Part shown: positions 1 to 40,297 of the stretch, piece by piece | Layout of the letters: every line of letters begins with the position of its first letter | Position numbering within the stretch: position 1 is the stretch's first letter | From: Burkholderiales bacterium | GTDB lineage: Bacteria; Pseudomonadota; Gammaproteobacteria; Burkholderiales; Ga0077523 | Length of the DNA: 40,297 nucleotides | NCBI GenBank assembly: GCA_026125595.1 | Contig: JAHCKV010000001.1 | Span: 1 to 40,297, forward strand | Direction of reading: 5' to 3' | The notes under the pieces: generated by a model | Database searches by the model: none | Told to the model about the DNA's origin: nothing | What the model saw: the letters and a program-made list of their open reading frames with translations, nothing else | Position numbers and translations under genes: made by a program

Positions 1-89
1 GGGACGCCCTGCTGTTGGGCGTGCACGCCGGCGGACCCGATCAGGGCCGCGACGATGGAAACGACGACGAAGGGATGACGCAGCAGCAT
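1..89 (-). CDS. 5' end of a gene for an exported protein (continues beyond the left edge)
   Basis: Reverse-strand ATG at 89..87 with GAGGA about 9 nt upstream. It reads MLLRHPFVVVSIVAALIGSAGVHA/QQQGV, a basic n-region, hydrophobic core and VHA-type cleavage site. Only 29 codons are visible. Confidence 0.4.
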   Translation of the reverse strand, partial: MLLRHPFVVVSIVAALIGSAGVHAQQQGV

Positions 90-199
90 GGGTTCGGATC
101 CTCAGGGCGTGACGCCGGTTTGCGCGGAGGCGGGAGTGTACGCGCCCCCGCACCCGGGAAAAAACACCCGGCACGAAGGATTGCGCACGGCGCCCGCGA

Positions 200-1609
200 T
201 CAGACGGTCGGCGGCCGGCGTTCGAACCACCGTGTCGCCTGCTCGAACGCCCAGGCCAGCTCCAGCACACCGCGGTCGGCCAGATGGGGGCCGACGATCT
301 GCAACCCCACGGGCAGACCGGACGCGCTGAACCCCGCGGGAACCGACAGCGCCGGCAATCCCGTGGCGGAGATCAGATAGCAGGACTTCATCCAGTCGAG
401 ATAGGTTTCCAGCCGCTGACCGGCGATCTCGGTCGGATACTCGACATTCACGTCGAACGGCAGCACCTGCACGACCGGGCAGACCAGATAGTCGTAGCGA
501 TCGAAGAACGCCCGCATCCGGTGGAACAGCTCGGTGCGCTGGCGCTCGGCCCGGGCGATGTCGGCGCCGGAAAGCCGCTGGCCCTCCTCGGCATTCCAGA
601 TCACGGTCTGCTTGAACTGATCGCGATGCTTGCGGATCAGGTCACCATGCTGCGAATCGAAGAACCACGCGCGCAGCACGCGGAAGATCGCATCGGCGTC
701 GCGCAGGTCGGGCGTTGCCGCCTCGACGGTGCAGCCAAGGTCTTCGAACACCGGCACCGCGCGATCGAGCGTTTCGAGCACCGCCGGCTCGAACGGCAGT
801 CCGCCGAGATCGCGACTCCACGCGATGCGCTTGCCCTTCAGGTCGGTCGCCAACGGCGGCGCGAAATCCGCGCCGGGCCGGTGCACGGAAATCGGCACCC
901 GCGGATCGGGACCGGCCGTGGCCGACAGCATCAGCGCGATGTCTTCGACCGTCCGCGCCATCGGCCCGACGATGCCGAGCGTGTACCACGCGTGTTGCGA
1001 AGGCCACGCCGGCACCACGCCGGGAGAACCGCGAAATCCGACGACGTTGCAGAAGCTCGCCGGATTGCGCAGCGAGCCGCCGAGATCGCTGCCGTCGGCC
1101 AGCGGCACCATGCCGCACGCCAATGCCACAGCCGCGCCGCCGCTGGAACCTCCGCACGTGCGCGACGGATCCCACGGATTGCGGGTCGCGCCGAACACGG
1201 TGTTGAAGGTCTGGGAGCCGGCGCCGAACTCCGGCGTATTGGTCTTGCCGACGGTGACGGCGCCGGCGGCTTTCAGGCGCTCCACCAGCACGGTGTCCTG
1301 ATCGGGGATGAAATCGGCGAACAGCGGCGAACCGAACGTCGTGCGCACGCCGCGGGTCAGCGCGAGATCTTTATGGGCCACGGGCAGCCCGGCCAGCACA
1401 CCGACCGGTTCGCCACGCGACAGTTTCCCGTCGATGGTCCGGGCATCCGCTTCGGCCCCCTCGAAGGTACGCGTGACCATGGCGTTGACGGCCGGGTCGA
1501 CACGCTCGATCTGCGCGATGTGGGCCTGCAGCACTTCGACGGCGGAAACTTCGCGCGCACGGACTCGTCGAGCCAGTTCGACCGCGGACAGGAAACAGAG
1601 ATCGGACAT
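200..1609 (-). CDS. Amidase (amidase-signature family, GatA-like)
   Basis: 469-aa ORF with the amidase-signature Gly/Ser block GGSSGGAAVALA and the upstream AHKDL..TTFGS segment typical of the Ser-cisSer-Lys family. Confidence 0.9.
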   Translation of the reverse strand: MSDLCFLSAVELARRVRAREVSAVEVLQAHIAQIERVDPAVNAMVTRTFEGAEADARTIDGKLSRGEPVGVLAGLPVAHKDLALTRGVRTTFGSPLFADFIPDQDTVLVERLKAAGAVTVGKTNTPEFGAGSQTFNTVFGATRNPWDPSRTCGGSSGGAAVALACGMVPLADGSDLGGSLRNPASFCNVVGFRGSPGVVPAWPSQHAWYTLGIVGPMARTVEDIALMLSATAGPDPRVPISVHRPGADFAPPLATDLKGKRIAWSRDLGGLPFEPAVLETLDRAVPVFEDLGCTVEAATPDLRDADAIFRVLRAWFFDSQHGDLIRKHRDQFKQTVIWNAEEGQRLSGADIARAERQRTELFHRMRAFFDRYDYLVCPVVQVLPFDVNVEYPTEIAGQRLETYLDWMKSCYLISATGLPALSVPAGFSASGLPVGLQIVGPHLADRGVLELAWAFEQATRWFERRPPTV

Positions 1610-1612
1610 GGG

Positions 1613-1969
1613 TCAGGACCGGAAGATGAAGTAGACGGCGCCAAGAATGCACAGGGCGGCCCACAGGTAGTCGAGCTTCAGCGGCTGGTGCATGTAGAAC
1701 ACCGCGAACGGCACGAACACCGACAGCGTGATGACTTCCTGCAGGATCTTCAGCTGCGGCAGGCTCAGCGTCGTGTAGCCGATGCGGTTGGCCGGCACCT
1801 GCAGCAGGTATTCGAACAGTGCGATGCCCCACGAGATCAGCGCCGCGATGAACCACGGCCGGTGCTGCATTTCCTTCAGGTGGGCGTACCACGCGAAGGT
1901 CATGAAGACGTTCGACAACGCCAGCAACAGCACGGCGGTGACCGCCGGTGGAAACGGTATCGCCATCAT
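1613..1969 (-). CDS. Small DMT-superfamily membrane protein (DUF486-like)
   Basis: 118-aa ORF with 4 predicted TM helices. The blocks NVFMTFAWYAHLK and FEYLLQVPANRIGY...QLKILQEVITL match the family as I recall it. It ends 3 nt before the amidase start. Confidence 0.75.
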   Translation of the reverse strand: MMAIPFPPAVTAVLLLALSNVFMTFAWYAHLKEMQHRPWFIAALISWGIALFEYLLQVPANRIGYTTLSLPQLKILQEVITLSVFVPFAVFYMHQPLKLDYLWAALCILGAVYFIFRS

Positions 1970-1971
1970 TC

Positions 1972-2418
1972 CTAGCCTCCGATGCCCCGCGCCATCAGGA
2001 TGGCCATCAGCGGCACGGCTGCCAGCAGCGCGAGTTCAATGCCGATCAGACGGCGGATGCGGACGATGTCCGCGCCCTTGAGCACGCGCATCTGGCCGGC
2101 GTTCAACGCGCGATTCCAGCGCAGGAACTGCAGCGTCGGCGGGATGGACACGAGACCGATCGCTGCGAACAGCGCCATCTTGATCCAGAAGACCGGGTTG
2201 GGCAGATAGAAGGCCGGCTCCTTCGAGAACCACAGCAGTCGCGCGAGTCCGGTGGCCAGTACCGCGACGGCCGCCGCCAGATAACCGAGATCGAGACGGG
2301 TCAGCAGGCGGACGTGTCCCGGCTGCAGATGCTCGCTGCAGATGAAGAACTCTGCGGCGATGAATCCGGTCAGCGTGAGAATCGAGAGGATGTGCAGCCA
2401 GGCGATGATTGCTTCCAC
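1972..2418 (-). CDS. Integral membrane protein (DUF2214-like)
   Basis: 148-aa ORF with four hydrophobic helices, tightly packed (2 nt) upstream of the DUF486-like gene. The family call is from memory. Confidence 0.6.
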   Translation of the reverse strand: MEAIIAWLHILSILTLTGFIAAEFFICSEHLQPGHVRLLTRLDLGYLAAAVAVLATGLARLLWFSKEPAFYLPNPVFWIKMALFAAIGLVSIPPTLQFLRWNRALNAGQMRVLKGADIVRIRRLIGIELALLAAVPLMAILMARGIGG

Positions 2419-2606
2419 GGCGGCGATGATACCGATCCCCTCGCCGCAACGGGAAGAACGTGGCGCCCGGCCCGTGCTGGGCCGTCCGCACTACGGATCG
2501 ATCGTCCAGAGCCCGGCATCGCGTAACCCGGAACCGCCAACCTTGCGCATCGCCGCGCCCGACCGTCCTGCGGCGGATGAATGCGGCATCTCAAGGAGAC
2601 TCGACC

Positions 2607-3719
2607 ATGAAAACGATCGGTTTGCTGCGGTCCGCCGCGTTGCTGTACGGCGCTCTGGCGCTCGTTCCTCTGACCGTGCAGGCCACCGGCCTGCCGACAC
2701 TGGACGGCAACGCGCCCATCGTCATCGCCCACCGCGGCGCCAGCGGCTATCTGCCCGAACACACGCTGGGCGCCTATGAACTGGCGGTGCGGATGGGTGC
2801 CGACTACATCGAACCGGATCTGCAATTGACCCGCGACGGCCATCTGGTCGCCATGCACGACGACACGCTGGAGCGCACCACCAACGTCGCCGACCTGTTC
2901 GCGCAACGCAACGGCGGCTACGCGGTGTCGCAGTTCACGCTGGCGGAGATCAAGACGCTTACCGTGAAACCGGTGGGCACGGCGTCGATGAGCTATCCCG
3001 GATTCACGCCGGGGTCGGCAGAACCGTTCCGCGTGCCGACCTTCCAGGAAGTGATCGATATCGCGAAGGCGCAGAGCATCGCCACCGGGCGGACCATCGG
3101 CATCTATCCGGAAGCCAAGCAGGCGGACCCGGTCATGGAAGACAAGATCCTGCAGACCCTCGCCGCCAACGGCTACGGCAGCAGTACCGATGCCGTGTTC
3201 ATCCAGTCCTTCAGCGAAGCGACCGTGCGCAGCCTGGACCAGAAACAGCAGGCCGAAGGCATGGATCTGCCGCTCGTGCTGCTGGGTGCCGCGGTAACGA
3301 TCGACGTCGGCGGGCAGACGACGCCGATGATGGGGGTCAGCGGTCCGTCGGGGAATGGCGTGCTGTCCCTCGCGGAAGTGGCGACGTTCGCGGATGGCGT
3401 CGGTGTCGTGATCGGTTACGAGGCCTTCGGATACGCGATCACGCAGGACTTCATCGATGCGGCCCACGCCGCGGGACTGCAAGTTCACGGCTGGACGTTC
3501 AACAAGGCCGACTGGACCAGCGCCAACGCCGAGTATCAGAAGTATCTTGCGATGGGCATGGACGGCGTGTTCTCGAACTATCCGGACCTGGCCGATTCAG
3601 CGCGCGACCAGTTCGTCAGCAGCGTGCCGGAACCGGCTTCCGTGGTCCTGATGGGACTGGGCCTCGCCGGGTTCGCCGCCATCGCACGGCGGAACGGGCG
3701 GATGCGACTTTCCCGCTGA
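2607..3719 (+). CDS. Glycerophosphodiester phosphodiesterase (GlpQ/UgpQ family) with signal peptide and C-terminal PEP-CTERM sorting tag
   Basis: ATG at 2607 preceded by AAGGAGA. The signal peptide is MKTIGLLRSAALLYGALALVPLTVQA. The GDPD motifs are IVIAHRGASGYLPEHT and YIEPDLQLTRDGHLVAMHD. The C-terminus VPEPASVVLMGLGLAGFAAIARRNGR has the pattern VPEP + TM helix + Arg cluster. The upstream part of ORF 2460.. is Arg/Pro-rich and is treated as a spurious extension. Confidence 0.85.
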   Translation: MKTIGLLRSAALLYGALALVPLTVQATGLPTLDGNAPIVIAHRGASGYLPEHTLGAYELAVRMGADYIEPDLQLTRDGHLVAMHDDTLERTTNVADLFAQRNGGYAVSQFTLAEIKTLTVKPVGTASMSYPGFTPGSAEPFRVPTFQEVIDIAKAQSIATGRTIGIYPEAKQADPVMEDKILQTLAANGYGSSTDAVFIQSFSEATVRSLDQKQQAEGMDLPLVLLGAAVTIDVGGQTTPMMGVSGPSGNGVLSLAEVATFADGVGVVIGYEAFGYAITQDFIDAAHAAGLQVHGWTFNKADWTSANAEYQKYLAMGMDGVFSNYPDLADSARDQFVSSVPEPASVVLMGLGLAGFAAIARRNGRMRLSR

Positions 3720-3742
3720 GCGCCTCCGGCACGATGCCTTCA

Positions 3743-5236
3743 TCACACGCCGCCGCGACGCCGCAGGCGTGGGCGGCGCATCAACTCCGGCGGTGTCCGG
3801 TACGTGCCCGGCGCGAGTATGGCGTAACGGATGTCGCGCAGCGGTGCGTGGTCGTTCAGCACGACCTTCGCCCCCAGGGTTTCGATGCCGAGGCGTGCAT
3901 AGAGTGCACCGAGATCGGGAAATCCGGTCGCGTCGACATGCCGGTCGTACAGTGTGACGAACACATCGGTACCGGATATCGCGTCGAACCGCTCCAGCAC
4001 CTGACGCGCGGTCCATTCGGGTTCCGGATCGAGGCAGCATGCGCCGAACCGTTCGAGCACCGTGTCGAGCGACTGGGCGCCGGCGGTCCGCTCACGCAGC
4101 GCGACATCGCCCAACAGCAGGATCGCCGCACCGGCGTTGTAGACCCGCATGTAGCCGTCACGCACCATCCTGCGTGAAGCCTGCGTGAGCGTGGTGCGGC
4201 TGTTCGCCGCGATATCCCCGCCGCGCAGGAACGCCGCGTGCATCCGTCGCCAGGTCTCTTCGGGCGACACCGCACCACTGCGCGCGCGGGACAGGTGCTG
4301 GTAGTAGGTCGCCACCCCTTCGTACAGCCAGGCGTCGCCGGACACGACGAACGGCAGAAACAGGTGCGACAGTTCGTGCGCAGCGGTCCAGTCGTCGACG
4401 AACTCGCGCAACGGGCGCCGCGCATTGACCGAGAAATGTACCGCGCCGGCACCGCCGCGCAGCACATAGGCGTTGGGCGTCGGTTCGGTGCCGCCGGCAC
4501 CCGGCAGCACGAGCACCTGCACGTCCTGCACCGGAAAGCGGCCATAGACCGCCGCGACCGACCGCGCGGCATCGTCGACCCACCGGATCAGATCGTCCCG
4601 CTTGCGCGGTTCGAGCCCACCGAGCACTGCCACACGCAGCGTCGCACCCGGGACGGTCACCGCAATTTCCTCGAAGCCGCCGAACGCCACCGACGCTGGC
4701 CGCTGCGCGGCGTCCGGACCGATGCGATAGGTCGGCGGACCGGATGCGGCCGCCCTGGGTGGCCACGGCGCGGACACGGCGATCCCCGGCGGCAGCCGGA
4801 ACGTGATGTCGATGGGCGCGGCGTCGCCGGACGCGACCGGGCGCCACAGCCACAACCCGACTTCGGTGCGCAGATCGGGGCCGACACGGCGCGTGACGGC
4901 GCCGGAGAACATCGCGGGCGCCGCATCTTCGATCAGCTCCACGTCGTAGCGGACACACGCATCCGCCATTCCCGCCGGCAGCCGCAGCACCGGTCCGTCG
5001 GGATGCAGCGGGGTGTGCCCGGATTCGATCCAGCCGGCGCGAAAGGCGGCAACGGCCGTGGAGGCCGGCGCGATCAGCCGACCAGGCAAGGCGCCTTCGA
5101 AACAGGCTCTGACCTGCAGTGTCGTCAGATCGGGGGCTACGGTAACTTCGTAGCGATGCACGCGCTCGGCGGCGAATGCGGGGAGCGGCGCCGACAACAA
5201 CGCTGACAGACCGACGACCGCCGCGATGCGACGCAT
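3743..5236 (-). CDS. Secreted zinc metallopeptidase (HExxH gluzincin-type, M1/M61-like)
   Basis: 497-aa ORF with signal peptide MRRIAAVVGLSALLSAPLPAFA. It has the HELSH motif followed by WLYEGVATYY, the third-ligand Glu context of gluzincins. Confidence 0.65.
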   Translation of the reverse strand: MRRIAAVVGLSALLSAPLPAFAAERVHRYEVTVAPDLTTLQVRACFEGALPGRLIAPASTAVAAFRAGWIESGHTPLHPDGPVLRLPAGMADACVRYDVELIEDAAPAMFSGAVTRRVGPDLRTEVGLWLWRPVASGDAAPIDITFRLPPGIAVSAPWPPRAAASGPPTYRIGPDAAQRPASVAFGGFEEIAVTVPGATLRVAVLGGLEPRKRDDLIRWVDDAARSVAAVYGRFPVQDVQVLVLPGAGGTEPTPNAYVLRGGAGAVHFSVNARRPLREFVDDWTAAHELSHLFLPFVVSGDAWLYEGVATYYQHLSRARSGAVSPEETWRRMHAAFLRGGDIAANSRTTLTQASRRMVRDGYMRVYNAGAAILLLGDVALRERTAGAQSLDTVLERFGACCLDPEPEWTARQVLERFDAISGTDVFVTLYDRHVDATGFPDLGALYARLGIETLGAKVVLNDHAPLRDIRYAILAPGTYRTPPELMRRPRLRRRGGV

Positions 5237-5258
5237 GGGAATGCGCGCGCGCCGGATT

Positions 5259-5921
5259 TCAGCGGCCGGGCAAGTACCGGGTGTCGTCGAAGCTGCCGAC
5301 CCAGCGCGGCCGGTACACGACCATGACGGTGATCACCATGCCGGTGAGCGTCGCCTCGGCGAAGGCCAGCAACAGGCAATAGGGCAGCAGTTGTTCGGCC
5401 AGCATCGCGACGTCGGGTTCACCGCGCCACGCGACGAGCGCAGCGCTGGCGATGCTCGACGCGCCCATCGCGAGTGCCGATCCGAGGAACGCGGAAACGA
5501 AGATGAACACGAAGAAATGTCGCGGCAGCCGCCGCTCGGCGAGATGCAGCGTGAGCTGGCTCAACAGCACCGGCATCGCCGCCAGCAACAGCAGCGTCAG
5601 CGGCAGCAATTCTCCGGACAGGCGCCCGGTGAGCGTCAGCAGCAACGCGGCGACGGCCACGGCCACCATTGCCAGCTGCGGACCGAACATCAACGTCACG
5701 ACCGTCGCACCCAGCAGGTGAAACCGGATTCCCGGCGTCGGCGGCTGGAGACACCAGATCAGCGTCAGGGCGACGCAGGTGCCCAGCCACAGATGGCTGC
5801 TCGCGTTGTCACGCAAACGGCGCCATGGCGCGGTGCGGACGATCCAGCCACCGAGGGTCGCGCAGGCCAGCCAAGCCATGTTCAGCCAGCTGGAGGGAAC
5901 GGCAGTGGTCGAAAGGTCCAT
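5259..5921 (-). CDS. Polytopic membrane protein (possibly CbiM/ECF-permease-like)
   Basis: ATG at 5921 (MDLSTTAVPSSWLNMAWL...) avoids overlap with metH. About 6 hydrophobic helices. The upstream 59 codons of the ORF track entry are Arg/Trp-rich and overlap the metH 3' end. The function is tentative. Confidence 0.55.
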   Translation of the reverse strand: MDLSTTAVPSSWLNMAWLACATLGGWIVRTAPWRRLRDNASSHLWLGTCVALTLIWCLQPPTPGIRFHLLGATVVTLMFGPQLAMVAVAVAALLLTLTGRLSGELLPLTLLLLAAMPVLLSQLTLHLAERRLPRHFFVFIFVSAFLGSALAMGASSIASAALVAWRGEPDVAMLAEQLLPYCLLLAFAEATLTGMVITVMVVYRPRWVGSFDDTRYLPGR

Positions 5922-5991
5922 GGATCGTGACAGTCTGGCTGCGGTTTCCGCTGACGCGAGTGTGGACCCGACACACCTGCGCCGGCAAGCC

Positions 5992-9712
<3,721 letters not shown>

Positions 9713-9714
<2 letters not shown>

Positions 9715-9748
9715 AACGAAAAAGCCCGAACGCTGAAGCGGTCGGGCT
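9713..9748 (-). terminator. Rho-independent terminator-like hairpin directly abutting the metH start
   Basis: The reverse strand reads AGCCCGACCGC-ttca-GCGTTCGGGCT, 10 bp with 1 mismatch, followed by TTTTTCGTTTT. It lies downstream of the AAA+ ATPase gene and immediately 5' of the metH RBS. Confidence 0.6.
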
Positions 9749-9821
9749 GGCCGAGCGCTTTAGCGGAATTTGTTACGCGCCCGCAAGCTGCTGCTTCAAA
9801 TCGGCGCGATGAATGCGCCGA

Positions 9822-9850
9822 AAACTACCGCCGGGCGTGGGATGTGTCAA
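9822..9850 (-). promoter_or_regulatory. Candidate sigma70 promoter for metH
   Basis: The reverse strand reads TTGACA (9850..9845), then 17 nt, then TAGTTT (9827..9822). The -35 is perfect and the -10 is partial. Confidence 0.3.
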
Positions 9851-9857
9851 TTCGGCG

Positions 9858-11438
9858 TCACGCGGCCCCACCCAGCGCCACGCCGGCAACCGGTTCGTCG
9901 TGGGCCATCACGGCGCGTCCACGCGCCCAGGCCCGCAGCGCGGTGATGCGTTCCGCGGCGACCACCGACAGCGGACGCGTGCGCTGCAGTTCGTCGAGCA
10001 GTCCTTCGGTCTGCAGGGGCTGCCCGGCCCCGTGGCTCGCGTACAGCCCGGAAATCACCAGTTGCTCGATCTCGGCGCCGGAGAATCCTTCCGCGGCGGC
10101 CGCGAGCCGCGACAGATCGAAATTCGCCGGATCGGCGCCCCGGCGCATGAGGTGAATCCGGAAGATCTCGGCGCGTGCTTGCGGGTCCGGCAAATCCACG
10201 AAGAAGATCTCGTCGATCCGCCCCTTGCGCATCAGTTCCGGCGGCAGATCCTGGATCGCGTTCGCTGTGGCCACGAGGAACACGGCGCTCTTGCGCTCCG
10301 CCATCCAGGTCAGCAGCGCGCCCAGCATGCGCCGCGACAGTCCACCGTCGGAGTCCCCGCCGCCTTCGCTGCTGGCGAACGCCTTCTCGATCTCGTCGAT
10401 CCACAACACACACGGCGCCATGCGCTCCGCATGCTGCAGGGCGTCGCGCAGACTGCGCTCGGTCTCGCCGATCCATTTGCTGTAGAGGGCTCCCGCGTCG
10501 AGCCGCAACAATGGCACGCGCCAGGCGCCAGCCACCGCGCGCGCGGCGAGACTCTTGCCGGAGCCCTGCACGCCGACCAGCAGCATGCCTTTCGGGGATT
10601 CGAGGCCGGGAGCCTGGCCGAGAAACGCGGCGCGCCGAAGATTGAGCCAACGCTTGAGCGCGGCGGCGCCGGCCATGTCTTCGAGCCGCGCGACGTCCAG
10701 TTCGAGAGAGATTGCCGCCGCCGCACCGAGTGCGTTCTGCTTCTGCTTCGACACGCGCGCGAGGTCCGACAGCGTGATGGCACCGTCATCGTGAATCGCC
10801 TGCCGCACCAGCCGGCGGGCATCGTCGGCGCTGAGCCCGGCGAGTTGCTGGATCAGCAGATCGACCGCTTCACGCTGACCGCGCACCGGCGTGTCCTCGC
10901 GATAGGCATAGTCGTCCAGCTCTTCCTTGACGATGGCCCGCAGCGCCGGCATGTCGGGCATCGCCATCTGCAGCCGGGCCGTCATCCGCGACAGATCCTC
11001 GGGCAGTTCGAGCCGGTGGCTGACGAACACGACGGTCTTGCGATCCTTCGCGTGGTTGTGCGCGATGTTCTTGATCAGCCGCAGATGCAGCGGATCGGCA
11101 AGAAAGGGATGGAAATCGACGAGCGCGTACAGCCCGTTCTGCGGCGTCGCGTGGATATGTCGCAGGACCGAGGCCGGATCCCGGGTTTCCGGCACGGTGT
11201 CGGTCCGCCCGCGCCGCTTCAATCCCTCGGCCAGATTCCAGACGAAGAGCGGCTGCGTCTCGAGGTTGCCGACGCGCTCCAGCAGGTCGAGTACCCGCAG
11301 CTCTTCGAACGATTCCACCGCCACCAGAGGAAACCGCGACCGCAGCGCGACCTTCAGATCGCGTTCGTCGCTCACCGGATCACCGCGGCGTGCGTCGTGG
11401 GGCAGCAGGCGGGACGCAGCGGTCGAGGCCGCAACCAC
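9858..11438 (-). CDS. AAA+ family ATPase (single C-terminal AAA module)
   Basis: 526-aa ORF with Walker A GVQGSGKS, Walker B VLWIDEIEKAF, a second region of homology with the arginine finger context (ATANAIQDLPPELMRKGRIDE), and an N-terminal non-ATPase domain. Confidence 0.85.
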   Translation of the reverse strand: MVAASTAASRLLPHDARRGDPVSDERDLKVALRSRFPLVAVESFEELRVLDLLERVGNLETQPLFVWNLAEGLKRRGRTDTVPETRDPASVLRHIHATPQNGLYALVDFHPFLADPLHLRLIKNIAHNHAKDRKTVVFVSHRLELPEDLSRMTARLQMAMPDMPALRAIVKEELDDYAYREDTPVRGQREAVDLLIQQLAGLSADDARRLVRQAIHDDGAITLSDLARVSKQKQNALGAAAAISLELDVARLEDMAGAAALKRWLNLRRAAFLGQAPGLESPKGMLLVGVQGSGKSLAARAVAGAWRVPLLRLDAGALYSKWIGETERSLRDALQHAERMAPCVLWIDEIEKAFASSEGGGDSDGGLSRRMLGALLTWMAERKSAVFLVATANAIQDLPPELMRKGRIDEIFFVDLPDPQARAEIFRIHLMRRGADPANFDLSRLAAAAEGFSGAEIEQLVISGLYASHGAGQPLQTEGLLDELQRTRPLSVVAAERITALRAWARGRAVMAHDEPVAGVALGGAA

Positions 11439-11633
11439 GGCGACGGAGACGCACGGTAGAGATGACTCATGGAGCGACCATTGGTGGGGAACATCCTGGG
11501 ACGGGACCGGGTGATCTCGGTCGGCGTATCGCTATCGACAGCGGCGCGCCGAACCTTTAGGCGCCGCCGGAACGGGCGCGGCGGTCCGGGCTTCGGATCG
11601 TCGCCCATGTCCGACGAACGGGCGTCGCGGAAC

Positions 11634-13131
11634 TCAGATGGCGGCCGGTCGCCGGTACTGGATCGCTTCGGCCACATGGTTGGCAAGTACGGTCTCGGCG
11701 CCGGCCAGGTCTGCGACCGTGCGCGCCACCTTCAGGATCCGGTGATAGCCCCGCGCCGACAATCCGAGCTGTTCGAGGGCACGGCTCAGCAACGCCTGGC
11801 CTTTCGCATCGGGCGCGGCGTGGCGGTCGATCTCGGCCGGATCGAGTTGCCCGTTCGGCTTGCGTTGCCGCGCCAGTTGCCGATCCCGGGCTGCCGTCAC
11901 GCGCTGCCGCACGACGGCCGACGTCTCGCCGATCGTGCGGTCCGTCAGCGCCGCTTCCGGTACGGCCGGCACTTCGATCCGCAGATCGATCCGGTCGAGC
12001 AGCGGACCCGACAGGCGTTGACGATAGCGCGCCACCTGGTCCGGCGTGCAGCGGCAGCGCCCGTCGAAATGGCCGAAGTAGCCGCAGGGGCACGGGTTCA
12101 TCGCGGCAACGAGCTGGAAACGCGCCGGGAATCGCGCCTGCCGCGCCGCGCGGGAGATGCTGATGACGCCGGACTCCAGCGGCTCGCGCAGGACTTCGAG
12201 CACGTTGCGATCGAACTCCGGCAGTTCGTCGAGGAACAGCACGCCGGCATGCGCCATCGAGATCTCACCCGGCCGCGGGTTGCGCGCCGCCGCCCACCAG
12301 CGCCACGGCCGAGGCGGTGTGGTGCGGTGCCCGATAGGGTCGGCGTTTCCAGCGCTGCAGATCGAATCCGCCCGGGGCCAGCGACTGCATGGCGGCGGAT
12401 TCCAGCGCCTCGGTTTCGGTCATCGGCGGCAGCAATCCGGGGAACCGCTCGGCCAGCATGGTCTTGCCGCTGCCGGGCGGACCGATCATCAGCACGGCGT
12501 GGTGACCGGCGGCCGCAACTTCCAGAGCGCGCTTGGCCTGCGCCTGCCCTTTCACATCCGCGAGATCGGGATAGTGACCGTCAATGCCGTCCGCTGTCCG
12601 TTGGGTCTGCGACAACGGTTCGACACCGCTCAGGTGAGCACATACTTCGAGAAGGGTTCCGGCACCGAGGACCTGGGCACCGGGCACCAGCGCAGCCTCG
12701 GGCGCGCTGGCCGACGGCAGCACGAATGCACGGCCATCGTGATGGGCCCGGAACGTCATCGCCAGCGCCCCGCGCACCGGCCGTAATGCGCCCGTTAGCG
12801 CCAACTCACCGGCAAACTCATGACGGTCCAGCAGGCCGTCGGGAATCTGCTTGGACGCCGCGAGGATCCCCAGCGCGATGGGCAGATCGAACCGACCGCT
12901 TTCCTTCGGCAGATCGGCGGGTGCCAGATTGACCGTGATCCGCCGCGCGGGGAACTCGAATCCGCAGTTCTGAATGGCAGCGCGGACCCGATCCTTGGCT
13001 TCCTTCACTTCGGTATCGGGCAGACCGACGATCGTGAAACTGGGCAGTCCATTGGCCAGATGCACTTCGACGGCAACCGGCGGCGCATCCATGCCCGCCA
13101 GCGCCCGACTGCGGAGCACGGCGAGGCCCAT
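11634..13131 (-). pseudogene. comM: comM/yifB (Mg-chelatase-like ATPase) interrupted by a +1 frameshift
   Basis: Two adjacent ORFs (12265..13131 and 11634..12257) together give a full YifB/ComM. The parts are an N-terminal Lon-protease-like domain (ITVNLAPADLPKESGRFDLPIALGILAAS), Walker A GPPGSGKT, then in a different frame PRPGEISMAHAGVLFLDELPEF, and a C-terminal domain. The total of 1498 nt is one nt more than a multiple of three. The shift maps to about 12282-12285 (GGCGGCGGCGCGCAACCCGCGG on the reverse strand). Confidence 0.8.
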
Positions 13132-13175
13132 CCCGATGGCCCGTGGGCGGTTCGCGAAGGGGACCGGGATATCGG

Positions 13176-13430
13176 TCAGTGGCCCGATTCGTTGCCGGAT
13201 TCGAGAGCGGCCACGCGGCGCTCCAGCGCTTCGAGTTGTTCCCGGGTTCTCGCCAGCACCCGCGTCTGCGCATCGAACTCCTCGCGCGTCACCAGATCGA
13301 GCTTCGCGAACTGACTGGCCAGCAAAGCGCGGAAGTTGCGCTCCAGATCGGCGGCCGGCGTCTGCGCCGCCATCGTCCGCAAACGGCGGGCAACCTCATC
13401 AAGAAATGACCACGGCGTGCTGCGCGTCAT
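13176..13430 (-). CDS. ubiK: UbiK/YqiC-family accessory factor (coiled-coil)
   Basis: ATG at 13430 gives 84 aa, MTRSTPWSFLDEVARRL...ADLERNFRALLASQFAKLDLVTREEFDAQTRVLARTREQLEALERRVAALE, which matches the family pattern. The longer ORF-track start at 13574 lies in AT-rich promoter DNA. Confidence 0.75.
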   Translation of the reverse strand: MTRSTPWSFLDEVARRLRTMAAQTPAADLERNFRALLASQFAKLDLVTREEFDAQTRVLARTREQLEALERRVAALESGNESGH

Positions 13431-13511
13431 GGCACCTGCTCCTCGCGAATGGACCGCGGCAGTGTAACAAACGCACTTCGCGCCCTTCGGCTCATGGACC
13501 CTAACTTTGAT

Positions 13512-13528
13512 TGCACAATATTGGTGCA
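13512..13528 (+). promoter_or_regulatory. NtrC-type upstream activator site
   Basis: TGCACAATATTGGTGCA fits the 17-bp dyad TGCACC-N5-GGTGCA. It lies about 110 bp upstream of the sigma54 promoter below. Confidence 0.55.
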
Positions 13529-13620
13529 GAATACGAAAAATACGCCCCGATTGAGTGCTCACCTTTTGCAACAAACCGGATAAACACGGTTAAGTACATG
13601 AAGTTGAATATTAATATTCT

Positions 13621-13635
13621 TGGCATGTCACTTGC
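13621..13635 (+). promoter_or_regulatory. Sigma54 (-24/-12) promoter of the porin-glnK-amtB operon
   Basis: TGGCATGTCACTTGC matches TGGCAC-N5-TTGC with exact GG/GC spacing. It lies 83 nt upstream of the porin ATG. Confidence 0.6.
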
Positions 13636-13717
13636 GAACGCGGTGCGTTGCGGTTCTCTGCATTCATCTTCTTGCAATCCGTCCACCACAACTGCTGTTC
13701 CGAGAGGGGAATCAAAC

Positions 13718-14611
13718 ATGTTCAAGCAGAAAGTCCTGGCAGCTACCCTTGCCGGCGTCGGGCTGACGGCTGTGGCCGCTCACGCCCAGGACACGAGTCC
13801 GCATTCCGTCAGCGGCAACATCACGTTCGTCACCAACTACATGACCCGTGGCCTGACCCAGACCGACTCGCGTCCCGCGCTGCAAGGCGGCGTCGACTAT
13901 GCCCATTCGTCCGGGCTGTACGCCAGCTTCTGGGGTTCCAACGTGTCATGGCCGGCGGATGGCTTCGAAGTGGCAGCTCCCGGCATATCCAGTGCCTATG
14001 GCGGCAGCCCCAGCAACGCCATCAGCAACAGTCTGGAACTGGATTTCTCGGCCGGCTATCGCAAATCGTTCCTGACCGATTTCACGGTGGACGTCGGTGG
14101 TGTCTATTACTACTACCCGGGCACCTACATTCTCGACAGGACTTACACCGCCGGCCTGAAAACGCCGCAGACGGCCGAGGTCTATGCCGGCCTGGGCTGG
14201 AAGTGGTTCACGGCGAAGGCATGGGTCGCGGTGTCCGACGGCGTCTTCATGGTGCCCGATGCCCGCGGCACGACGTACTACAACCTGTCCGGCACCTTCC
14301 CCCTCGGTGAAAGCGGCTTCAACATCGTCGCCGCTGTCGGTACGTGGCAGTTCCAAGGTCAGGCCGAGTATCTCCAGACCTATGGCCTGAAGAACGACAT
14401 CTACGATCTGGTCGACTACAAGATCGGTCTGACCAAGGAAATCCTGGGCTTCAACGTCGGCGCGTTCTACTGGGGCAGCAACGGCGACAAGACGACGGTT
14501 GGCGCACCGGGTTCGGCCAACGCCGGCTTTGAAACCGCCGTCTGGGGCAATCGCTACGGCCGCAACATCGCCGACGACACTTTCCTGGTCAGCATCGGCA
14601 AATCGTTCTGA
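13718..14611 (+). CDS. TorF-family putative outer-membrane porin
   Basis: ATG at 13718 after GAGAGGGGA. The signal peptide is MFKQKVLAATLAGVGLTAVAAHA. The family-typical N-terminus is SGNITFVTNYMTRGLTQTDSRPALQGGVDY, and alternating beta-strand patterns end in ...FLVSIGKSF (C-terminal Phe). Confidence 0.75.
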   Translation: MFKQKVLAATLAGVGLTAVAAHAQDTSPHSVSGNITFVTNYMTRGLTQTDSRPALQGGVDYAHSSGLYASFWGSNVSWPADGFEVAAPGISSAYGGSPSNAISNSLELDFSAGYRKSFLTDFTVDVGGVYYYYPGTYILDRTYTAGLKTPQTAEVYAGLGWKWFTAKAWVAVSDGVFMVPDARGTTYYNLSGTFPLGESGFNIVAAVGTWQFQGQAEYLQTYGLKNDIYDLVDYKIGLTKEILGFNVGAFYWGSNGDKTTVGAPGSANAGFETAVWGNRYGRNIADDTFLVSIGKSF

Positions 14612-14619
14612 TCTTGTAG

Positions 14620-15021
<402 letters not shown>

Positions 15022-15039
15022 TCGAGAAGGGAGACCCCA

Positions 15040-16413
15040 ATGAAGAAATTTCTGGCTCTGCTCGCCGCGGCATTCGTGCTCGGCACTGCAGGTCCCGTCT
15101 TCGCGGACGAAGAGGCCACCACGACGACCGTGACGGAAACGACCGAGGTCGCGGCTGAAGTCGTCGAAGCCGAGGCACCCGCCGCGGCGGAAGAGGAAGC
15201 GAAGCTCGACTCCGGCAACACGGCGTGGATGCTGACGTCGACCGTGCTCGTGATCATGATGGCCATTCCCGGCCTGGCATTGTTCTACGGTGGCCTCGTG
15301 CGCACCAAGAACATGCTGTCGGTGCTGATGCAGGTGTTCGTGACGTTCTCGTTGATGTCCGTGCTGTGGGTGATCGCGGGCTACTCCCTGGCGTTCACGG
15401 AAGGCAATGCACTGTTCGGCGGGTTCAGCAAGGCGTTCCTGTCGGGGATCACATCCGACTCGCTGACCGGCTCGATTCCCGAACTCGTGTTCGTGACGTT
15501 CCAGTTGACGTTCGCCTCCATCACCCCGGCCCTGATCGTCGGCGGCTTCGCCGAGCGGATCAAGTTCTCGGCCGTGCTGTGGTTCATGGCCCTGTGGCTG
15601 CTGCTGGTGTACGCACCGGTCGCGCACATGGTCTGGGGTGGCGGATTCCTCGCCGAACTGGGCGCGAAGGATTTCGCCGGCGGTACCGTGGTGCACATCA
15701 ACGCAGGGATCGCCGCGCTGATCGGTGCCATCGTGCTGGGCAAGCGGATCGGTTACGGCAAGGAGAGCATGGCGCCGCACAGCCTGACCATGACCATGAT
15801 CGGCGCGTCGCTGCTGTGGGTCGGCTGGTTCGGCTTCAACGTCGGTTCGCAACTGGCGGCCGATGGCGGAGCGGGTCTGGTGATGGTCAACACGCAAGTG
15901 GCGACTGCCGCCGCCGTGCTCGGCTGGCTGTTCATCGAATGGCTGGTCAAGGGCAAACCGTCGATGCTGGGTGGTGCCTCCGGTGCGGTCGCCGGGCTCG
16001 TGGCGATCACGCCGGCCTGCGGTTTTGTCGGTCCGATGGGGTCGATCATCCTGGGCGTCATCGCCGGTGTGGTCTGCTTCTGGGCCGTGACCGGTTTGAA
16101 GTCGATGTTCCGCTACGACGATTCGCTGGACGTCTTCGGCGTCCACGGTATCGGTGGGATCGTCGGTGCCGTGTTGACCGGTGTGCTGATGGCCCCCGGT
16201 CTCGGTGGCGTCGGGTTCGACGAAGGCATCACGATGGGGGCCCAGGTCTGGAAACAGATCGTCGCCGTCCTCGTCACCATCGTCTGGTGCGCAGTCGTGA
16301 GCTTCATCCTCTTCAAGATCATCGATCTGGTGATCGGTCTGCGCGTCAGCGAAGACAAGGAGCGCGAAGGTCTCGACATCACCGAACACGGTGAAACCGC
16401 GTACCACCCCTGA
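15040..16413 (+). CDS. amtB: Ammonium transporter
   Basis: 457 aa with 11 TM helices. Amt signatures are present (FAGGTVVHINAGIAALIGAIVLGKR, DDSLDVFGVHGIGGIVGA), and the gene is paired with glnK. Confidence 0.97.
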   Translation: MKKFLALLAAAFVLGTAGPVFADEEATTTTVTETTEVAAEVVEAEAPAAAEEEAKLDSGNTAWMLTSTVLVIMMAIPGLALFYGGLVRTKNMLSVLMQVFVTFSLMSVLWVIAGYSLAFTEGNALFGGFSKAFLSGITSDSLTGSIPELVFVTFQLTFASITPALIVGGFAERIKFSAVLWFMALWLLLVYAPVAHMVWGGGFLAELGAKDFAGGTVVHINAGIAALIGAIVLGKRIGYGKESMAPHSLTMTMIGASLLWVGWFGFNVGSQLAADGGAGLVMVNTQVATAAAVLGWLFIEWLVKGKPSMLGGASGAVAGLVAITPACGFVGPMGSIILGVIAGVVCFWAVTGLKSMFRYDDSLDVFGVHGIGGIVGAVLTGVLMAPGLGGVGFDEGITMGAQVWKQIVAVLVTIVWCAVVSFILFKIIDLVIGLRVSEDKEREGLDITEHGETAYHP

Positions 16414-16464
16414 TTCACCGCAGTACTCATCTCCTGCCGATCGGCTCATCCCCGTCGGCACTTT

Positions 16465-16494
16465 CCGGGCGCTCCAGGGCGCCCGGTTTTTATT
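16465..16494 (+). terminator. Rho-independent terminator after amtB
   Basis: CCGGGCGC-tccagg-GCGCCCGG followed by TTTTTATT. Confidence 0.7.
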
Positions 16495-16579
16495 GGTGCT
16501 CCACACTTGCGAGCGACCATCGACGCGCAGCGGCGCCGCGGTGGATCGCGCGCGGACATGCCGACTCCCGGCGACGACG

Positions 16580-16612
16580 AAAACACCCGCGCGCCGGAAT
16601 GGCGGGCGGGTG
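16580..16612 (-). terminator. Rho-independent terminator after the cupin gene (end of module A)
   Basis: The reverse strand reads CACCCGCCCGCC-attcc-GGCGCGCGGGTG followed by TTTTCGTCGT. Confidence 0.6.
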
Positions 16613-16638
16613 CGACGATCGATGCGATCGAGAGCGGC

Positions 16639-17025
16639 CTACTCGGCCGCGGACGAAGAAGCGGCAGCGACCTGCGTGCCGAACGCGAAATACTTGCGAA
16701 CAGGTTCGATCACATCGACAACGCCCTTGAAGCCCGCCGGAATCACGCAGGCATCCCCGGGACCGCAGTCGGCCGCGGTGCCGTCCTCGGAAACAATTCG
16801 CAAACGCCCTTCGATGACAAAGAAGAACTCATGCATCGCGGCGGTCAGTTCGAGCCGGTAGGCACCGACCTCGCATTCCCACCAGCCACATTCGAACTCA
16901 CCGGCGGGCGCGGAAAAGCAGACCCGGGTCGTCTGGACCGGATTGCCGTGCACGCGCCGATCGGAGGCCGGATGCTCGACGACCCCGACCGTGCTGTCGG
17001 GGGTCAGAAGCGAAGCGTGAATCAT
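16639..17025 (-). CDS. Cupin-fold protein (DUF861/cupin_3-like)
   Basis: 128 aa. GEFECGWWECEVGAYRLE...HEFFFVIEGRLRIVSEDGTAADCGPGDACVIPAGFKG..VIEPVRKYF fits the small single-domain cupin pattern. It starts 22 nt downstream of the dmfA2-like gene. Confidence 0.7.
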   Translation of the reverse strand: MIHASLLTPDSTVGVVEHPASDRRVHGNPVQTTRVCFSAPAGEFECGWWECEVGAYRLELTAAMHEFFFVIEGRLRIVSEDGTAADCGPGDACVIPAGFKGVVDVIEPVRKYFAFGTQVAAASSSAAE

Positions 17026-17047
17026 CGTGTTCTCCCTGCTGTCGATA

Positions 17048-19366
17048 TCATCGCCACTGTTTCTCGTCCGCGATCCAGCCCCATCCGGGCAGCGGTCCGT
17101 CCTTCAGGAACGCATCGACCACGTTCTTGGTGATTCTCGAAACATTGTTGTCGAAATTGTTGTGCGGCAACGCGCTGCCCCACGCGATGGACCCGGTCGA
17201 GAACACGGCGCCGTGGTTCGGCGCGGTGTAGTAGGTGACATCCGCCCGGACCTTCGGCTCCTGCGTGCCGCCGAATCCCGGATGCATGTAGACCACGTCT
17301 TCGACGACGAGGATGTAGTTGTCGCTGTGACCACCGGAGGATGCGAGGATCTTCGTGTGGGGCGGCGTGCCGAGTTTCAGATCGTAGCGATCCAGCTCGA
17401 CGCCGGCTGCACCGCCACGCGCCAGGCCGAAATCGCCGAACACCTCGCCCTCCACCCCGTCCATGATCCACGACACCGTCCGGTGATAGCTGTCGGGCAT
17501 GCGGCGGAACGGCCGGGATTCCTCGAAACCTTCGGCCGTGAATCCGACGCCGAGGATCTTCTGCGGCGGGCGACCGCGATTCTTCCACAGGCCGCTCTTC
17601 TCGCCCGTCGTCTGCAGGTAGTGCTCGCCGGGCTTGGCCTCCCACGCCCGGGACCCGGAATCGAGCTTGCGGACTTCCATGATCCAAGGCTGATCGTCGC
17701 GGAACCCGACGCACCAGTAGAACCCGTTGCCGCCCATGTACAACAACCGGCCGCCGCTCTCGATGTAGTCCTCGCTGGCGTCGAGCATCGGCTCCGAAAA
17801 GTATTCCGGGTGGCTTCCCGTCAGCACGCACTTGTACGGCGCGAGCGCTGCCAGGCCCTCGCGGTGCAGATCTTCGTCGGTCAGCACTTCGTAGTCGTAC
17901 GCCATCGCTTCGAGCCAGCCGATGATCGACAGGTCGGCGGGAAACTGCCACGTGCAGCCCATGCTCGACATCCGGTGCTTCGGTCGCATGTTGACGATGG
18001 GACGTCGATACGACGTGAAGCACACCCCTTTGCCATCGATGAATCGGTCGTAGGTGGACAGACCGAACTCCTGATTCTTGTACATCTCGACGTCGATCTC
18101 CGCGACGATCGGCGGTTGCCCCGCCATCGGCTGGATGATCTGCGCGTCGAAGCTCAGGTGTTCGTTCGCATAGGCGAGATAGCTGGCGGTCGGGATCAGC
18201 ATCGCGACCTTGGCCTTCGGCTGCGCCGCGCGGACGAAGAACACGACGTACTCTTCCGCCAGCCCTGTGCCGTCACCGGCACGCAGCCGCATCGCGTACA
18301 CGCCGCTGCGCAGGCTCTCCGGCACCGTGAACGCAAAGGTCGGCTCCCAGTTGCTGTCGATCATCACGTCGACATGGAACTCGATGCCGCCGTACTGCTC
18401 GGGCGCGAGCCGGAAGCAGTCCTCGCGGCCATTCCAGTTCCAGCCGGTTTGCCCACGGATCGGTTTGTTGTAGCCCACCGAATGCAGCCCGTGCGGCCCG
18501 ACATCCAGCACCGTATCGCCGATGCCGCGGGCGTCGTATCCCTTGGTCGTATCCCAGTGGGCGACCAGTCCGTCCTTGGGCAGCTCACGGCCGCTGCGGA
18601 TGCCGTCCAGCGCTTCGCGACTCAGCGCCTTCGCGTACACGCCGTGACGATCGATCTTGCCGCAATAGCATTGCCCGATGAAATGGCCGCGCAGTTCATG
18701 CCAGTCCTGCGCACCGCTCACGATGAAAGGCGCATCTTGATTGCGCGGCTTCACCCGCATCGGCTCGGTGACATGGGAGCGATAGTCGTACGGCGTGACT
18801 TTCGACAGCAGGCTGTTGTAGCGCGTCAGCATCCCTTCCTGGTAGAGCGTGACGCGTCGCGTCTGCGCGTCGTAGCTGGCGGCGACGAAGTACCAGACAT
18901 TCGCCACCAGCGGAATCTCCGCGCCGACATAGTCCACTTCGGTTCCGTCGCCCATCCAGAACTCGAGGTAGCCCTTCGGATTGATGCCGAGGCAATAGCC
19001 TTCGTTGCGATCGATGGACCAGCGCCCCACCAACGCCTGCCGCACGTTGAAGGCCGGCAGCGTCGGCTGGATATAGGCGTAGACCGTGAAGCTCTCGGAC
19101 AGCGCAAGCCGGTTCTGCGGATCAGCGACACGCAGGAACGAGCCGACCTGGGTGTACTGCTTGCGCGCCGGCCATTCGCGATTCGCCGTGCTCTGGATCT
19201 CGCGCTCGACGAAACCGGGACCGGTTGGGTGCTCGTCGCCGTGGATCAGCCGGACCAGCTGCGCCGAGATACGATCGGTGCCATCCGCGCTGACCATGAA
19301 GTTCATCGCGTCGCCGGGCTTGACGGACAGTCGGTCGCAGTAGCCGAAGATCTTGATTTGAGCCAT
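17048..19366 (-). CDS. dmfA2: N,N-dimethylformamidase large (beta) subunit-like protein
   Basis: 772 aa. The N-terminus MAQIKIFGYCDRLSVKPGD...LVRLIHGDEHPTGPGF, and the blocks SYLAYANEH, STYDRFIDGKGV, TGSHPEY, GGAAGVELDRYD and LGTPPHT, match the DmfA2 family as I recall it from Alcaligenes/Paracoccus/Methylobacterium DMFases. The size also fits (about 760 aa). Confidence 0.8.
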   Translation of the reverse strand: MAQIKIFGYCDRLSVKPGDAMNFMVSADGTDRISAQLVRLIHGDEHPTGPGFVEREIQSTANREWPARKQYTQVGSFLRVADPQNRLALSESFTVYAYIQPTLPAFNVRQALVGRWSIDRNEGYCLGINPKGYLEFWMGDGTEVDYVGAEIPLVANVWYFVAASYDAQTRRVTLYQEGMLTRYNSLLSKVTPYDYRSHVTEPMRVKPRNQDAPFIVSGAQDWHELRGHFIGQCYCGKIDRHGVYAKALSREALDGIRSGRELPKDGLVAHWDTTKGYDARGIGDTVLDVGPHGLHSVGYNKPIRGQTGWNWNGREDCFRLAPEQYGGIEFHVDVMIDSNWEPTFAFTVPESLRSGVYAMRLRAGDGTGLAEEYVVFFVRAAQPKAKVAMLIPTASYLAYANEHLSFDAQIIQPMAGQPPIVAEIDVEMYKNQEFGLSTYDRFIDGKGVCFTSYRRPIVNMRPKHRMSSMGCTWQFPADLSIIGWLEAMAYDYEVLTDEDLHREGLAALAPYKCVLTGSHPEYFSEPMLDASEDYIESGGRLLYMGGNGFYWCVGFRDDQPWIMEVRKLDSGSRAWEAKPGEHYLQTTGEKSGLWKNRGRPPQKILGVGFTAEGFEESRPFRRMPDSYHRTVSWIMDGVEGEVFGDFGLARGGAAGVELDRYDLKLGTPPHTKILASSGGHSDNYILVVEDVVYMHPGFGGTQEPKVRADVTYYTAPNHGAVFSTGSIAWGSALPHNNFDNNVSRITKNVVDAFLKDGPLPGWGWIADEKQWR

Positions 19367-19400
19367 GGGGAGAATGCGGAAAGGAAGCGGTGTATGTCGA

Positions 19401-19766
19401 TCAGGATTCGAGAAGGTCCTGCACCCGGCGCAGGAACACCGCGTGGTAGGCCTCGTTCTCGCTCGTGTAGATCTTGTCGTCGACCAGCCGCGGCGCCACG
19501 CCGCGCTGGCCGGACAGCGCGACGATGCGGTACTCCTTGAACGGTTTGGTCATGGTGATCGCGTACTTGTCCACCTGGCCGGCGCGGCGGAAGTAGACGA
19601 GCAGACGTTCCAGCTGCTCGCTGTGCTGACCGAGCGGACGCCGCCGGTGTTCTTCGATGACGTCGTCGTCGATCAGCCCTTTCAGATAGTCGCGCTGCAT
19701 CTTGTCGAACCGGCGGAAGTAGATCTGATCCTTGTCCGCGGTTTCGGTCGCCTCTTCGGGAAGCAT
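19401..19766 (-). CDS. dmfA1: DMFase small (alpha) subunit-like segment, in frame within the 3' part of the permease ORF, with its own SD and ATG
   Basis: AAAGGAGGTGAA-ATG at 19766. The 121 aa are soluble and align without gaps to the small protein at 27900..28340 (27/68 identical by hand, for example YRIVALSGQRGVAPRLVDD vs WRIGRLSGIRGVPPVFVDD, and YHAVFLRRV vs QHAIFLMRL). The segment lies 34 nt upstream of the dmfA2-like gene, which is the dmfA1 position. Confidence 0.6.
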   Translation of the reverse strand: MLPEEATETADKDQIYFRRFDKMQRDYLKGLIDDDVIEEHRRRPLGQHSEQLERLLVYFRRAGQVDKYAITMTKPFKEYRIVALSGQRGVAPRLVDDKIYTSENEAYHAVFLRRVQDLLES

Positions 19767-20984
19767 TTCACCTCCTTTCTCGGATCGGGTGGATCGGAAC
19801 TCGCTCTTCTTCTTGTTGCGCCAGGCCCGGAACTGCAGCTTCGTGCCGAACAGTCCGTTGCGCAGGAACAGCACCGTCATCATCATGATGAAACCGATCA
19901 GGATCAGCCGCATCGGCCCCCACTCGAGGAAATACTTCTCGAGGAAGATCACGATCAGCGTGCCGACGACGGCTCCTTCGGCGCGCCCGAGGCCGCCGAT
20001 CACGATCATCGCCAGCATCAGCAGCACGACATCGAAGCTGAACAGCGAAGGCGATGCACCGCGGAAATGCGCGGCGTAGAAGCCCCCGATGAAACCGAGC
20101 GCGATCGACGAGATGATGAACACCCGGATGCGTGCCGCCCGGTAGTTGATGCCGGTCGCCTCGGCGAACGCCTCCTTCTTCTCCGGTGCCGCGCGCAGGA
20201 TGCGGCCAAGACGCGTACCGTTCACGAAGCGATAGAGGAACAGCGCGCCGATCATCAACAGCATGCAAGCGTAGAAGCCCAGCAGCAGCTGATGGTTCTC
20301 GCTCCAGCTCTCCGGGAAATAGCTGTCGGCGCCGTACAACCCGCCGGTTGCCGACCCGAACAGCTTCGACTGCACGACATAGACGCGGCACAGCTCGTTG
20401 ATGCCCAGCGTCAGCAACGCGTAGTAGAACCCGTCCAGCCGCGTCGCCGGCAACGCGATCAACGTGCCGAATATCAGGCCGAAGCCGCTGCCGACGAACG
20501 GCAGCGCCCACCACGGCAGACCATAGTGGATCGACAGATAGGCCGATCCGTAGGCAGCGGCGCCGACCACCGCCGGACTCGCGAGCGAGAAGATGCCGGC
20601 CGTGCCGACGATCAGCATCCAGCACAGGTTGATCGCGGCGTAGATGCCGAAGATCGCACCGGCGGCGAGCAGCGTGCTCGATTCCACGAAAGGCGCGATC
20701 GCGGCGAGCGCTGCTAGCCCGAGTACCCAGTACACCGGGCGCCGGTCGACGATGGTCTTCTCGGCGCGCAGGCTCTTCGGGTTGTAGACGCCGCGCAACC
20801 GCAGCACGTTGCGCCGCGTGAACGGGTAGCGCAGCCGCCACAGATTCGAGCTGTGGGCCGGCCACTTGTAGTACCAGCGCAGACGGCCGACGGGGTGCAG
20901 CGCCGCCTTCGATCGAGCACCCGCCGACGACCAGACGTCCTGCGGGTTCTTCCAGGCGGCGGACTTCCAGACTTTGTCGAACAT
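19401..20984 (-). CDS. UrtC/LivM-type ABC permease ORF that reads through, with no stop, into the DmfA1-like segment
   Basis: 527-aa ORF. An ~85-aa cytoplasmic N-terminus is followed by a hydrophobic permease core ending ...VLFLRNGLFGTK, then the basic linker LQFRAWRNKKKSEFRSTRSEKGGE, then the DmfA1-like 121 aa. The start is 3 nt after the upstream permease stop. Confidence 0.8.
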   Translation of the reverse strand: MFDKVWKSAAWKNPQDVWSSAGARSKAALHPVGRLRWYYKWPAHSSNLWRLRYPFTRRNVLRLRGVYNPKSLRAEKTIVDRRPVYWVLGLAALAAIAPFVESSTLLAAGAIFGIYAAINLCWMLIVGTAGIFSLASPAVVGAAAYGSAYLSIHYGLPWWALPFVGSGFGLIFGTLIALPATRLDGFYYALLTLGINELCRVYVVQSKLFGSATGGLYGADSYFPESWSENHQLLLGFYACMLLMIGALFLYRFVNGTRLGRILRAAPEKKEAFAEATGINYRAARIRVFIISSIALGFIGGFYAAHFRGASPSLFSFDVVLLMLAMIVIGGLGRAEGAVVGTLIVIFLEKYFLEWGPMRLILIGFIMMMTVLFLRNGLFGTKLQFRAWRNKKKSEFRSTRSEKGGEMLPEEATETADKDQIYFRRFDKMQRDYLKGLIDDDVIEEHRRRPLGQHSEQLERLLVYFRRAGQVDKYAITMTKPFKEYRIVALSGQRGVAPRLVDDKIYTSENEAYHAVFLRRVQDLLES

Positions 20985-20987
20985 GCG

Positions 20988-21884
20988 TCAGGCCTCGCGT
21001 GCCTTGTCGAGCATTCCGGCGATGCCGCGCGGGCGGATCAGCAGGATGATGATGATCAGCGCGAACTGCGTGATCAGGACGTACTGGCCGCCGAGGTAAG
21101 CCGACGTCAGCGATTCGTTGAGCCCCAGGATTGCGGCGGCGATCAACGCGCCCGACACGCTGCCGAGCCCGCCGCACAGCGCGACACTGACGCCCTTGAT
21201 CATCGGTGTGAGGCCGGAGAACGGACTCACGAAGTAGGTCTGGCACAGCAGCACCGCCGCCAGCCCGGCGAGGGCGCCGGTCAGCGCCATCACGTAGATG
21301 CCGGTGCGGCGCACGCCGATGCCGACGATCGCGGCGCCGTGGGGATTCATCATCATCGCGCGGATCTCGAGGCCGCGGCGACTCGACTTCAGCCACGTCA
21401 GCGTCACGGCCAGCAGCAGGATCGACGACACCAGCGCGCCGGCCTTGTCCGCCGTCAGCACGATGGCGCCGAACTCGGCCTGCCATTCGCCGAACACCGG
21501 CGGCAACGTCTTCACCCGCGGGCCGAAAATCCACAGCAGGATCTGCGTGCCCATCAGGCTGAGCGCCAAGGTCGCGATCAGACCGCGGACCGGGAAGTTC
21601 GGCTTGTCGTGAATCGGGATGAACGTCATCAGGCAGACCAGTACGCCCGCCAGTGCGCCGGTGCCGATACCCGCCGCGACGACGGCGACGCCGGTGATGA
21701 TCGGATCGACGTCGACCATCAGTTCCGCAACGCCCCACGCGCCATAGCCGGCGACGGCGAACGTAAGGCCGTACGCCATGTTGACCATGCCGACGCTGGA
21801 CCAGGTGATCGAGATGCCGATCGCGAGCAGTCCGTAGATCGAGGCCAGGGTCAGCGCCGACAGCAGGATGTACGACCAATCCAT
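20988..21884 (-). CDS. UrtB/LivH-type ABC permease
   Basis: 298 aa and polytopic, with family-typical MDWSYILLSALTLASIYGLLAIGISITWSSVGMVNMAYG. It abuts the ATPase gene stop. Confidence 0.9.
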   Translation of the reverse strand: MDWSYILLSALTLASIYGLLAIGISITWSSVGMVNMAYGLTFAVAGYGAWGVAELMVDVDPIITGVAVVAAGIGTGALAGVLVCLMTFIPIHDKPNFPVRGLIATLALSLMGTQILLWIFGPRVKTLPPVFGEWQAEFGAIVLTADKAGALVSSILLLAVTLTWLKSSRRGLEIRAMMMNPHGAAIVGIGVRRTGIYVMALTGALAGLAAVLLCQTYFVSPFSGLTPMIKGVSVALCGGLGSVSGALIAAAILGLNESLTSAYLGGQYVLITQFALIIIILLIRPRGIAGMLDKAREA

Positions 21885-22607
21885 TCAGGCCTCCCGCACC
21901 GTTTGGGCGGCGAGCCCCACGGCAGCCTCGCCCTTCAGCTTGCCGGCATGCATGCCGATCAGACGATTCACGCGACCTTCCAGAAGCGACACGTTCTGCT
22001 CGGCGATCACCATCGCGGCGTCGCCGAGTTCGACGCTCATCAACGCGTCGACCACGCCCTTGCTGATCTTCGGCGCGAGACCGAGCGACGGCTCGTCCAC
22101 CAGGAACAGCGACGCATCGGCCATCAGTCCGCGACCGAGCGACACCATGCGCCGCTCGCCGCCCGACAACCGACCGACCGCGGTCGCCATCAGCTTCTCG
22201 AGCGGCGGAAAGATCTCCAGCACGCGGCGCTTGCGTTGCGCGCGTTCGCGCCAGGCCCGCGGCGTGAACGCGCCGCTGTCGAGGTGTTCCTCGACGGTAA
22301 GTCCGGTGAAGATCTCGTCGCCCTGCGGCATCAGCGCGAGACCGAGCTTCACGACCCGATGGGTGAATCGTCCCGGTCCCTGACTGCGCGTGCCGCCGAC
22401 TTCATGACCGTTCAGCCGGATCGATCCACGCTGCCAGCCGGTGAGTCCTGCGATCGCGAGGAACAGCGTCGACTTGCCGTGGCCGTTGAGACCCACCAGC
22501 CCGACCCGCTCGCCGGAATACACGACGAGATCCAGATCGTGCAGCACGCGCAGCGGACCGTAGCCGGCGGACAGGCCCTTGACGTTGAGCACTTCGCGCG
22601 TGGCCAT
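21885..22607 (-). CDS. UrtE/LivF-type ABC ATP-binding protein
   Basis: 240 aa with Walker A GLNGHGKST, the signature LSGGERRM, and Walker B LFLVDEPSLGLAP. Confidence 0.9.
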   Translation of the reverse strand: MATREVLNVKGLSAGYGPLRVLHDLDLVVYSGERVGLVGLNGHGKSTLFLAIAGLTGWQRGSIRLNGHEVGGTRSQGPGRFTHRVVKLGLALMPQGDEIFTGLTVEEHLDSGAFTPRAWRERAQRKRRVLEIFPPLEKLMATAVGRLSGGERRMVSLGRGLMADASLFLVDEPSLGLAPKISKGVVDALMSVELGDAAMVIAEQNVSLLEGRVNRLIGMHAGKLKGEAAVGLAAQTVREA

Positions 22608-22610
22608 CGT

Positions 22611-23365
22611 TCAGTGCTCCGCGCCGAGGTTGTCGAAATAGGCGGCGCGCACACGGGCGTCGGCGAGAATGTCCCGCATCTGGCCCTGCGCGATGACCTC
22701 GCCGACATCCATGACCAGCACGCGATCGGCGATGGTGTCGAGCAGCTCGATCCGGTGCTCGACGATGACGATGGCAACGTTGAGTTCCTTCGCCAGCAAC
22801 CGCACCAGATGATCGATCTCGTCGACCTCGGAGTTGATCAAGCCGGCGGCGGGCTCGTCCATCAGCAGCAGCGGCGGTCGACGCATCAAGCAGGCAGGCC
22901 AGCAAAGCTGCGACGATTGAGTGTCTCGAGGCTGCCGGCGATCTGATCTTCGTTGACCTTCAGCCCGACCAGTTCACACGCCCAGTCGGCATGGTGCCGG
23001 GTGCGATAGGGCGCGTAGGCCTGCCGGGCCGCCTTCAGCACTTCGGCAACGGTCAATTCCTCGGGCACCACCGGCGTTTGATAGGTGCGTCCCAGCCCCA
23101 TGCGCGCACGCTCGTACAAGCGCATCCCGGTGACATCCTGATCCTTGAACCGGACCACGCCGCTCTTGGGCGGCATGCGCCCCGACAGCACTTCGAACAG
23201 GCTGGTCTTGCCGGCGCCGTTCGGTCCGATGATGCCCAGCACCTCGCCGCGCCGGACCGACAGCGACACGCCCTTCAGGATCTCCCGCCCGCCCAGGTCG
23301 AGCCGGATATCGCGACACTCGAACAGGGGCGAAGCGGGATCGGCAGTGGACACCGTCGCGTTCAC
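22611..23365 (-). pseudogene. UrtD/LivG-type ABC ATP-binding gene, reading frame broken just before Walker B
   Basis: The N-terminal ORF 22886..23365 has Walker A GPNGAGKTS and the Q-loop. The C-terminal ORF 22611..22889 begins (L)MRRPPLLLMDEPAAGL (Walker B). The expected connecting helix LLACLL is readable only in the third frame (ORF starting at 22905). The frame changes map to about 22906 and about 22887-22890. Confidence 0.75.
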
Positions 23366-23387
23366 GACCGATCGTCGTCCGTCGCGT

Positions 23388-24668
23388 TCAGGCCATCCAG
23401 GCCGCGGGCTTGAAGCCGGTTTCCTTCAGGCCGTACGGGTAGATGATCTTGTGCTCACCGCCCTGCACCTGGAAGTACAGCTGCCCCATGCCCTTGTCGA
23501 TGTCCGGCGTGCCCACCGGAAAGTGCACGCCTTCCTGCCGCGCGTTGTTGAGGTACGACCAGCCGCATACGCCGCGATAGGGCGTCTTGCGGATGTAGTC
23601 GTTGACGGCCTTGAAGTTGTCCGGATCGCCGGTCTTGGTCCACGCCTGCGCGAGGAAGTTGACGATGTCGTAGCCGCCACCGGTGTAGCACAGTCCCATC
23701 ACCTTGCCGGGGAAACGCTTCTTGTACTTGGCACGGAACGCAGACCCCTTCTCGTCGGCGTAAACGCCGAGCACCGTGCTCCACACGAATCCTTCGGCGG
23801 CCTTGCCCGACAACGTCAGGAACTCCGGCTGCGACGGACCGTACTGCAGATACACCAGCGCGCCCTTCAACGGATTGGCCTGGAACTGCTTCACGAACGC
23901 GGCGTACTCCGCGGCGACCCAGTGGTCGACCATCACCGCGCCGGCGCCGGTGCGCTTGATGTCCTGGATCACCTGTCCCCAGTCCTGCACCGGGTACTGG
24001 ATGTCGGTGACTTTCGCCAGCTCGAACTTGCTCGACTTCAACGCTTCCTGACAGGCCTTCGAGATCGTCTGGTTGTAGGCGATCTGCTCCTGGATGATGT
24101 GTACCTTGTTGTTGATCGGCTTCCAGCCGCCTTTCTCGGACAGATCTTCGAGGAACTTCGGAAATGTGTAGCCGTAGTAGACCTCGGACGGATCCATCTG
24201 GAACATGTGGCTGTACTTGTCCGGGTTCGCCGCGACCAGATCCGTGCAGGCGCGCTGCGTGTTCCCGTGCAGGTAGGGGCACTTGTAGTTGACCGATGCT
24301 TCCATCGCCGGCACCGGCACGAACAGGAACGGCGACGAGATCGCGTGCACCTTCAGATCGACCAGCTTGCGGATCACGGCCTGGCAACTTTCCGGCGACA
24401 ACACGTCGACGTCGACGGGCTTCAATTCCAGCGGGCGCCCCAGAATGCCGCCGGCCGCGTTGATCTCCTCGGCTGCGAGGATCGAACCGTTCAGGTGATC
24501 CGCGTGGTCCGCGACACCGGCCGCCGCGGTCTTGGAGATCGTCAGGCCGAGAACGATGGGTTTGCCCTTGGGGGTCTGCGCCCGGGCGGACCCGAGCGGC
24601 AGCATGGAGGCACCGGCCACCGCGGCCATGCCCTTGATTGCGTCACGACGATCGAAGCTGCTGGACAT
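23388..24668 (-). CDS. Periplasmic substrate-binding protein, UrtA/FmdD/AmiC-like (urea/short-chain amide type), Tat signal
   Basis: ATG at 24668 after AGGAGA. The N-terminus MSSSFDRRDAIKGMAAVAGASMLPLGSARA is a twin-arginine signal. GSILAAEEINAAGGILGRPLELKPVDV resembles the UrtA/Leu-binding-protein fold. The longer ORF-track N-terminus is Cys/Arg-rich and is rejected. Confidence 0.85.
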   Translation of the reverse strand: MSSSFDRRDAIKGMAAVAGASMLPLGSARAQTPKGKPIVLGLTISKTAAAGVADHADHLNGSILAAEEINAAGGILGRPLELKPVDVDVLSPESCQAVIRKLVDLKVHAISSPFLFVPVPAMEASVNYKCPYLHGNTQRACTDLVAANPDKYSHMFQMDPSEVYYGYTFPKFLEDLSEKGGWKPINNKVHIIQEQIAYNQTISKACQEALKSSKFELAKVTDIQYPVQDWGQVIQDIKRTGAGAVMVDHWVAAEYAAFVKQFQANPLKGALVYLQYGPSQPEFLTLSGKAAEGFVWSTVLGVYADEKGSAFRAKYKKRFPGKVMGLCYTGGGYDIVNFLAQAWTKTGDPDNFKAVNDYIRKTPYRGVCGWSYLNNARQEGVHFPVGTPDIDKGMGQLYFQVQGGEHKIIYPYGLKETGFKPAAWMA

Positions 24669-24983
24669 GGTCGTTCTCCTGAACGGGTTTCCGCGAAGCG
24701 ATCGACGGCGCGATGCGCTGCATCGGGCCATCCCCTCACCATCGGCATCGCACGAAACGCGCGCGCCGCATCGACCCGGGAACGATAGACAACGGCGCAT
24801 CGATTGGGACCCGTACAGATGGACGGGTCCGATGTCGGAATCGACGCAGCAGCACGCGCGACGGGGCGTCACCGTCGATGACGACACGACGCTGAACAGC
24901 GATGCCATGGGAAAAGTCGCCGCACGCTGCGGCGATGACGGGAAGGGATGCCGGCTCGAAACGGCGCGCGCGGCCGCCGTGAA

Positions 24984-26012
24984 TCAGCCGAAGTGCTCGC
25001 GCTCCAGCCGGCGGTAGCGGCGCAGCAGTTCGTCGTAGTCGACGAACCCGTTGTCGTCGCGCAGCAGAGAGGCCAGTTCACCTTTGTCGTTCACGTGCAA
25101 CTTCTCGTACACGGAGCGCAGATAGAAGCGCACGGTCGCCGGCGACAGCGCGAACGTGCGGGCAATCTCCTTGTAGCTCGCGCCGCCGCTGAACTCGTGG
25201 GCGATGGTCGCCTCCCGCGCGGTCAGCACGTCGGTGCGCTGACGCGTCCGCACCGCTACCAGCAGGAAATCGCCGAGCGGATAGCGGCGCACGACGATGC
25301 GGGGCAGCTTCAGGTCGTTCTCGTTGCGGCGCAGCCACGCCTGCAGTGGCACCGGCAACACGGCACCCTGGTGATCCGGCCATTCGGCCTGCAGCGCTTC
25401 CTTGAAACCGCTCTCGGCATTCAGCACCTCGAACTGCCGATCGACCAGTGCGATTGCGATCTCGTTGCCGGTGACATTGGCCTTCAGGTATTCCAGCTGG
25501 AATGTACGATTCGCACTCCAGCCGGCGAACAGATGGGGCGACAGATACTGCGCGAGCAGCCGTTCCTCTTCGGTGTAGCGCCGCATGCCTTCCGAGCGAT
25601 ACAGCGACAGAAACACGAAGTGCCGTTCGGACGGCAGGTACACCGACGTGCAAAAGGCCTGACCGACACCGTGCTCGCCCATCAGCGTGTCGAGTCCGGG
25701 CGCCTCGCGGAAATGACTGCGGTCGTAGTTGACCGTGTACTTCGGTCGATCGCGGACTGCCTTGCCGAGAATGTCGTCGCCCTTCGTCTCTTCCCACAGC
25801 GGCACGAAGCCGGTGTGTAGATTGAAGCGATATGTGCTGTGCAGCAGGAAGCTTTCACCGCGCGGCTGCAGGATGCCCCACCACGCCTTGTCGAAACCGA
25901 TGAGGGACTGGACCCGACTCAGCGCTGCAAGCTGGTACTGGTCCAGAGAATTGCTGTGCGCGAGCTCATGCAGATCGAGCACGGCATCGCTGAACTCCGT
26001 CAAATCGAACAT
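24984..26012 (-). CDS. LuxR-family transcriptional regulator (DmfR-like position)
   Basis: ATG at 26012 after GGAGGG. The C-terminal HTH is LTAREATIAHEFSGGASYKEIARTFALSPATVRFYLRSVYEKLHV. The large N-terminal ligand/autoinducer-unrelated domain has a length comparable to LuxR-type activators of dmf genes. Confidence 0.8.
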   Translation of the reverse strand: MFDLTEFSDAVLDLHELAHSNSLDQYQLAALSRVQSLIGFDKAWWGILQPRGESFLLHSTYRFNLHTGFVPLWEETKGDDILGKAVRDRPKYTVNYDRSHFREAPGLDTLMGEHGVGQAFCTSVYLPSERHFVFLSLYRSEGMRRYTEEERLLAQYLSPHLFAGWSANRTFQLEYLKANVTGNEIAIALVDRQFEVLNAESGFKEALQAEWPDHQGAVLPVPLQAWLRRNENDLKLPRIVVRRYPLGDFLLVAVRTRQRTDVLTAREATIAHEFSGGASYKEIARTFALSPATVRFYLRSVYEKLHVNDKGELASLLRDDNGFVDYDELLRRYRRLEREHFG

Positions 26013-26202
26013 CGTCCCTCCGAAGGCCGGCCGGTTCGAGACTCGCCACGATCGGATTGTGCGTGACTGAACCGGGTATCGCACCGCTGATCGCGCGACG
26101 GCAACGGTTCGGCCGGCGACTCAGTGCCGCACCTTTCGTGCCATTGCTTCCGACGGCGCTAGTAGGCTGATTGCAGAGTGGATTGACGCTCGGGATCCGC
26201 GC

Positions 26203-26216
26203 GATGGCGCGCCATC
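26203..26216. promoter_or_regulatory. Perfect 14-bp palindrome GATGGCGCGCCATC (candidate operator) upstream of the LuxR gene
   Basis: Self-complementary over 14/14 bp and flanked by two GGATCC sites. A related dyad, GATGGC-N8-GCCATC, lies at 26245..26264. Confidence 0.3.
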
Positions 26217-26281
26217 ATGGATCCGAAGCCCCGGCCGCATGCTCGATGGCAGTGCAGCGCCATCGCGCGTCGCGATGGGGC

Positions 26282-26953
26282 TCAGCTTTCGTCGTGCTCG
26301 CCGTAGACGATGATCGACAGGAAACGGATCGGCACGTCGATCAGCTTTTCCGGACCGTGGGGCACGTTTCCGGAGAACGTCAGCGCATCGCCCGGTTGCA
26401 GCAGATACGTCGACTGCCCATGCCGGTACTCGATCTCGCCTTGCAGCATGTAGATGAACTCGGTGCCGGGGTGCTCGAAACTCTGGAAGATTTCGCTGCT
26501 GTCATCCATCGAGATCAGGAACGGCTCGAAGGTCTTGCGCGGACCCTTGTCGTAGGCCAGCAACTGATAGGTGTGACCGCGTTTGGTGCCGCGCCGGACG
26601 ACGGCCATGCCGGCATCGCGCTTGATCAGCTGTGCACCGCTTTCCTTGCGGTCGTAGTCGCGGAACAGATGCGCCAGCGAAACACCGAGGACGGTCGCCA
26701 GCTTGGCCAGCGTGTCGAGGCTCGCGGACGCCTGACCATTCTCGATCTTAGACAGCATGCCGCGGCTGATCGACACTTCACCGGCAACATCGGCGATGGT
26801 CAGCTTCTGCTGAAGCCGCAGTTGCCGCGCCACCAGACCGATGTGCCGTTCGAGACGACGCTCGCCGCGGACCGGTGCGATTTCGGGACTTTCGTCCGCC
26901 TCGTCGCCGGCGCTGGCGGCCGCCGGATCCTGCTGCGAGAGGGGAGAGCTCAT
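26282..26953 (-). CDS. XRE-family HTH + cupin transcriptional regulator (paralog 1)
   Basis: 223 aa. The HTH is KLTIADVAGEVSISRGMLSKIENGQASASLDTLAKLATVLGVSL. The C-terminal cupin is FEHPGTEFIYMLQGEIEYRHGQSTYLLQPGDALTFSGNVPHGP. Confidence 0.85.
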   Translation of the reverse strand: MSSPLSQQDPAAASAGDEADESPEIAPVRGERRLERHIGLVARQLRLQQKLTIADVAGEVSISRGMLSKIENGQASASLDTLAKLATVLGVSLAHLFRDYDRKESGAQLIKRDAGMAVVRRGTKRGHTYQLLAYDKGPRKTFEPFLISMDDSSEIFQSFEHPGTEFIYMLQGEIEYRHGQSTYLLQPGDALTFSGNVPHGPEKLIDVPIRFLSIIVYGEHDES

Positions 26954-27067
26954 GGCGGACGCCCGTTCATGCGCGTGGAAGGCCGCGAATTATAGCGGCC
27001 GACTGCGCCGGGATCGCCGACGGCACCGCGGGGGTGTAACGCTTCCTCCTCCGCAGCCATTCATTCG

Positions 27068-27418
27068 TCATGCCCCGCCGTCCGTGGATGGCGCCGAGAA
27101 CGCGGGCATCGTGCCCGCACCCTTGCGGAACATGAACACGAACGTCGCGTCGTCGTCGACGCGCTCGGCATCGCCGCCATCGGTGTGCAGATTGTTGCGG
27201 AAATAGCGCAGCACCGTCTGCGTCGCCTTGCTCGTCAGGGCCGGCTTGTAGATCCACGGGTCCGCATCGGGACGCACGCGGTGTTCGTCGAACAGCGCCC
27301 GCTCGGGCTGCGCGGCGACCCCCACGTACCAGTCGGAAAAGTCACCGCCGAGCCCTTTGATGTAGGCGAGGAACTCGTACTTGATCTGCTGAACGCTGAA
27401 CACCTCTGCCATCGTCAT
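27068..27418 (-). CDS. Hypothetical protein
   Basis: The ORF has a GGAG upstream of ATG 27418/27412. The sequence MTMAEVFSVQQIKYEFLAYIKGLGGDFSDWYVGVAAQPERALFDEH... is non-repetitive and not Arg/Pro-biased. I recognise no family. Confidence 0.45.
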   Translation of the reverse strand: MTMAEVFSVQQIKYEFLAYIKGLGGDFSDWYVGVAAQPERALFDEHRVRPDADPWIYKPALTSKATQTVLRYFRNNLHTDGGDAERVDDDATFVFMFRKGAGTMPAFSAPSTDGGA

Positions 27419-27660
27419 CCGACTCCATAGGAAGAGGACTTTCGCACGTGTCGACGTGTCGAGGTCCGGAATGCGCCACATGGTTCAACAAAGATTCAAC
27501 TTGAGCAACTCGGGCCAGGGCGGCGCCCACGGATCCGAAAGTTGAACCCTGTGAACTAAAAGTGCACGAACGCAGCAGCCGCACTGAAAACGTGCGCGCC
27601 GATCAGCGTCATCGTAGCTATTCATTCGATTAAACATGAGGTTATATCGATACAACGGGA

Positions 27661-27676
27661 TGGTACGCATGTTGCA
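27661..27676 (+). promoter_or_regulatory. Sigma54-like -24/-12 element upstream of module B
   Basis: TGGTACGCATGTTGCA vs TGGCAC-N5-TTGCA, with exact spacing, GG and GC present, and one C->T change in the -24 box. It lies 224 nt upstream of the ATG at 27900. Confidence 0.35.
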
Positions 27677-27838
27677 CTAAGTGAAACACACGTGCTCATC
27701 AGGAAACTTTCGGGGCAGCCCGAACACCGGTTCACGGTGCGCGCCACGGTCGCCGCGAGTGCCGAAACAGCCGTGTTGGGAGGGTGCCCGCCCGCCGGAT
27801 CACCGGTCGCGCCGGACATCGTCACAGTCGCTGTACTC

Positions 27839-27880
27839 CACCGCTTCGGTCCGCACGCGTCGGCGCGGTGTTTCCGTTTC
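27839..27880 (+). terminator. Terminator-like hairpin in the module B leader
   Basis: CACCGC...(GC-rich inner stem)...GCGGTG followed by TTTCCGTTTC, ending 20 nt before the ATG at 27900. Confidence 0.3.
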
Positions 27881-27899
27881 ATCCATCGAGGAGATCACG

Positions 27900-28340
27900 A
27901 TGATATCCATCCCGCGAAAAGGGACTCCGGAGTACGACCGCCTCGTGCGCGAGCACGAGGCCTGCATGAAATCGATGAAAGGCGTCGCAGGCTGTTCCGT
28001 ACTGATGTGCAAGACGCCCGGTGACACGACGGAGATCTCCGGCGGCATTCACGAAGATCTTCTGCTCAACCGCGTGCTGTTGCGCATGCGCACGCTGCCG
28101 GCCAAGAACAAGCTGGTCGTGATCTGCACCAAGCTGGAAAAAGAATGGCGCATCGGCCGGCTGTCCGGCATTCGCGGCGTCCCGCCGGTGTTCGTGGACG
28201 ACCGCACATTCGACGACGAGCAGATGGTGCAACACGCCATCTTCCTGATGCGTCTGGACGAAATGGCCGAAACCGACGGCATGCCCGAGCACTTCCACGA
28301 AGGCTGGAAGCGGCGCAACGACAACTGGACGGCAACCTGA
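27900..28340 (+). CDS. DMFase small (alpha) subunit-like protein, paralog 2
   Basis: ATG at 27900 after GAGGAGA. The 146 aa are homologous to the C-terminal segment of ORF 19401..20984 (see there). It lies 52 nt upstream of a DMFase large-subunit homolog. Confidence 0.6.
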   Translation: MISIPRKGTPEYDRLVREHEACMKSMKGVAGCSVLMCKTPGDTTEISGGIHEDLLLNRVLLRMRTLPAKNKLVVICTKLEKEWRIGRLSGIRGVPPVFVDDRTFDDEQMVQHAIFLMRLDEMAETDGMPEHFHEGWKRRNDNWTAT

Positions 28341-28392
28341 TTCGCCATCCCCGCGCCCGAATCCAACCCCATCAGCACAGGAGATCCAATCA

Positions 28393-30804
28393 ATGATGCG
28401 GCTCACTGGGTACGCCGACAAATTCGGCGTGCACCCCGGCGACACGATTCGCTTCTACGTCAACTGCGACGGACCCAAGGCCTACAAGGCCGAGGTCGTC
28501 CAGATGATCAACGGCGACACCAATCCGCGCGGCCCCGGCTTCATCGAGAAGGCGGTCAGCGCATCGATCAACGGCGAATACACCGGCCGCAAGCAGGTGA
28601 TCCACAGCGGTTCGTACGGCTACGTGACGGACAAGCCGGCGCTGCGCGTGCAGAGCTTCACGCTGCAATGCTGGATCTGGCCGACGACGCCGAAGACGCA
28701 CCCGAAGTACTGGAAGCACGGTCCGCAGGGACTGTTGACCAAGTGGTCGCCCGCGGATGGCGGTTACGGCCTGTTCATCAACGAAGCCGGCTGCCCGGAA
28801 CTGCGCGTCAACGGCAAGACGCTCACCACCGGTGCGCCGCTGCGCGACCACGCGTGGCATTTCCTCGCGGCCACCTACGACGCGAAGACCGGTGAAGCCA
28901 TCCTGTATCAGGAACCGCAACTCACCTATGCGCTCGATCCGGAGATTCCGCCGGCGAAGGCCGTGCTGTCCGAGAAGATCTCGCAATCGGCCATACCGTT
29001 CGTGATCGCCGGCTACGTCGGCAAGGCCGATGGCGGGCCCCTCGCGGCTTCGTCGCTGCCGAAGGGCGTCGAGATCGCCGGCAAGTACAACGGCAAGATC
29101 GACAGCCCGCGCGTCTGCAATCGTGCGCTGTCGCGGCTCGAGATCGAAACGATGAAGCTCGGTGGCCAGACCGGCATGGACGAACGACGCGGCAGCGGCC
29201 CCACGCCGAAGCTGTCGGAATGCCTCGTCGCCGCGTGGGATTTCGGTGTCGGCATCAACACGCTGACCTGCACGGACAAGGGACCTTATCTGTTCCACGC
29301 GAGTCTCGTGAACTGCCCCACCCGCGCGATGACCGGTTACAACTGGTCCGGTCACAACTTCGACTGGAAGCACGCGCCGGCCGAATACGGCGCGATCCAC
29401 TTCCACGACGACGATGTGGATGATGCACGCTGGGATGCCGATGTCGTGTGGGAAGTCCCGAAGGATCTGAAGAGCGCGTGCTATGCGTTGAAGCTGACGA
29501 CGCCCGACGACGATGAGGATTACATCCCGTTCTTCGTCGTACCGCAGGTGGGCCAGGAAACCGCGAAGATCGCGGTGATGATCCCGACCATCAGCTACAT
29601 GGCCTACGCCAACGAGCACCTGGCCAACAACGCCGGCGGCGCGGAGCTGCTGGTGTACCGGGTGCCGATCATGCAGCACCAGAACATGTTCCTGTCGGAA
29701 CACCGCGAGTACGGCGGCTCGATCTACGACACCCACACCGACGGCAGCGGCTTGTGCCTGTCGTCGCGGTTGCGTCCGATCCTCAGCATTCGCCCGAAGT
29801 ACGACCACTTCCTGTCGCAATCGCCGTGGCAGTATCCGGCCGACCTGCACCTGATCTACTGGCTCGAAGTGAACGGCTACAAGTACGACGTGATCACCGA
29901 CGAGGACGTCAACTACGACGGCCTGGCGCGGCTGCAGAACTACAACGTCGTCATCACCGGCTCCCATCCGGAGCACAACTCCGGCCCGCAACTCGACGCT
30001 CTGCACAACTACACGCAGCAAGGCGGTCGCCTGATGTACATGGGCGCGGACGGTTGGTACTGGGTGCACTCGTACCACCCGGGCTACGACCACCTCGGTC
30101 GCGGCATCGTCACCGAAATGCGTCGTTGCGAATCCGGCATCCGGACCTGGCGCGCCGATCCGGGCGAGTACTACCACCAGTCCACCGGTGAGCTGGGCGG
30201 CATGTGGCGGTATCGCGGCCGCTATCTGCACACCGTTGCCGGTACCGGCATGTCGTCGGAAGGCTTCGACATCTCGACCTACTACTCCCGTACACCGGAG
30301 AGCAACGACCCCCGGGTGTCGTGGGCGTTCGAAGGCATCGAGCAGGATGCGAAGCTCGGCAACTTCGGTCTCGTCGGTGGCGGCGCGGCCGGCACCGAGC
30401 TCGACATCGTCGACACCATGCTGGGTTCTCCGCCGCACACGCTGGTCGTCGCGACGTCGGCCGGACGGCACACCGAAGGCTATCTGCTGGTCATGGAAGA
30501 CTATGGCTTCAACCAGCAGGGTCTCGACGGTACGCAGCATCCTCGCGTCCGTTCCGACATCGCGTATCACGAGACTCCCAACGGCGGCGCCTGCTTCGCG
30601 TTCAGTTCCATCGCGTTCTGCGGTTCGCTGCCGTGGAACAACGGCGATCCGGCGAAGAACAACATCTCCCGTCTCGTGAAGAACGTGCTGGACCGGTTCA
30701 TGGCGGATGGACCGCTGCCGCCGCCGCCGAAGGACAGCTTCATCCATCGGGGACGCGCGGACTACGATCCGCCCGGCAACAAGGTGTCGAACGTTCGCGG
30801 CTAG
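28393..30804 (+). CDS. DMFase large (beta) subunit-like protein, divergent paralog 2
   Basis: 803 aa. It shares the N-terminal pattern (GYADKFGVHPGDTIRF...VVQMINGDTNPRGPGF) and the blocks SYMAYANEH, SIYDTHTDGSG, TGSHPEH, GGAAGTELD, LGSPPHT and DGPLP with the copy at 17048..19366. Residues ~90-330 are strongly diverged, and there is an extra C-terminal tail (PPPPKDSFIHRGRADYDPPGNKVSNVRG). Confidence 0.8.
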   Translation: MMRLTGYADKFGVHPGDTIRFYVNCDGPKAYKAEVVQMINGDTNPRGPGFIEKAVSASINGEYTGRKQVIHSGSYGYVTDKPALRVQSFTLQCWIWPTTPKTHPKYWKHGPQGLLTKWSPADGGYGLFINEAGCPELRVNGKTLTTGAPLRDHAWHFLAATYDAKTGEAILYQEPQLTYALDPEIPPAKAVLSEKISQSAIPFVIAGYVGKADGGPLAASSLPKGVEIAGKYNGKIDSPRVCNRALSRLEIETMKLGGQTGMDERRGSGPTPKLSECLVAAWDFGVGINTLTCTDKGPYLFHASLVNCPTRAMTGYNWSGHNFDWKHAPAEYGAIHFHDDDVDDARWDADVVWEVPKDLKSACYALKLTTPDDDEDYIPFFVVPQVGQETAKIAVMIPTISYMAYANEHLANNAGGAELLVYRVPIMQHQNMFLSEHREYGGSIYDTHTDGSGLCLSSRLRPILSIRPKYDHFLSQSPWQYPADLHLIYWLEVNGYKYDVITDEDVNYDGLARLQNYNVVITGSHPEHNSGPQLDALHNYTQQGGRLMYMGADGWYWVHSYHPGYDHLGRGIVTEMRRCESGIRTWRADPGEYYHQSTGELGGMWRYRGRYLHTVAGTGMSSEGFDISTYYSRTPESNDPRVSWAFEGIEQDAKLGNFGLVGGGAAGTELDIVDTMLGSPPHTLVVATSAGRHTEGYLLVMEDYGFNQQGLDGTQHPRVRSDIAYHETPNGGACFAFSSIAFCGSLPWNNGDPAKNNISRLVKNVLDRFMADGPLPPPPKDSFIHRGRADYDPPGNKVSNVRG

Positions 30805-30903
30805 CGGTCGTTCGATGTCGGCGACGACGGTCCGGAACATCGGACCGTCATCCTGCTGCGGGAAGGCACCGTTTGCCTTCCCGCGGTTTCGCTGGAGACC
30901 TGC

Positions 30904-32136
30904 ATGAGACCCCAACCCCTGCTCGGATTCCACGACGGCGCCCAGGATCTCACCGATCCGGCGTTCTACCGCGACGCGCTGGCTCCGTTCCCCGATGGGC
31001 GGATGCTGCCGCGATCAGCGTATCGCGTGAAAGCCTTCGCCGATCTGGAGGACGAGAAGATCTGGACCCGCCGCTGGATCTGCGTCGGCCACGCATCGGC
31101 CATTCCGAACACCGGCGATCTGCTGCCGTTCACGGTCGGCAACCACGGCATCCACGTTCGCCGCGACGAAGACGGCGGCCTGTCCGCGTGGTTCAATTTC
31201 GCACAGCACGGCGGCTGCCGCTTCGTACCGCGGCAATGTCAGACCGGTCGCAAGACCAGTTGCTTCTACACGTCGTGCGGCCACTCCCGCGATCGCGATG
31301 TGCTGCGGGCGGAAGCCGACGGCAGCGATACCACCGAGATGTACATGTACCGCGGGATCAACCCGCTCAAACTGCTGCCGGTACGGCTGTACACGATCGG
31401 TTCGCTGTTGTTCGTGAATCTCGACGCCACGGCGGCTCTGCCGCAGGCGTTCCCCGAGATCGTCGAGTCGCTGTTGCGGCGGCTGTTCGAGCCGAATCGG
31501 CCATCGGTCGGCCGGTTCCAGGTGGACAACGCCGCCAACTGGAAGCTGCGCTTTCGCGACGCGATCGCTGCCGGGCACGCAACCGCATCGACCCACGTCG
31601 AACAGCCTCCGCACGGCGCCGTCTTCTGGGCTCGTTCGATCCGGACCAACGACGCGACGATCGCGGTCACGCACGGCCTGTCGGCGCTCGAATCCATCGG
31701 CGCACCCGGAACATCGACGATCGCGGGGTTCCTTCCCAACCTGCTGGTGCGCGTGGAAGACGGCCTCGTCGTGACGACGCTGTTGAAGTCGGTCGGGCTG
31801 ACCGAGACTTCCGAAACCAGCGATGTGTTCCGGCTGGACGCCGACGCCACGCCGGCCGACGAGGAATTGCTGGTGCGCGGGCGTGCGCTGGTGCAACGCG
31901 AAGCAGCCGCCACCGCCCGGTTCCAGGTCGATCTCGCCGGCGCCGAGAACCCGTCACCGTTCCTGCCGCAACGGGTCGATGCCGAGCCGTCACCGCCGGA
32001 GACCGATCCGCTGGCACTGGACTTCCAGCATCGGCTGATCGACTGCCTGCTGGAGCGGCACGAGTATGTCGACCGGCCGCTCTTCTCCAATCCCGGGCGC
32101 GCGCTGAATGCCGGCGTCAACTCGGGCACGTTCTAG
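30904..32136 (+). CDS. Rieske-oxygenase-alpha-like protein with non-canonical cluster-ligand pattern
   Basis: 410 aa, with ATG after GGAGA. The N-terminal context WICVGHASAIPNTGDLLPFTVGNHGIHVRRDEDGGLSAWFN is typical of Rieske oxygenase alpha subunits. The ligand region reads QHGGCRFVPRQCQTGRKTSCFYTSCGH instead of CxH-x15-17-CxxH. The C-terminal domain contains NWKLRFRDAIAAGHATASTH. Confidence 0.6.
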   Translation: MRPQPLLGFHDGAQDLTDPAFYRDALAPFPDGRMLPRSAYRVKAFADLEDEKIWTRRWICVGHASAIPNTGDLLPFTVGNHGIHVRRDEDGGLSAWFNFAQHGGCRFVPRQCQTGRKTSCFYTSCGHSRDRDVLRAEADGSDTTEMYMYRGINPLKLLPVRLYTIGSLLFVNLDATAALPQAFPEIVESLLRRLFEPNRPSVGRFQVDNAANWKLRFRDAIAAGHATASTHVEQPPHGAVFWARSIRTNDATIAVTHGLSALESIGAPGTSTIAGFLPNLLVRVEDGLVVTTLLKSVGLTETSETSDVFRLDADATPADEELLVRGRALVQREAAATARFQVDLAGAENPSPFLPQRVDAEPSPPETDPLALDFQHRLIDCLLERHEYVDRPLFSNPGRALNAGVNSGTF

Positions 32137-32226
32137 AAGCATGCCGAACGCGTATCCGATGCGCAGCCATCCATCGCCGGGCGCGTTCGCCCTTTCGTCC
32201 ATCCACCGCAACCGGAGTCTTCACCG

Positions 32227-32916
32227 ATGCCCTCTTCATTGAACCCCGCCGGACTGGATCCGGCCGCCGTGAAGGCAGGCTACGAGCACTACCGCCGTGG
32301 CGACTTCGCCGCCGCCTACCAATGCTGGCTGCCGGCGGCCGAAGCCGGCGATGCCGAAGCGCAGGCCTGGATCGGCACGCTGCACGAATGCGGCGAAGGT
32401 GTCGTGCAAAGCTATGCGGAAGCCTTCCGCTGGTATCTCCAATCCGCCGAAGCCGGCAACATCCTCGCGCAGAACAATGTCGGCGCGATGTACGGCATGG
32501 GCCGCGGCGTTGCGCGCGACGATCTGAAGGCCGCCGAATGGCTGGAACGCGCAGCGACCCAGGGCGATACCAATGCCATGTTCAACCTGGCCGTGTTCCA
32601 TGCCAAGGGCCGCGGCGTCGCGGTCGACATGGCACGCGCGGTGGAGTGGTACACGCGCGCATCGCATCTGGGGCATGCGCCTTCGCAGGCGCGGCTCGGC
32701 TATCTGTACTGCGGCAACGACGGTGTCGCGAAGGACCGGATCAGCGCCTTCGTGTGGTTGTCGCTGGCCGGCAATCACGGCGCCGGCAACGCGCTGAATG
32801 CCCTCGAACCCATCGTGGACCAGATGTCCGTCGAGGAGAAGGAAGCCGCCCATCGGCGGCTCGCCGCGTTCCGACCGGCCGCCATCGGCACGTCGGCCCA
32901 ACGCGCATCCGCCTAG
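32227..32916 (+). CDS. Sel1-repeat (SLR/TPR-like) protein
   Basis: 229 aa with about 5 tandem ~36-aa Sel1 repeats (A.WY..AA..G...AQ..LG.MY..G.GV..D). Examples are AFRWYLQSAEAGNILAQNNVGAMYGMGRGVARD and AVEWYTRASHLGHAPSQARLGYLY. Confidence 0.85.
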   Translation: MPSSLNPAGLDPAAVKAGYEHYRRGDFAAAYQCWLPAAEAGDAEAQAWIGTLHECGEGVVQSYAEAFRWYLQSAEAGNILAQNNVGAMYGMGRGVARDDLKAAEWLERAATQGDTNAMFNLAVFHAKGRGVAVDMARAVEWYTRASHLGHAPSQARLGYLYCGNDGVAKDRISAFVWLSLAGNHGAGNALNALEPIVDQMSVEEKEAAHRRLAAFRPAAIGTSAQRASA

Positions 32917-32941
32917 GGAAACACCGGAGCGCGCACGTGCG

Positions 32942-33676
32942 TCAGGTTTGACCCGTCTCGCCGTAGACGATGATGGACAGCATGCGGATGGGTGTCTGCA
33001 GCAGTTTTTCCGGACCGTGGGGCACTTCGCCACGGAACGTCAGCGAGTCACCGGGCTGCAGCAGATAGGTCTGCTGACCGTGCCGGTACTCGATGACGCC
33101 CTCCAGGATGTGGATGAACTCGGTGCCCGGGTGCTCGAAGCTCGGAAACACTTCGCTGGCGTCGTCCATCAAGACCAGGAACGGCTCGAAGGTCTTCTGC
33201 GGGCCCTTGTCGTAGGCGAGCAGTTGATACGTGTGTCCCCGTTTCGTGCCTCGCCGGACCACCTGCATGCCGTCACCCTGATGCACGTGTTGCGCACCGC
33301 CGGTCGGCAGATCGTAGTTCGCGAACAACCGGGCGAGCGAAATGCCCAGTGCTGCCGACAGTTTTGCCAGCGTGTCGAGCCCGGTCGACACCTGGCCGTT
33401 CTCGATCTTCGACAACATCCCGCGACTGATGCGCGCCTGCTCCGCCACGTCGGAGATGGTCAGCCGCTGTTGCCGGCGCTGTTCGCGGATCACGCCTCCG
33501 ATGGCCCGTTCGAGGGCGCGCTCGCCGGCATCACGCCCGGTCGCGACTTCGGCTTCGTCATCGGGCACCGGCTCGGCCGGTCGCTGCGGCGCCCGCAGCG
33601 ACTTCGCCGCCGGTACCGGCTCCGGCCGCACCTTGCGGCGGCCGTCGGTCTTGGTACGAATCGGTCCCTTGGCCAC
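32942..33676 (-). CDS. XRE-family HTH + cupin transcriptional regulator (paralog 2)
   Basis: It shares long identical runs with 26282..26953 (VVRRGTKRGHTYQLLAYDKGP, KTFEPFL, FEHPGTEFI, YLLQPGD, VPHGPEKL, LSIIVYGE). A GTG at 33676 preceded by GGAG (5-nt spacer) avoids overlap with dmmC. The alternative ATG at 33748 would overlap dmmC by 58 nt. Confidence 0.8.
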   Translation of the reverse strand: MAKGPIRTKTDGRRKVRPEPVPAAKSLRAPQRPAEPVPDDEAEVATGRDAGERALERAIGGVIREQRRQQRLTISDVAEQARISRGMLSKIENGQVSTGLDTLAKLSAALGISLARLFANYDLPTGGAQHVHQGDGMQVVRRGTKRGHTYQLLAYDKGPQKTFEPFLVLMDDASEVFPSFEHPGTEFIHILEGVIEYRHGQQTYLLQPGDSLTFRGEVPHGPEKLLQTPIRMLSIIVYGETGQT

Positions 33677-33690
33677 GATCGCTCCGCGGT

Positions 33691-34731
33691 TCAGTCGGGT
33701 GCGCCGCCGGGCGACGTCGCCGCCCCGTCGTCGTAGCGCGCGAGCCATTCCAGCGCCATGTCACGGTAGCGCGTGAGACCCTTGTAGTCGACCAGTTGCT
33801 GCGGCAAGGACCGCAGCACCCGCGGCAACCGGCGACCCCATTTCGGCACGGTGACCAGGTCCTCGAGGCTGATCAGGTAGCAGCGGATCGGAAACACGAT
33901 CGCATTGCTGCGCGGCAGCCGCCAGAAGCTCTGCAGCTCGACGCGCAGGTGCAGCTTGCGGCCGATGTTGTCGGGCGTCAGCGAGAGCCGGTCGGGACCC
34001 CAGCTCGGGTAACGTTCCGGCGACGTATCGAGCCGCGGATTGACGGTCATGGTCCAGTTGAGCCGGCGCACCGGCGAGCCGACCCGCAGTTCGAGCAGGT
34101 ACTTCAACGCCCGCTCGAACACGCCCATCTCGTGGGCCAGCGGCACCGGACCGTGCCATTCGAAGAAGTTCATGCCGATGTCGAAATCGAGCGACCAGTC
34201 GGCCTGCGTCGTGATCATCCCGGCATCCATCCAAAGATTGCCGTCGCGGTGATCGAGCAGCGCGAAGTCGCCCTGGGACTGCCGCGTGACGTATTCCATG
34301 GGCTCGCACGGCAGCGTCAACGCATCGCCGAACACGAACCGCTGATCGAGTCCGAGCGGCCGGTTGATCCAGTGCCAGCGGTCACCGTCGCGAGTCAGTG
34401 CGAAGTGCTCGGGGTAGTCCCGCGCCATCGCCGTCATCAACAGTTCCAGCAGATCCCATTGCGCGGTCATCATGTGCGGCAGCGCCTGGCAGCGCAGCGG
34501 ATCCTCGCGCAGCACCAGCGCGCGATCGCGCATCTCGGACACGTAGTGCTCGTCCACGTCGATCGGAAACTCGTAGACGGAGCCTTTCGGCCCGGGCACG
34601 TGGGGCTCGATGTTGACCGCGTACATGTACCGGTCCTCGTGGAACGGGAACGGGAAGCGCCGGATCGCGTGGGGACTGTTGCGGAACGTGAAGTCGTCCC
34701 GGAACGTCTCTTCGTTGAATGCCAGTTCCAT
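33691..34731 (-). CDS. dmmC: Heme-dependent oxidative N-demethylase alpha / dimethylamine monooxygenase DmmC (DUF3445)
   Basis: 346 aa, MELAFNEETFRDDFTFRNSPHAIRRFPFPFHEDRYMY... The family call comes from the sequence pattern and from the position as the last gene of a D-A-B-C order. Confidence 0.8.
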   Translation of the reverse strand: MELAFNEETFRDDFTFRNSPHAIRRFPFPFHEDRYMYAVNIEPHVPGPKGSVYEFPIDVDEHYVSEMRDRALVLREDPLRCQALPHMMTAQWDLLELLMTAMARDYPEHFALTRDGDRWHWINRPLGLDQRFVFGDALTLPCEPMEYVTRQSQGDFALLDHRDGNLWMDAGMITTQADWSLDFDIGMNFFEWHGPVPLAHEMGVFERALKYLLELRVGSPVRRLNWTMTVNPRLDTSPERYPSWGPDRLSLTPDNIGRKLHLRVELQSFWRLPRSNAIVFPIRCYLISLEDLVTVPKWGRRLPRVLRSLPQQLVDYKGLTRYRDMALEWLARYDDGAATSPGGAPD

Positions 34732-34752
34732 GAATCTCTCCGGTGGGGCCGT

Positions 34753-35718
34753 TCAAAGGTCGAGCACGAGCTCGCGCCCGTCGAAGCGGGATACGCACGG
34801 CATGATCTTGCGCCCGGCCGCGCGGTCGGCGGTGGTCAGCCAATGGTCATGATGCTGCAGCCGACCATCACAGCCGAGCACCGCGGTTTCGCATTGTCCG
34901 CACGCACCGCCCCGACACAGATACGGCACTTCGACACCGGCGGCCTCGATCGCTTCGAGCAGGCTTTCGTGCTCGCCGACGTAGACGCGCAGGCCGGCAC
35001 GCTGCAGATACACGTCGAAGGGCGTGCCCGACGGCGGCGCCGCGAAATGTTCCGCGTGCAGATTGTGCCCGGGCCAGCCGGCCGCCCGGGCCGCCTCGAG
35101 CGTCGCGTCGATCAACGGCGTCGGGCCGCAAACGTACAGGTGGGTTCCCAGCGGCTGACTCGCCACGAGTTGCGTGACATCGAGCCGCTCCCCCTTCGAC
35201 GCACAGTAGAAGCGCACATGGCCGGGAAAGCAGCGTTCGAGCGCTTCGCGGTAGGCGCCGCGTTCCGGGCTACGGATGCAGTAGTGCAGCTCGAACGGCC
35301 GACCTTCGGCCGACAACTGGGCCATCTGCGCCAGGAACGGCGTGATGCCGATGCCGCCGGCCACCAGCACGTGCTTGCGGGCGCGCCAGTCCAGCATGAA
35401 CAGATTCACCGGCGCACTGACGGCGAGCGTATCGCCGACCCGGACGCGATCGTGCATGAACACCGAACCGCCGCGGGACACTTCGGCCCGTTGCACGCTG
35501 ATCTCGTAGTCGCCGTCGTGCAGCGGAGAACTCGTCAGCGAATACGGGTTGCGGCGAACGACGCCGCCATCGCGCATCTCGACGACGATGTGCGCCCCGC
35601 CCGAGTATCGCGGCAGCGGCGAAGCGTCGGTCGCGGCGAGGCGGAACCGCTTGACGAACGGCGTGACCGGAACGATCTCGGCGACGCGCACGGGACTGGA
35701 ACGGGGGCGGATGCTCAT
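34753..35718 (-). CDS. dmmB: PDR/VanB-type FMN + [2Fe-2S] oxidoreductase, DmmB
   Basis: 321 aa with the FMN site RNPYSL, NAD(P)H site VAGGIGITP, and C-terminal plant-type ferredoxin CRGGACGQC...C. The start overlaps the dmmA stop (ATGA at 35718..35715). Confidence 0.88.
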   Translation of the reverse strand: MSIRPRSSPVRVAEIVPVTPFVKRFRLAATDASPLPRYSGGAHIVVEMRDGGVVRRNPYSLTSSPLHDGDYEISVQRAEVSRGGSVFMHDRVRVGDTLAVSAPVNLFMLDWRARKHVLVAGGIGITPFLAQMAQLSAEGRPFELHYCIRSPERGAYREALERCFPGHVRFYCASKGERLDVTQLVASQPLGTHLYVCGPTPLIDATLEAARAAGWPGHNLHAEHFAAPPSGTPFDVYLQRAGLRVYVGEHESLLEAIEAAGVEVPYLCRGGACGQCETAVLGCDGRLQHHDHWLTTADRAAGRKIMPCVSRFDGRELVLDL

Positions 35719-36320
35719 CGGTACAGCTCCTCGGCCGGCGGCCGATCACCCGGCTTCTCGGCATCGATCATGACGCCCTGGAAAGCGCCGATGCGGCGCG
35801 AATAATGATCGCGCACGAACAGGTGCCGTCCGCAATGGGCGCAGGGCACGATGCTCATCGTCACCGACTCGGTGATGCCCTTGCAGTGCACGCATTGCAC
35901 GCGGCGCGCCAGCGAACCGCGATGCTCGGTCCGCACACCGGCATGATCGACGCCGAACTCGCCGGCGACCCGGATGCCTTCGCCGATCAACGGTTCGGTG
36001 CCGGCCAGATAGAGCTGCGTTCCCATCCGCGCCGCACCGAGCAACGCCCGCAGCCGGGGCAGCATCGCCGGCACCGTCGGCGATTCGTGCCACGAGAACG
36101 GCGCCAATGCGGCCAGCTTCGCGCCGTGGTCCTGCGCGGCCGAACCGCCCGGTACGTACAGTATGTGCGTCCGTGCCCAGAAGCCGTCCGGCGCGTCAGC
36201 CACCATGTCCAGTACCGCGAGCGCACCTTCGGCGTCGGCCACCATGATGTTCGACCGCGCCTGCGGATTCGACGTCAGCCGGCCGTAGACCGGCCGGCTC
36301 TTGATACCGGATGCCAACAT
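35715..36320 (-). CDS. dmmA: Dimethylamine monooxygenase subunit DmmA-family protein
   Basis: ATG at 36320 after GAAGAGG gives 201 aa. It has a C-terminal Cys cluster CVHCKG...PCAHCG. The gene lies between the GcvT-like and PDR-like genes, as in dmmDABC. The ORF-track N-terminal extension overlaps dmmD and is Arg-rich. Confidence 0.7.
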   Translation of the reverse strand: MLASGIKSRPVYGRLTSNPQARSNIMVADAEGALAVLDMVADAPDGFWARTHILYVPGGSAAQDHGAKLAALAPFSWHESPTVPAMLPRLRALLGAARMGTQLYLAGTEPLIGEGIRVAGEFGVDHAGVRTEHRGSLARRVQCVHCKGITESVTMSIVPCAHCGRHLFVRDHYSRRIGAFQGVMIDAEKPGDRPPAEELYR

Positions 36321-36334
36321 GTTCGCGACCTCTT

Positions 36335-37486
36335 CTACGACTGCCCCTTGCCGACGACGGTACGCTTCCTCTTCTCCGGATCGTCGAACGGAATCGAATG
36401 GGCGATCGCGGACGCCTGCACCGACTTGCCGCGCACGTCGAGCCGGGTGCCATGCACGGCGTACTTCGGATCGAACCGCGCCAGGGCCATGGATTTTCCG
36501 GTCAGCTTGGACACCATGCCGCAGGTGATCACGCCCACCTGGCGCCCGTCGGCCCACAACGTGTCACCGCCATCGGTCGGCGCGTCCGCATCGACCAGCA
36601 CGCCGAAGATCTTCATGCGTTCCTTGCCCTTCAGCGCGTAGTGCCGATCGGCGCCACGAAAACCCGTCTTGCCGGGACTCACCGTGAAATCGAGACCGAG
36701 CTCCCACAGCGAATCACCATCCACCGAGTCAGGCGTCGCATAGGGATACATCAACGAGTTGTCGTACGGATAGAACAGCAGGTACGACTCGACGCGCAGC
36801 ATGTCGAGCACCGTGAAGCGGCACGGAATAATGCCGAACGCCTTGCCCTCCTCGAGGATCGTGTCCCACAGGAACACGGCGTCCTTCGCGCCGACGAAGA
36901 TCTCGTAGCCGCGCTCGCCGGTGTAGCCGGTCCGCGAGATCATCACGTGGCGACCGAACAGCGTCGTCTGCAGATGATGGAAATACTTCAGGTCGTGGAT
37001 GCCCGGCACGTGCCCGGCGAGGAACTCGACCGCCAGCGGCCCTTGCAACGAAAGATCGTGCAGATCGTCGTCGAAGCGGATCGACACATCCTTGCCGACG
37101 GCGGATCGCGCGATCTCTTCCTGCCCGGTGCCACTGCCGTGCACGACCAGCCACGAATTCGGCGACAGGCGATAGCAGATGCAGTCTTCGGTGAAGTATC
37201 CGGCATCGTTCAGCATGGCCGCATAGACCGACTTGCCCGGATACACCTTCGACAGATCGCGGGTCGTGGCGTGGGTCAACACGGCCGTGGCGTCGGGACC
37301 GGTGACGTGCACTTTCTTCAGTCCGCTCACGTCCATCAGGCCCGCCCTGGTGCGGATCGCGATGTGTTCGGCGTACATGTCCTTGTCGTAGGTCCACGCC
37401 GTACCCATGCCGTTCCAGTCTTCGAGCCGCGAGCCGAGAGCGCGATGGCGATCGGCCAGTACCGAGGTGCGCCAGGATGTGGTCAT
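36335..37486 (-). CDS. dmmD: GcvT-family (tetrahydrofolate-binding aminomethyltransferase-like) protein, DmmD
   Basis: 383 aa with GcvT-fold blocks (AIRTRAGLMDVSGLKKVHVTGPDA, ISRTGYTGERGYEIF, LRVESYLLFYPYD). Confidence 0.85.
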   Translation of the reverse strand: MTTSWRTSVLADRHRALGSRLEDWNGMGTAWTYDKDMYAEHIAIRTRAGLMDVSGLKKVHVTGPDATAVLTHATTRDLSKVYPGKSVYAAMLNDAGYFTEDCICYRLSPNSWLVVHGSGTGQEEIARSAVGKDVSIRFDDDLHDLSLQGPLAVEFLAGHVPGIHDLKYFHHLQTTLFGRHVMISRTGYTGERGYEIFVGAKDAVFLWDTILEEGKAFGIIPCRFTVLDMLRVESYLLFYPYDNSLMYPYATPDSVDGDSLWELGLDFTVSPGKTGFRGADRHYALKGKERMKIFGVLVDADAPTDGGDTLWADGRQVGVITCGMVSKLTGKSMALARFDPKYAVHGTRLDVRGKSVQASAIAHSIPFDDPEKRKRTVVGKGQS

Positions 37487-37535
37487 GTCTGTGGGTCTCC
37501 GTCGTCGGGGTATGGGTTCGATGCGGGCGCCGGGA

Positions 37536-39848
37536 TCAGGCGCGGACGCGCTTCTTGTCCGGGTCGTAGTGCGGAAACGGCTCGACCGTGCAGTCGAGAC
37601 GCTTCTGGTGTCCGTCGAGCTTGCCGATCTCGAGCGCGGTGCCCGGTTCGACGTGGACGATATCCACCCGCGCCAGCGCGATCGTGCGATTCAGGATCGG
37701 TGAGTGCATGCCGCTGGTGACGACACCGATCTGTGCCCGCCCGGCGCATACCGGATCGCCGTGCACCGGCACGTCGCGTCCTTCGACGGCGAGGCCGACC
37801 AACCGGCGCTGCGGATGGGCCGCGCGCCGCTGCAGCGCTTCGCGACCGACGAAGTCGGCGCGCTTCGTGGCCAGCGGCACCGTGAAACCGATGCCGGCCT
37901 CGAACGGATCCGTCTGATCGCAAAACTCGTAGCCGGCAAACACGAGTCCTGCTTCGATGCGCAGCAGGTCGAGCGCCTCGAGGCCCAGCGGCGCGATGCC
38001 CAACGGCGCGCCCGCGGCGAACACCGTGTCCCATATCGGCGTCGCGTCCTTCGGGTGGCACCAGATCTCATAGCCGAGCTCGCCGGTATATCCAGTGCGC
38101 GACACCACCACCGCCGGCCCGGTCGGACCGCCGACCCTTGCGATCGCGAAGCGAAACCACTTCAGTTCGCCGATCGACGGTTGCGTCGGCGCGGTGAACA
38201 GCATGCCGTCGAGCAACTCGCGGCTGCGCGGTCCTTGCACGCTCAGGTTGTGCAGTTGGTCGGTGGACGAGCGTACCCAGGCACGGAAGCCCTTTTCTTC
38301 GGCAAGCCGACGCAACCACAGCCCGCAGTACGGATCACCGCAGACGAAGCGGAAGTTGTGCGGCCCGAGCCGGAACACGGTGGCGTCGTCGAGCATGCCG
38401 CCATGCGGATGGCAGACGGCGGTGTAGACCACTTGCCCGACGGCCAGCCGCGTGATGTCGCGGGTCACCGCGAAATCGAGCAGTGCTTCAGCGTCGGGAC
38501 CCAGCACTTCGAACTTGCGCAGCGGTGACAGATCCACGGCCGCGACCTTCTCGCGGCATGCCCAGTACTCCGCGATCGCACCTTCGCTGGCATAGGACGC
38601 CGGCAACCAGTAGCCGCGATACTCGGTCATGCGGCGCGACAGCGGCGCGGTGCGGGCATGGAAGGCCGTCTGCTGCGTCAGAACCGGCGGGCTGTCGGGT
38701 GTCACGCGCATGGCGATGGCTCGCGGAAAGTGATGCTCGGCCGGATAGACACGGACCTGGATGTCGGTCGGGTTCCAGCCGTTGGCGGGGTCGATGTCGT
38801 CGGGACAGGCAGACGACGCGCAGACCAGATCGGACAGCGCGCGCATCAGTACGTAGTCGCCCGGACGCGACCACGGCTCGTCGAGCCCGATGCGGTCGTC
38901 CGCGACGGTCGTGTTGTAGAAGAAGTTGATGGCCGGCCAGCCCGGGCGGCTCGCGATGCCGAACGGGGCGAGCACCTGGTTGAAGTTCTCCGAGCAGTTG
39001 GCGTGGCCCGGATATCCCATGTCGTCGTAGTACCTGGCCGTGCAGGCCAGCGCGAACGTGTCGTGCCGCCCGCAGGTGTCCTGCACGACTTCGAGCATCG
39101 GGCGCATCCGTGCGTCGAAGAACTTCGACGCGAGCCCCGGCCCGGGATAGCTGCGGCCGGTCAGCGTGCGCGTCACGGTGGCATCGAGCCCCACTTCGAC
39201 GCCCTGCTCCAGCTGCCACGCATCGAATGCGAGGAAATCGGAGCACTCGCGCCCTTCGATGTCCACCACCTGGATCCATTCGCCGGCGGCCACGCGATAG
39301 GCCTGCGCTGTACCGTGGGCGATCCGGAAATCGAGCCGCGGCGGCGCCAGCGGCGCCGGCGCCTCGACCCGTACCACCGCCGCTGCGCGACGGACGATGC
39401 GGATCGCATAGTCCGTGGCGCGCACCGGCGATTCGATCGACGGCGTCTGCGGCGGGATCGCCACGATGCACAGCAGAGGCTCCGCGACCTGCGCCTGCAG
39501 CACTTCACCCGGCAGTTGCTGCGCGCCGGACAGCGCGATGGCACCGGCTGCCAGCAGATCGCGACCTACGCATCGCGGATCGGATAGCGGTTCGAAGCCG
39601 CACGCGGCGCAGATCGCGGGCAGCGTGCCGCGGCCTTGCGGTACGCGACCGAGCGCCGCCGCGCCATCACCGGCGGCGGACAGCGCGAACAGCCACGCGC
39701 CCTGGCCACCTTCGACATCGACGATCGACAGCACGTCACCGGCCTGCAGGGTGATCACTCGACATGCGCCTCCCGGCACCCGCAGTTCCGTGGCATCCGG
39801 CACGGCGGCCGGACCGGGGGAAGCCGACATTGCGACGGCGTCGATCAT
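37536..39848 (-). CDS. tdm: DUF1989 + GcvT fusion protein, trimethylamine-N-oxide demethylase (Tdm)-like
   Basis: ATG at 39848 overlaps the flavin reductase stop (ATGA) and gives 770 aa. The N-terminal DUF1989-type region is FRIAHGTAQAYRVAAGEWIQVVDIEGRECSDFLAF...CSENFN...DYVLMRAL. The C-terminal GcvT domain is VSRTGYTGELGYEIW, LRIEAGLVFAGYEF. This architecture is what has been described for Tdm. The 74-codon upstream extension in the ORF track is Arg/Gly/Pro-rich. Confidence 0.78.
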   Translation of the reverse strand: MIDAVAMSASPGPAAVPDATELRVPGGACRVITLQAGDVLSIVDVEGGQGAWLFALSAAGDGAAALGRVPQGRGTLPAICAACGFEPLSDPRCVGRDLLAAGAIALSGAQQLPGEVLQAQVAEPLLCIVAIPPQTPSIESPVRATDYAIRIVRRAAAVVRVEAPAPLAPPRLDFRIAHGTAQAYRVAAGEWIQVVDIEGRECSDFLAFDAWQLEQGVEVGLDATVTRTLTGRSYPGPGLASKFFDARMRPMLEVVQDTCGRHDTFALACTARYYDDMGYPGHANCSENFNQVLAPFGIASRPGWPAINFFYNTTVADDRIGLDEPWSRPGDYVLMRALSDLVCASSACPDDIDPANGWNPTDIQVRVYPAEHHFPRAIAMRVTPDSPPVLTQQTAFHARTAPLSRRMTEYRGYWLPASYASEGAIAEYWACREKVAAVDLSPLRKFEVLGPDAEALLDFAVTRDITRLAVGQVVYTAVCHPHGGMLDDATVFRLGPHNFRFVCGDPYCGLWLRRLAEEKGFRAWVRSSTDQLHNLSVQGPRSRELLDGMLFTAPTQPSIGELKWFRFAIARVGGPTGPAVVVSRTGYTGELGYEIWCHPKDATPIWDTVFAAGAPLGIAPLGLEALDLLRIEAGLVFAGYEFCDQTDPFEAGIGFTVPLATKRADFVGREALQRRAAHPQRRLVGLAVEGRDVPVHGDPVCAGRAQIGVVTSGMHSPILNRTIALARVDIVHVEPGTALEIGKLDGHQKRLDCTVEPFPHYDPDKKRVRA

Positions 39849-40297
39849 GGCGCTGCCACCGGATGCTCGTCCGCGATGGCGCGGTAGTGGCTGCGGAAGT
39901 ACAGCAGCGGCAGACCGTCGGGGTCGAAGCCGAAATCCACCACCCGCCCCACCACGATCACGTGATCGCCGCCGTCGTGCTGCACGTGGGGCAGGCACTC
40001 GAAGGTGGCCAGCACGTCGTCCAGCAGGGGCACGCCCCGGGCGCTGCGGCGGAACGCCACCGCGTCCCACTTGTCGGCCCCGGCGCTGGCGAAGCGGTGG
40101 GACAGATCGCGCTGGTCGTCGCGCAGGATGTTGATGCCGAAACCGCGGCAGCCCAGCAGGGGGGCACAGCTCCAGGCCCGGCGCGACAGGCTGAACAGGA
40201 TCAGCGGCGGTTCCAGGGACACGGTGTTGAAGGAGTTGGCCGTGACCCCGATGAGCCCGGCCGTGTCGTGCTCGGCCGTGATCACGGTGACGCCGGT
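39845..40297 (-). CDS. Flavin reductase-domain protein (HpaC/RutF-like), 5' end outside the window
   Basis: The reverse strand reads ...TGVTVITAEHDTAGLIGVTANSFNTVSLEPPLILFSLSRR...GDHVIVVGRVV, the flavin reductase-like FMN-binding fold. The frame is open to the window edge. Confidence 0.8.
   Translation of the reverse strand, partial: TGVTVITAEHDTAGLIGVTANSFNTVSLEPPLILFSLSRRAWSCAPLLGCRGFGINILRDDQRDLSHRFASAGADKWDAVAFRRSARGVPLLDDVLATFECLPHVQHDGGDHVIVVGRVVDFGFDPDGLPLLYFRSHYRAIADEHPVAAP

Follow-up and report, generated by a model that had tools for sequence, protein, structure and literature searches.

The DMFase solved from Paracoccus sp. strain DMF (PDB 6LVB; PMC7686228) requires its small subunit for activity, and this subunit forms part of the substrate entrance. 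In Paracoccus aminophilus, the corresponding genes are arranged as dmfR-dmfA1-dmfA2 on pAMI2, and a paralogous dmfA1A2 pair (34%/40%) is not linked to DMF use (PMC4543880). Methylocella silvestris, Ruegeria pomeroyi and P. aminophilus carry Tdm together with all of DmmDABC (PMC5520151, PMC4543880); the R. pomeroyi regulator is the AraC-type TmaR (PMC13390433).

The window analyzed here is one entire contig of 40,297 bp, and the sequence therefore stops at its right edge. Gene calling across the window was guided by GC3 and followed by HMM scans (Pfam, NCBIfam) and PDB searches. All the gene types named in an earlier note on this DNA were recovered where it had placed them, and its family assignments held up in the HMM searches. 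We read the region, with a probability of roughly 0.6, as composite, made up of three modules that break down small methylated amides and methylated amines; the contig is metagenomic and probably betaproteobacterial. Its most informative feature is the in-frame fusion of an ABC permease to the small (alpha) subunit of a DMFase-like enzyme, of which we found no mention in the literature searched.

Boundary of the gene cluster

The cluster adjoins glnK-amtB. A terminator-like hairpin lies 3' of amtB at 16465-16486(+), and a second, at 16584-16612, is followed by TTTTC on the minus strand; the two agree with the convergent terminators (16465-16612) described earlier. The boundary had also been said to lack an integrase, IS element or tRNA, and we likewise found no integrase or transposase domain among the ORFs scanned, no tRNA in the window and zero Rfam matches. 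The GC plot that had been proposed gives 0.60-0.71 throughout and shows no step at 16.6 kb.

Module 1 encodes a HAAT-type importer and a DMFase-like enzyme

Module 1 (16639-26084) is a minus-strand operon with tight junctions (0-34 nt) encoding a substrate-binding protein, two ATPases, two permeases, a DMFase-like large subunit and a cupin protein, with a LuxR gene adjoining. Five of the genes (19401-24908(-)) form a HAAT-type ABC importer composed as in UrtABCDE and LivJHMGF, with one Peripla_BP_6 protein, two BPD_transp_2 permeases and two ATPases; the DMFase operons of Paracoccus and pAMI2, by contrast, have no such dedicated importer within them. The periplasmic binding protein (23388-24668(-); Peripla_BP_6, E 1.5e-27) has a Tat-like signal and starts at the M of MSSSFDRRDAIK, and among solved structures it comes nearest to 3h5l (E 2e-49), a deposition annotated as a putative branched-chain amino acid ABC transporter. 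It is accompanied by a LivH/UrtB-like permease of 298 aa (20988-21884(-); BPD_transp_2, E 2e-28), a LivF/UrtE-like ATPase of 240 aa (21885-22607(-); ABC_tran, E 4e-24), a LivG/UrtD-like ATPase (22611-23365(-)) and the fused LivM/UrtC-like permease of 527 aa (19401-20984(-)). Urt subunits are the top NCBIfam matches, yet they score far below the curated cutoffs (UrtB 110 bits against 250 for the LivH/UrtB-like permease; UrtE 134 bits against 286 for the LivF/UrtE-like ATPase). FmdDEF of Methylophilus is a short-chain amide/urea importer. The earlier description of an Urt/Fmd-type amide importer is thus upheld for the five-gene HAAT-type architecture and weakened by the Urt scores and by a frameshift in the livG-like gene.

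Owing to this frameshift, a departure from Urt and Liv systems, the livG-like gene reads as two ORFs (22886-23365 and 22611-22889). Translation in three frames, compared with the intact gene of L001, resolved the break into a 2-nt deletion and an insertion of 1 nt near 22886-22915, in the stretch that separates the signature region from Walker B; the indels are about 25 nt apart or less and give a net -1 shift. In DNA alignments, the gene occupies a single frame in seven relatives (including L005, L006, L014, L008, L003 and L024). This may mean a dead module-1 importer in this organism, or else an assembly error. Were the importer dead, module 1 could be a decaying remnant with a non-functional importer, leaving only the soluble modules (system 2, dmmDABC and tdm) in use; this would fit the paired indels, the presence of a second split gene (comM) on the contig, and the lack in module 2 of the ABC importer genes that its relatives L087, L090 and L091 possess. 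However, the remaining module-1 genes are intact, with GC3 of 0.83-0.92 and conserved catalytic residues, and two split genes on a metagenomic contig could equally be assembly or consensus errors, and we regard decay as unlikely.

A gene for a LuxR/GerE-family regulator (24984-26084(-); GerE, E 1.6e-11), the N-terminal domain of which matched no assigned family, adjoins the operon, as a LuxR-family gene does on pAMI2, and homologues 45-58% identical adjoin the fused operon in L005-L007, L014 and L017. Orthology to DmfR of pAMI2 was ruled out, as the match (E 0.019) covers the HTH region only. The final gene of the operon, 22 nt past the large subunit, does not encode a DMFase subunit but a Cupin_3 (EutQ-like) protein of 128 aa (16639-17025(-); PF05899, E 6e-17), a homologue of which is absent from all 80 related loci examined (the best 80 of 196).

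The small subunit is a domain of the permease

Module 1 has no free small subunit; its alpha subunit makes up the C-terminal domain of the LivM-like permease, in contrast to the free 15-kDa protein of Paracoccus and pAMI2. BPD_transp_2 spans aa 112-370 of the fused protein, the C-terminal 115 aa match residues 13-127 of 6lvb_B (E 1e-11), and homologues carry PF02653+PF26354. In the AF2 model, the 121-aa alpha domain (19404-19766(-)) folds into four helices and two strands; Foldseek matches it significantly only to the PDB chains 6lvv_B, 6lvb_B and 6lvd_B (probability 1.00, TM 0.75-0.81), all DMFase small subunits; the small-subunit fold is thus present.

Unlike Urt and Liv permeases, then, this one bears an enzyme-subunit domain, and it differs from them too in a conserved N-terminal extension of about 83 aa (20736-20984(-)). 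The extension is strongly basic (19 K/R against 4 D/E) and is conserved in 81 locus matches, with the motif VGRLRYYYKWPGHG...TRRRVL.IRGEYNPKTLRREKTIVDKRPIWW. From the last transmembrane helix, a basic linker (19767-19844(-)) leads to the alpha domain and ends in an EKGGE hinge; in the AF2 prediction a helix gives way to a disordered hinge, and the linker is conserved at the protein level while its codons vary synonymously. Because both appendages are very basic, the positive-inside rule would place them, and hence the N-terminal extension, in the cytoplasm.

The alpha domain starts at an in-frame ATG (19766) that is preceded by AAAGGAGGTGAA, which resembles a Shine-Dalgarno sequence, and free alpha genes in L003 and L092 begin at exactly this position. 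Among GTDB species genomes we found 196 relatives; in the best 80, which we examined, the last transmembrane segment, linker and alpha domain share one frame, and a 444-aa query (permease V84 to the C-terminus) aligns uninterrupted by stops in most of the 80 loci. EKGGE occurs in 75/75 loci with a readable junction motif, with synonymous codon changes, and is followed by M in 47 and by A, V, I, T or L in 28. Since the following residue is so often not M, it is the fused protein, rather than an internal start, that is conserved. Fusion and six-gene operon recur in some 80 species drawn from the Alpha-, Beta- and Gammaproteobacteria, including Bradyrhizobium, Methylocella and Verminephrobacter, with six-gene synteny in about 76-82 loci; Methyloversatilis, Methylopila, Hyphomicrobium and Methylocella silvestris are cultured carriers.

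A proposed coupling of hydrolysis to import

Small formamides pass membranes freely, and hydrolysis at the transporter exit would therefore trap the solute, as formate and dimethylamine or methylamine. We consider such coupling of hydrolysis to import, trapping a membrane-permeant amide, the most likely role of the fusion. The alpha subunit would be held as a C-terminal cytoplasmic domain of the permease by the basic helix and flexible EKGGE hinge. Because the small subunit of the solved enzyme is needed for activity and contributes to the substrate entrance, the large subunit most likely docks on this permease-borne domain, and the imported amide would be hydrolyzed at the cytoplasmic face of the transporter. 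Transport-coupled metabolism is familiar from PTS group translocation and from vectorial acylation, which pairs fatty-acid transport with acyl-CoA synthetase. The fusion would follow the same logic, in that conversion at the transporter would make uptake irreversible; unlike those systems, the locus described here has a hydrolase's structural subunit attached covalently to an ATP-driven, binding-protein-dependent importer, and it is the coupling that we propose.

A heterodimeric LivH/LivM transporter offers one alpha domain, against the alpha2beta2 composition of the solved enzyme, which we counted as a point against the docked complex.

Two DMFase-like systems and their likely substrates

Large (beta) subunit 1 (772 aa; 17048-19366(-); DMFA2_C, E 8e-93) belongs to module 1, and large subunit 2 (803 aa; 28393-30804(+); DMFA2_C, E 1e-90) to module 2 (26282-32916). 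The large subunit shares the three-domain architecture of the Paracoccus DMFase, and both copies align with it end to end and keep its Fe ligands (6lvb_A: E 1e-198 over residues 2-760 for subunit 1; E 4e-158 for subunit 2). By the catalytic residue list of PMC7686228, subunit 1 retains the Tyr-Tyr-Glu Fe(III) ligands and the catalytic His, Glu and Asn (Y399, Y440, H519, E521, N547 and E657), as do 16 orthologues, and throughout clade 1 Y takes the place of the gate residue F693. Subunit 2 differs from the Paracoccus and pAMI2 enzymes at N547: all five members of its clade that we checked have D there, and in the Paracoccus enzyme the N547A change abolishes activity (PMC7686228). The large subunits are 39% identical to each other, and only 43.8% (subunit 1) and 39.3% (subunit 2) identical to the genetically validated DmfA2 of pAMI2, with 34% for each small subunit or domain. 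The same fold takes in the N-acetyl-beta-phenylalanine acylase 8huy (E 1e-119). Of the two DMFase-like systems reported earlier, family, fold and Fe ligands are confirmed; with 44%/39% identity, N547D in paralog 2 and a similarly divergent pair in P. aminophilus that DMF use does not require, DMF is a putative substrate and "DMFase" a putative label for both.

Module 2 would supply the paralogous amidase, with a free small subunit and under the control of an XRE-cupin regulator. This regulator 1 (26282-26953(-); HTH_3 and Cupin_2) is 82% identical to its counterpart at the matching position in L087, and next to it lies a small conserved protein (27068-27481(-)) that has no match in Pfam or NCBIfam and has homologues at the matching position in L087 (61% identical) and L089 (48%). 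Small subunit 2 (146 aa; 27900-28340(+)) matches the alpha profile by hhalign with 98% probability (E 3e-13) and is 33.8% identical to DmfA1 of pAMI2 (E 8e-8); its homologues carry PF26354. A Rieske-oxygenase-derived protein (30904-32136(+); Rieske domain below cutoff, GbcA-like E 3e-15) retains only two of the four canonical ligands of the cluster, with C->A and H->T changes in alignment to 9vdb_A, and an H102/C105/C112/C120/C125/H127 block is invariant in three homologues. The Sel1-repeat gene that comes next (32227-32916(+); four repeats, E 3e-33) also follows the Rieske-like gene in L087 and L089. These partner genes are conserved in L087 and L089-L091, and the L089 and L091 copies adjoin N-methylglutamate-pathway genes (gmaS/mgsABC). 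In L087 the system-2 module follows glnK-amtB and module 1 is absent, which suggests that module 1 was inserted here or lost from L087.

The same genes may serve natural small amides and not DMF, with N-methylformamide, other N-alkylformamides and further amides as candidates; their main role would then be nitrogen scavenging, releasing methylamine or dimethylamine for assimilation. A fused operon that is 60-89% identical across three proteobacterial classes, in many taxa of non-polluted sites, is difficult to square with a solvent whose first synthesis dates from 1893 (preprint 10.1101/2019.12.17.879908), and the Paracoccus enzyme itself has its highest kcat/Km on N-methylformamide (Table 1 of PMC7686228). 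The replacements at F693 and N547, the position beside glnK-amtB in both the window and L087, and the gmaS/mgsABC neighbors of module-2 relatives, which point to methylamine handling, are in line with this. However, dmmDABC on the contig fits a substrate that yields dimethylamine, and genera from DMF-fed enrichments (Methyloversatilis, Hyphomicrobium, Starkeya/Ancylobacter and Rhodopseudomonas) are among the carriers of the fused operon. We rate the natural-amide explanation a serious contender, a little short of an even chance.

Methylated-amine genes on the same contig

Module 3 (32942-40297) would take TMAO to dimethylamine and on to methylamine, passing C1 units to tetrahydrofolate. All four DmmDABC parts are present in the order D-A-B-C (33691-37486(-)): dmmD, a GcvT-type tetrahydrofolate-binding protein (36335-37486(-); GCV_T, E 8e-59); dmmA (35715-36320(-); DmmA-like_N/DmmA-like_C, NCBIfam DmmA family 111 bits against a cutoff of 60); dmmB, an FNR-like reductase with a 2Fe-2S ferredoxin domain (34753-35718(-); Fer2, NAD_binding_1 and FAD_binding_6); and dmmC, resembling the heme-dependent oxidative N-demethylase alpha subunit (33691-34731(-); PF11927 (HODM_asu-like), E 8e-70). 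The TMAO demethylase gene tdm (37536-39848(-); 770 aa; DUF1989 + GCV_T + GCV_T_C) reaches 1169 bits against the 1100-bit cutoff of the NCBIfam equivalog TmaoDeMthMsil. M. silvestris, R. pomeroyi and P. aminophilus share these five genes and this order; they differ from the present locus in that a flavin reductase (39845-40297(-), N-terminus cut by the contig end; Flavin_Reduct, E 5e-37) is translationally coupled to tdm here, its stop overlapping the tdm start (ATGA), and in that the contig is without tmm, tmoXVW/tmoP and gmaS/mgs/mgd. Among the window genes scanned, no domains of tmm, gmaS, mgs/mgd, mau or formate dehydrogenase were found, in keeping with the missing steps listed earlier. Where R. 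pomeroyi uses an AraC-type protein, an XRE-cupin regulator (regulator 2; 32942-33748(-), start tentative; HTH_3 and Cupin_2) adjoins tdm/dmm. It is 67% identical to regulator 1, and the HMM scans confirm the LuxR and both XRE-cupin regulators; their pairing with effectors, like the substrates, we infer.

As Tdm exceeds its equivalog cutoff, DmmDABC is complete and the Fe ligands are kept, a route from amide and TMAO through dimethylamine to methylamine is plausible. The earlier note had proposed this route: its genes are present, the amide substrate is putative, and the importer ATPase is frameshifted. The clustering of all three modules is particular to this contig and does not amount to a conserved supercluster, because not one of the related fused operons has tdm or dmmDABC within 10 kb (0/80, the best 80 of 196); nor do they lie near any of the four related system-2 loci (L087, L089-L091). 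The three-way clustering is therefore unusual, and the functional link between modules hangs on a single contig, on which dmmDABC and tdm accompany both amidase systems. The modules could be three independently regulated neighbors brought together by chance, with no shared pathway role: each has its own regulator and strand block, tdm/dmm are missing beside the relatives, and L087 has system 2 after glnK-amtB without module 1. Against this, the expected DMFase product is the Dmm substrate, the paralogous XRE-cupin regulators flank modules 2 and 3, and two of the system-2 relatives, L089 and L091, have downstream methylamine genes as neighbors; we find chance quite improbable and retain the composite reading. 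A link to methylated amines is also supported by L001, where gfa and fghA adjoin the operon.

A DMFase-like small subunit fused to an ABC permease

The window has a G+C content of 65%, and its raw lists of open reading frames are full of spurious frames; genes were chosen by third-position GC and then scanned against Pfam and NCBIfam. By this means every gene type that the earlier note had named within 16639-40297 was found in its place, and the family assignments held in the HMM searches. The methylated amide/amine pathway that it had drawn from them is plausible by homology, although the amide substrate is putative and one importer ATPase gene is broken.

Both DMFase-like large (beta) subunits are full-length relatives of the solved enzyme. 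That of system 1 (17048-19366, minus strand) matches DMFA2_C with a Pfam E-value of 8e-93 and aligns end to end with 6lvb_A (E 1e-198); that of system 2 (28393-30804, plus strand) does so with E-values of 1e-90 and 4e-158, and the next solved relative after Paracoccus DMFase is N-acetyl-beta-phenylalanine acylase. Paralogs 1 and 2 are 43.8% and 39.3% identical to pAMI2 DmfA2, respectively, and 39% identical to each other. Functional residues were taken from the work on the Paracoccus enzyme (PMC7686228) and checked in a 23-sequence alignment. The Fe(III) ligands of DMFase (Y399, Y440 and E521) and its catalytic residues (H519, E657 and N547) are all kept in paralog 1 and 16 orthologues, in which gate residue F693 is replaced by tyrosine. 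Paralog 2 and four orthologues keep five of the six and have aspartate at position 547; an N547A variant of the Paracoccus enzyme is inactive (PMC7686228). Because the alignments are full-length and five or all six of the functional residues are kept, the predicted fold and metal site of both large subunits are secure; DMF, which DMFase hydrolyses to dimethylamine and formate, is a putative substrate of either. In P. aminophilus, a paralogous dmfA1A2 pair (34%/40%) has no link to DMF use (PMC4543880).

System 1 has no separate ~15 kDa alpha subunit encoded beside its large subunit, and no free small-subunit gene lies near by. The alpha fold is found as the C-terminal domain of a LivM-like ABC permease (19401-20984, minus strand). 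This protein has 527 residues, with BPD_transp_2 at residues 112-370, and its last 115 residues match residues 13-127 of the 132-residue Paracoccus small subunit (E 1e-11). As modelled by AlphaFold2 (mean pLDDT 77.9), the tail is predicted to run from a helical basic linker through a disordered hinge, KGGEMLPEEATE, into four helices and two strands, the same elements as published for the solved DMFase small subunit. The only significant PDB matches of the model are 6lvv_B, 6lvb_B and 6lvd_B (probability 1.00, target-normalised TM 0.75-0.81). The cupin gene at 16639-17025, the next after large subunit 1, was considered as an alternative small subunit of system 1 and rejected: it is a Cupin_3 protein, has no DmfA1 similarity, and is absent from all of the related loci (best 80 of 196).

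The opposite end of the permease is also distinctive. A very basic N-terminal extension of ~83 residues, VGRLRYYYKWPGHG...RGEYNPKTLRREKTIVDKRP (20736-20984, minus strand), is conserved in the fused clade. Because this extension and the basic linker are both rich in lysine and arginine, the positive-inside rule would place both ends of the permease in the cytoplasm. The extension matches no known family and may serve as a further docking element on the cytoplasmic side. The PDB holds no solved structure of a HAAT permease.

The permease belongs to a HAAT-family importer, four of whose five components are intact. In the livG/urtD-like gene, a 2-nt deletion and a 1-nt insertion between the signature region and Walker B (about 22886-22915) break the reading frame, with a net shift of -1, so that the importer has one and not the two intact ABC ATPases expected of the Liv/Urt type; the livG-like gene is in one frame in seven relatives. 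The description of the importer as Urt/Fmd-type in the earlier note is fair as a resemblance but not as membership, for the best NCBIfam matches of the importer are urea subunits that all score far under their cutoffs (UrtB, 110 bits against 250; UrtE, 134 against 286; UrtC, 57 against 296; UrtA, 21 against 493).

The fusion and its operon are conserved across Proteobacteria

GTDB genomes, one for each species, were scanned and gave 196 relatives, with a best match of 81%; the best 80 were examined. In all 80, one tblastn segment spans the last transmembrane segment, the linker and the alpha domain, and in most of them a 444-residue query (permease V84 to the C-terminus) aligns without a stop. 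The fused form is thus found in 80 or more species, spread over three proteobacterial classes. This same continuity of frame in ~80 species, with a linker conserved as protein, rules out a lost stop codon or a gene-calling artefact as its source.

The junction DNA in the window, GAGAAAGGAGGTGAAATG, contains a Shine-Dalgarno-like element and an ATG at 19766 within the open frame, and this ATG was considered as the true start of a free small subunit. Across loci, however, the motif EKGGE is present at 75 of the 75 with a readable junction, in synonymously varying codons, and the next residue is methionine in 47 and alanine, valine, isoleucine, threonine or leucine in the other 28. Because 28 of the 75 loci have no ATG at this site, it is not supported as a general start; the constancy of EKGGE, its synonymous codon variation and the variable next residue together indicate that the fused protein is what selection maintains and that an internal start is optional. 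Of the 47 ATG loci, 35 have GGAG or GAGG ahead of the site, versus 8 of the 24 non-start loci; these counts are not independent, since the loci are phylogenetically related. Because the element is commoner where the ATG is present, dual products by internal initiation are possible in a subset of loci that includes the window.

Two tandem loci, L003 and L092, have the order LivM::alpha (the fused permease), beta, free alpha, beta, and a free alpha is confirmed in these two only; there it begins exactly at the hinge (MLPEEA or MLAAKA). A second large-subunit copy follows the fused operon in L003, L092, L043, L050, L054, L063, L070, L075, L078, L081, L083 and L084.

The order substrate-binding protein (SBP), LivG-like, LivF-like, LivH-like, LivM::alpha and large subunit is kept at ~76-82 of the loci examined. 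Carriers of the fused operon include Methyloversatilis, Methylobacillus, Methylobacterium, Methylopila, Hansschlegelia, Hyphomicrobium, Methylocella silvestris, Ancylobacter, Bradyrhizobium, Rhodopseudomonas, Verminephrobacter and many MAGs. The operon is flanked by homologues of the module 1 LuxR protein (45-58% identity) in Methyloversatilis and Methylobacillus, and by XRE-cupin homologues in Bradyrhizobium and Methylopila. The LuxR protein itself was rejected as a DmfR, since its match to pAMI2 DmfR is confined to 47 residues of the HTH (E 0.019); a tblastn search of plasmids gave no Paracoccus match.

Beside many alphaproteobacterial operons (upstream in L008-L012, L015, L016, L021, L026, L027 and other alphaproteobacterial loci) stands a second, divergently oriented binding-protein-like gene, 29-33% identical to the operon SBP and absent from the window, which might be an AmiC-like cytoplasmic sensor. 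The fused operon also occurs on the Rhizobium plasmid pMK-2 (L001), where the annotations read "permease" and "LamG domain protein". There, at 3792-5267, gfa, fghA and a formaldehyde-sensitive repressor adjoin it, glutathione-linked formaldehyde detoxification genes that hint at a C1-releasing substrate.

A search for homologues of the tail returned 156 proteins with PF26354 (DMF_alpha), many labelled "branched-chain amino acid transport system permease"; in their contexts, proteins of 550-590 residues with PF02653 and PF26354 are followed by a DMFA2_C protein. A library clustered at 50% identity contains 445 members of the alpha family, for the most part free proteins of 110-145 residues. Because the fused form collapses into few clusters at this level, the permease-fused alpha is one tight clade. 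One library representative, P0347, is an 891-residue protein with the alpha domain at residues 27-123 and a remainder long enough for a large subunit, which suggests a rare single-chain alpha-beta fusion.

A proposed model for import-coupled hydrolysis

In the literature DMFase figures as a soluble enzyme of two subunits that belongs to solvent degraders, and small formamides are uncharged and membrane-permeant. What, then, might a small subunit do on an importer? Because the Paracoccus large subunit is inactive alone (PMC7686228), the permease-borne alpha domain, on a flexible tether of ~40 residues, would be expected to recruit the large subunit to the cytoplasmic face of the transporter. 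Hydrolysis at the transporter exit would then render ATP-driven uptake effectively irreversible. We hold this model of import-coupled hydrolysis with moderate confidence. A transporter has one LivM and so one alpha domain, and the solved enzyme is alpha2beta2; internal initiation or another transporter could supply the second alpha.

A broader reading goes further. A beta dimer would sit on the cytoplasmic face of the importer, and vectorial import with hydrolysis would trap a freely diffusible amide; the origin of the DMFase family would lie in high-affinity scavenging of natural methylated formamides, with the free-subunit plasmid enzymes of solvent degraders as a derived or side branch. The scavenging origin is proposed because the fused form is spread so widely over species and proteobacterial classes. 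To this reading as a whole we give a probability of roughly 0.4. Were it true, it would explain part of the puzzle of why many genomes have the large subunit without the small.

In two preprint surveys, genomes with the small subunit are far outnumbered by those with the large; one lists 41 genomes or MAGs that have the small subunit, and the other finds it "unclear why" this subunit is confined to certain genera. The fusion accounts for part of this gap in Proteobacteria: the small subunit is hidden in genes annotated "branched-chain amino acid ABC transporter permease", and recognizing it there corrects gene-content inferences for one widespread clade. The open-access full text searched makes no mention of a permease-fused DMFase subunit. 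Because the combination of PF02653 and PF26354 is visible in precomputed Pfam annotations, the fusion is present in databases but apparently undescribed. It is a variant of a known enzyme system and offers a directly testable hypothesis of transporter-enzyme coupling, with a transporter-enzyme complex as its prediction. A further implication is that natural methylated formamides may have been overlooked in soils and waters as a source of nitrogen or C1 units.

The second DMFase-like system

System 2, in module 2 (26282-32916), has a free small subunit. The reading frame at 27900-28340 (plus strand) encodes a divergent alpha of 146 residues, recognized by hhalign with a probability of 98% (E 3e-13) and 33.8% identical to DmfA1. 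The clade of paralog 2 is large and well conserved: the 120 best homologues listed are all at least 75% identical, and Bradyrhizobium, Methylorubrum extorquens, Aminobacter and Mesorhizobium are among them.

Four related contigs define a canonical module, in which an XRE-cupin gene and a gene for a small unknown protein, in opposite orientation, are followed by genes for an SBP, two permeases, two ATPases, the free alpha, the large subunit, a Rieske-derived protein and a Sel1-like protein. In L087, L090 and L091 a complete, unfused five-gene ABC importer separates the small unknown gene from the free alpha; the ABC genes of L089 are downstream of the module and not upstream of alpha. The window has only ~480 nt (27399-27882) at this position versus 5.5 kb in L087, and system 2 is for this reason without its own importer on the contig. 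L087 likewise begins with glnK-amtB, and a single Polyketide_cyc2 gene stands there in the place of module 1 (16.6-26.1 kb). The L089 module lies beside a sarcosine-oxidase-like gene, gmaS, mgsABC and folD, and that of L091 beside mgsC; because of these neighbours the module 2 clade is linked to methylamine handling.

The small protein of the window (27068-27481, minus strand; 137 residues) adjoins the XRE-cupin regulator and has no family match. Its homologues are 61% identical in L087 and 48% in L089, and a gene of about that size (104 residues) occupies the same place in L090. Scans of the intergenic DNA at 24.8-28.4 kb for promoters, terminators and repeats gave nothing above chance.

A Rieske-derived protein follows large subunit 2 in the window (30904-32136, plus strand), in L087 (12535-13698) and in L089 (12511-13791). 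It scores 18.4 with Pfam Rieske against a cutoff of 20.3, and two of the four canonical ligands are lost: the first cysteine is alanine and the second histidine threonine (CxH to AQH, CxxH to CFYT). The histidine pair of the catalytic domain is not conserved among three homologues. With neither the full set of cluster ligands nor the 2-His-1-carboxylate site kept, the protein is rejected as a Rieske non-heme iron oxygenase alpha subunit. It has an invariant block rich in histidine and cysteine, FNFAQHGGCR.VP.QCQTG.KT.CFYTSCGHSRDRDV, and may have a different metal site or be an accessory factor for the amidase. Like the fused operon, the system 2 module is a recognizable unit whose parts now carry generic names (LamG domain protein, hypothetical protein).

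Module 3 and the surroundings of the cluster

Module 3 (32942-40297, minus strand) is a typical case of a known system. With the NCBIfam equivalog model Tdm reaches 1169 bits, over the cutoff of 1100, and it contains DUF1989, GCV_T and GCV_T_C. The dmm genes encode a GcvT protein (dmmD), a DmmA-family protein (dmmA; 111 bits against a cutoff of 60), an FNR-like protein with a 2Fe-2S domain (dmmB) and an HODM alpha-like protein (dmmC; E 8e-70). They stand in the order D-A-B-C with junctions of 14, -4 and 21 nt, in agreement with the published order and subunit definitions of DmmDABC (PMC5520151). The regulator beside the module combines an XRE-type HTH with a cupin, whereas Ruegeria has the AraC-type TmaR (PMC13390433). 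A flavin reductase gene is cut by the contig end; because its stop overlaps the tdm start (ATGA, 39845-39848, minus strand), it is co-operonic with tdm-dmmDABC, and its partner oxygenase, if any, would lie beyond the contig end.

The earlier note had read the region as one supercluster. Its three modules do adjoin in the window, but because tdm and dmmDABC are found within 10 kb of the fused operon at none of the best 80 of 196 relatives, the clustering is peculiar to this contig. This contig gives the only genetic link found between the fused operon and dimethylamine/TMAO catabolism. The conserved permease-alpha fusion is the finding of wider interest, and the three-module clustering is contig-specific.

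The window is the entire 40,297-bp contig. Left of the cluster lie an amidase gene, metH, an AAA ATPase gene, a split comM, a gene for a Gcw_chp protein and glnK-amtB. The terminators described at the left edge were found as a terminator-like hairpin at 16465-16486, downstream of amtB, and a second hairpin at 16584-16612, with TTTTC next on the minus strand. As noted earlier, no mobile-element boundary is evident: a tRNA scan of the window found none, Rfam gave zero matches, and the GC profile has no compositional step at 16.6 kb. Genomic islands frequently insert in comM; here the gene is split by a frameshift, without inserted DNA, and mobile-element boundaries were rejected on these grounds.

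This comM/yifB-like Mg-chelatase gene (11634-13131, minus strand) is divided between two overlapping reading frames on that strand, one (12265-13131) with ChlI and Mg_chelatase profile positions 1-100 and the other (11634-12419) with Mg_chelatase positions 95-205 and the C-terminal domain. It is the second frameshifted gene on the contig, beside the livG-like ATPase gene, and the two could be real pseudogenes or assembly errors. Two further genes bear no relation to the cluster: one whose product is a glycerophosphodiester phosphodiesterase bearing a PEP-CTERM sorting signal (2460-3719, plus strand), and that for the Gcw_chp family protein (13511-14611, plus strand), which lies in a stretch of lower GC (0.60) just before glnK.

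Follow-up and report, generated by a model that had tools for sequence, protein, structure and literature searches.

The window analysed here, a stretch of 40,297 nucleotides, lies on a contig of a Burkholderiales MAG with a GC content of 65.5%. Its minus strand carries a complete open reading frame in which a LivM/UrtC-type permease continues into a soluble tail (Table 1), and the corresponding GenBank entry, MCW5623106.1, is identical in length and annotated as 'branched-chain amino acid ABC transporter permease'. A preliminary description had read this frame as a permease ending in a DMFase small-subunit homolog, and its statements at the level of the sequence all hold. The membrane core ends in ...LFLRNGLFGTK, no stop codon follows VLFLRNGLFGTK and the frame stays open into the tail; the two parts are joined by a basic linker of 24 residues, two of them encoded by CGA; ahead of an ATG whose Met codon occupies 19766-19764, the minus strand has the sequence GAGAAAGGAGGTGAA; and the stop codon of the fusion is followed after 34 nt by a dmfA2-like gene, placing the small subunit (α) directly upstream of a large-subunit gene (β1). 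One term needs correction. The small subunit had been called nested in the permease ORF, but the gene is fused, and a product started internally would be a proteoform of the same frame, truncated at its N-terminus.

Table 1. Features of the permease-α locus and its surroundings, in coordinates of the window.
Feature	Coordinates	Strand	Evidence or content
Permease-α fusion ORF, complete, 527 aa	19401..20984	-	permease + linker + DMFase α domain
Permease part, residues 1-382	19839..20984	-	PF02653, hydropathy, AF2
Basic linker LQFRAWRNKKKSEFRSTRSEKGGE, 24 residues, 8 K/R	19767..19838	-	codon-position entropies across 80 loci
Embedded Shine-Dalgarno (SD) AAAGGAGGTGA, within K-G-G-E codons	19768..19778	-	anti-SD duplex energy, codon use
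In-frame internal ATG, Met407, candidate start	19764..19766	-	homologous to start of free α2 genes
DMFase small-subunit domain (DMF_alpha, PF26354), 121 residues + stop	19401..19766	-	phmmer, AF2, Foldseek
Spacer, 34 nt, pyrimidine-rich, before β1	19367..19400	-	no recognisable SD
DMFase large subunit β1, 772 aa	17048..19366	-	PF20254 E=7.7e-93 (DMFA2_C)
LivH-type partner permease, 298 aa	20988..21884	-	PF02653 E=1.9e-28
LivF-type ABC ATPase, 240 aa	21885..22607	-	ORF, conserved synteny
LivG-type ABC ATPase, two ORFs here, net -1 frameshift	22611..23365	-	ORF, frame analysis
Periplasmic substrate-binding protein	23388..24908	-	ORF; weak NCBIfam matches to LivJ and UrtA classes
LuxR-family regulator, DmfR-like position	24984..26084	-	C-terminal LuxR/GerE-type matches
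Stand-alone divergent small subunit α2, 146 aa, own SD (GAGGAG)	27900..28340	+	ORF + comparison with tail
Second large subunit β2, 803 aa	28393..30804	+	PF20254 E=9.9e-91

A Pfam scan placed the BPD_transp_2 domain (PF02653) over residues 112-370 (E=6.8e-25; 88 bits, with the cut-off at 26.8), and the AF2 pLDDT of the permease core is about 90. Ahead of the membrane core, hydropathy and K+R counts delineate a basic N-terminal extension of about 85 residues, which is probably cytoplasmic. The permease misses the NCBIfam equivalog cut-offs of both LivM (NF008450, 76.6 bits versus 366) and UrtC (TIGR03408, 57 versus 296). These scores set it apart as a subfamily of its own, for which the names branched-chain amino-acid permease and urea permease are both wrong. 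The loop at residues 252-285 is basic, as is the N-terminal tail, and the membrane domain shows weak Foldseek similarity to the TMDs of the type II importers HmuU and PsaC. From the basic linker, the basic N-tail and loop, and the type II likeness we infer that the C-terminus of the permease faces the cytoplasm.

The relationship of the tail to DMFase small subunits, proposed in the preliminary description, is borne out by sequence and by fold. A phmmer search of the PDB matched query residues 10-118 of the tail to 6LVB_B (E=1.8e-11). AF2 predicts four helices (418-437, 440-448, 456-467 and 509-526) and two strands (472-480 and 484-491), with long N- and C-terminal helices and pLDDT values of 76-89; this is the fold described for the DMFase small subunit (PMC7686228), and Foldseek superimposed the model on 6LVV_B and 6LVB_B with TM scores of 0.81-0.83. 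PF26354 is precomputed on all homologs, including the fused orthologs, and the tail had no match in direct scans of Pfam and NCBIfam, the scanned Pfam set being without PF26354 and NCBIfam without a model. Compared without gaps over 68 residues, the tail and the stand-alone α2 of the window share exactly the 27 identities first counted by hand, a number reached in 0/20,000 shuffles (BLASTP E=2e-15). The fused domain keeps all family-invariant residues, is 64-73% identical to free α2 proteins and is intact; the conserved ORF that encodes it is the 527-aa fusion and not a free polypeptide of about 13-15 kDa.

The gene that follows encodes a full DMFase large subunit. β1 aligns with 6LVB_A over residues 2-760 (E=1.1e-198), and the equivalents of Y399, Y440, H519, E521 and N547 are all present, which preserves the 2-Tyr-1-Glu Fe site (Y399, Y440, E521) together with the catalytic H519 and N547, roles taken from the DMFase structural work (PMC7686228). 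In DMFase the β subunit alone is inactive, the N-terminal helix of α is wedged between large subunits and the active-site cavity lies between α and β (PMC7686228). Homology and synteny suggest that the α of the fusion likewise binds the large subunit and is needed for activity, as is known for the Paracoccus enzyme. The arrangement recurs, with a median α-to-β gap of 37 nt across 81 loci, and all loci share the gene order around the LivH-type partner. Orthologs of the binding protein carry Peripla_BP_6; the true start of the window protein is probably internal, at MSSSFDRRDAIK, with a Tat-like signal. Given the frameshift in the livG-like ATPase gene, the importer-amidase system in this particular MAG may be defective. 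Another locus (L083) carries a GerE regulator in the same position as the LuxR-family gene of the window, reminiscent of DmfR (PMC4543880). The window also contains the dimethylamine monooxygenase genes dmmDABC and a Tdm-like gene, a context consistent with hydrolysis of DMF to dimethylamine and formate by the enzyme encoded here.

An open frame over the 25 linker codons would arise by chance about half the time at 65.5% GC (P=0.54), and so the window sequence proves nothing by itself; the weight of the fusion rests on comparative data. A genome scan with a profile built from eight closer sequences showed the fusion in frame, without indels, in 79/80 of the reference genomes fetched, with 380 or more codons in frame ahead of the tail except at five loci cut off by a contig end. 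The only two matches of a plasmid search, both complete (closed) plasmids, encode the same fusion as a 552-aa ORF at 65% identity, and all 120 best full-length database matches, representing at least 120 protein clusters, carry PF02653 plus PF26354. The fusion is present in more than 80 bacterial species. Relatives of the α domain occur in at least 232 species genomes of Alpha-, Beta- and Gammaproteobacteria, and their carriers include methylotrophs, rhizobia, Rhodopseudomonas, marine SAR11 and Rhodobiaceae.

Across 80 loci, codon entropies in the linker are about 0 at the first and second positions (H1 and H2) and 1-2 bits at the third (H3). Since the codons vary almost solely at third positions, the linker must, on this evidence, be translated, and purifying selection acts on its amino acids. 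W-19, R-18, R-10 and R-7 are invariant while the third positions of the same codons vary; both CGA codons fall at invariant Arg positions, for which relatives use CGC, CGT, CGG or CGA. AF2 models a low-confidence helix in this segment. The preliminary description had offered as an alternative that a stop codon was lost or mis-called; the 79 loci, the plasmids and the database matches refute it. As judged from these comparisons, the fusion is genuine and evolutionarily fixed, its frame is translated under purifying selection, and, far from being peculiar to the window contig, it is the arrangement that a widespread clade has as its standard.

The PF02653+PF26354 domain pair is already indexed in Pfam and the architecture is also present in UniProt, but the database labels say only "BCAA permease", and we found no description of a permease-α fusion in the literature searched. 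Hundreds of fusion proteins carry the label "branched-chain amino acid ABC transporter permease", and surveys that seek a separate small-subunit gene would score fused DMFase loci as having none. Two kinds of shorter database entries were considered along the way. Proteins of 183 and 202 aa that start inside the permease were rejected as unfused or overlapping variants, as their contigs are error-prone and every gene on them is fragmented. Matches of 121 aa were considered as internal starts chosen by gene callers, an explanation set aside when two of them, on long contigs, proved to be genuine free α2 genes downstream of β1.

The junction of the fusion also carries the signals of a translation start. 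The SD AAAGGAGGTGA ends 1 nt before the ATG of Met407 and its GGAGG core 5 nt before it, a functional spacing with the start at the domain boundary, and free α2 genes begin at a Met homologous to Met407. The anti-SD duplex energy at the window locus is -15.9 kcal/mol, beyond all 300 synonymous resamplings, compared with a mean of -4.8 kcal/mol at genuine β starts. This is the strongest SD of all 81 loci, yet the window has the divergent α2/β2 pair 8.5 kb away, a point that counts against free α from an internal start.

Retention of the signals varies with gene content. At loci with no free α gene in the fetched segment, the ATG is kept in 72/75, and the three exceptions keep AAAGGAGG with GTG or TTG one codon later (+1); at loci that have a free α gene, the ATG is found in 4/15 and a strong SD in 1/15. 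These counts are uncorrected for phylogeny and score free α genes within segments with 4-kb flanks, and the genomes may carry copies elsewhere; because the loci with a free α probably derive from no more than two to four independent lineages, Fisher p-values make the evidence look stronger than it is. Where a free α exists, position 0 varies among A, T, V, L and I, which indicates that the fusion protein itself can do without the Met. Codon choice is skewed as well. K-4 is AAA in 63/69 loci (21% background; 8-21% at control Lys sites) and G-3 is GGA or GGT in 56/71 (8% and 13% background), and both biases remain after the loci are thinned to <80% nucleotide identity (p=4e-10 and p=1e-5). The SD is built from the rare codons AAA and GGA. 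The codons after the ATG are A/T-rich, with GAA at +3 and +4 and TTA, TTG or CTA at +1.

The most serious competitor to an internal start is that the full-length permease-α protein is the sole product, the SD-like string being a by-product of the peptide EKGGE and Met407 being conserved for structural reasons. GAR AAR GGN GGN GAR is inherently purine-rich, and synonymous resampling of EKGGE alone yields about -8.5 to -9 kcal/mol. The clade without the ATG keeps EKGGE invariant as well and encodes it with AAG GGC GGC; hence the peptide is under a constraint of its own, of which the resemblance to an SD is partly a side effect. In anti-SD energy, no more than about half of the ATG loci surpass the synonymous expectation, and about 40% of the ATG loci without a free α in the fetched segment have GGY-GGA-GAG at -7 to -8 kcal/mol, no stronger than the resampled peptide. 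Changes from M to L, I or V are, moreover, ordinary conservative ones. However, the codon-level and gene-content comparisons are more informative than the energy test, and they run the other way: the enrichment of AAA and GGA/GGT stands out against Lys and Gly columns used as controls in that alignment, position 0 can become even Ala or Thr once a free α gene is present, the three exceptions combine a strong SD with GTG or TTG at +1, and A/T-rich codons follow the ATG. We consider a fusion-only gene unlikely, though it keeps a real share of the probability.

These data suggest that free α is also made from the internal start codon. The earlier proposal that a fusion and a free small subunit are both produced thus fares differently in its two halves: the fusion half is strongly supported by in-frame conservation, and the free half is made plausible, on comparative grounds, by the retention of ATG and SD where no free α gene is found and their loss where one is, by the rare SD codons and by the homologous Met of α2.

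The reading that best accounts for the locus, and which we hold to be rather probable, is a tethered importer-amidase complex plus free α produced by internal initiation. The LivM-type subunit of a HAAT-family importer would bear a DMFase-type α at its cytoplasmic C-terminus through the conserved basic linker. Tethered α would bind β1 as in the solved α2β2 enzyme, docking the amidase at the importer's cytoplasmic side with the active-site entrance at the α/β interface, such that an imported amide, proposed to be DMF or a related N-methylated amide, could be hydrolysed at the exit. There is one LivM per transporter and hence one tethered α, whereas the enzyme unit is α2β2. If AAAGGAGGTGA-ATG is a working internal start, it would yield a free 121-residue α with an N-terminus like that of ordinary free small subunits, which could provide the second copy for α2β2 or form untethered enzyme. 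Met407 would be the ancestral dmfA1 start codon; EKGGE sits where free α2 genes have their ribosome-binding site, which fits an origin of the fusion by loss of the permease stop codon. Geometry sets a constraint on tethering: the linker must run past the ATPase subunits, and α has its N-terminal helix in the β-β interface. A stronger version, in which import and hydrolysis form one membrane machine, the internal start supplies the second, free α, and lineages without that start have substituted a separate α gene, we advance tentatively, at slightly less than even confidence.

Fused α could instead be a regulatory appendage, a sensor or brake on the transporter that binds β or substrate in the manner of the MalK and MetN C-terminal domains, with catalysis relying on free α from the internal start or from other genes. 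The high conservation of the linker would fit such a role, as would the coexistence of tethered and free α in the α-prime and α2 lineages, where the tethered copy does not make the free one redundant. This proposal is improbable, however, in view of the intact family-invariant residues of the fused domain and its closeness to free α2 proteins; in most loci, furthermore, fused α is the sole α encoded beside β1, and regulation by a DMFase α fold has no known precedent. More doubtful still, and in our estimate very improbable, is neutral read-through, in which only free α from Met407 matters and the upstream connection is tolerated without function. Although the signals for an internal start are good and would yield an ordinary small subunit as free product, linker frame and length are kept in 79/80 loci with near-saturated synonymous sites (mean pairwise third-position identity 0.48), four linker residues are invariant over varying third positions, and the clade without the internal ATG still keeps the fusion intact. 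We give practically no credence to an assembly artefact or recent accident removing the stop, for all that the contig comes from a MAG, bears a real frame disruption 3 kb upstream in the livG-like ATPase and has a linker frame whose openness is unremarkable, because the same junction recurs across species genomes, closed plasmids and protein clusters, the CGA codons are Arg positions at which all four CGN codons are used, and the shorter database entries stem from assemblies full of frameshifts.

If the tethered importer-amidase complex is correct, it would give a rare yet widespread example of a covalent link between an ABC importer and a subunit of the enzyme that acts on its substrate, and would readily serve as a model of transport-coupled catalysis or substrate channelling. 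The complementary occurrence of an internal start or a separate α gene is a natural experiment of the sort that lends support to functional dual-proteoform genes in bacteria and, should the single machine with replacement of the start by a gene hold, would be natural evidence that tethered and free proteoforms are both required. DMF is a synthetic solvent, and a dedicated importer-enzyme machine conserved in environmental bacteria would point to a natural N-methylated amide as substrate.

The closest described system is DmfA1-DmfA2 of Paracoccus/Methylobacterium (PDB 6LVB; dmfR-dmfA1-dmfA2, pAMI2). The tail is homologous to its small subunit and has the same fold, the downstream gene encodes a large-subunit homolog of full length in which the Fe ligands and the catalytic residues are identical, α lies immediately 5' of β and a LuxR-type regulator is nearby. 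By contrast, α in the window is the C-terminal domain of an ABC permease with no separate gene, the operon contains a complete five-component importer, and DMF activity is putative here. The N-acetyl-(R)-beta-phenylalanine acylase (PDB 8HUY) is a second solved large-subunit homolog (E=1e-119), much more distant from β1 than DMFase is; the homology indicates that the large-subunit fold accepts amides other than DMF. To our knowledge, no permease is linked to that acylase.

HAAT importers take up urea, short-chain amides and amino acids. Like LivHMGF-J, UrtABCDE and FmdDEF-type systems, the operon of the window combines a BPD_transp_2 pair and two ATPases with a Peripla_BP_6 protein, arranged in the usual order. 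Unlike them, its permease scores far below the LivM and UrtC equivalog cut-offs and has both the conserved basic N-extension of about 85 residues and a C-terminal enzyme-subunit domain; we know of no described HAAT member with either an N-terminal extension of this kind or an enzyme-subunit domain.

For the proposed pair of products, the nearest parallel is ArcB and ArcB-C, where internal initiation was shown experimentally and is conserved across species (Meydan et al., 10.1101/520783). There too, a membrane-anchored protein has an SD and a start at the boundary of its C-terminal domain, giving anchored and diffusible copies. The evidence is experimental for ArcB-C and comparative here, and the domain released is a phosphotransfer domain in ArcB but an enzyme subunit in the permease-α fusion. 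A further difference is that, in the family described here, the free domain has a gene of its own in lineages that lose the proposed internal start.

The permease reading frame does not end with its membrane domain. Pfam places the BPD_transp_2 domain at residues 112-370 of the 527-aa protein and, past the final hydrophobic segment ...VLFLRNGLFGTK, translation can continue without a stop through a linker, LQFRAWRNKKKSEFRSTRSEKGGE, into 121 more residues. In a 68-residue ungapped comparison this tail shares 27 identities with the small ORF at 27900..28340 (BLASTP E=2e-15), which reproduces exactly the count in the preliminary description and was reached by none of 20,000 shuffles. The tail matches the solved DMFase small (alpha) subunit 6LVB_B with E=1.8e-11, and in an AlphaFold2 model of the entire fusion (mean pLDDT 77.8) it forms four helices and two strands whose best Foldseek matches are 6LVV_B and 6LVB_B (TM 0.81-0.83). 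Between the end of the fusion ORF and the large-subunit gene, beta1, there are 34 nt. What had been read from the sequence alone, namely the lack of a stop after the core, the basic linker, the soluble tail as a DMFase small-subunit homolog and the distance to the dmfA2-like gene, was thus correct throughout. MCW5623106.1, a Burkholderiales protein of the same length, is annotated "branched-chain amino acid ABC transporter permease"; the permease part scores far under the LivM and UrtC equivalog cut-offs and is a separate HAAT subfamily, for which the database name is misleading.

Within the window alone the open frame is not significant, a stop-free run of 25 codons at 65.5% GC having a chance probability of 0.54, and in a contig from a MAG an assembly artefact is a fair concern. 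The preliminary description had offered a lost or mis-called stop codon as one reading of the junction, with two linker CGA codons as possible former stops. This reading is refuted, because the same in-frame fusion recurs among relatives. On closed plasmids of Agrobacterium (NZ_CP110833) and Rhizobium (CP041205), permease and tail are likewise annotated as a single CDS of 552 aa, which shares 65% identity with the protein in the window. When one genome per species was scanned, a relative of the tail turned up in 232 genomes. In 79 of the 80 best loci, bar five ending at a contig edge, at least 380 codons precede the tail in the same frame; only L080 departs from this, and several genes are broken in that locus. 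Each of the 120 best full-length database matches, one of which UniRef already names, contains PF02653 together with PF26354 (DMF_alpha). Moreover, codon positions 1 and 2 of the linker are nearly invariant across relatives while position 3 is free to vary, which indicates a translated segment under purifying selection and argues further against an error. Numbering from the internal Met as position 0, W-19 is invariant, R-10 has entropies of 0.34, zero and 1.88 bits at its three codon positions, and R-7 of 0.17, zero and 1.96 bits. Both CGA codons fall at invariant Arg positions, where relatives use all four CGN codons. The fusion is, on this comparative record, almost certainly real and translated. 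Some shorter database entries (183 and 202 aa) that begin inside the permease were rejected as unfused variants, since all genes are fragmented in the assemblies behind them.

Several relatives vary the arrangement. Loci L071-L080 (e.g. L071:4364-4735), from Alsobacter, Rhodopseudomonas sp. B29 and AAP120, Rhodobacter sp. SGA-6-6 and Aestuariivirga, have an additional free gene, alpha-prime, between fusion and beta; it encodes ~117-125 aa with 33-41% identity to the window alpha tail, and 3-5 nt separate its stop from the beta start. In this clade the internal ATG and its Shine-Dalgarno sequence (SD) are gone. Tandem loci (L083:2957-9768, L085:2935-9750, L088, L091, L093 and L081) run permease::alpha1, beta1, free alpha2, beta2, so that two amidase paralogs adjoin one importer; their free alpha2 (P0027, P0074) is 64-73% identical to the window fused alpha. 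Two Methylobacillus loci (L019:4364-5650 and L028:4364-5650) carry a ~1.28-kb insertion between fusion and beta1. Streamlined marine bacteria have the fused operon too: in a Pelagibacteraceae SAG (AG-447-E07, L069) and a Rhodobiaceae MAG (L067), ERGGE replaces EKGGE and a strong AGAGGAGGAGAA-ATG is found. DmfA has been reported in a Pacific metaproteome (PMC9477243); together, these occurrences argue that the system serves a naturally occurring substrate rather than industrial DMF.

DMFase beta alone is inactive and the enzyme unit is alpha2beta2, in which the alpha N-terminal helix is wedged between two large subunits and the active-site cavity runs between alpha and beta (PMC7686228). The fusion linker is strongly basic, with 8 K/R in 24 residues, as are the N-terminal 86 residues and loop 252-285, and Foldseek finds weak similarity between the membrane domain and type II importer TMDs. 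The termini of type II importer TMDs are cytoplasmic. From these features we infer a cytoplasmic alpha domain, which would recruit beta1 to the importer, where cargo would be hydrolysed at its point of emergence. The fusion thus likely tethers the amidase to its importer. Residues 1-85 (20730-20984 (-)) form a conserved, very basic extension (19 K/R) outside the Pfam BPD_transp_2 match, with the motif YYKWPGHG..LW.R.RYWPTRRR and two predicted beta-hairpins preceding the first membrane helix. This extension could be a second cytoplasmic docking element.

The frame contains an internal Met codon at 19766-19764 (-), preceded by GAGAAAGGAGGTGAA. The near-consensus SD noticed there earlier was borne out: its pairing with the anti-SD (-15.9 kcal/mol) is the strongest among 81 loci and stronger than in 300/300 synonymous resamplings, genuine beta1 starts averaging -4.8 kcal/mol. 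Codon choice was compared between loci with the internal ATG and the remainder of the same ORFs. K-4 is AAA in 63/69, against 21% in the rest of the ORFs and 8-21% at five control Lys columns; G-3 is GGA or GGT in 56/71 (background 8% and 13%) and GGC in only 9/71 (background 64%). The bias at both codons holds in a set thinned to <80% nucleotide identity (p=4e-10 and p=1e-5), with a mean pairwise third-position identity of 0.48. A/T-rich codons follow the internal ATG directly, with TTA, TTG or CTA at +1 and GAA at +3 and +4. Free alpha2 genes elsewhere start at the homologous Met (MLPEEAIETPDKD...) with their own SD in front, so initiation at the internal Met would give a small subunit of the usual kind. 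An origin by loss of a permease stop codon is consistent with this pattern, the former ribosome-binding site now being read as EKGGE.

The strongest argument for an internal start is the contrast in gene content, with free-alpha status judged in the fetched locus and its 4-kb flanks; free alpha genes may lie elsewhere in a genome. Among 75 loci without a free alpha gene there, 72 have ATG at position 0 and 44 a strong SD; among 15 with one, the numbers are 4 and 1 (Fisher p=1e-8 and p=3e-4, uncorrected for kinship, the free-alpha loci being few independent lineages). The three non-ATG exceptions, L082, L092 and L094, retain AAAGGAGG with GTG or TTG one codon later, so the start appears to be kept wherever no other free alpha source is visible. 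In the free-alpha group (alpha-prime loci L071-L080 and alpha2-beta2 loci L081, L083, L085, L088, L091 and L093), position 0 is now Ala, Thr, Val, Leu or Ile, behind the common codons AAG GGC GGC. Thus, the fusion protein itself needs no Met there. As a rationale, one LivM per transporter would mean one tethered alpha where the enzyme needs two, and a free alpha would supply the other. The comparative evidence is nevertheless mixed. In ~40% of ATG loci (GGY GGA GAG) the SD is no stronger than the synonymous expectation; loci that have lost the start still keep EKGGE unchanged, which shows a constraint on the peptide independent of the start; and the strongest SD of the loci compared belongs to the window, although a distant alpha2 is encoded there as well. 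The earlier proposal that fusion and free subunit are both made therefore stands firmly in its first half, while internal initiation yielding free alpha in this window is plausible, the balance being positive.

The operon order is conserved: binding protein, two ATPases, LivH-type permease, LivM-type permease::alpha, beta1. Beta1 matches the Paracoccus enzyme along its whole length (E=1.1e-198), and the Fe ligands Y399, Y440 and E521 as well as the catalytic H519 and N547 all have their equivalents in it (roles from PMC7686228). Beta starts across 81 loci have an SD that is weak on average (mean -4.8 kcal/mol) and a median gap of 37 nt, a pattern suggestive of translational coupling between the end of alpha and the start of beta. 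In the window, the beta1 ATG (19366) follows a pyrimidine-rich spacer (19367-19400 (-)) lacking an SD (+1.9 kcal/mol). A LuxR-type regulator lies upstream of the operon, as DmfR does at the Paracoccus DMFase locus.

Features of the fusion operon and its surroundings in the window
Feature	Position	Strand	Remarks
Permease::alpha fusion ORF	19401..20984	(-)	527 residues
Beta1 gene	17048..19366	(-)	772 aa; Pfam DMFA2_C
EutQ-like Cupin_3 gene	16639-17025	(-)	128 aa; start 22 nt past beta1 stop
LivG-type ATPase, split	22611-23365	(-)	two ORFs, 159 aa + 92 aa; junction near 22,890-22,935
Divergent free alpha2/beta2 pair	27900-30804		
Dimethylamine monooxygenase genes dmmDABC	33691-37486	(-)	GCV_T-type DmmD, DmmA, Fer2/NAD-binding DmmB, HODM_asu-like DmmC
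Tdm-like gene	37536-40070	(-)	844-aa DUF1989+GCV_T protein resembling TMAO demethylase
Amidase-signature enzyme	200-1609	(-)	PF01425
Amt ammonium transporter	15040-16413	(+)	

The EutQ-like gene is probably co-transcribed with beta1. This gene context fits N,N-dimethyl amide breakdown to dimethylamine, and the contig as a whole a methylated-amine catabolic island compatible with DMF-type amide breakdown; the PF01425 amidase and the Amt transporter are further nitrogen-scavenging functions. Compared with five relatives, the split livG has a 2-nt deletion and a 1-nt insertion within ~25 nt of a CTG-rich stretch (net -1 frameshift), reflecting either a local MAG assembly error or a transporter decaying in this organism. 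The family-level fusion conclusion is unaffected, because the window linker and tail agree residue for residue with the family consensus.

The components are already known, these being the DMFase alpha and beta subunits and an HAAT ABC importer, and the PF02653/PF26354 pair is indexed automatically in Pfam and UniProt. A description of the permease::alpha fusion was not found in the literature on the enzyme or by more specific literature searches, and we know of no ABC importer permease described as fused to a catabolic-enzyme subunit. The window copy is hence one ordinary member of a widespread, unreported architecture built from known parts and visible in domain databases, rather than something categorically new. 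In ArcB, an SD and start codon at the domain boundary yield an anchored copy and a diffusible ArcB-C, the latter demonstrated by western blot and site mutation (10.1101/520783). ArcB/ArcB-C is a close parallel to the dual expression proposed here, for which the evidence is comparative.

Follow-up and report, generated by a model that had tools for sequence, protein, structure and literature searches.

What does the second, divergent pair of DMFase-type subunits on this Burkholderiales contig do, and do the genes beside it belong to the same system? The pair lies within a 40,297-nt stretch of DNA, here called the window, next to genes for a Rieske-oxygenase-like protein and a Sel1-repeat protein, in the following arrangement.

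26282-26953, minus strand: transcriptional regulator with XRE-HTH and cupin domains (Pfam HTH_3 7e-15, Cupin_2 1.3e-11)
27068-27412, minus strand: p100 (about 100 to 114 aa; MxFSVQQIKYE...), a conserved neighbor and the fifth module gene
27661-27676, plus strand: sigma-54-like -24/-12 match TGGTACGCATGTTGCA, with one mismatch to TGGCAC-N5-TTGCW
27900-28340, plus strand: small (alpha) subunit of the DMFase family, module type, 146 aa (PF26354 in positional homologs)
28393-30804, plus strand: large (beta), predicted catalytic subunit, 803 aa (DMFA2_C 9.9e-91)
30805-30903, plus strand: structured spacer between the beta and Rieske-like genes, with three predicted hairpins (-60.5 kcal/mol, z -5.2)
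30904-32136, plus strand: Rieske-oxygenase alpha-subunit-like protein, 410 aa (fold assigned by AF2/Foldseek)
32227-32916, plus strand: Sel1-repeat (TPR-like) protein, 229 aa (Pfam Sel1 2.7e-33)
32942-33748, minus strand: second XRE-HTH and cupin regulator, a paralog of the one at 26282-26953 (Pfam HTH_3, Cupin_2)

All ORF positions in the row of four co-oriented genes at 27900-32916 were reproduced, with 52, 99, and 90 nt between successive genes; every ORF has a coding-type GC3 (0.79 to 0.86) and a GGAG-type Shine-Dalgarno sequence 6 to 9 nt 5' of its ATG. A GGAG also precedes the p100 ATG at 27412. The regulator at 26282-26953 shares about 80% DNA identity with sequences at the same position in three related loci (L011:229-785, L013, and L014), and we take it as the positional ortholog of the one that precedes the module in betaproteobacterial relatives. 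Downstream, an XRE-cupin regulator like that at 32942-33748 occupies the same position in L003, L005, L011, L012, and L014. The sigma-54-like match, which precedes the alpha gene by 224 nt, is a weak lead as a promoter candidate; window-wide counts of the motif are at chance level, and the sequences upstream of the operon in 61 relatives do not conserve it.

The 803-aa protein matches Pfam Laminin_G_3 in addition to DMFA2_C and aligns with the solved DMFase large subunit (6lvb_A) at 531 bits. Its SYMAYANEH, SIYDTH, and TGSHPEH blocks, which begin at residues 401, 443, and 522, had been proposed to hold a 2-Tyr-1-carboxylate iron site, and the alignment to 6lvb_A bears this out for all parDMFase iron ligands (Y405, Y445, and E527, corresponding to Y399, Y440, and E521); H525, E669, and F706 likewise stand at H519, E657, and F693. 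In both window copies, this one and the one at 17048-19366, the Tyr-Tyr spacing is 40 and the Tyr-Glu spacing 82, in line with the earlier note, which had the two copies agree to within one residue; in 6lvb_A the values are 41 and 81. Judged by these matches, beta is an Fe-dependent amidohydrolase of the DMFase family, in a module-type subfamily, with a predicted mononuclear iron held by two Tyr and one Glu. The sole change among the parDMFase iron-ligand and catalytic residues is D553, at the place of N547. Alignment showed this position, which binds the oxyanion or water in parDMFase, to be Asp across the module-type subfamily (77 of 77 large subunits); Asn547 is essential in parDMFase, whose N547A variant is inactive (PMC7686228). 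The first 330 or so residues, earlier called strongly diverged, are more diverged than the rest but not strongly so (36% identity over residues 1 to 330 versus 45% over 331 to 772), and the extra Pro/Gly-rich C-terminal tail is present, but as a conserved subfamily motif, DGPLPPPP...HRGRADYDPPxNK, without low-complexity character. Beta orthologs from Alpha-, Beta-, and Gammaproteobacteria are 75 to 93% identical in tblastn segments and 74 to 88% in full-length alignment; beta is under strong purifying selection across these three classes, and the Rieske-like protein is far less conserved (32 to 56%).

The identification of the 146-aa protein as a small-subunit homolog is weak when made directly against 6lvb_B, with a colinear match at E 0.14 for the single sequence and 0.046 for the profile, and is backed by DMF_alpha (PF26354), which the 146-aa proteins at the alpha position carry in all eight related loci looked up. 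Alpha homologs across 80 genome loci share 64 to 90% identity with the window alpha, and H19, C22, C37, C76, and H112 are invariant in the subfamily. The aligned segment of solved DmfA1 contains no Cys, in contrast to the three invariant Cys of the module-type alpha.

The two-subunit architecture is common to the module and to DmfA1/DmfA2 of Paracoccus sp. DMF (PDB 6lvb), P. aminophilus pAMI2, and Methylobacterium sp. DM1, as are the three-domain large subunit with DMFA2_C, the identical 2-Tyr-1-Glu ligands, and His519, Glu657, and Phe693. The differences are that module beta is 38 to 41% identical to its DMFase counterpart, with Asp for Asn547 and the extra conserved tail; that module alpha, with its three invariant Cys, is barely alignable; that XRE-cupin regulators accompany the module, whereas DMFase loci have the LuxR-type DmfR; and that the module has three extra conserved partner genes, plus a Urt-like transporter in loci other than the window. 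The 17048-19366 copy, previously described as more canonical, is barely so (43 to 44% identity to proven DmfA2, versus 38 to 39% for the 803-aa copy), and at 38 to 44% identity neither window copy is a canonical DMFase. The small subunit of the 17048-19366 copy is fused to an ABC permease.

Recurrence was surveyed by a motif scan for relatives of the Rieske-like gene, which were found in 190 species-level genomes; 80 loci were kept. Wherever the contig reaches, the order was the same in all 80: SBP, permease, permease, ATPase, ATPase, alpha, beta, Rieske-like gene, then Sel1 and p100, and the individually looked-up loci agreed. The four-gene arrangement therefore recurs, and by synteny across the surveyed loci the Rieske-like and Sel1 genes are the true conserved partners that they had been taken for. 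Nearly all related loci have a Sel1 homolog (43 to 73% identity), and p100 homologs adjoin the module in 77 of 80 genome loci and in eight of nine earlier loci (exception L005/L006). We found no publication that describes the module. The view of a separate and apparently undescribed system, with a divergent alpha/beta pair of the DMFase type at its center, is supported.

An ordinary DMFase isozyme, splitting DMF into dimethylamine and formate among irrelevant passenger genes, would explain the conserved iron ligands and H519, E657, and F693. Dimethylamine monooxygenase genes adjoin the module in the window, and two genera that carry it, Hyphomicrobium and Methyloversatilis, belong to those for which DMFase-subunit gene matches, of any subfamily, are reported from DMF enrichment communities. 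We nevertheless consider this reading very improbable. Synteny of the partner genes holds at 80 of 80 loci over three classes, which passengers would not be expected to show; the essential Asn547 is replaced in every member, identity to proven DmfA2 is low, and DMF is synthetic, yet the conservation of beta is strong and ancient. The only orthologous locus that we found discussed in the literature, on pAMI5 of P. aminophilus JCM 7686 (JCM7686_pAMI5p063-064, "related dmfA1-dmfA2"), also speaks against it. This is a true ortholog (alpha 69%, beta 73%), with a Rieske-like gene and p100 after alpha/beta, but the Rieske-like gene is shorter (326 aa), the Sel1 gene is missing, the regulator is a two-component system, and an AmiS/UreI channel takes the place of the ABC transporter. 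It is reported, in the one remark made on it, as not linked to DMF utilization, and P. aminophilus without pAMI2 cannot use DMF despite the module on pAMI5 (PMC4543880).

The 410-aa protein scores 18.4 bits against Pfam Rieske, below the cut-off of 20.3, and its best NCBIfam match is GbcA. Its AF2 model (pLDDT 87, pTM 0.89) had CntA, stachydrine demethylase, and TPADO as best Foldseek matches, with E about 1e-16, TM 0.55 to 0.65, and about 15% identity to the CntA/Stc2 type; at the level of the model, a Rieske-oxygenase fold was confirmed. The two-domain fold and the NWK and PN motifs are shared with CntA, Stc2, and GbcA, alpha3-type Rieske non-haem iron oxygenases whose substrates are N-methyl compounds. 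The metal sites differ: CxH...CxxH has become AQH...CxxT, with Ala at the canonical Cys1 position in 100 of 102 family members and Thr at the His2 position in all 102, and Cys105, Cys112, and Cys125 are new and invariant. At the place of the first iron His, 6 of 102 members have His, and no His or Asp is conserved at at least 60% between residues 209 and 365 in the 102 sequences, leaving no conserved 2-His-1-carboxylate site. Over the Cys-rich loop, and exactly there, AF2 confidence is low (pLDDT 55 to 77).

A functional oxygenase or N-demethylase, built around a non-canonical metal center, acting before or after the amidase and demethylating, for example, an N-methyl amide or its amine product, would suit a fold nearest to N-demethylating and quaternary-amine monooxygenases. 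The genes around the module handle methylated amines, and the family-invariant motif of His102 and Cys105/112/120/125 could hold an Fe-S cluster and so support real redox chemistry. Such an amidase-plus-oxygenase pathway is decidedly unlikely because at least 100 of 102 members have other residues in place of two of the four Rieske ligands and no 2-His-1-carboxylate site is conserved. The catalytic domain is moreover the fastest-evolving part of the module, and across the related loci looked up the module includes no conserved gene for a reductase or ferredoxin. Of the amidase-plus-oxygenase system for an N-substituted amide put forward in the earlier note, the amidase part is thus supported and the oxygenase part is not; we infer that the Rieske-like protein is a pseudo-oxygenase without canonical catalytic metal sites.

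The other partners are the four-repeat Sel1 protein, cytoplasmic by sequence, for which the suggested role as an assembly or scaffold factor is plausible, and p100, which has no Pfam or NCBIfam family match and whose AF2 model (pLDDT 88) has no PDB fold match (best E 0.46). In characterized DMFases alpha and beta alone suffice for activity (PMC7686228), so the family does not imply a need for accessory proteins. The spacer after beta ends in a hairpin with a 14-bp GC stem, and 56 of 79 related loci have a comparable long hairpin 3' of the beta stop codon (median z -2.86), in contrast to 4 of 74 spacers between alpha and beta (median z +0.17). The hairpin is probably a partial terminator or 3' stabilizer and could be a full terminator; its conservation suggests lower expression of the downstream genes as accessory factors. 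Urease UreDEFG and the nitrile hydratase activators may offer an analogy, as non-catalytic genes co-inherited downstream of metal-dependent C-N hydrolase genes, but they have no sequence or fold kinship with the module set, which lacks an NTPase.

The Rieske-like, Sel1, and p100 proteins might instead be structural or regulatory subunits, present in stoichiometric amounts in a larger holoenzyme, or a START-like-domain small-molecule sensor, and not maturation factors. Their strict co-occurrence would fit, the HRGRADYDPP stretch of the beta tail resembles ligands of TPR/Sel1 domains, and Rieske oxygenase alpha subunits form trimers. This seems unlikely to us, given the post-beta hairpin, the divergent transcription of p100 in the window and its variable position among loci, the pAMI5 locus with its shortened Rieske-like gene and no Sel1, and the much faster evolution of the accessory proteins than of alpha and beta.

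Evidence on the substrate is read only from the transporter type and the neighboring genes, which vary by lineage (methylamine genes, urease, CN-hydrolase). Set beside the UrtABCDE urea transporter and the FmdDEF and AmiC systems that bind short-chain amides, the module in relatives usually follows a five-gene, Urt-like ABC transporter in UrtABCDE order, whose UrtB and UrtC permeases pass NCBIfam equivalog cut-offs and whose UrtD and UrtE fall just under; its SBP is well below the UrtA cut-off (343 versus 492.75), and among solved structures UrtA and AmiC are closest to it. The window lacks the transporter, being 5.4 kb shorter there than L011 and L014. DmmDABC and Tdm genes adjoin the module in the window, which also encodes GlnK-AmtB, and N-methylglutamate pathway genes adjoin it in L001, L003, L005, L011, L012, and L014. 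A complete nickel-urease operon lies beside the module in L009, urease genes lie near four other loci, and a CN-hydrolase or urease is near it in some loci. Methylotrophs are strongly overrepresented among the named hosts (Hansschlegelia, Hyphomicrobium, Methylopila, Methylobacterium, Ancylobacter, and Methyloligella), and many hosts are non-methylotrophs.

The many non-methylotrophic hosts and the Urt-type scores would also fit a nickel-independent hydrolase of urea or formamide itself, yielding ammonia for nitrogen scavenging, with the methylamine linkage reflecting a shared nitrogen-source island and not a methylated substrate. GlnK-AmtB points the same way, and proteins annotated as DmfA, which are abundant in metaproteomes from the ocean, show a correlation with archaeal AmoA (PMC9477243). 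We regard this as improbable in view of the low SBP score, the nickel-urease operon beside the module in L009 and the urease genes near it in four other loci, the enrichment of methylotrophs, and the embedding of betaproteobacterial copies in methylamine pathways. The methylamine, dimethylamine, and TMAO genes in the neighborhood fit the methylated-amide substrate that had been suggested.

The best explanation as a whole, to which we give about an even chance, is a DMFase-family amidase core with an accessory set and a small natural amide as substrate. Alpha and beta would hydrolyze an amide of the urea or formamide type, other than DMF itself, imported in relatives by the dedicated Urt-like transporter. 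In the betaproteobacterial lineage the substrate would probably be N-methylated, and the released methylamine or dimethylamine would pass to the adjacent DmmDABC/Tdm in the window or to the N-methylglutamate pathway in relatives. The Rieske-like protein, with a remodeled putative His/Cys4 metal site, would form with Sel1 and p100 a sub-stoichiometric accessory set, expressed by read-through of the conserved hairpin, that might serve in assembly, in iron loading, or in keeping the iron of the active site in its proper redox state.

The DMFase large-subunit fold serves substrates besides DMF, as in N-acetyl-(R)-beta-phenylalanine acylase (PDB 8huy), a family member that matches the 803-aa protein at 390 bits and is more distant from it than DMFase is; the names given for its deposited entries include no small-subunit chain, and we know of no related partner genes. 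The module is a widespread, uncharacterized bacterial gene set, of which the contig carries one copy, and its substrate, from which it probably releases (methyl)amines or ammonia, is likely to be a small natural amide and not the solvent DMF.

The window is one complete contig (40,297 bp) from the metagenome-assembled genome of a "Burkholderiales bacterium", and its wider content is that of a methylated-amine and nitrogen island. The four genes of interest lay exactly where the earlier note had placed them, with spacers of 52, 99, and 90 nt. Each of these ORFs showed coding-type codon-position GC and was preceded by a GGAG-type ribosome-binding site. The three upstream proteins are recorded as MCW5623113-5 (locus tags KIT73_00120-130), and a Methyloversatilis protein belongs to the same 90%-identity cluster as the small subunit. 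Because the ORF at 27068-27412 encodes p100, a further conserved protein of the module, the module counts five genes here.

Main features of the contig
14683-16413: GlnK-AmtB
17048-19366, - strand: second DMFase-family gene (772 aa), last in an operon of ABC-transporter genes that also has a LuxR-type regulator
24984-26084: LuxR-type gene, part of the operon of the 772-aa copy
26282-26953 and 32942-33748, both - strand: paralogous pair of XRE-HTH plus cupin regulators, bracketing the module
27068-27412, - strand: p100, ~100-aa module protein
27900-28340, + strand: alpha, DMFase-type small subunit, 146 aa
28393-30804, + strand: beta, DMFase-type large subunit, 803 aa
30904-32136, + strand: Rieske-like protein, 410 aa
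32227-32916, + strand: Sel1-repeat protein, 229 aa
33691-40285, - strand: complete-looking methylated-amine cluster, downstream of the four genes

The XRE-HTH plus cupin pair also brackets the module in two related loci from other genomes, L011 and L014. In the second XRE-cupin ORF of the window, a long Arg-rich N-terminal extension overlaps the dmmD-like gene and is probably not translated. The methylated-amine cluster encodes a DUF3445/HODM-alpha-like DmmD, a PDR-type reductase, DmmA-like and GcvT-like DmmC proteins, an 844-aa trimethylamine N-oxide (TMAO)-demethylase-like protein (DUF1989 plus GCV_T), and a flavin reductase. In a megablast search of the window against plasmids, the dmm genes were the sole match (72-74% DNA identity; Rhizobium plasmid dmm, ~73%). 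Two genes on the contig appeared to be split over adjoining ORFs: an ABC ATPase, with its ABC_tran N-terminal part at 22886-23365 (-) and its BCA_ABC_TP_C tail at 22611-22889 (-), and a ComM/Mg-chelatase-like gene at 12265-13131 (-) and 11634-12257 (-). These splits are frameshifts, pseudogenes, or assembly errors of the metagenome-assembled genome, and they call for caution over exact gene boundaries on the contig.

Two motifs typical of the Rieske-like proteins were searched for in one genome per GTDB species, and 190 of these genomes carried a relative. In all of the 80 loci compared by tblastn, a common order was kept as far as the contigs reach: a UrtA-like substrate-binding protein (SBP), two permeases, two ATPases, alpha, beta, the Rieske-like gene, and then Sel1 and p100 in either order. 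Identity to the window proteins across these loci was 75-93% for beta, 64-90% for alpha, 43-73% for Sel1, 34-68% for p100, and 32-56% for the Rieske-like protein. Gene context looked up for six Rieske-like homologs gave one and the same gene order (a 146-aa alpha with DMF_alpha, a ~800-aa beta with DMFA2_C, and the Rieske-like protein), and the alpha-beta-Rieske-like order was also present on the Paracoccus aminophilus plasmid pAMI5. The window was syntenic with L011, L013, and L014, in which xre and p100 likewise precede alpha. The arrangement recurs in Beta-, Alpha-, and Gammaproteobacteria, marine members of the latter two included, and methylotrophs were prominent among the named isolates (Hansschlegelia, Hyphomicrobium, Methylopila, Methylobacterium, Ancylobacter, and Methyloligella). 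The syntenic loci establish the Rieske-like and Sel1 proteins as genuine partners of the pair. Literature searches with dimethylformamidase/DMFase, Rieske, candidate substrates, and Pfam names yielded no account of the module apart from one sentence on pAMI5. The proposal of a distinct, apparently undescribed system was right.

Several variants were seen around the module. A ~420-aa protein with tetratricopeptide repeats (TPR) and a 2OG-Fe(II) oxygenase-like domain (PF13759) often adjoins it (L008, L009, and at least 19 alphaproteobacterial loci, e.g., among L016-L052); its gene precedes that of the SBP (in L009 it follows p100) and is absent from the window. In L010/L056 (Hansschlegelia; 5174-5536), and also in L083 and L087, an extra 120-aa DMF_alpha-like ORF lies upstream of the regular alpha, and a hybrid histidine kinase/LuxR-type response regulator pair with a second binding protein takes the place of the ABC transporter. 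Apparent fusions of beta to the Rieske-like protein in L017 and of p100 to Sel1 in six loci were ruled out by the stop codons present.

The large subunit is built like that of dimethylformamidase. Beta matched PF20254 DMFA2_C (9.9e-91) and Laminin_G_3 (1.5e-10), and it aligned end to end with 6lvb_A, the large subunit of the solved Paracoccus DMFase (parDMFase; residues 4-777 versus 6-761, 531 bits), so that its architecture consists of Ig-like and pentraxin/LamG domains at the N-terminus and the DMFA2_C catalytic domain. The motifs and spacings reported earlier for this protein were correct, and alignment to the solved enzyme placed all three metal ligands: Y399, Y440, and E521 of parDMFase correspond to Y405, Y445, and E527 in beta, which thus has the 2-Tyr-1-carboxylate site. 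H519, E657, and F693 are likewise kept, as H525, E669, and F706. Of the catalytic residues H519, E657, and N547, which were set by structure and mutagenesis in parDMFase, where N547A is inactive (PMC7686228), beta has the first two, and the third is Asp (D553). Asp occupied this position in 77 of 77 module-type sequences, and the 772-aa copy in the window retained Asn. D553 was invariant, together with Y405, Y445, E527, H525, E669, and F706, in the alignment of 75 full-length orthologs and the pAMI5 protein. The extra Pro/Gly-rich tail described in the earlier note is present, but it proved to be a conserved motif, DGPLPPPP...HRGRADYDPPxNK.

The small-subunit gene, 52 nt upstream of beta, is a DmfA1-type partner by position, and PF26354 DMF_alpha was assigned to the 146-aa proteins at the same place in eight related loci looked up. 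Similarity of alpha to 6lvb_B, the solved small subunit, was weak (E 0.14 with the single sequence and 0.046 with a 20-sequence profile) and colinear over the C-terminal half. Residues H19, C22, C37, C76, and H112 were invariant across the subfamily (27900-28340 and orthologs), and the aligned segment of the solved DmfA1 contains no cysteine; this sequence pattern suggests a putative metal site without a counterpart in the solved DMFase small subunit. The regulator genes also differ: the dmf operon of DMFase has the LuxR-type activator DmfR adjoining dmfA1-dmfA2, whereas the module is flanked by XRE-HTH plus cupin regulators.

Neither copy in the window is a canonical DMFase. Beta was 38-39% identical to the proven DmfA2 proteins (pAMI2 and Methylobacterium DM1), and its closest relative among those compared was the P. 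aminophilus pAMI5 protein (73%). The 17048-19366 copy, which had been taken as more canonical, reached only 43-44% identity to the same proven proteins; it was closer (60-62%) to a third subfamily, whose genes are carried on plasmids of Agrobacterium, Rhizobium, and Aminobacter. Upstream of the 772-aa gene, a 527-aa ABC permease (19401-20984, -) matched 6lvb_B over residues 413-524 (E 8e-11), a C-terminal DmfA1 domain indicating that the small subunit of this copy is fused to its transporter. The permease-DmfA1 fusion was also found on an Aminobacter plasmid (hit H30). In two gammaproteobacterial loci, L023 (~16.6 kb) and L032 (~12.2 kb), a second DMFase-family gene with 64-71% identity to the 772-aa copy lies <10 kb from the module; these pairs show that co-location of both subfamilies recurs beyond the window contig.

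The Rieske-like protein keeps the fold of a Rieske oxygenase and fails both of its defining metal sites. It scored 18.4 bits against Pfam Rieske, under the 20.3 cut-off, and its best NCBIfam and PDB sequence matches were Rieske oxygenase alpha subunits, e.g., GbcA and CntA. An AlphaFold (AF2) model built on 102 homologs (pLDDT 87, pTM 0.89, with a less confident Cys-rich loop) had the two-domain fold of a Rieske domain plus a START/Bet v1-like catalytic domain, and Foldseek matched it to CntA, stachydrine demethylase (Stc2), and terephthalate dioxygenase (TPADO) at E 1e-14 to 1e-16. The ligand pattern C-x-H...C-x-x-H is replaced by A100-Q-H102 and C120-x-x-T123; the canonical first Cys was Ala in 100 of the 102 sequences, and the second His was Thr in all of them. 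The position of CntA His208, the first catalytic His, held His in 6/102, and across residues 209-365 no His or Asp was conserved at ≥60%, leaving no conserved 2-His-1-carboxylate triad in the alignment. H102, C105, C112, C120, and C125 were invariant in the 102 sequences; as judged from this alignment, the protein has acquired a new invariant His/Cys4 motif. No reductase or ferredoxin donor was conserved inside the module in the loci looked up, although donors can be encoded elsewhere. The oxygenase role proposed for this partner is wrong or at least unsupported.

The Sel1 protein carries four tandem repeats (PF08238, 2.7e-33), and inspection of its N-terminus revealed no signal peptide. For p100, the structure model was a confident alpha/beta fold with no PDB fold match, and no Pfam or NCBIfam family was assigned. 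The beta-Rieske spacer (30805-30903, +), right after the beta stop codon, contains three hairpins (-60.5 kcal/mol, z -5.2). A long perfect hairpin followed the beta stop in 56 of 79 related loci (median z -2.86), conserved as a feature and not as sequence, and the alpha-beta spacers were unstructured (hairpin in 4/74, median z +0.17). Hairpin-rich spacers were also noted in L001, L003, L005, L007, L008, and L010. The beta 3' hairpin may be an attenuator or partial terminator, or a 3' stabiliser, that sets expression ratios; it would hold the downstream genes at lower levels, and such lower predicted expression fits accessory rather than stoichiometric roles. A simple scan detected no clear terminator or sigma-70 promoter. 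A sigma-54-like -24/-12 element, TGGTACGCATGTTGCA, lies in the divergent promoter region at 27661-27676 (+); sigma-54 control was rejected, as window-wide counts were at chance level and the motif was unconserved in 61 relatives, so that TGGTACGCATGTTGCA is possibly a chance match.

Clues to the substrate came from the transporter and the neighbouring genes. An SBP gene of the UrtA-like type lay upstream of alpha in most related loci reaching far enough (tblastn), and the loci with called genes showed all five genes in UrtABCDE order. NCBIfam typing was done on L003, in which UrtB and UrtC passed the equivalog cut-offs, UrtD and UrtE fell just below, and the binding protein, at 343 bits, stayed below the UrtA cut-off (492.75). 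The nearest solved structures to the binding protein were an unnamed receptor (8tg1), cyanobacterial UrtA, and the acetamide sensor AmiC. The Urt-type transporter is absent from the window, where xre-p100 directly abut alpha and a stretch of 5.4 kb present in L011 is lacking. Among betaproteobacterial loci, the module sits within the N-methylglutamate methylamine pathway (gmaS, mgsABC, and mgdABCD); in the window, it abuts dmm and tdm genes; and in other loci, urease, CN-hydrolase, amidase-signature, or AmiS/UreI genes are close by. The sole experimental result is from P. aminophilus: the pAMI5 ortholog is reported to be unlinked to dimethylformamide (DMF) use, and a strain without pAMI2 cannot use DMF (PMC4543880), which speaks indirectly against a DMFase (EC 3.5.1.56) function. 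Together with the fixed N547D replacement, the transporter, the neighbours, and pAMI5 point to a small natural amide of the urea or formamide type, which in the lineage of the window would probably be N-methylated. The non-DMF substrate anticipated in the earlier note is probably right.

In the model that fits best at present, alpha/beta would be an iron amidohydrolase acting on a small natural (methyl)amide or urea, and the Rieske-like, Sel1, and p100 proteins would be non-catalytic accessories. DMF is a synthetic solvent. The natural role and evolutionary origin of the DMFase fold and of its 2-Tyr-1-Glu iron site have been stated to be unknown (PMC7686228), and the module, present in at least 190 species-level genomes, far surpasses the proven DMFases in distribution and is also better conserved. 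A wider proposal, which we offer tentatively and consider rather unlikely as a whole, is that the module is an unrecognised, widespread system that uses an iron enzyme to liberate the nitrogen and C1 units of a small, naturally occurring amide or urea (candidates are N-methylurea, N-methylformamide, and related metabolites), and that it is the ancestral form out of which the xenobiotic DMFases would have been recruited; the Rieske-oxygenase-derived protein would then define a novel class of Fe-S (His/Cys4) factor, maturing the Tyr-ligated iron hydrolase or keeping its redox state, with a Sel1 scaffold and p100.

The module bears on the natural origin of DMFases, and knowing its substrate would explain what a common but routinely misannotated set of genes does; its members now go under the names "LamG domain protein", "biphenyl dioxygenase", or "hypothetical". 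DmfA-annotated proteins are abundant in ocean metaproteomes (PMC9477243), and where "DMFase genes" are tallied in metagenomes to track DMF degradation, this non-DMF subfamily is probably counted too. The degenerate Rieske-oxygenase homolog with its His/Cys4 motif would exemplify the adoption of an enzyme fold for an accessory role, and identification of the substrate could also reveal an overlooked source of organic nitrogen or methylated amines.
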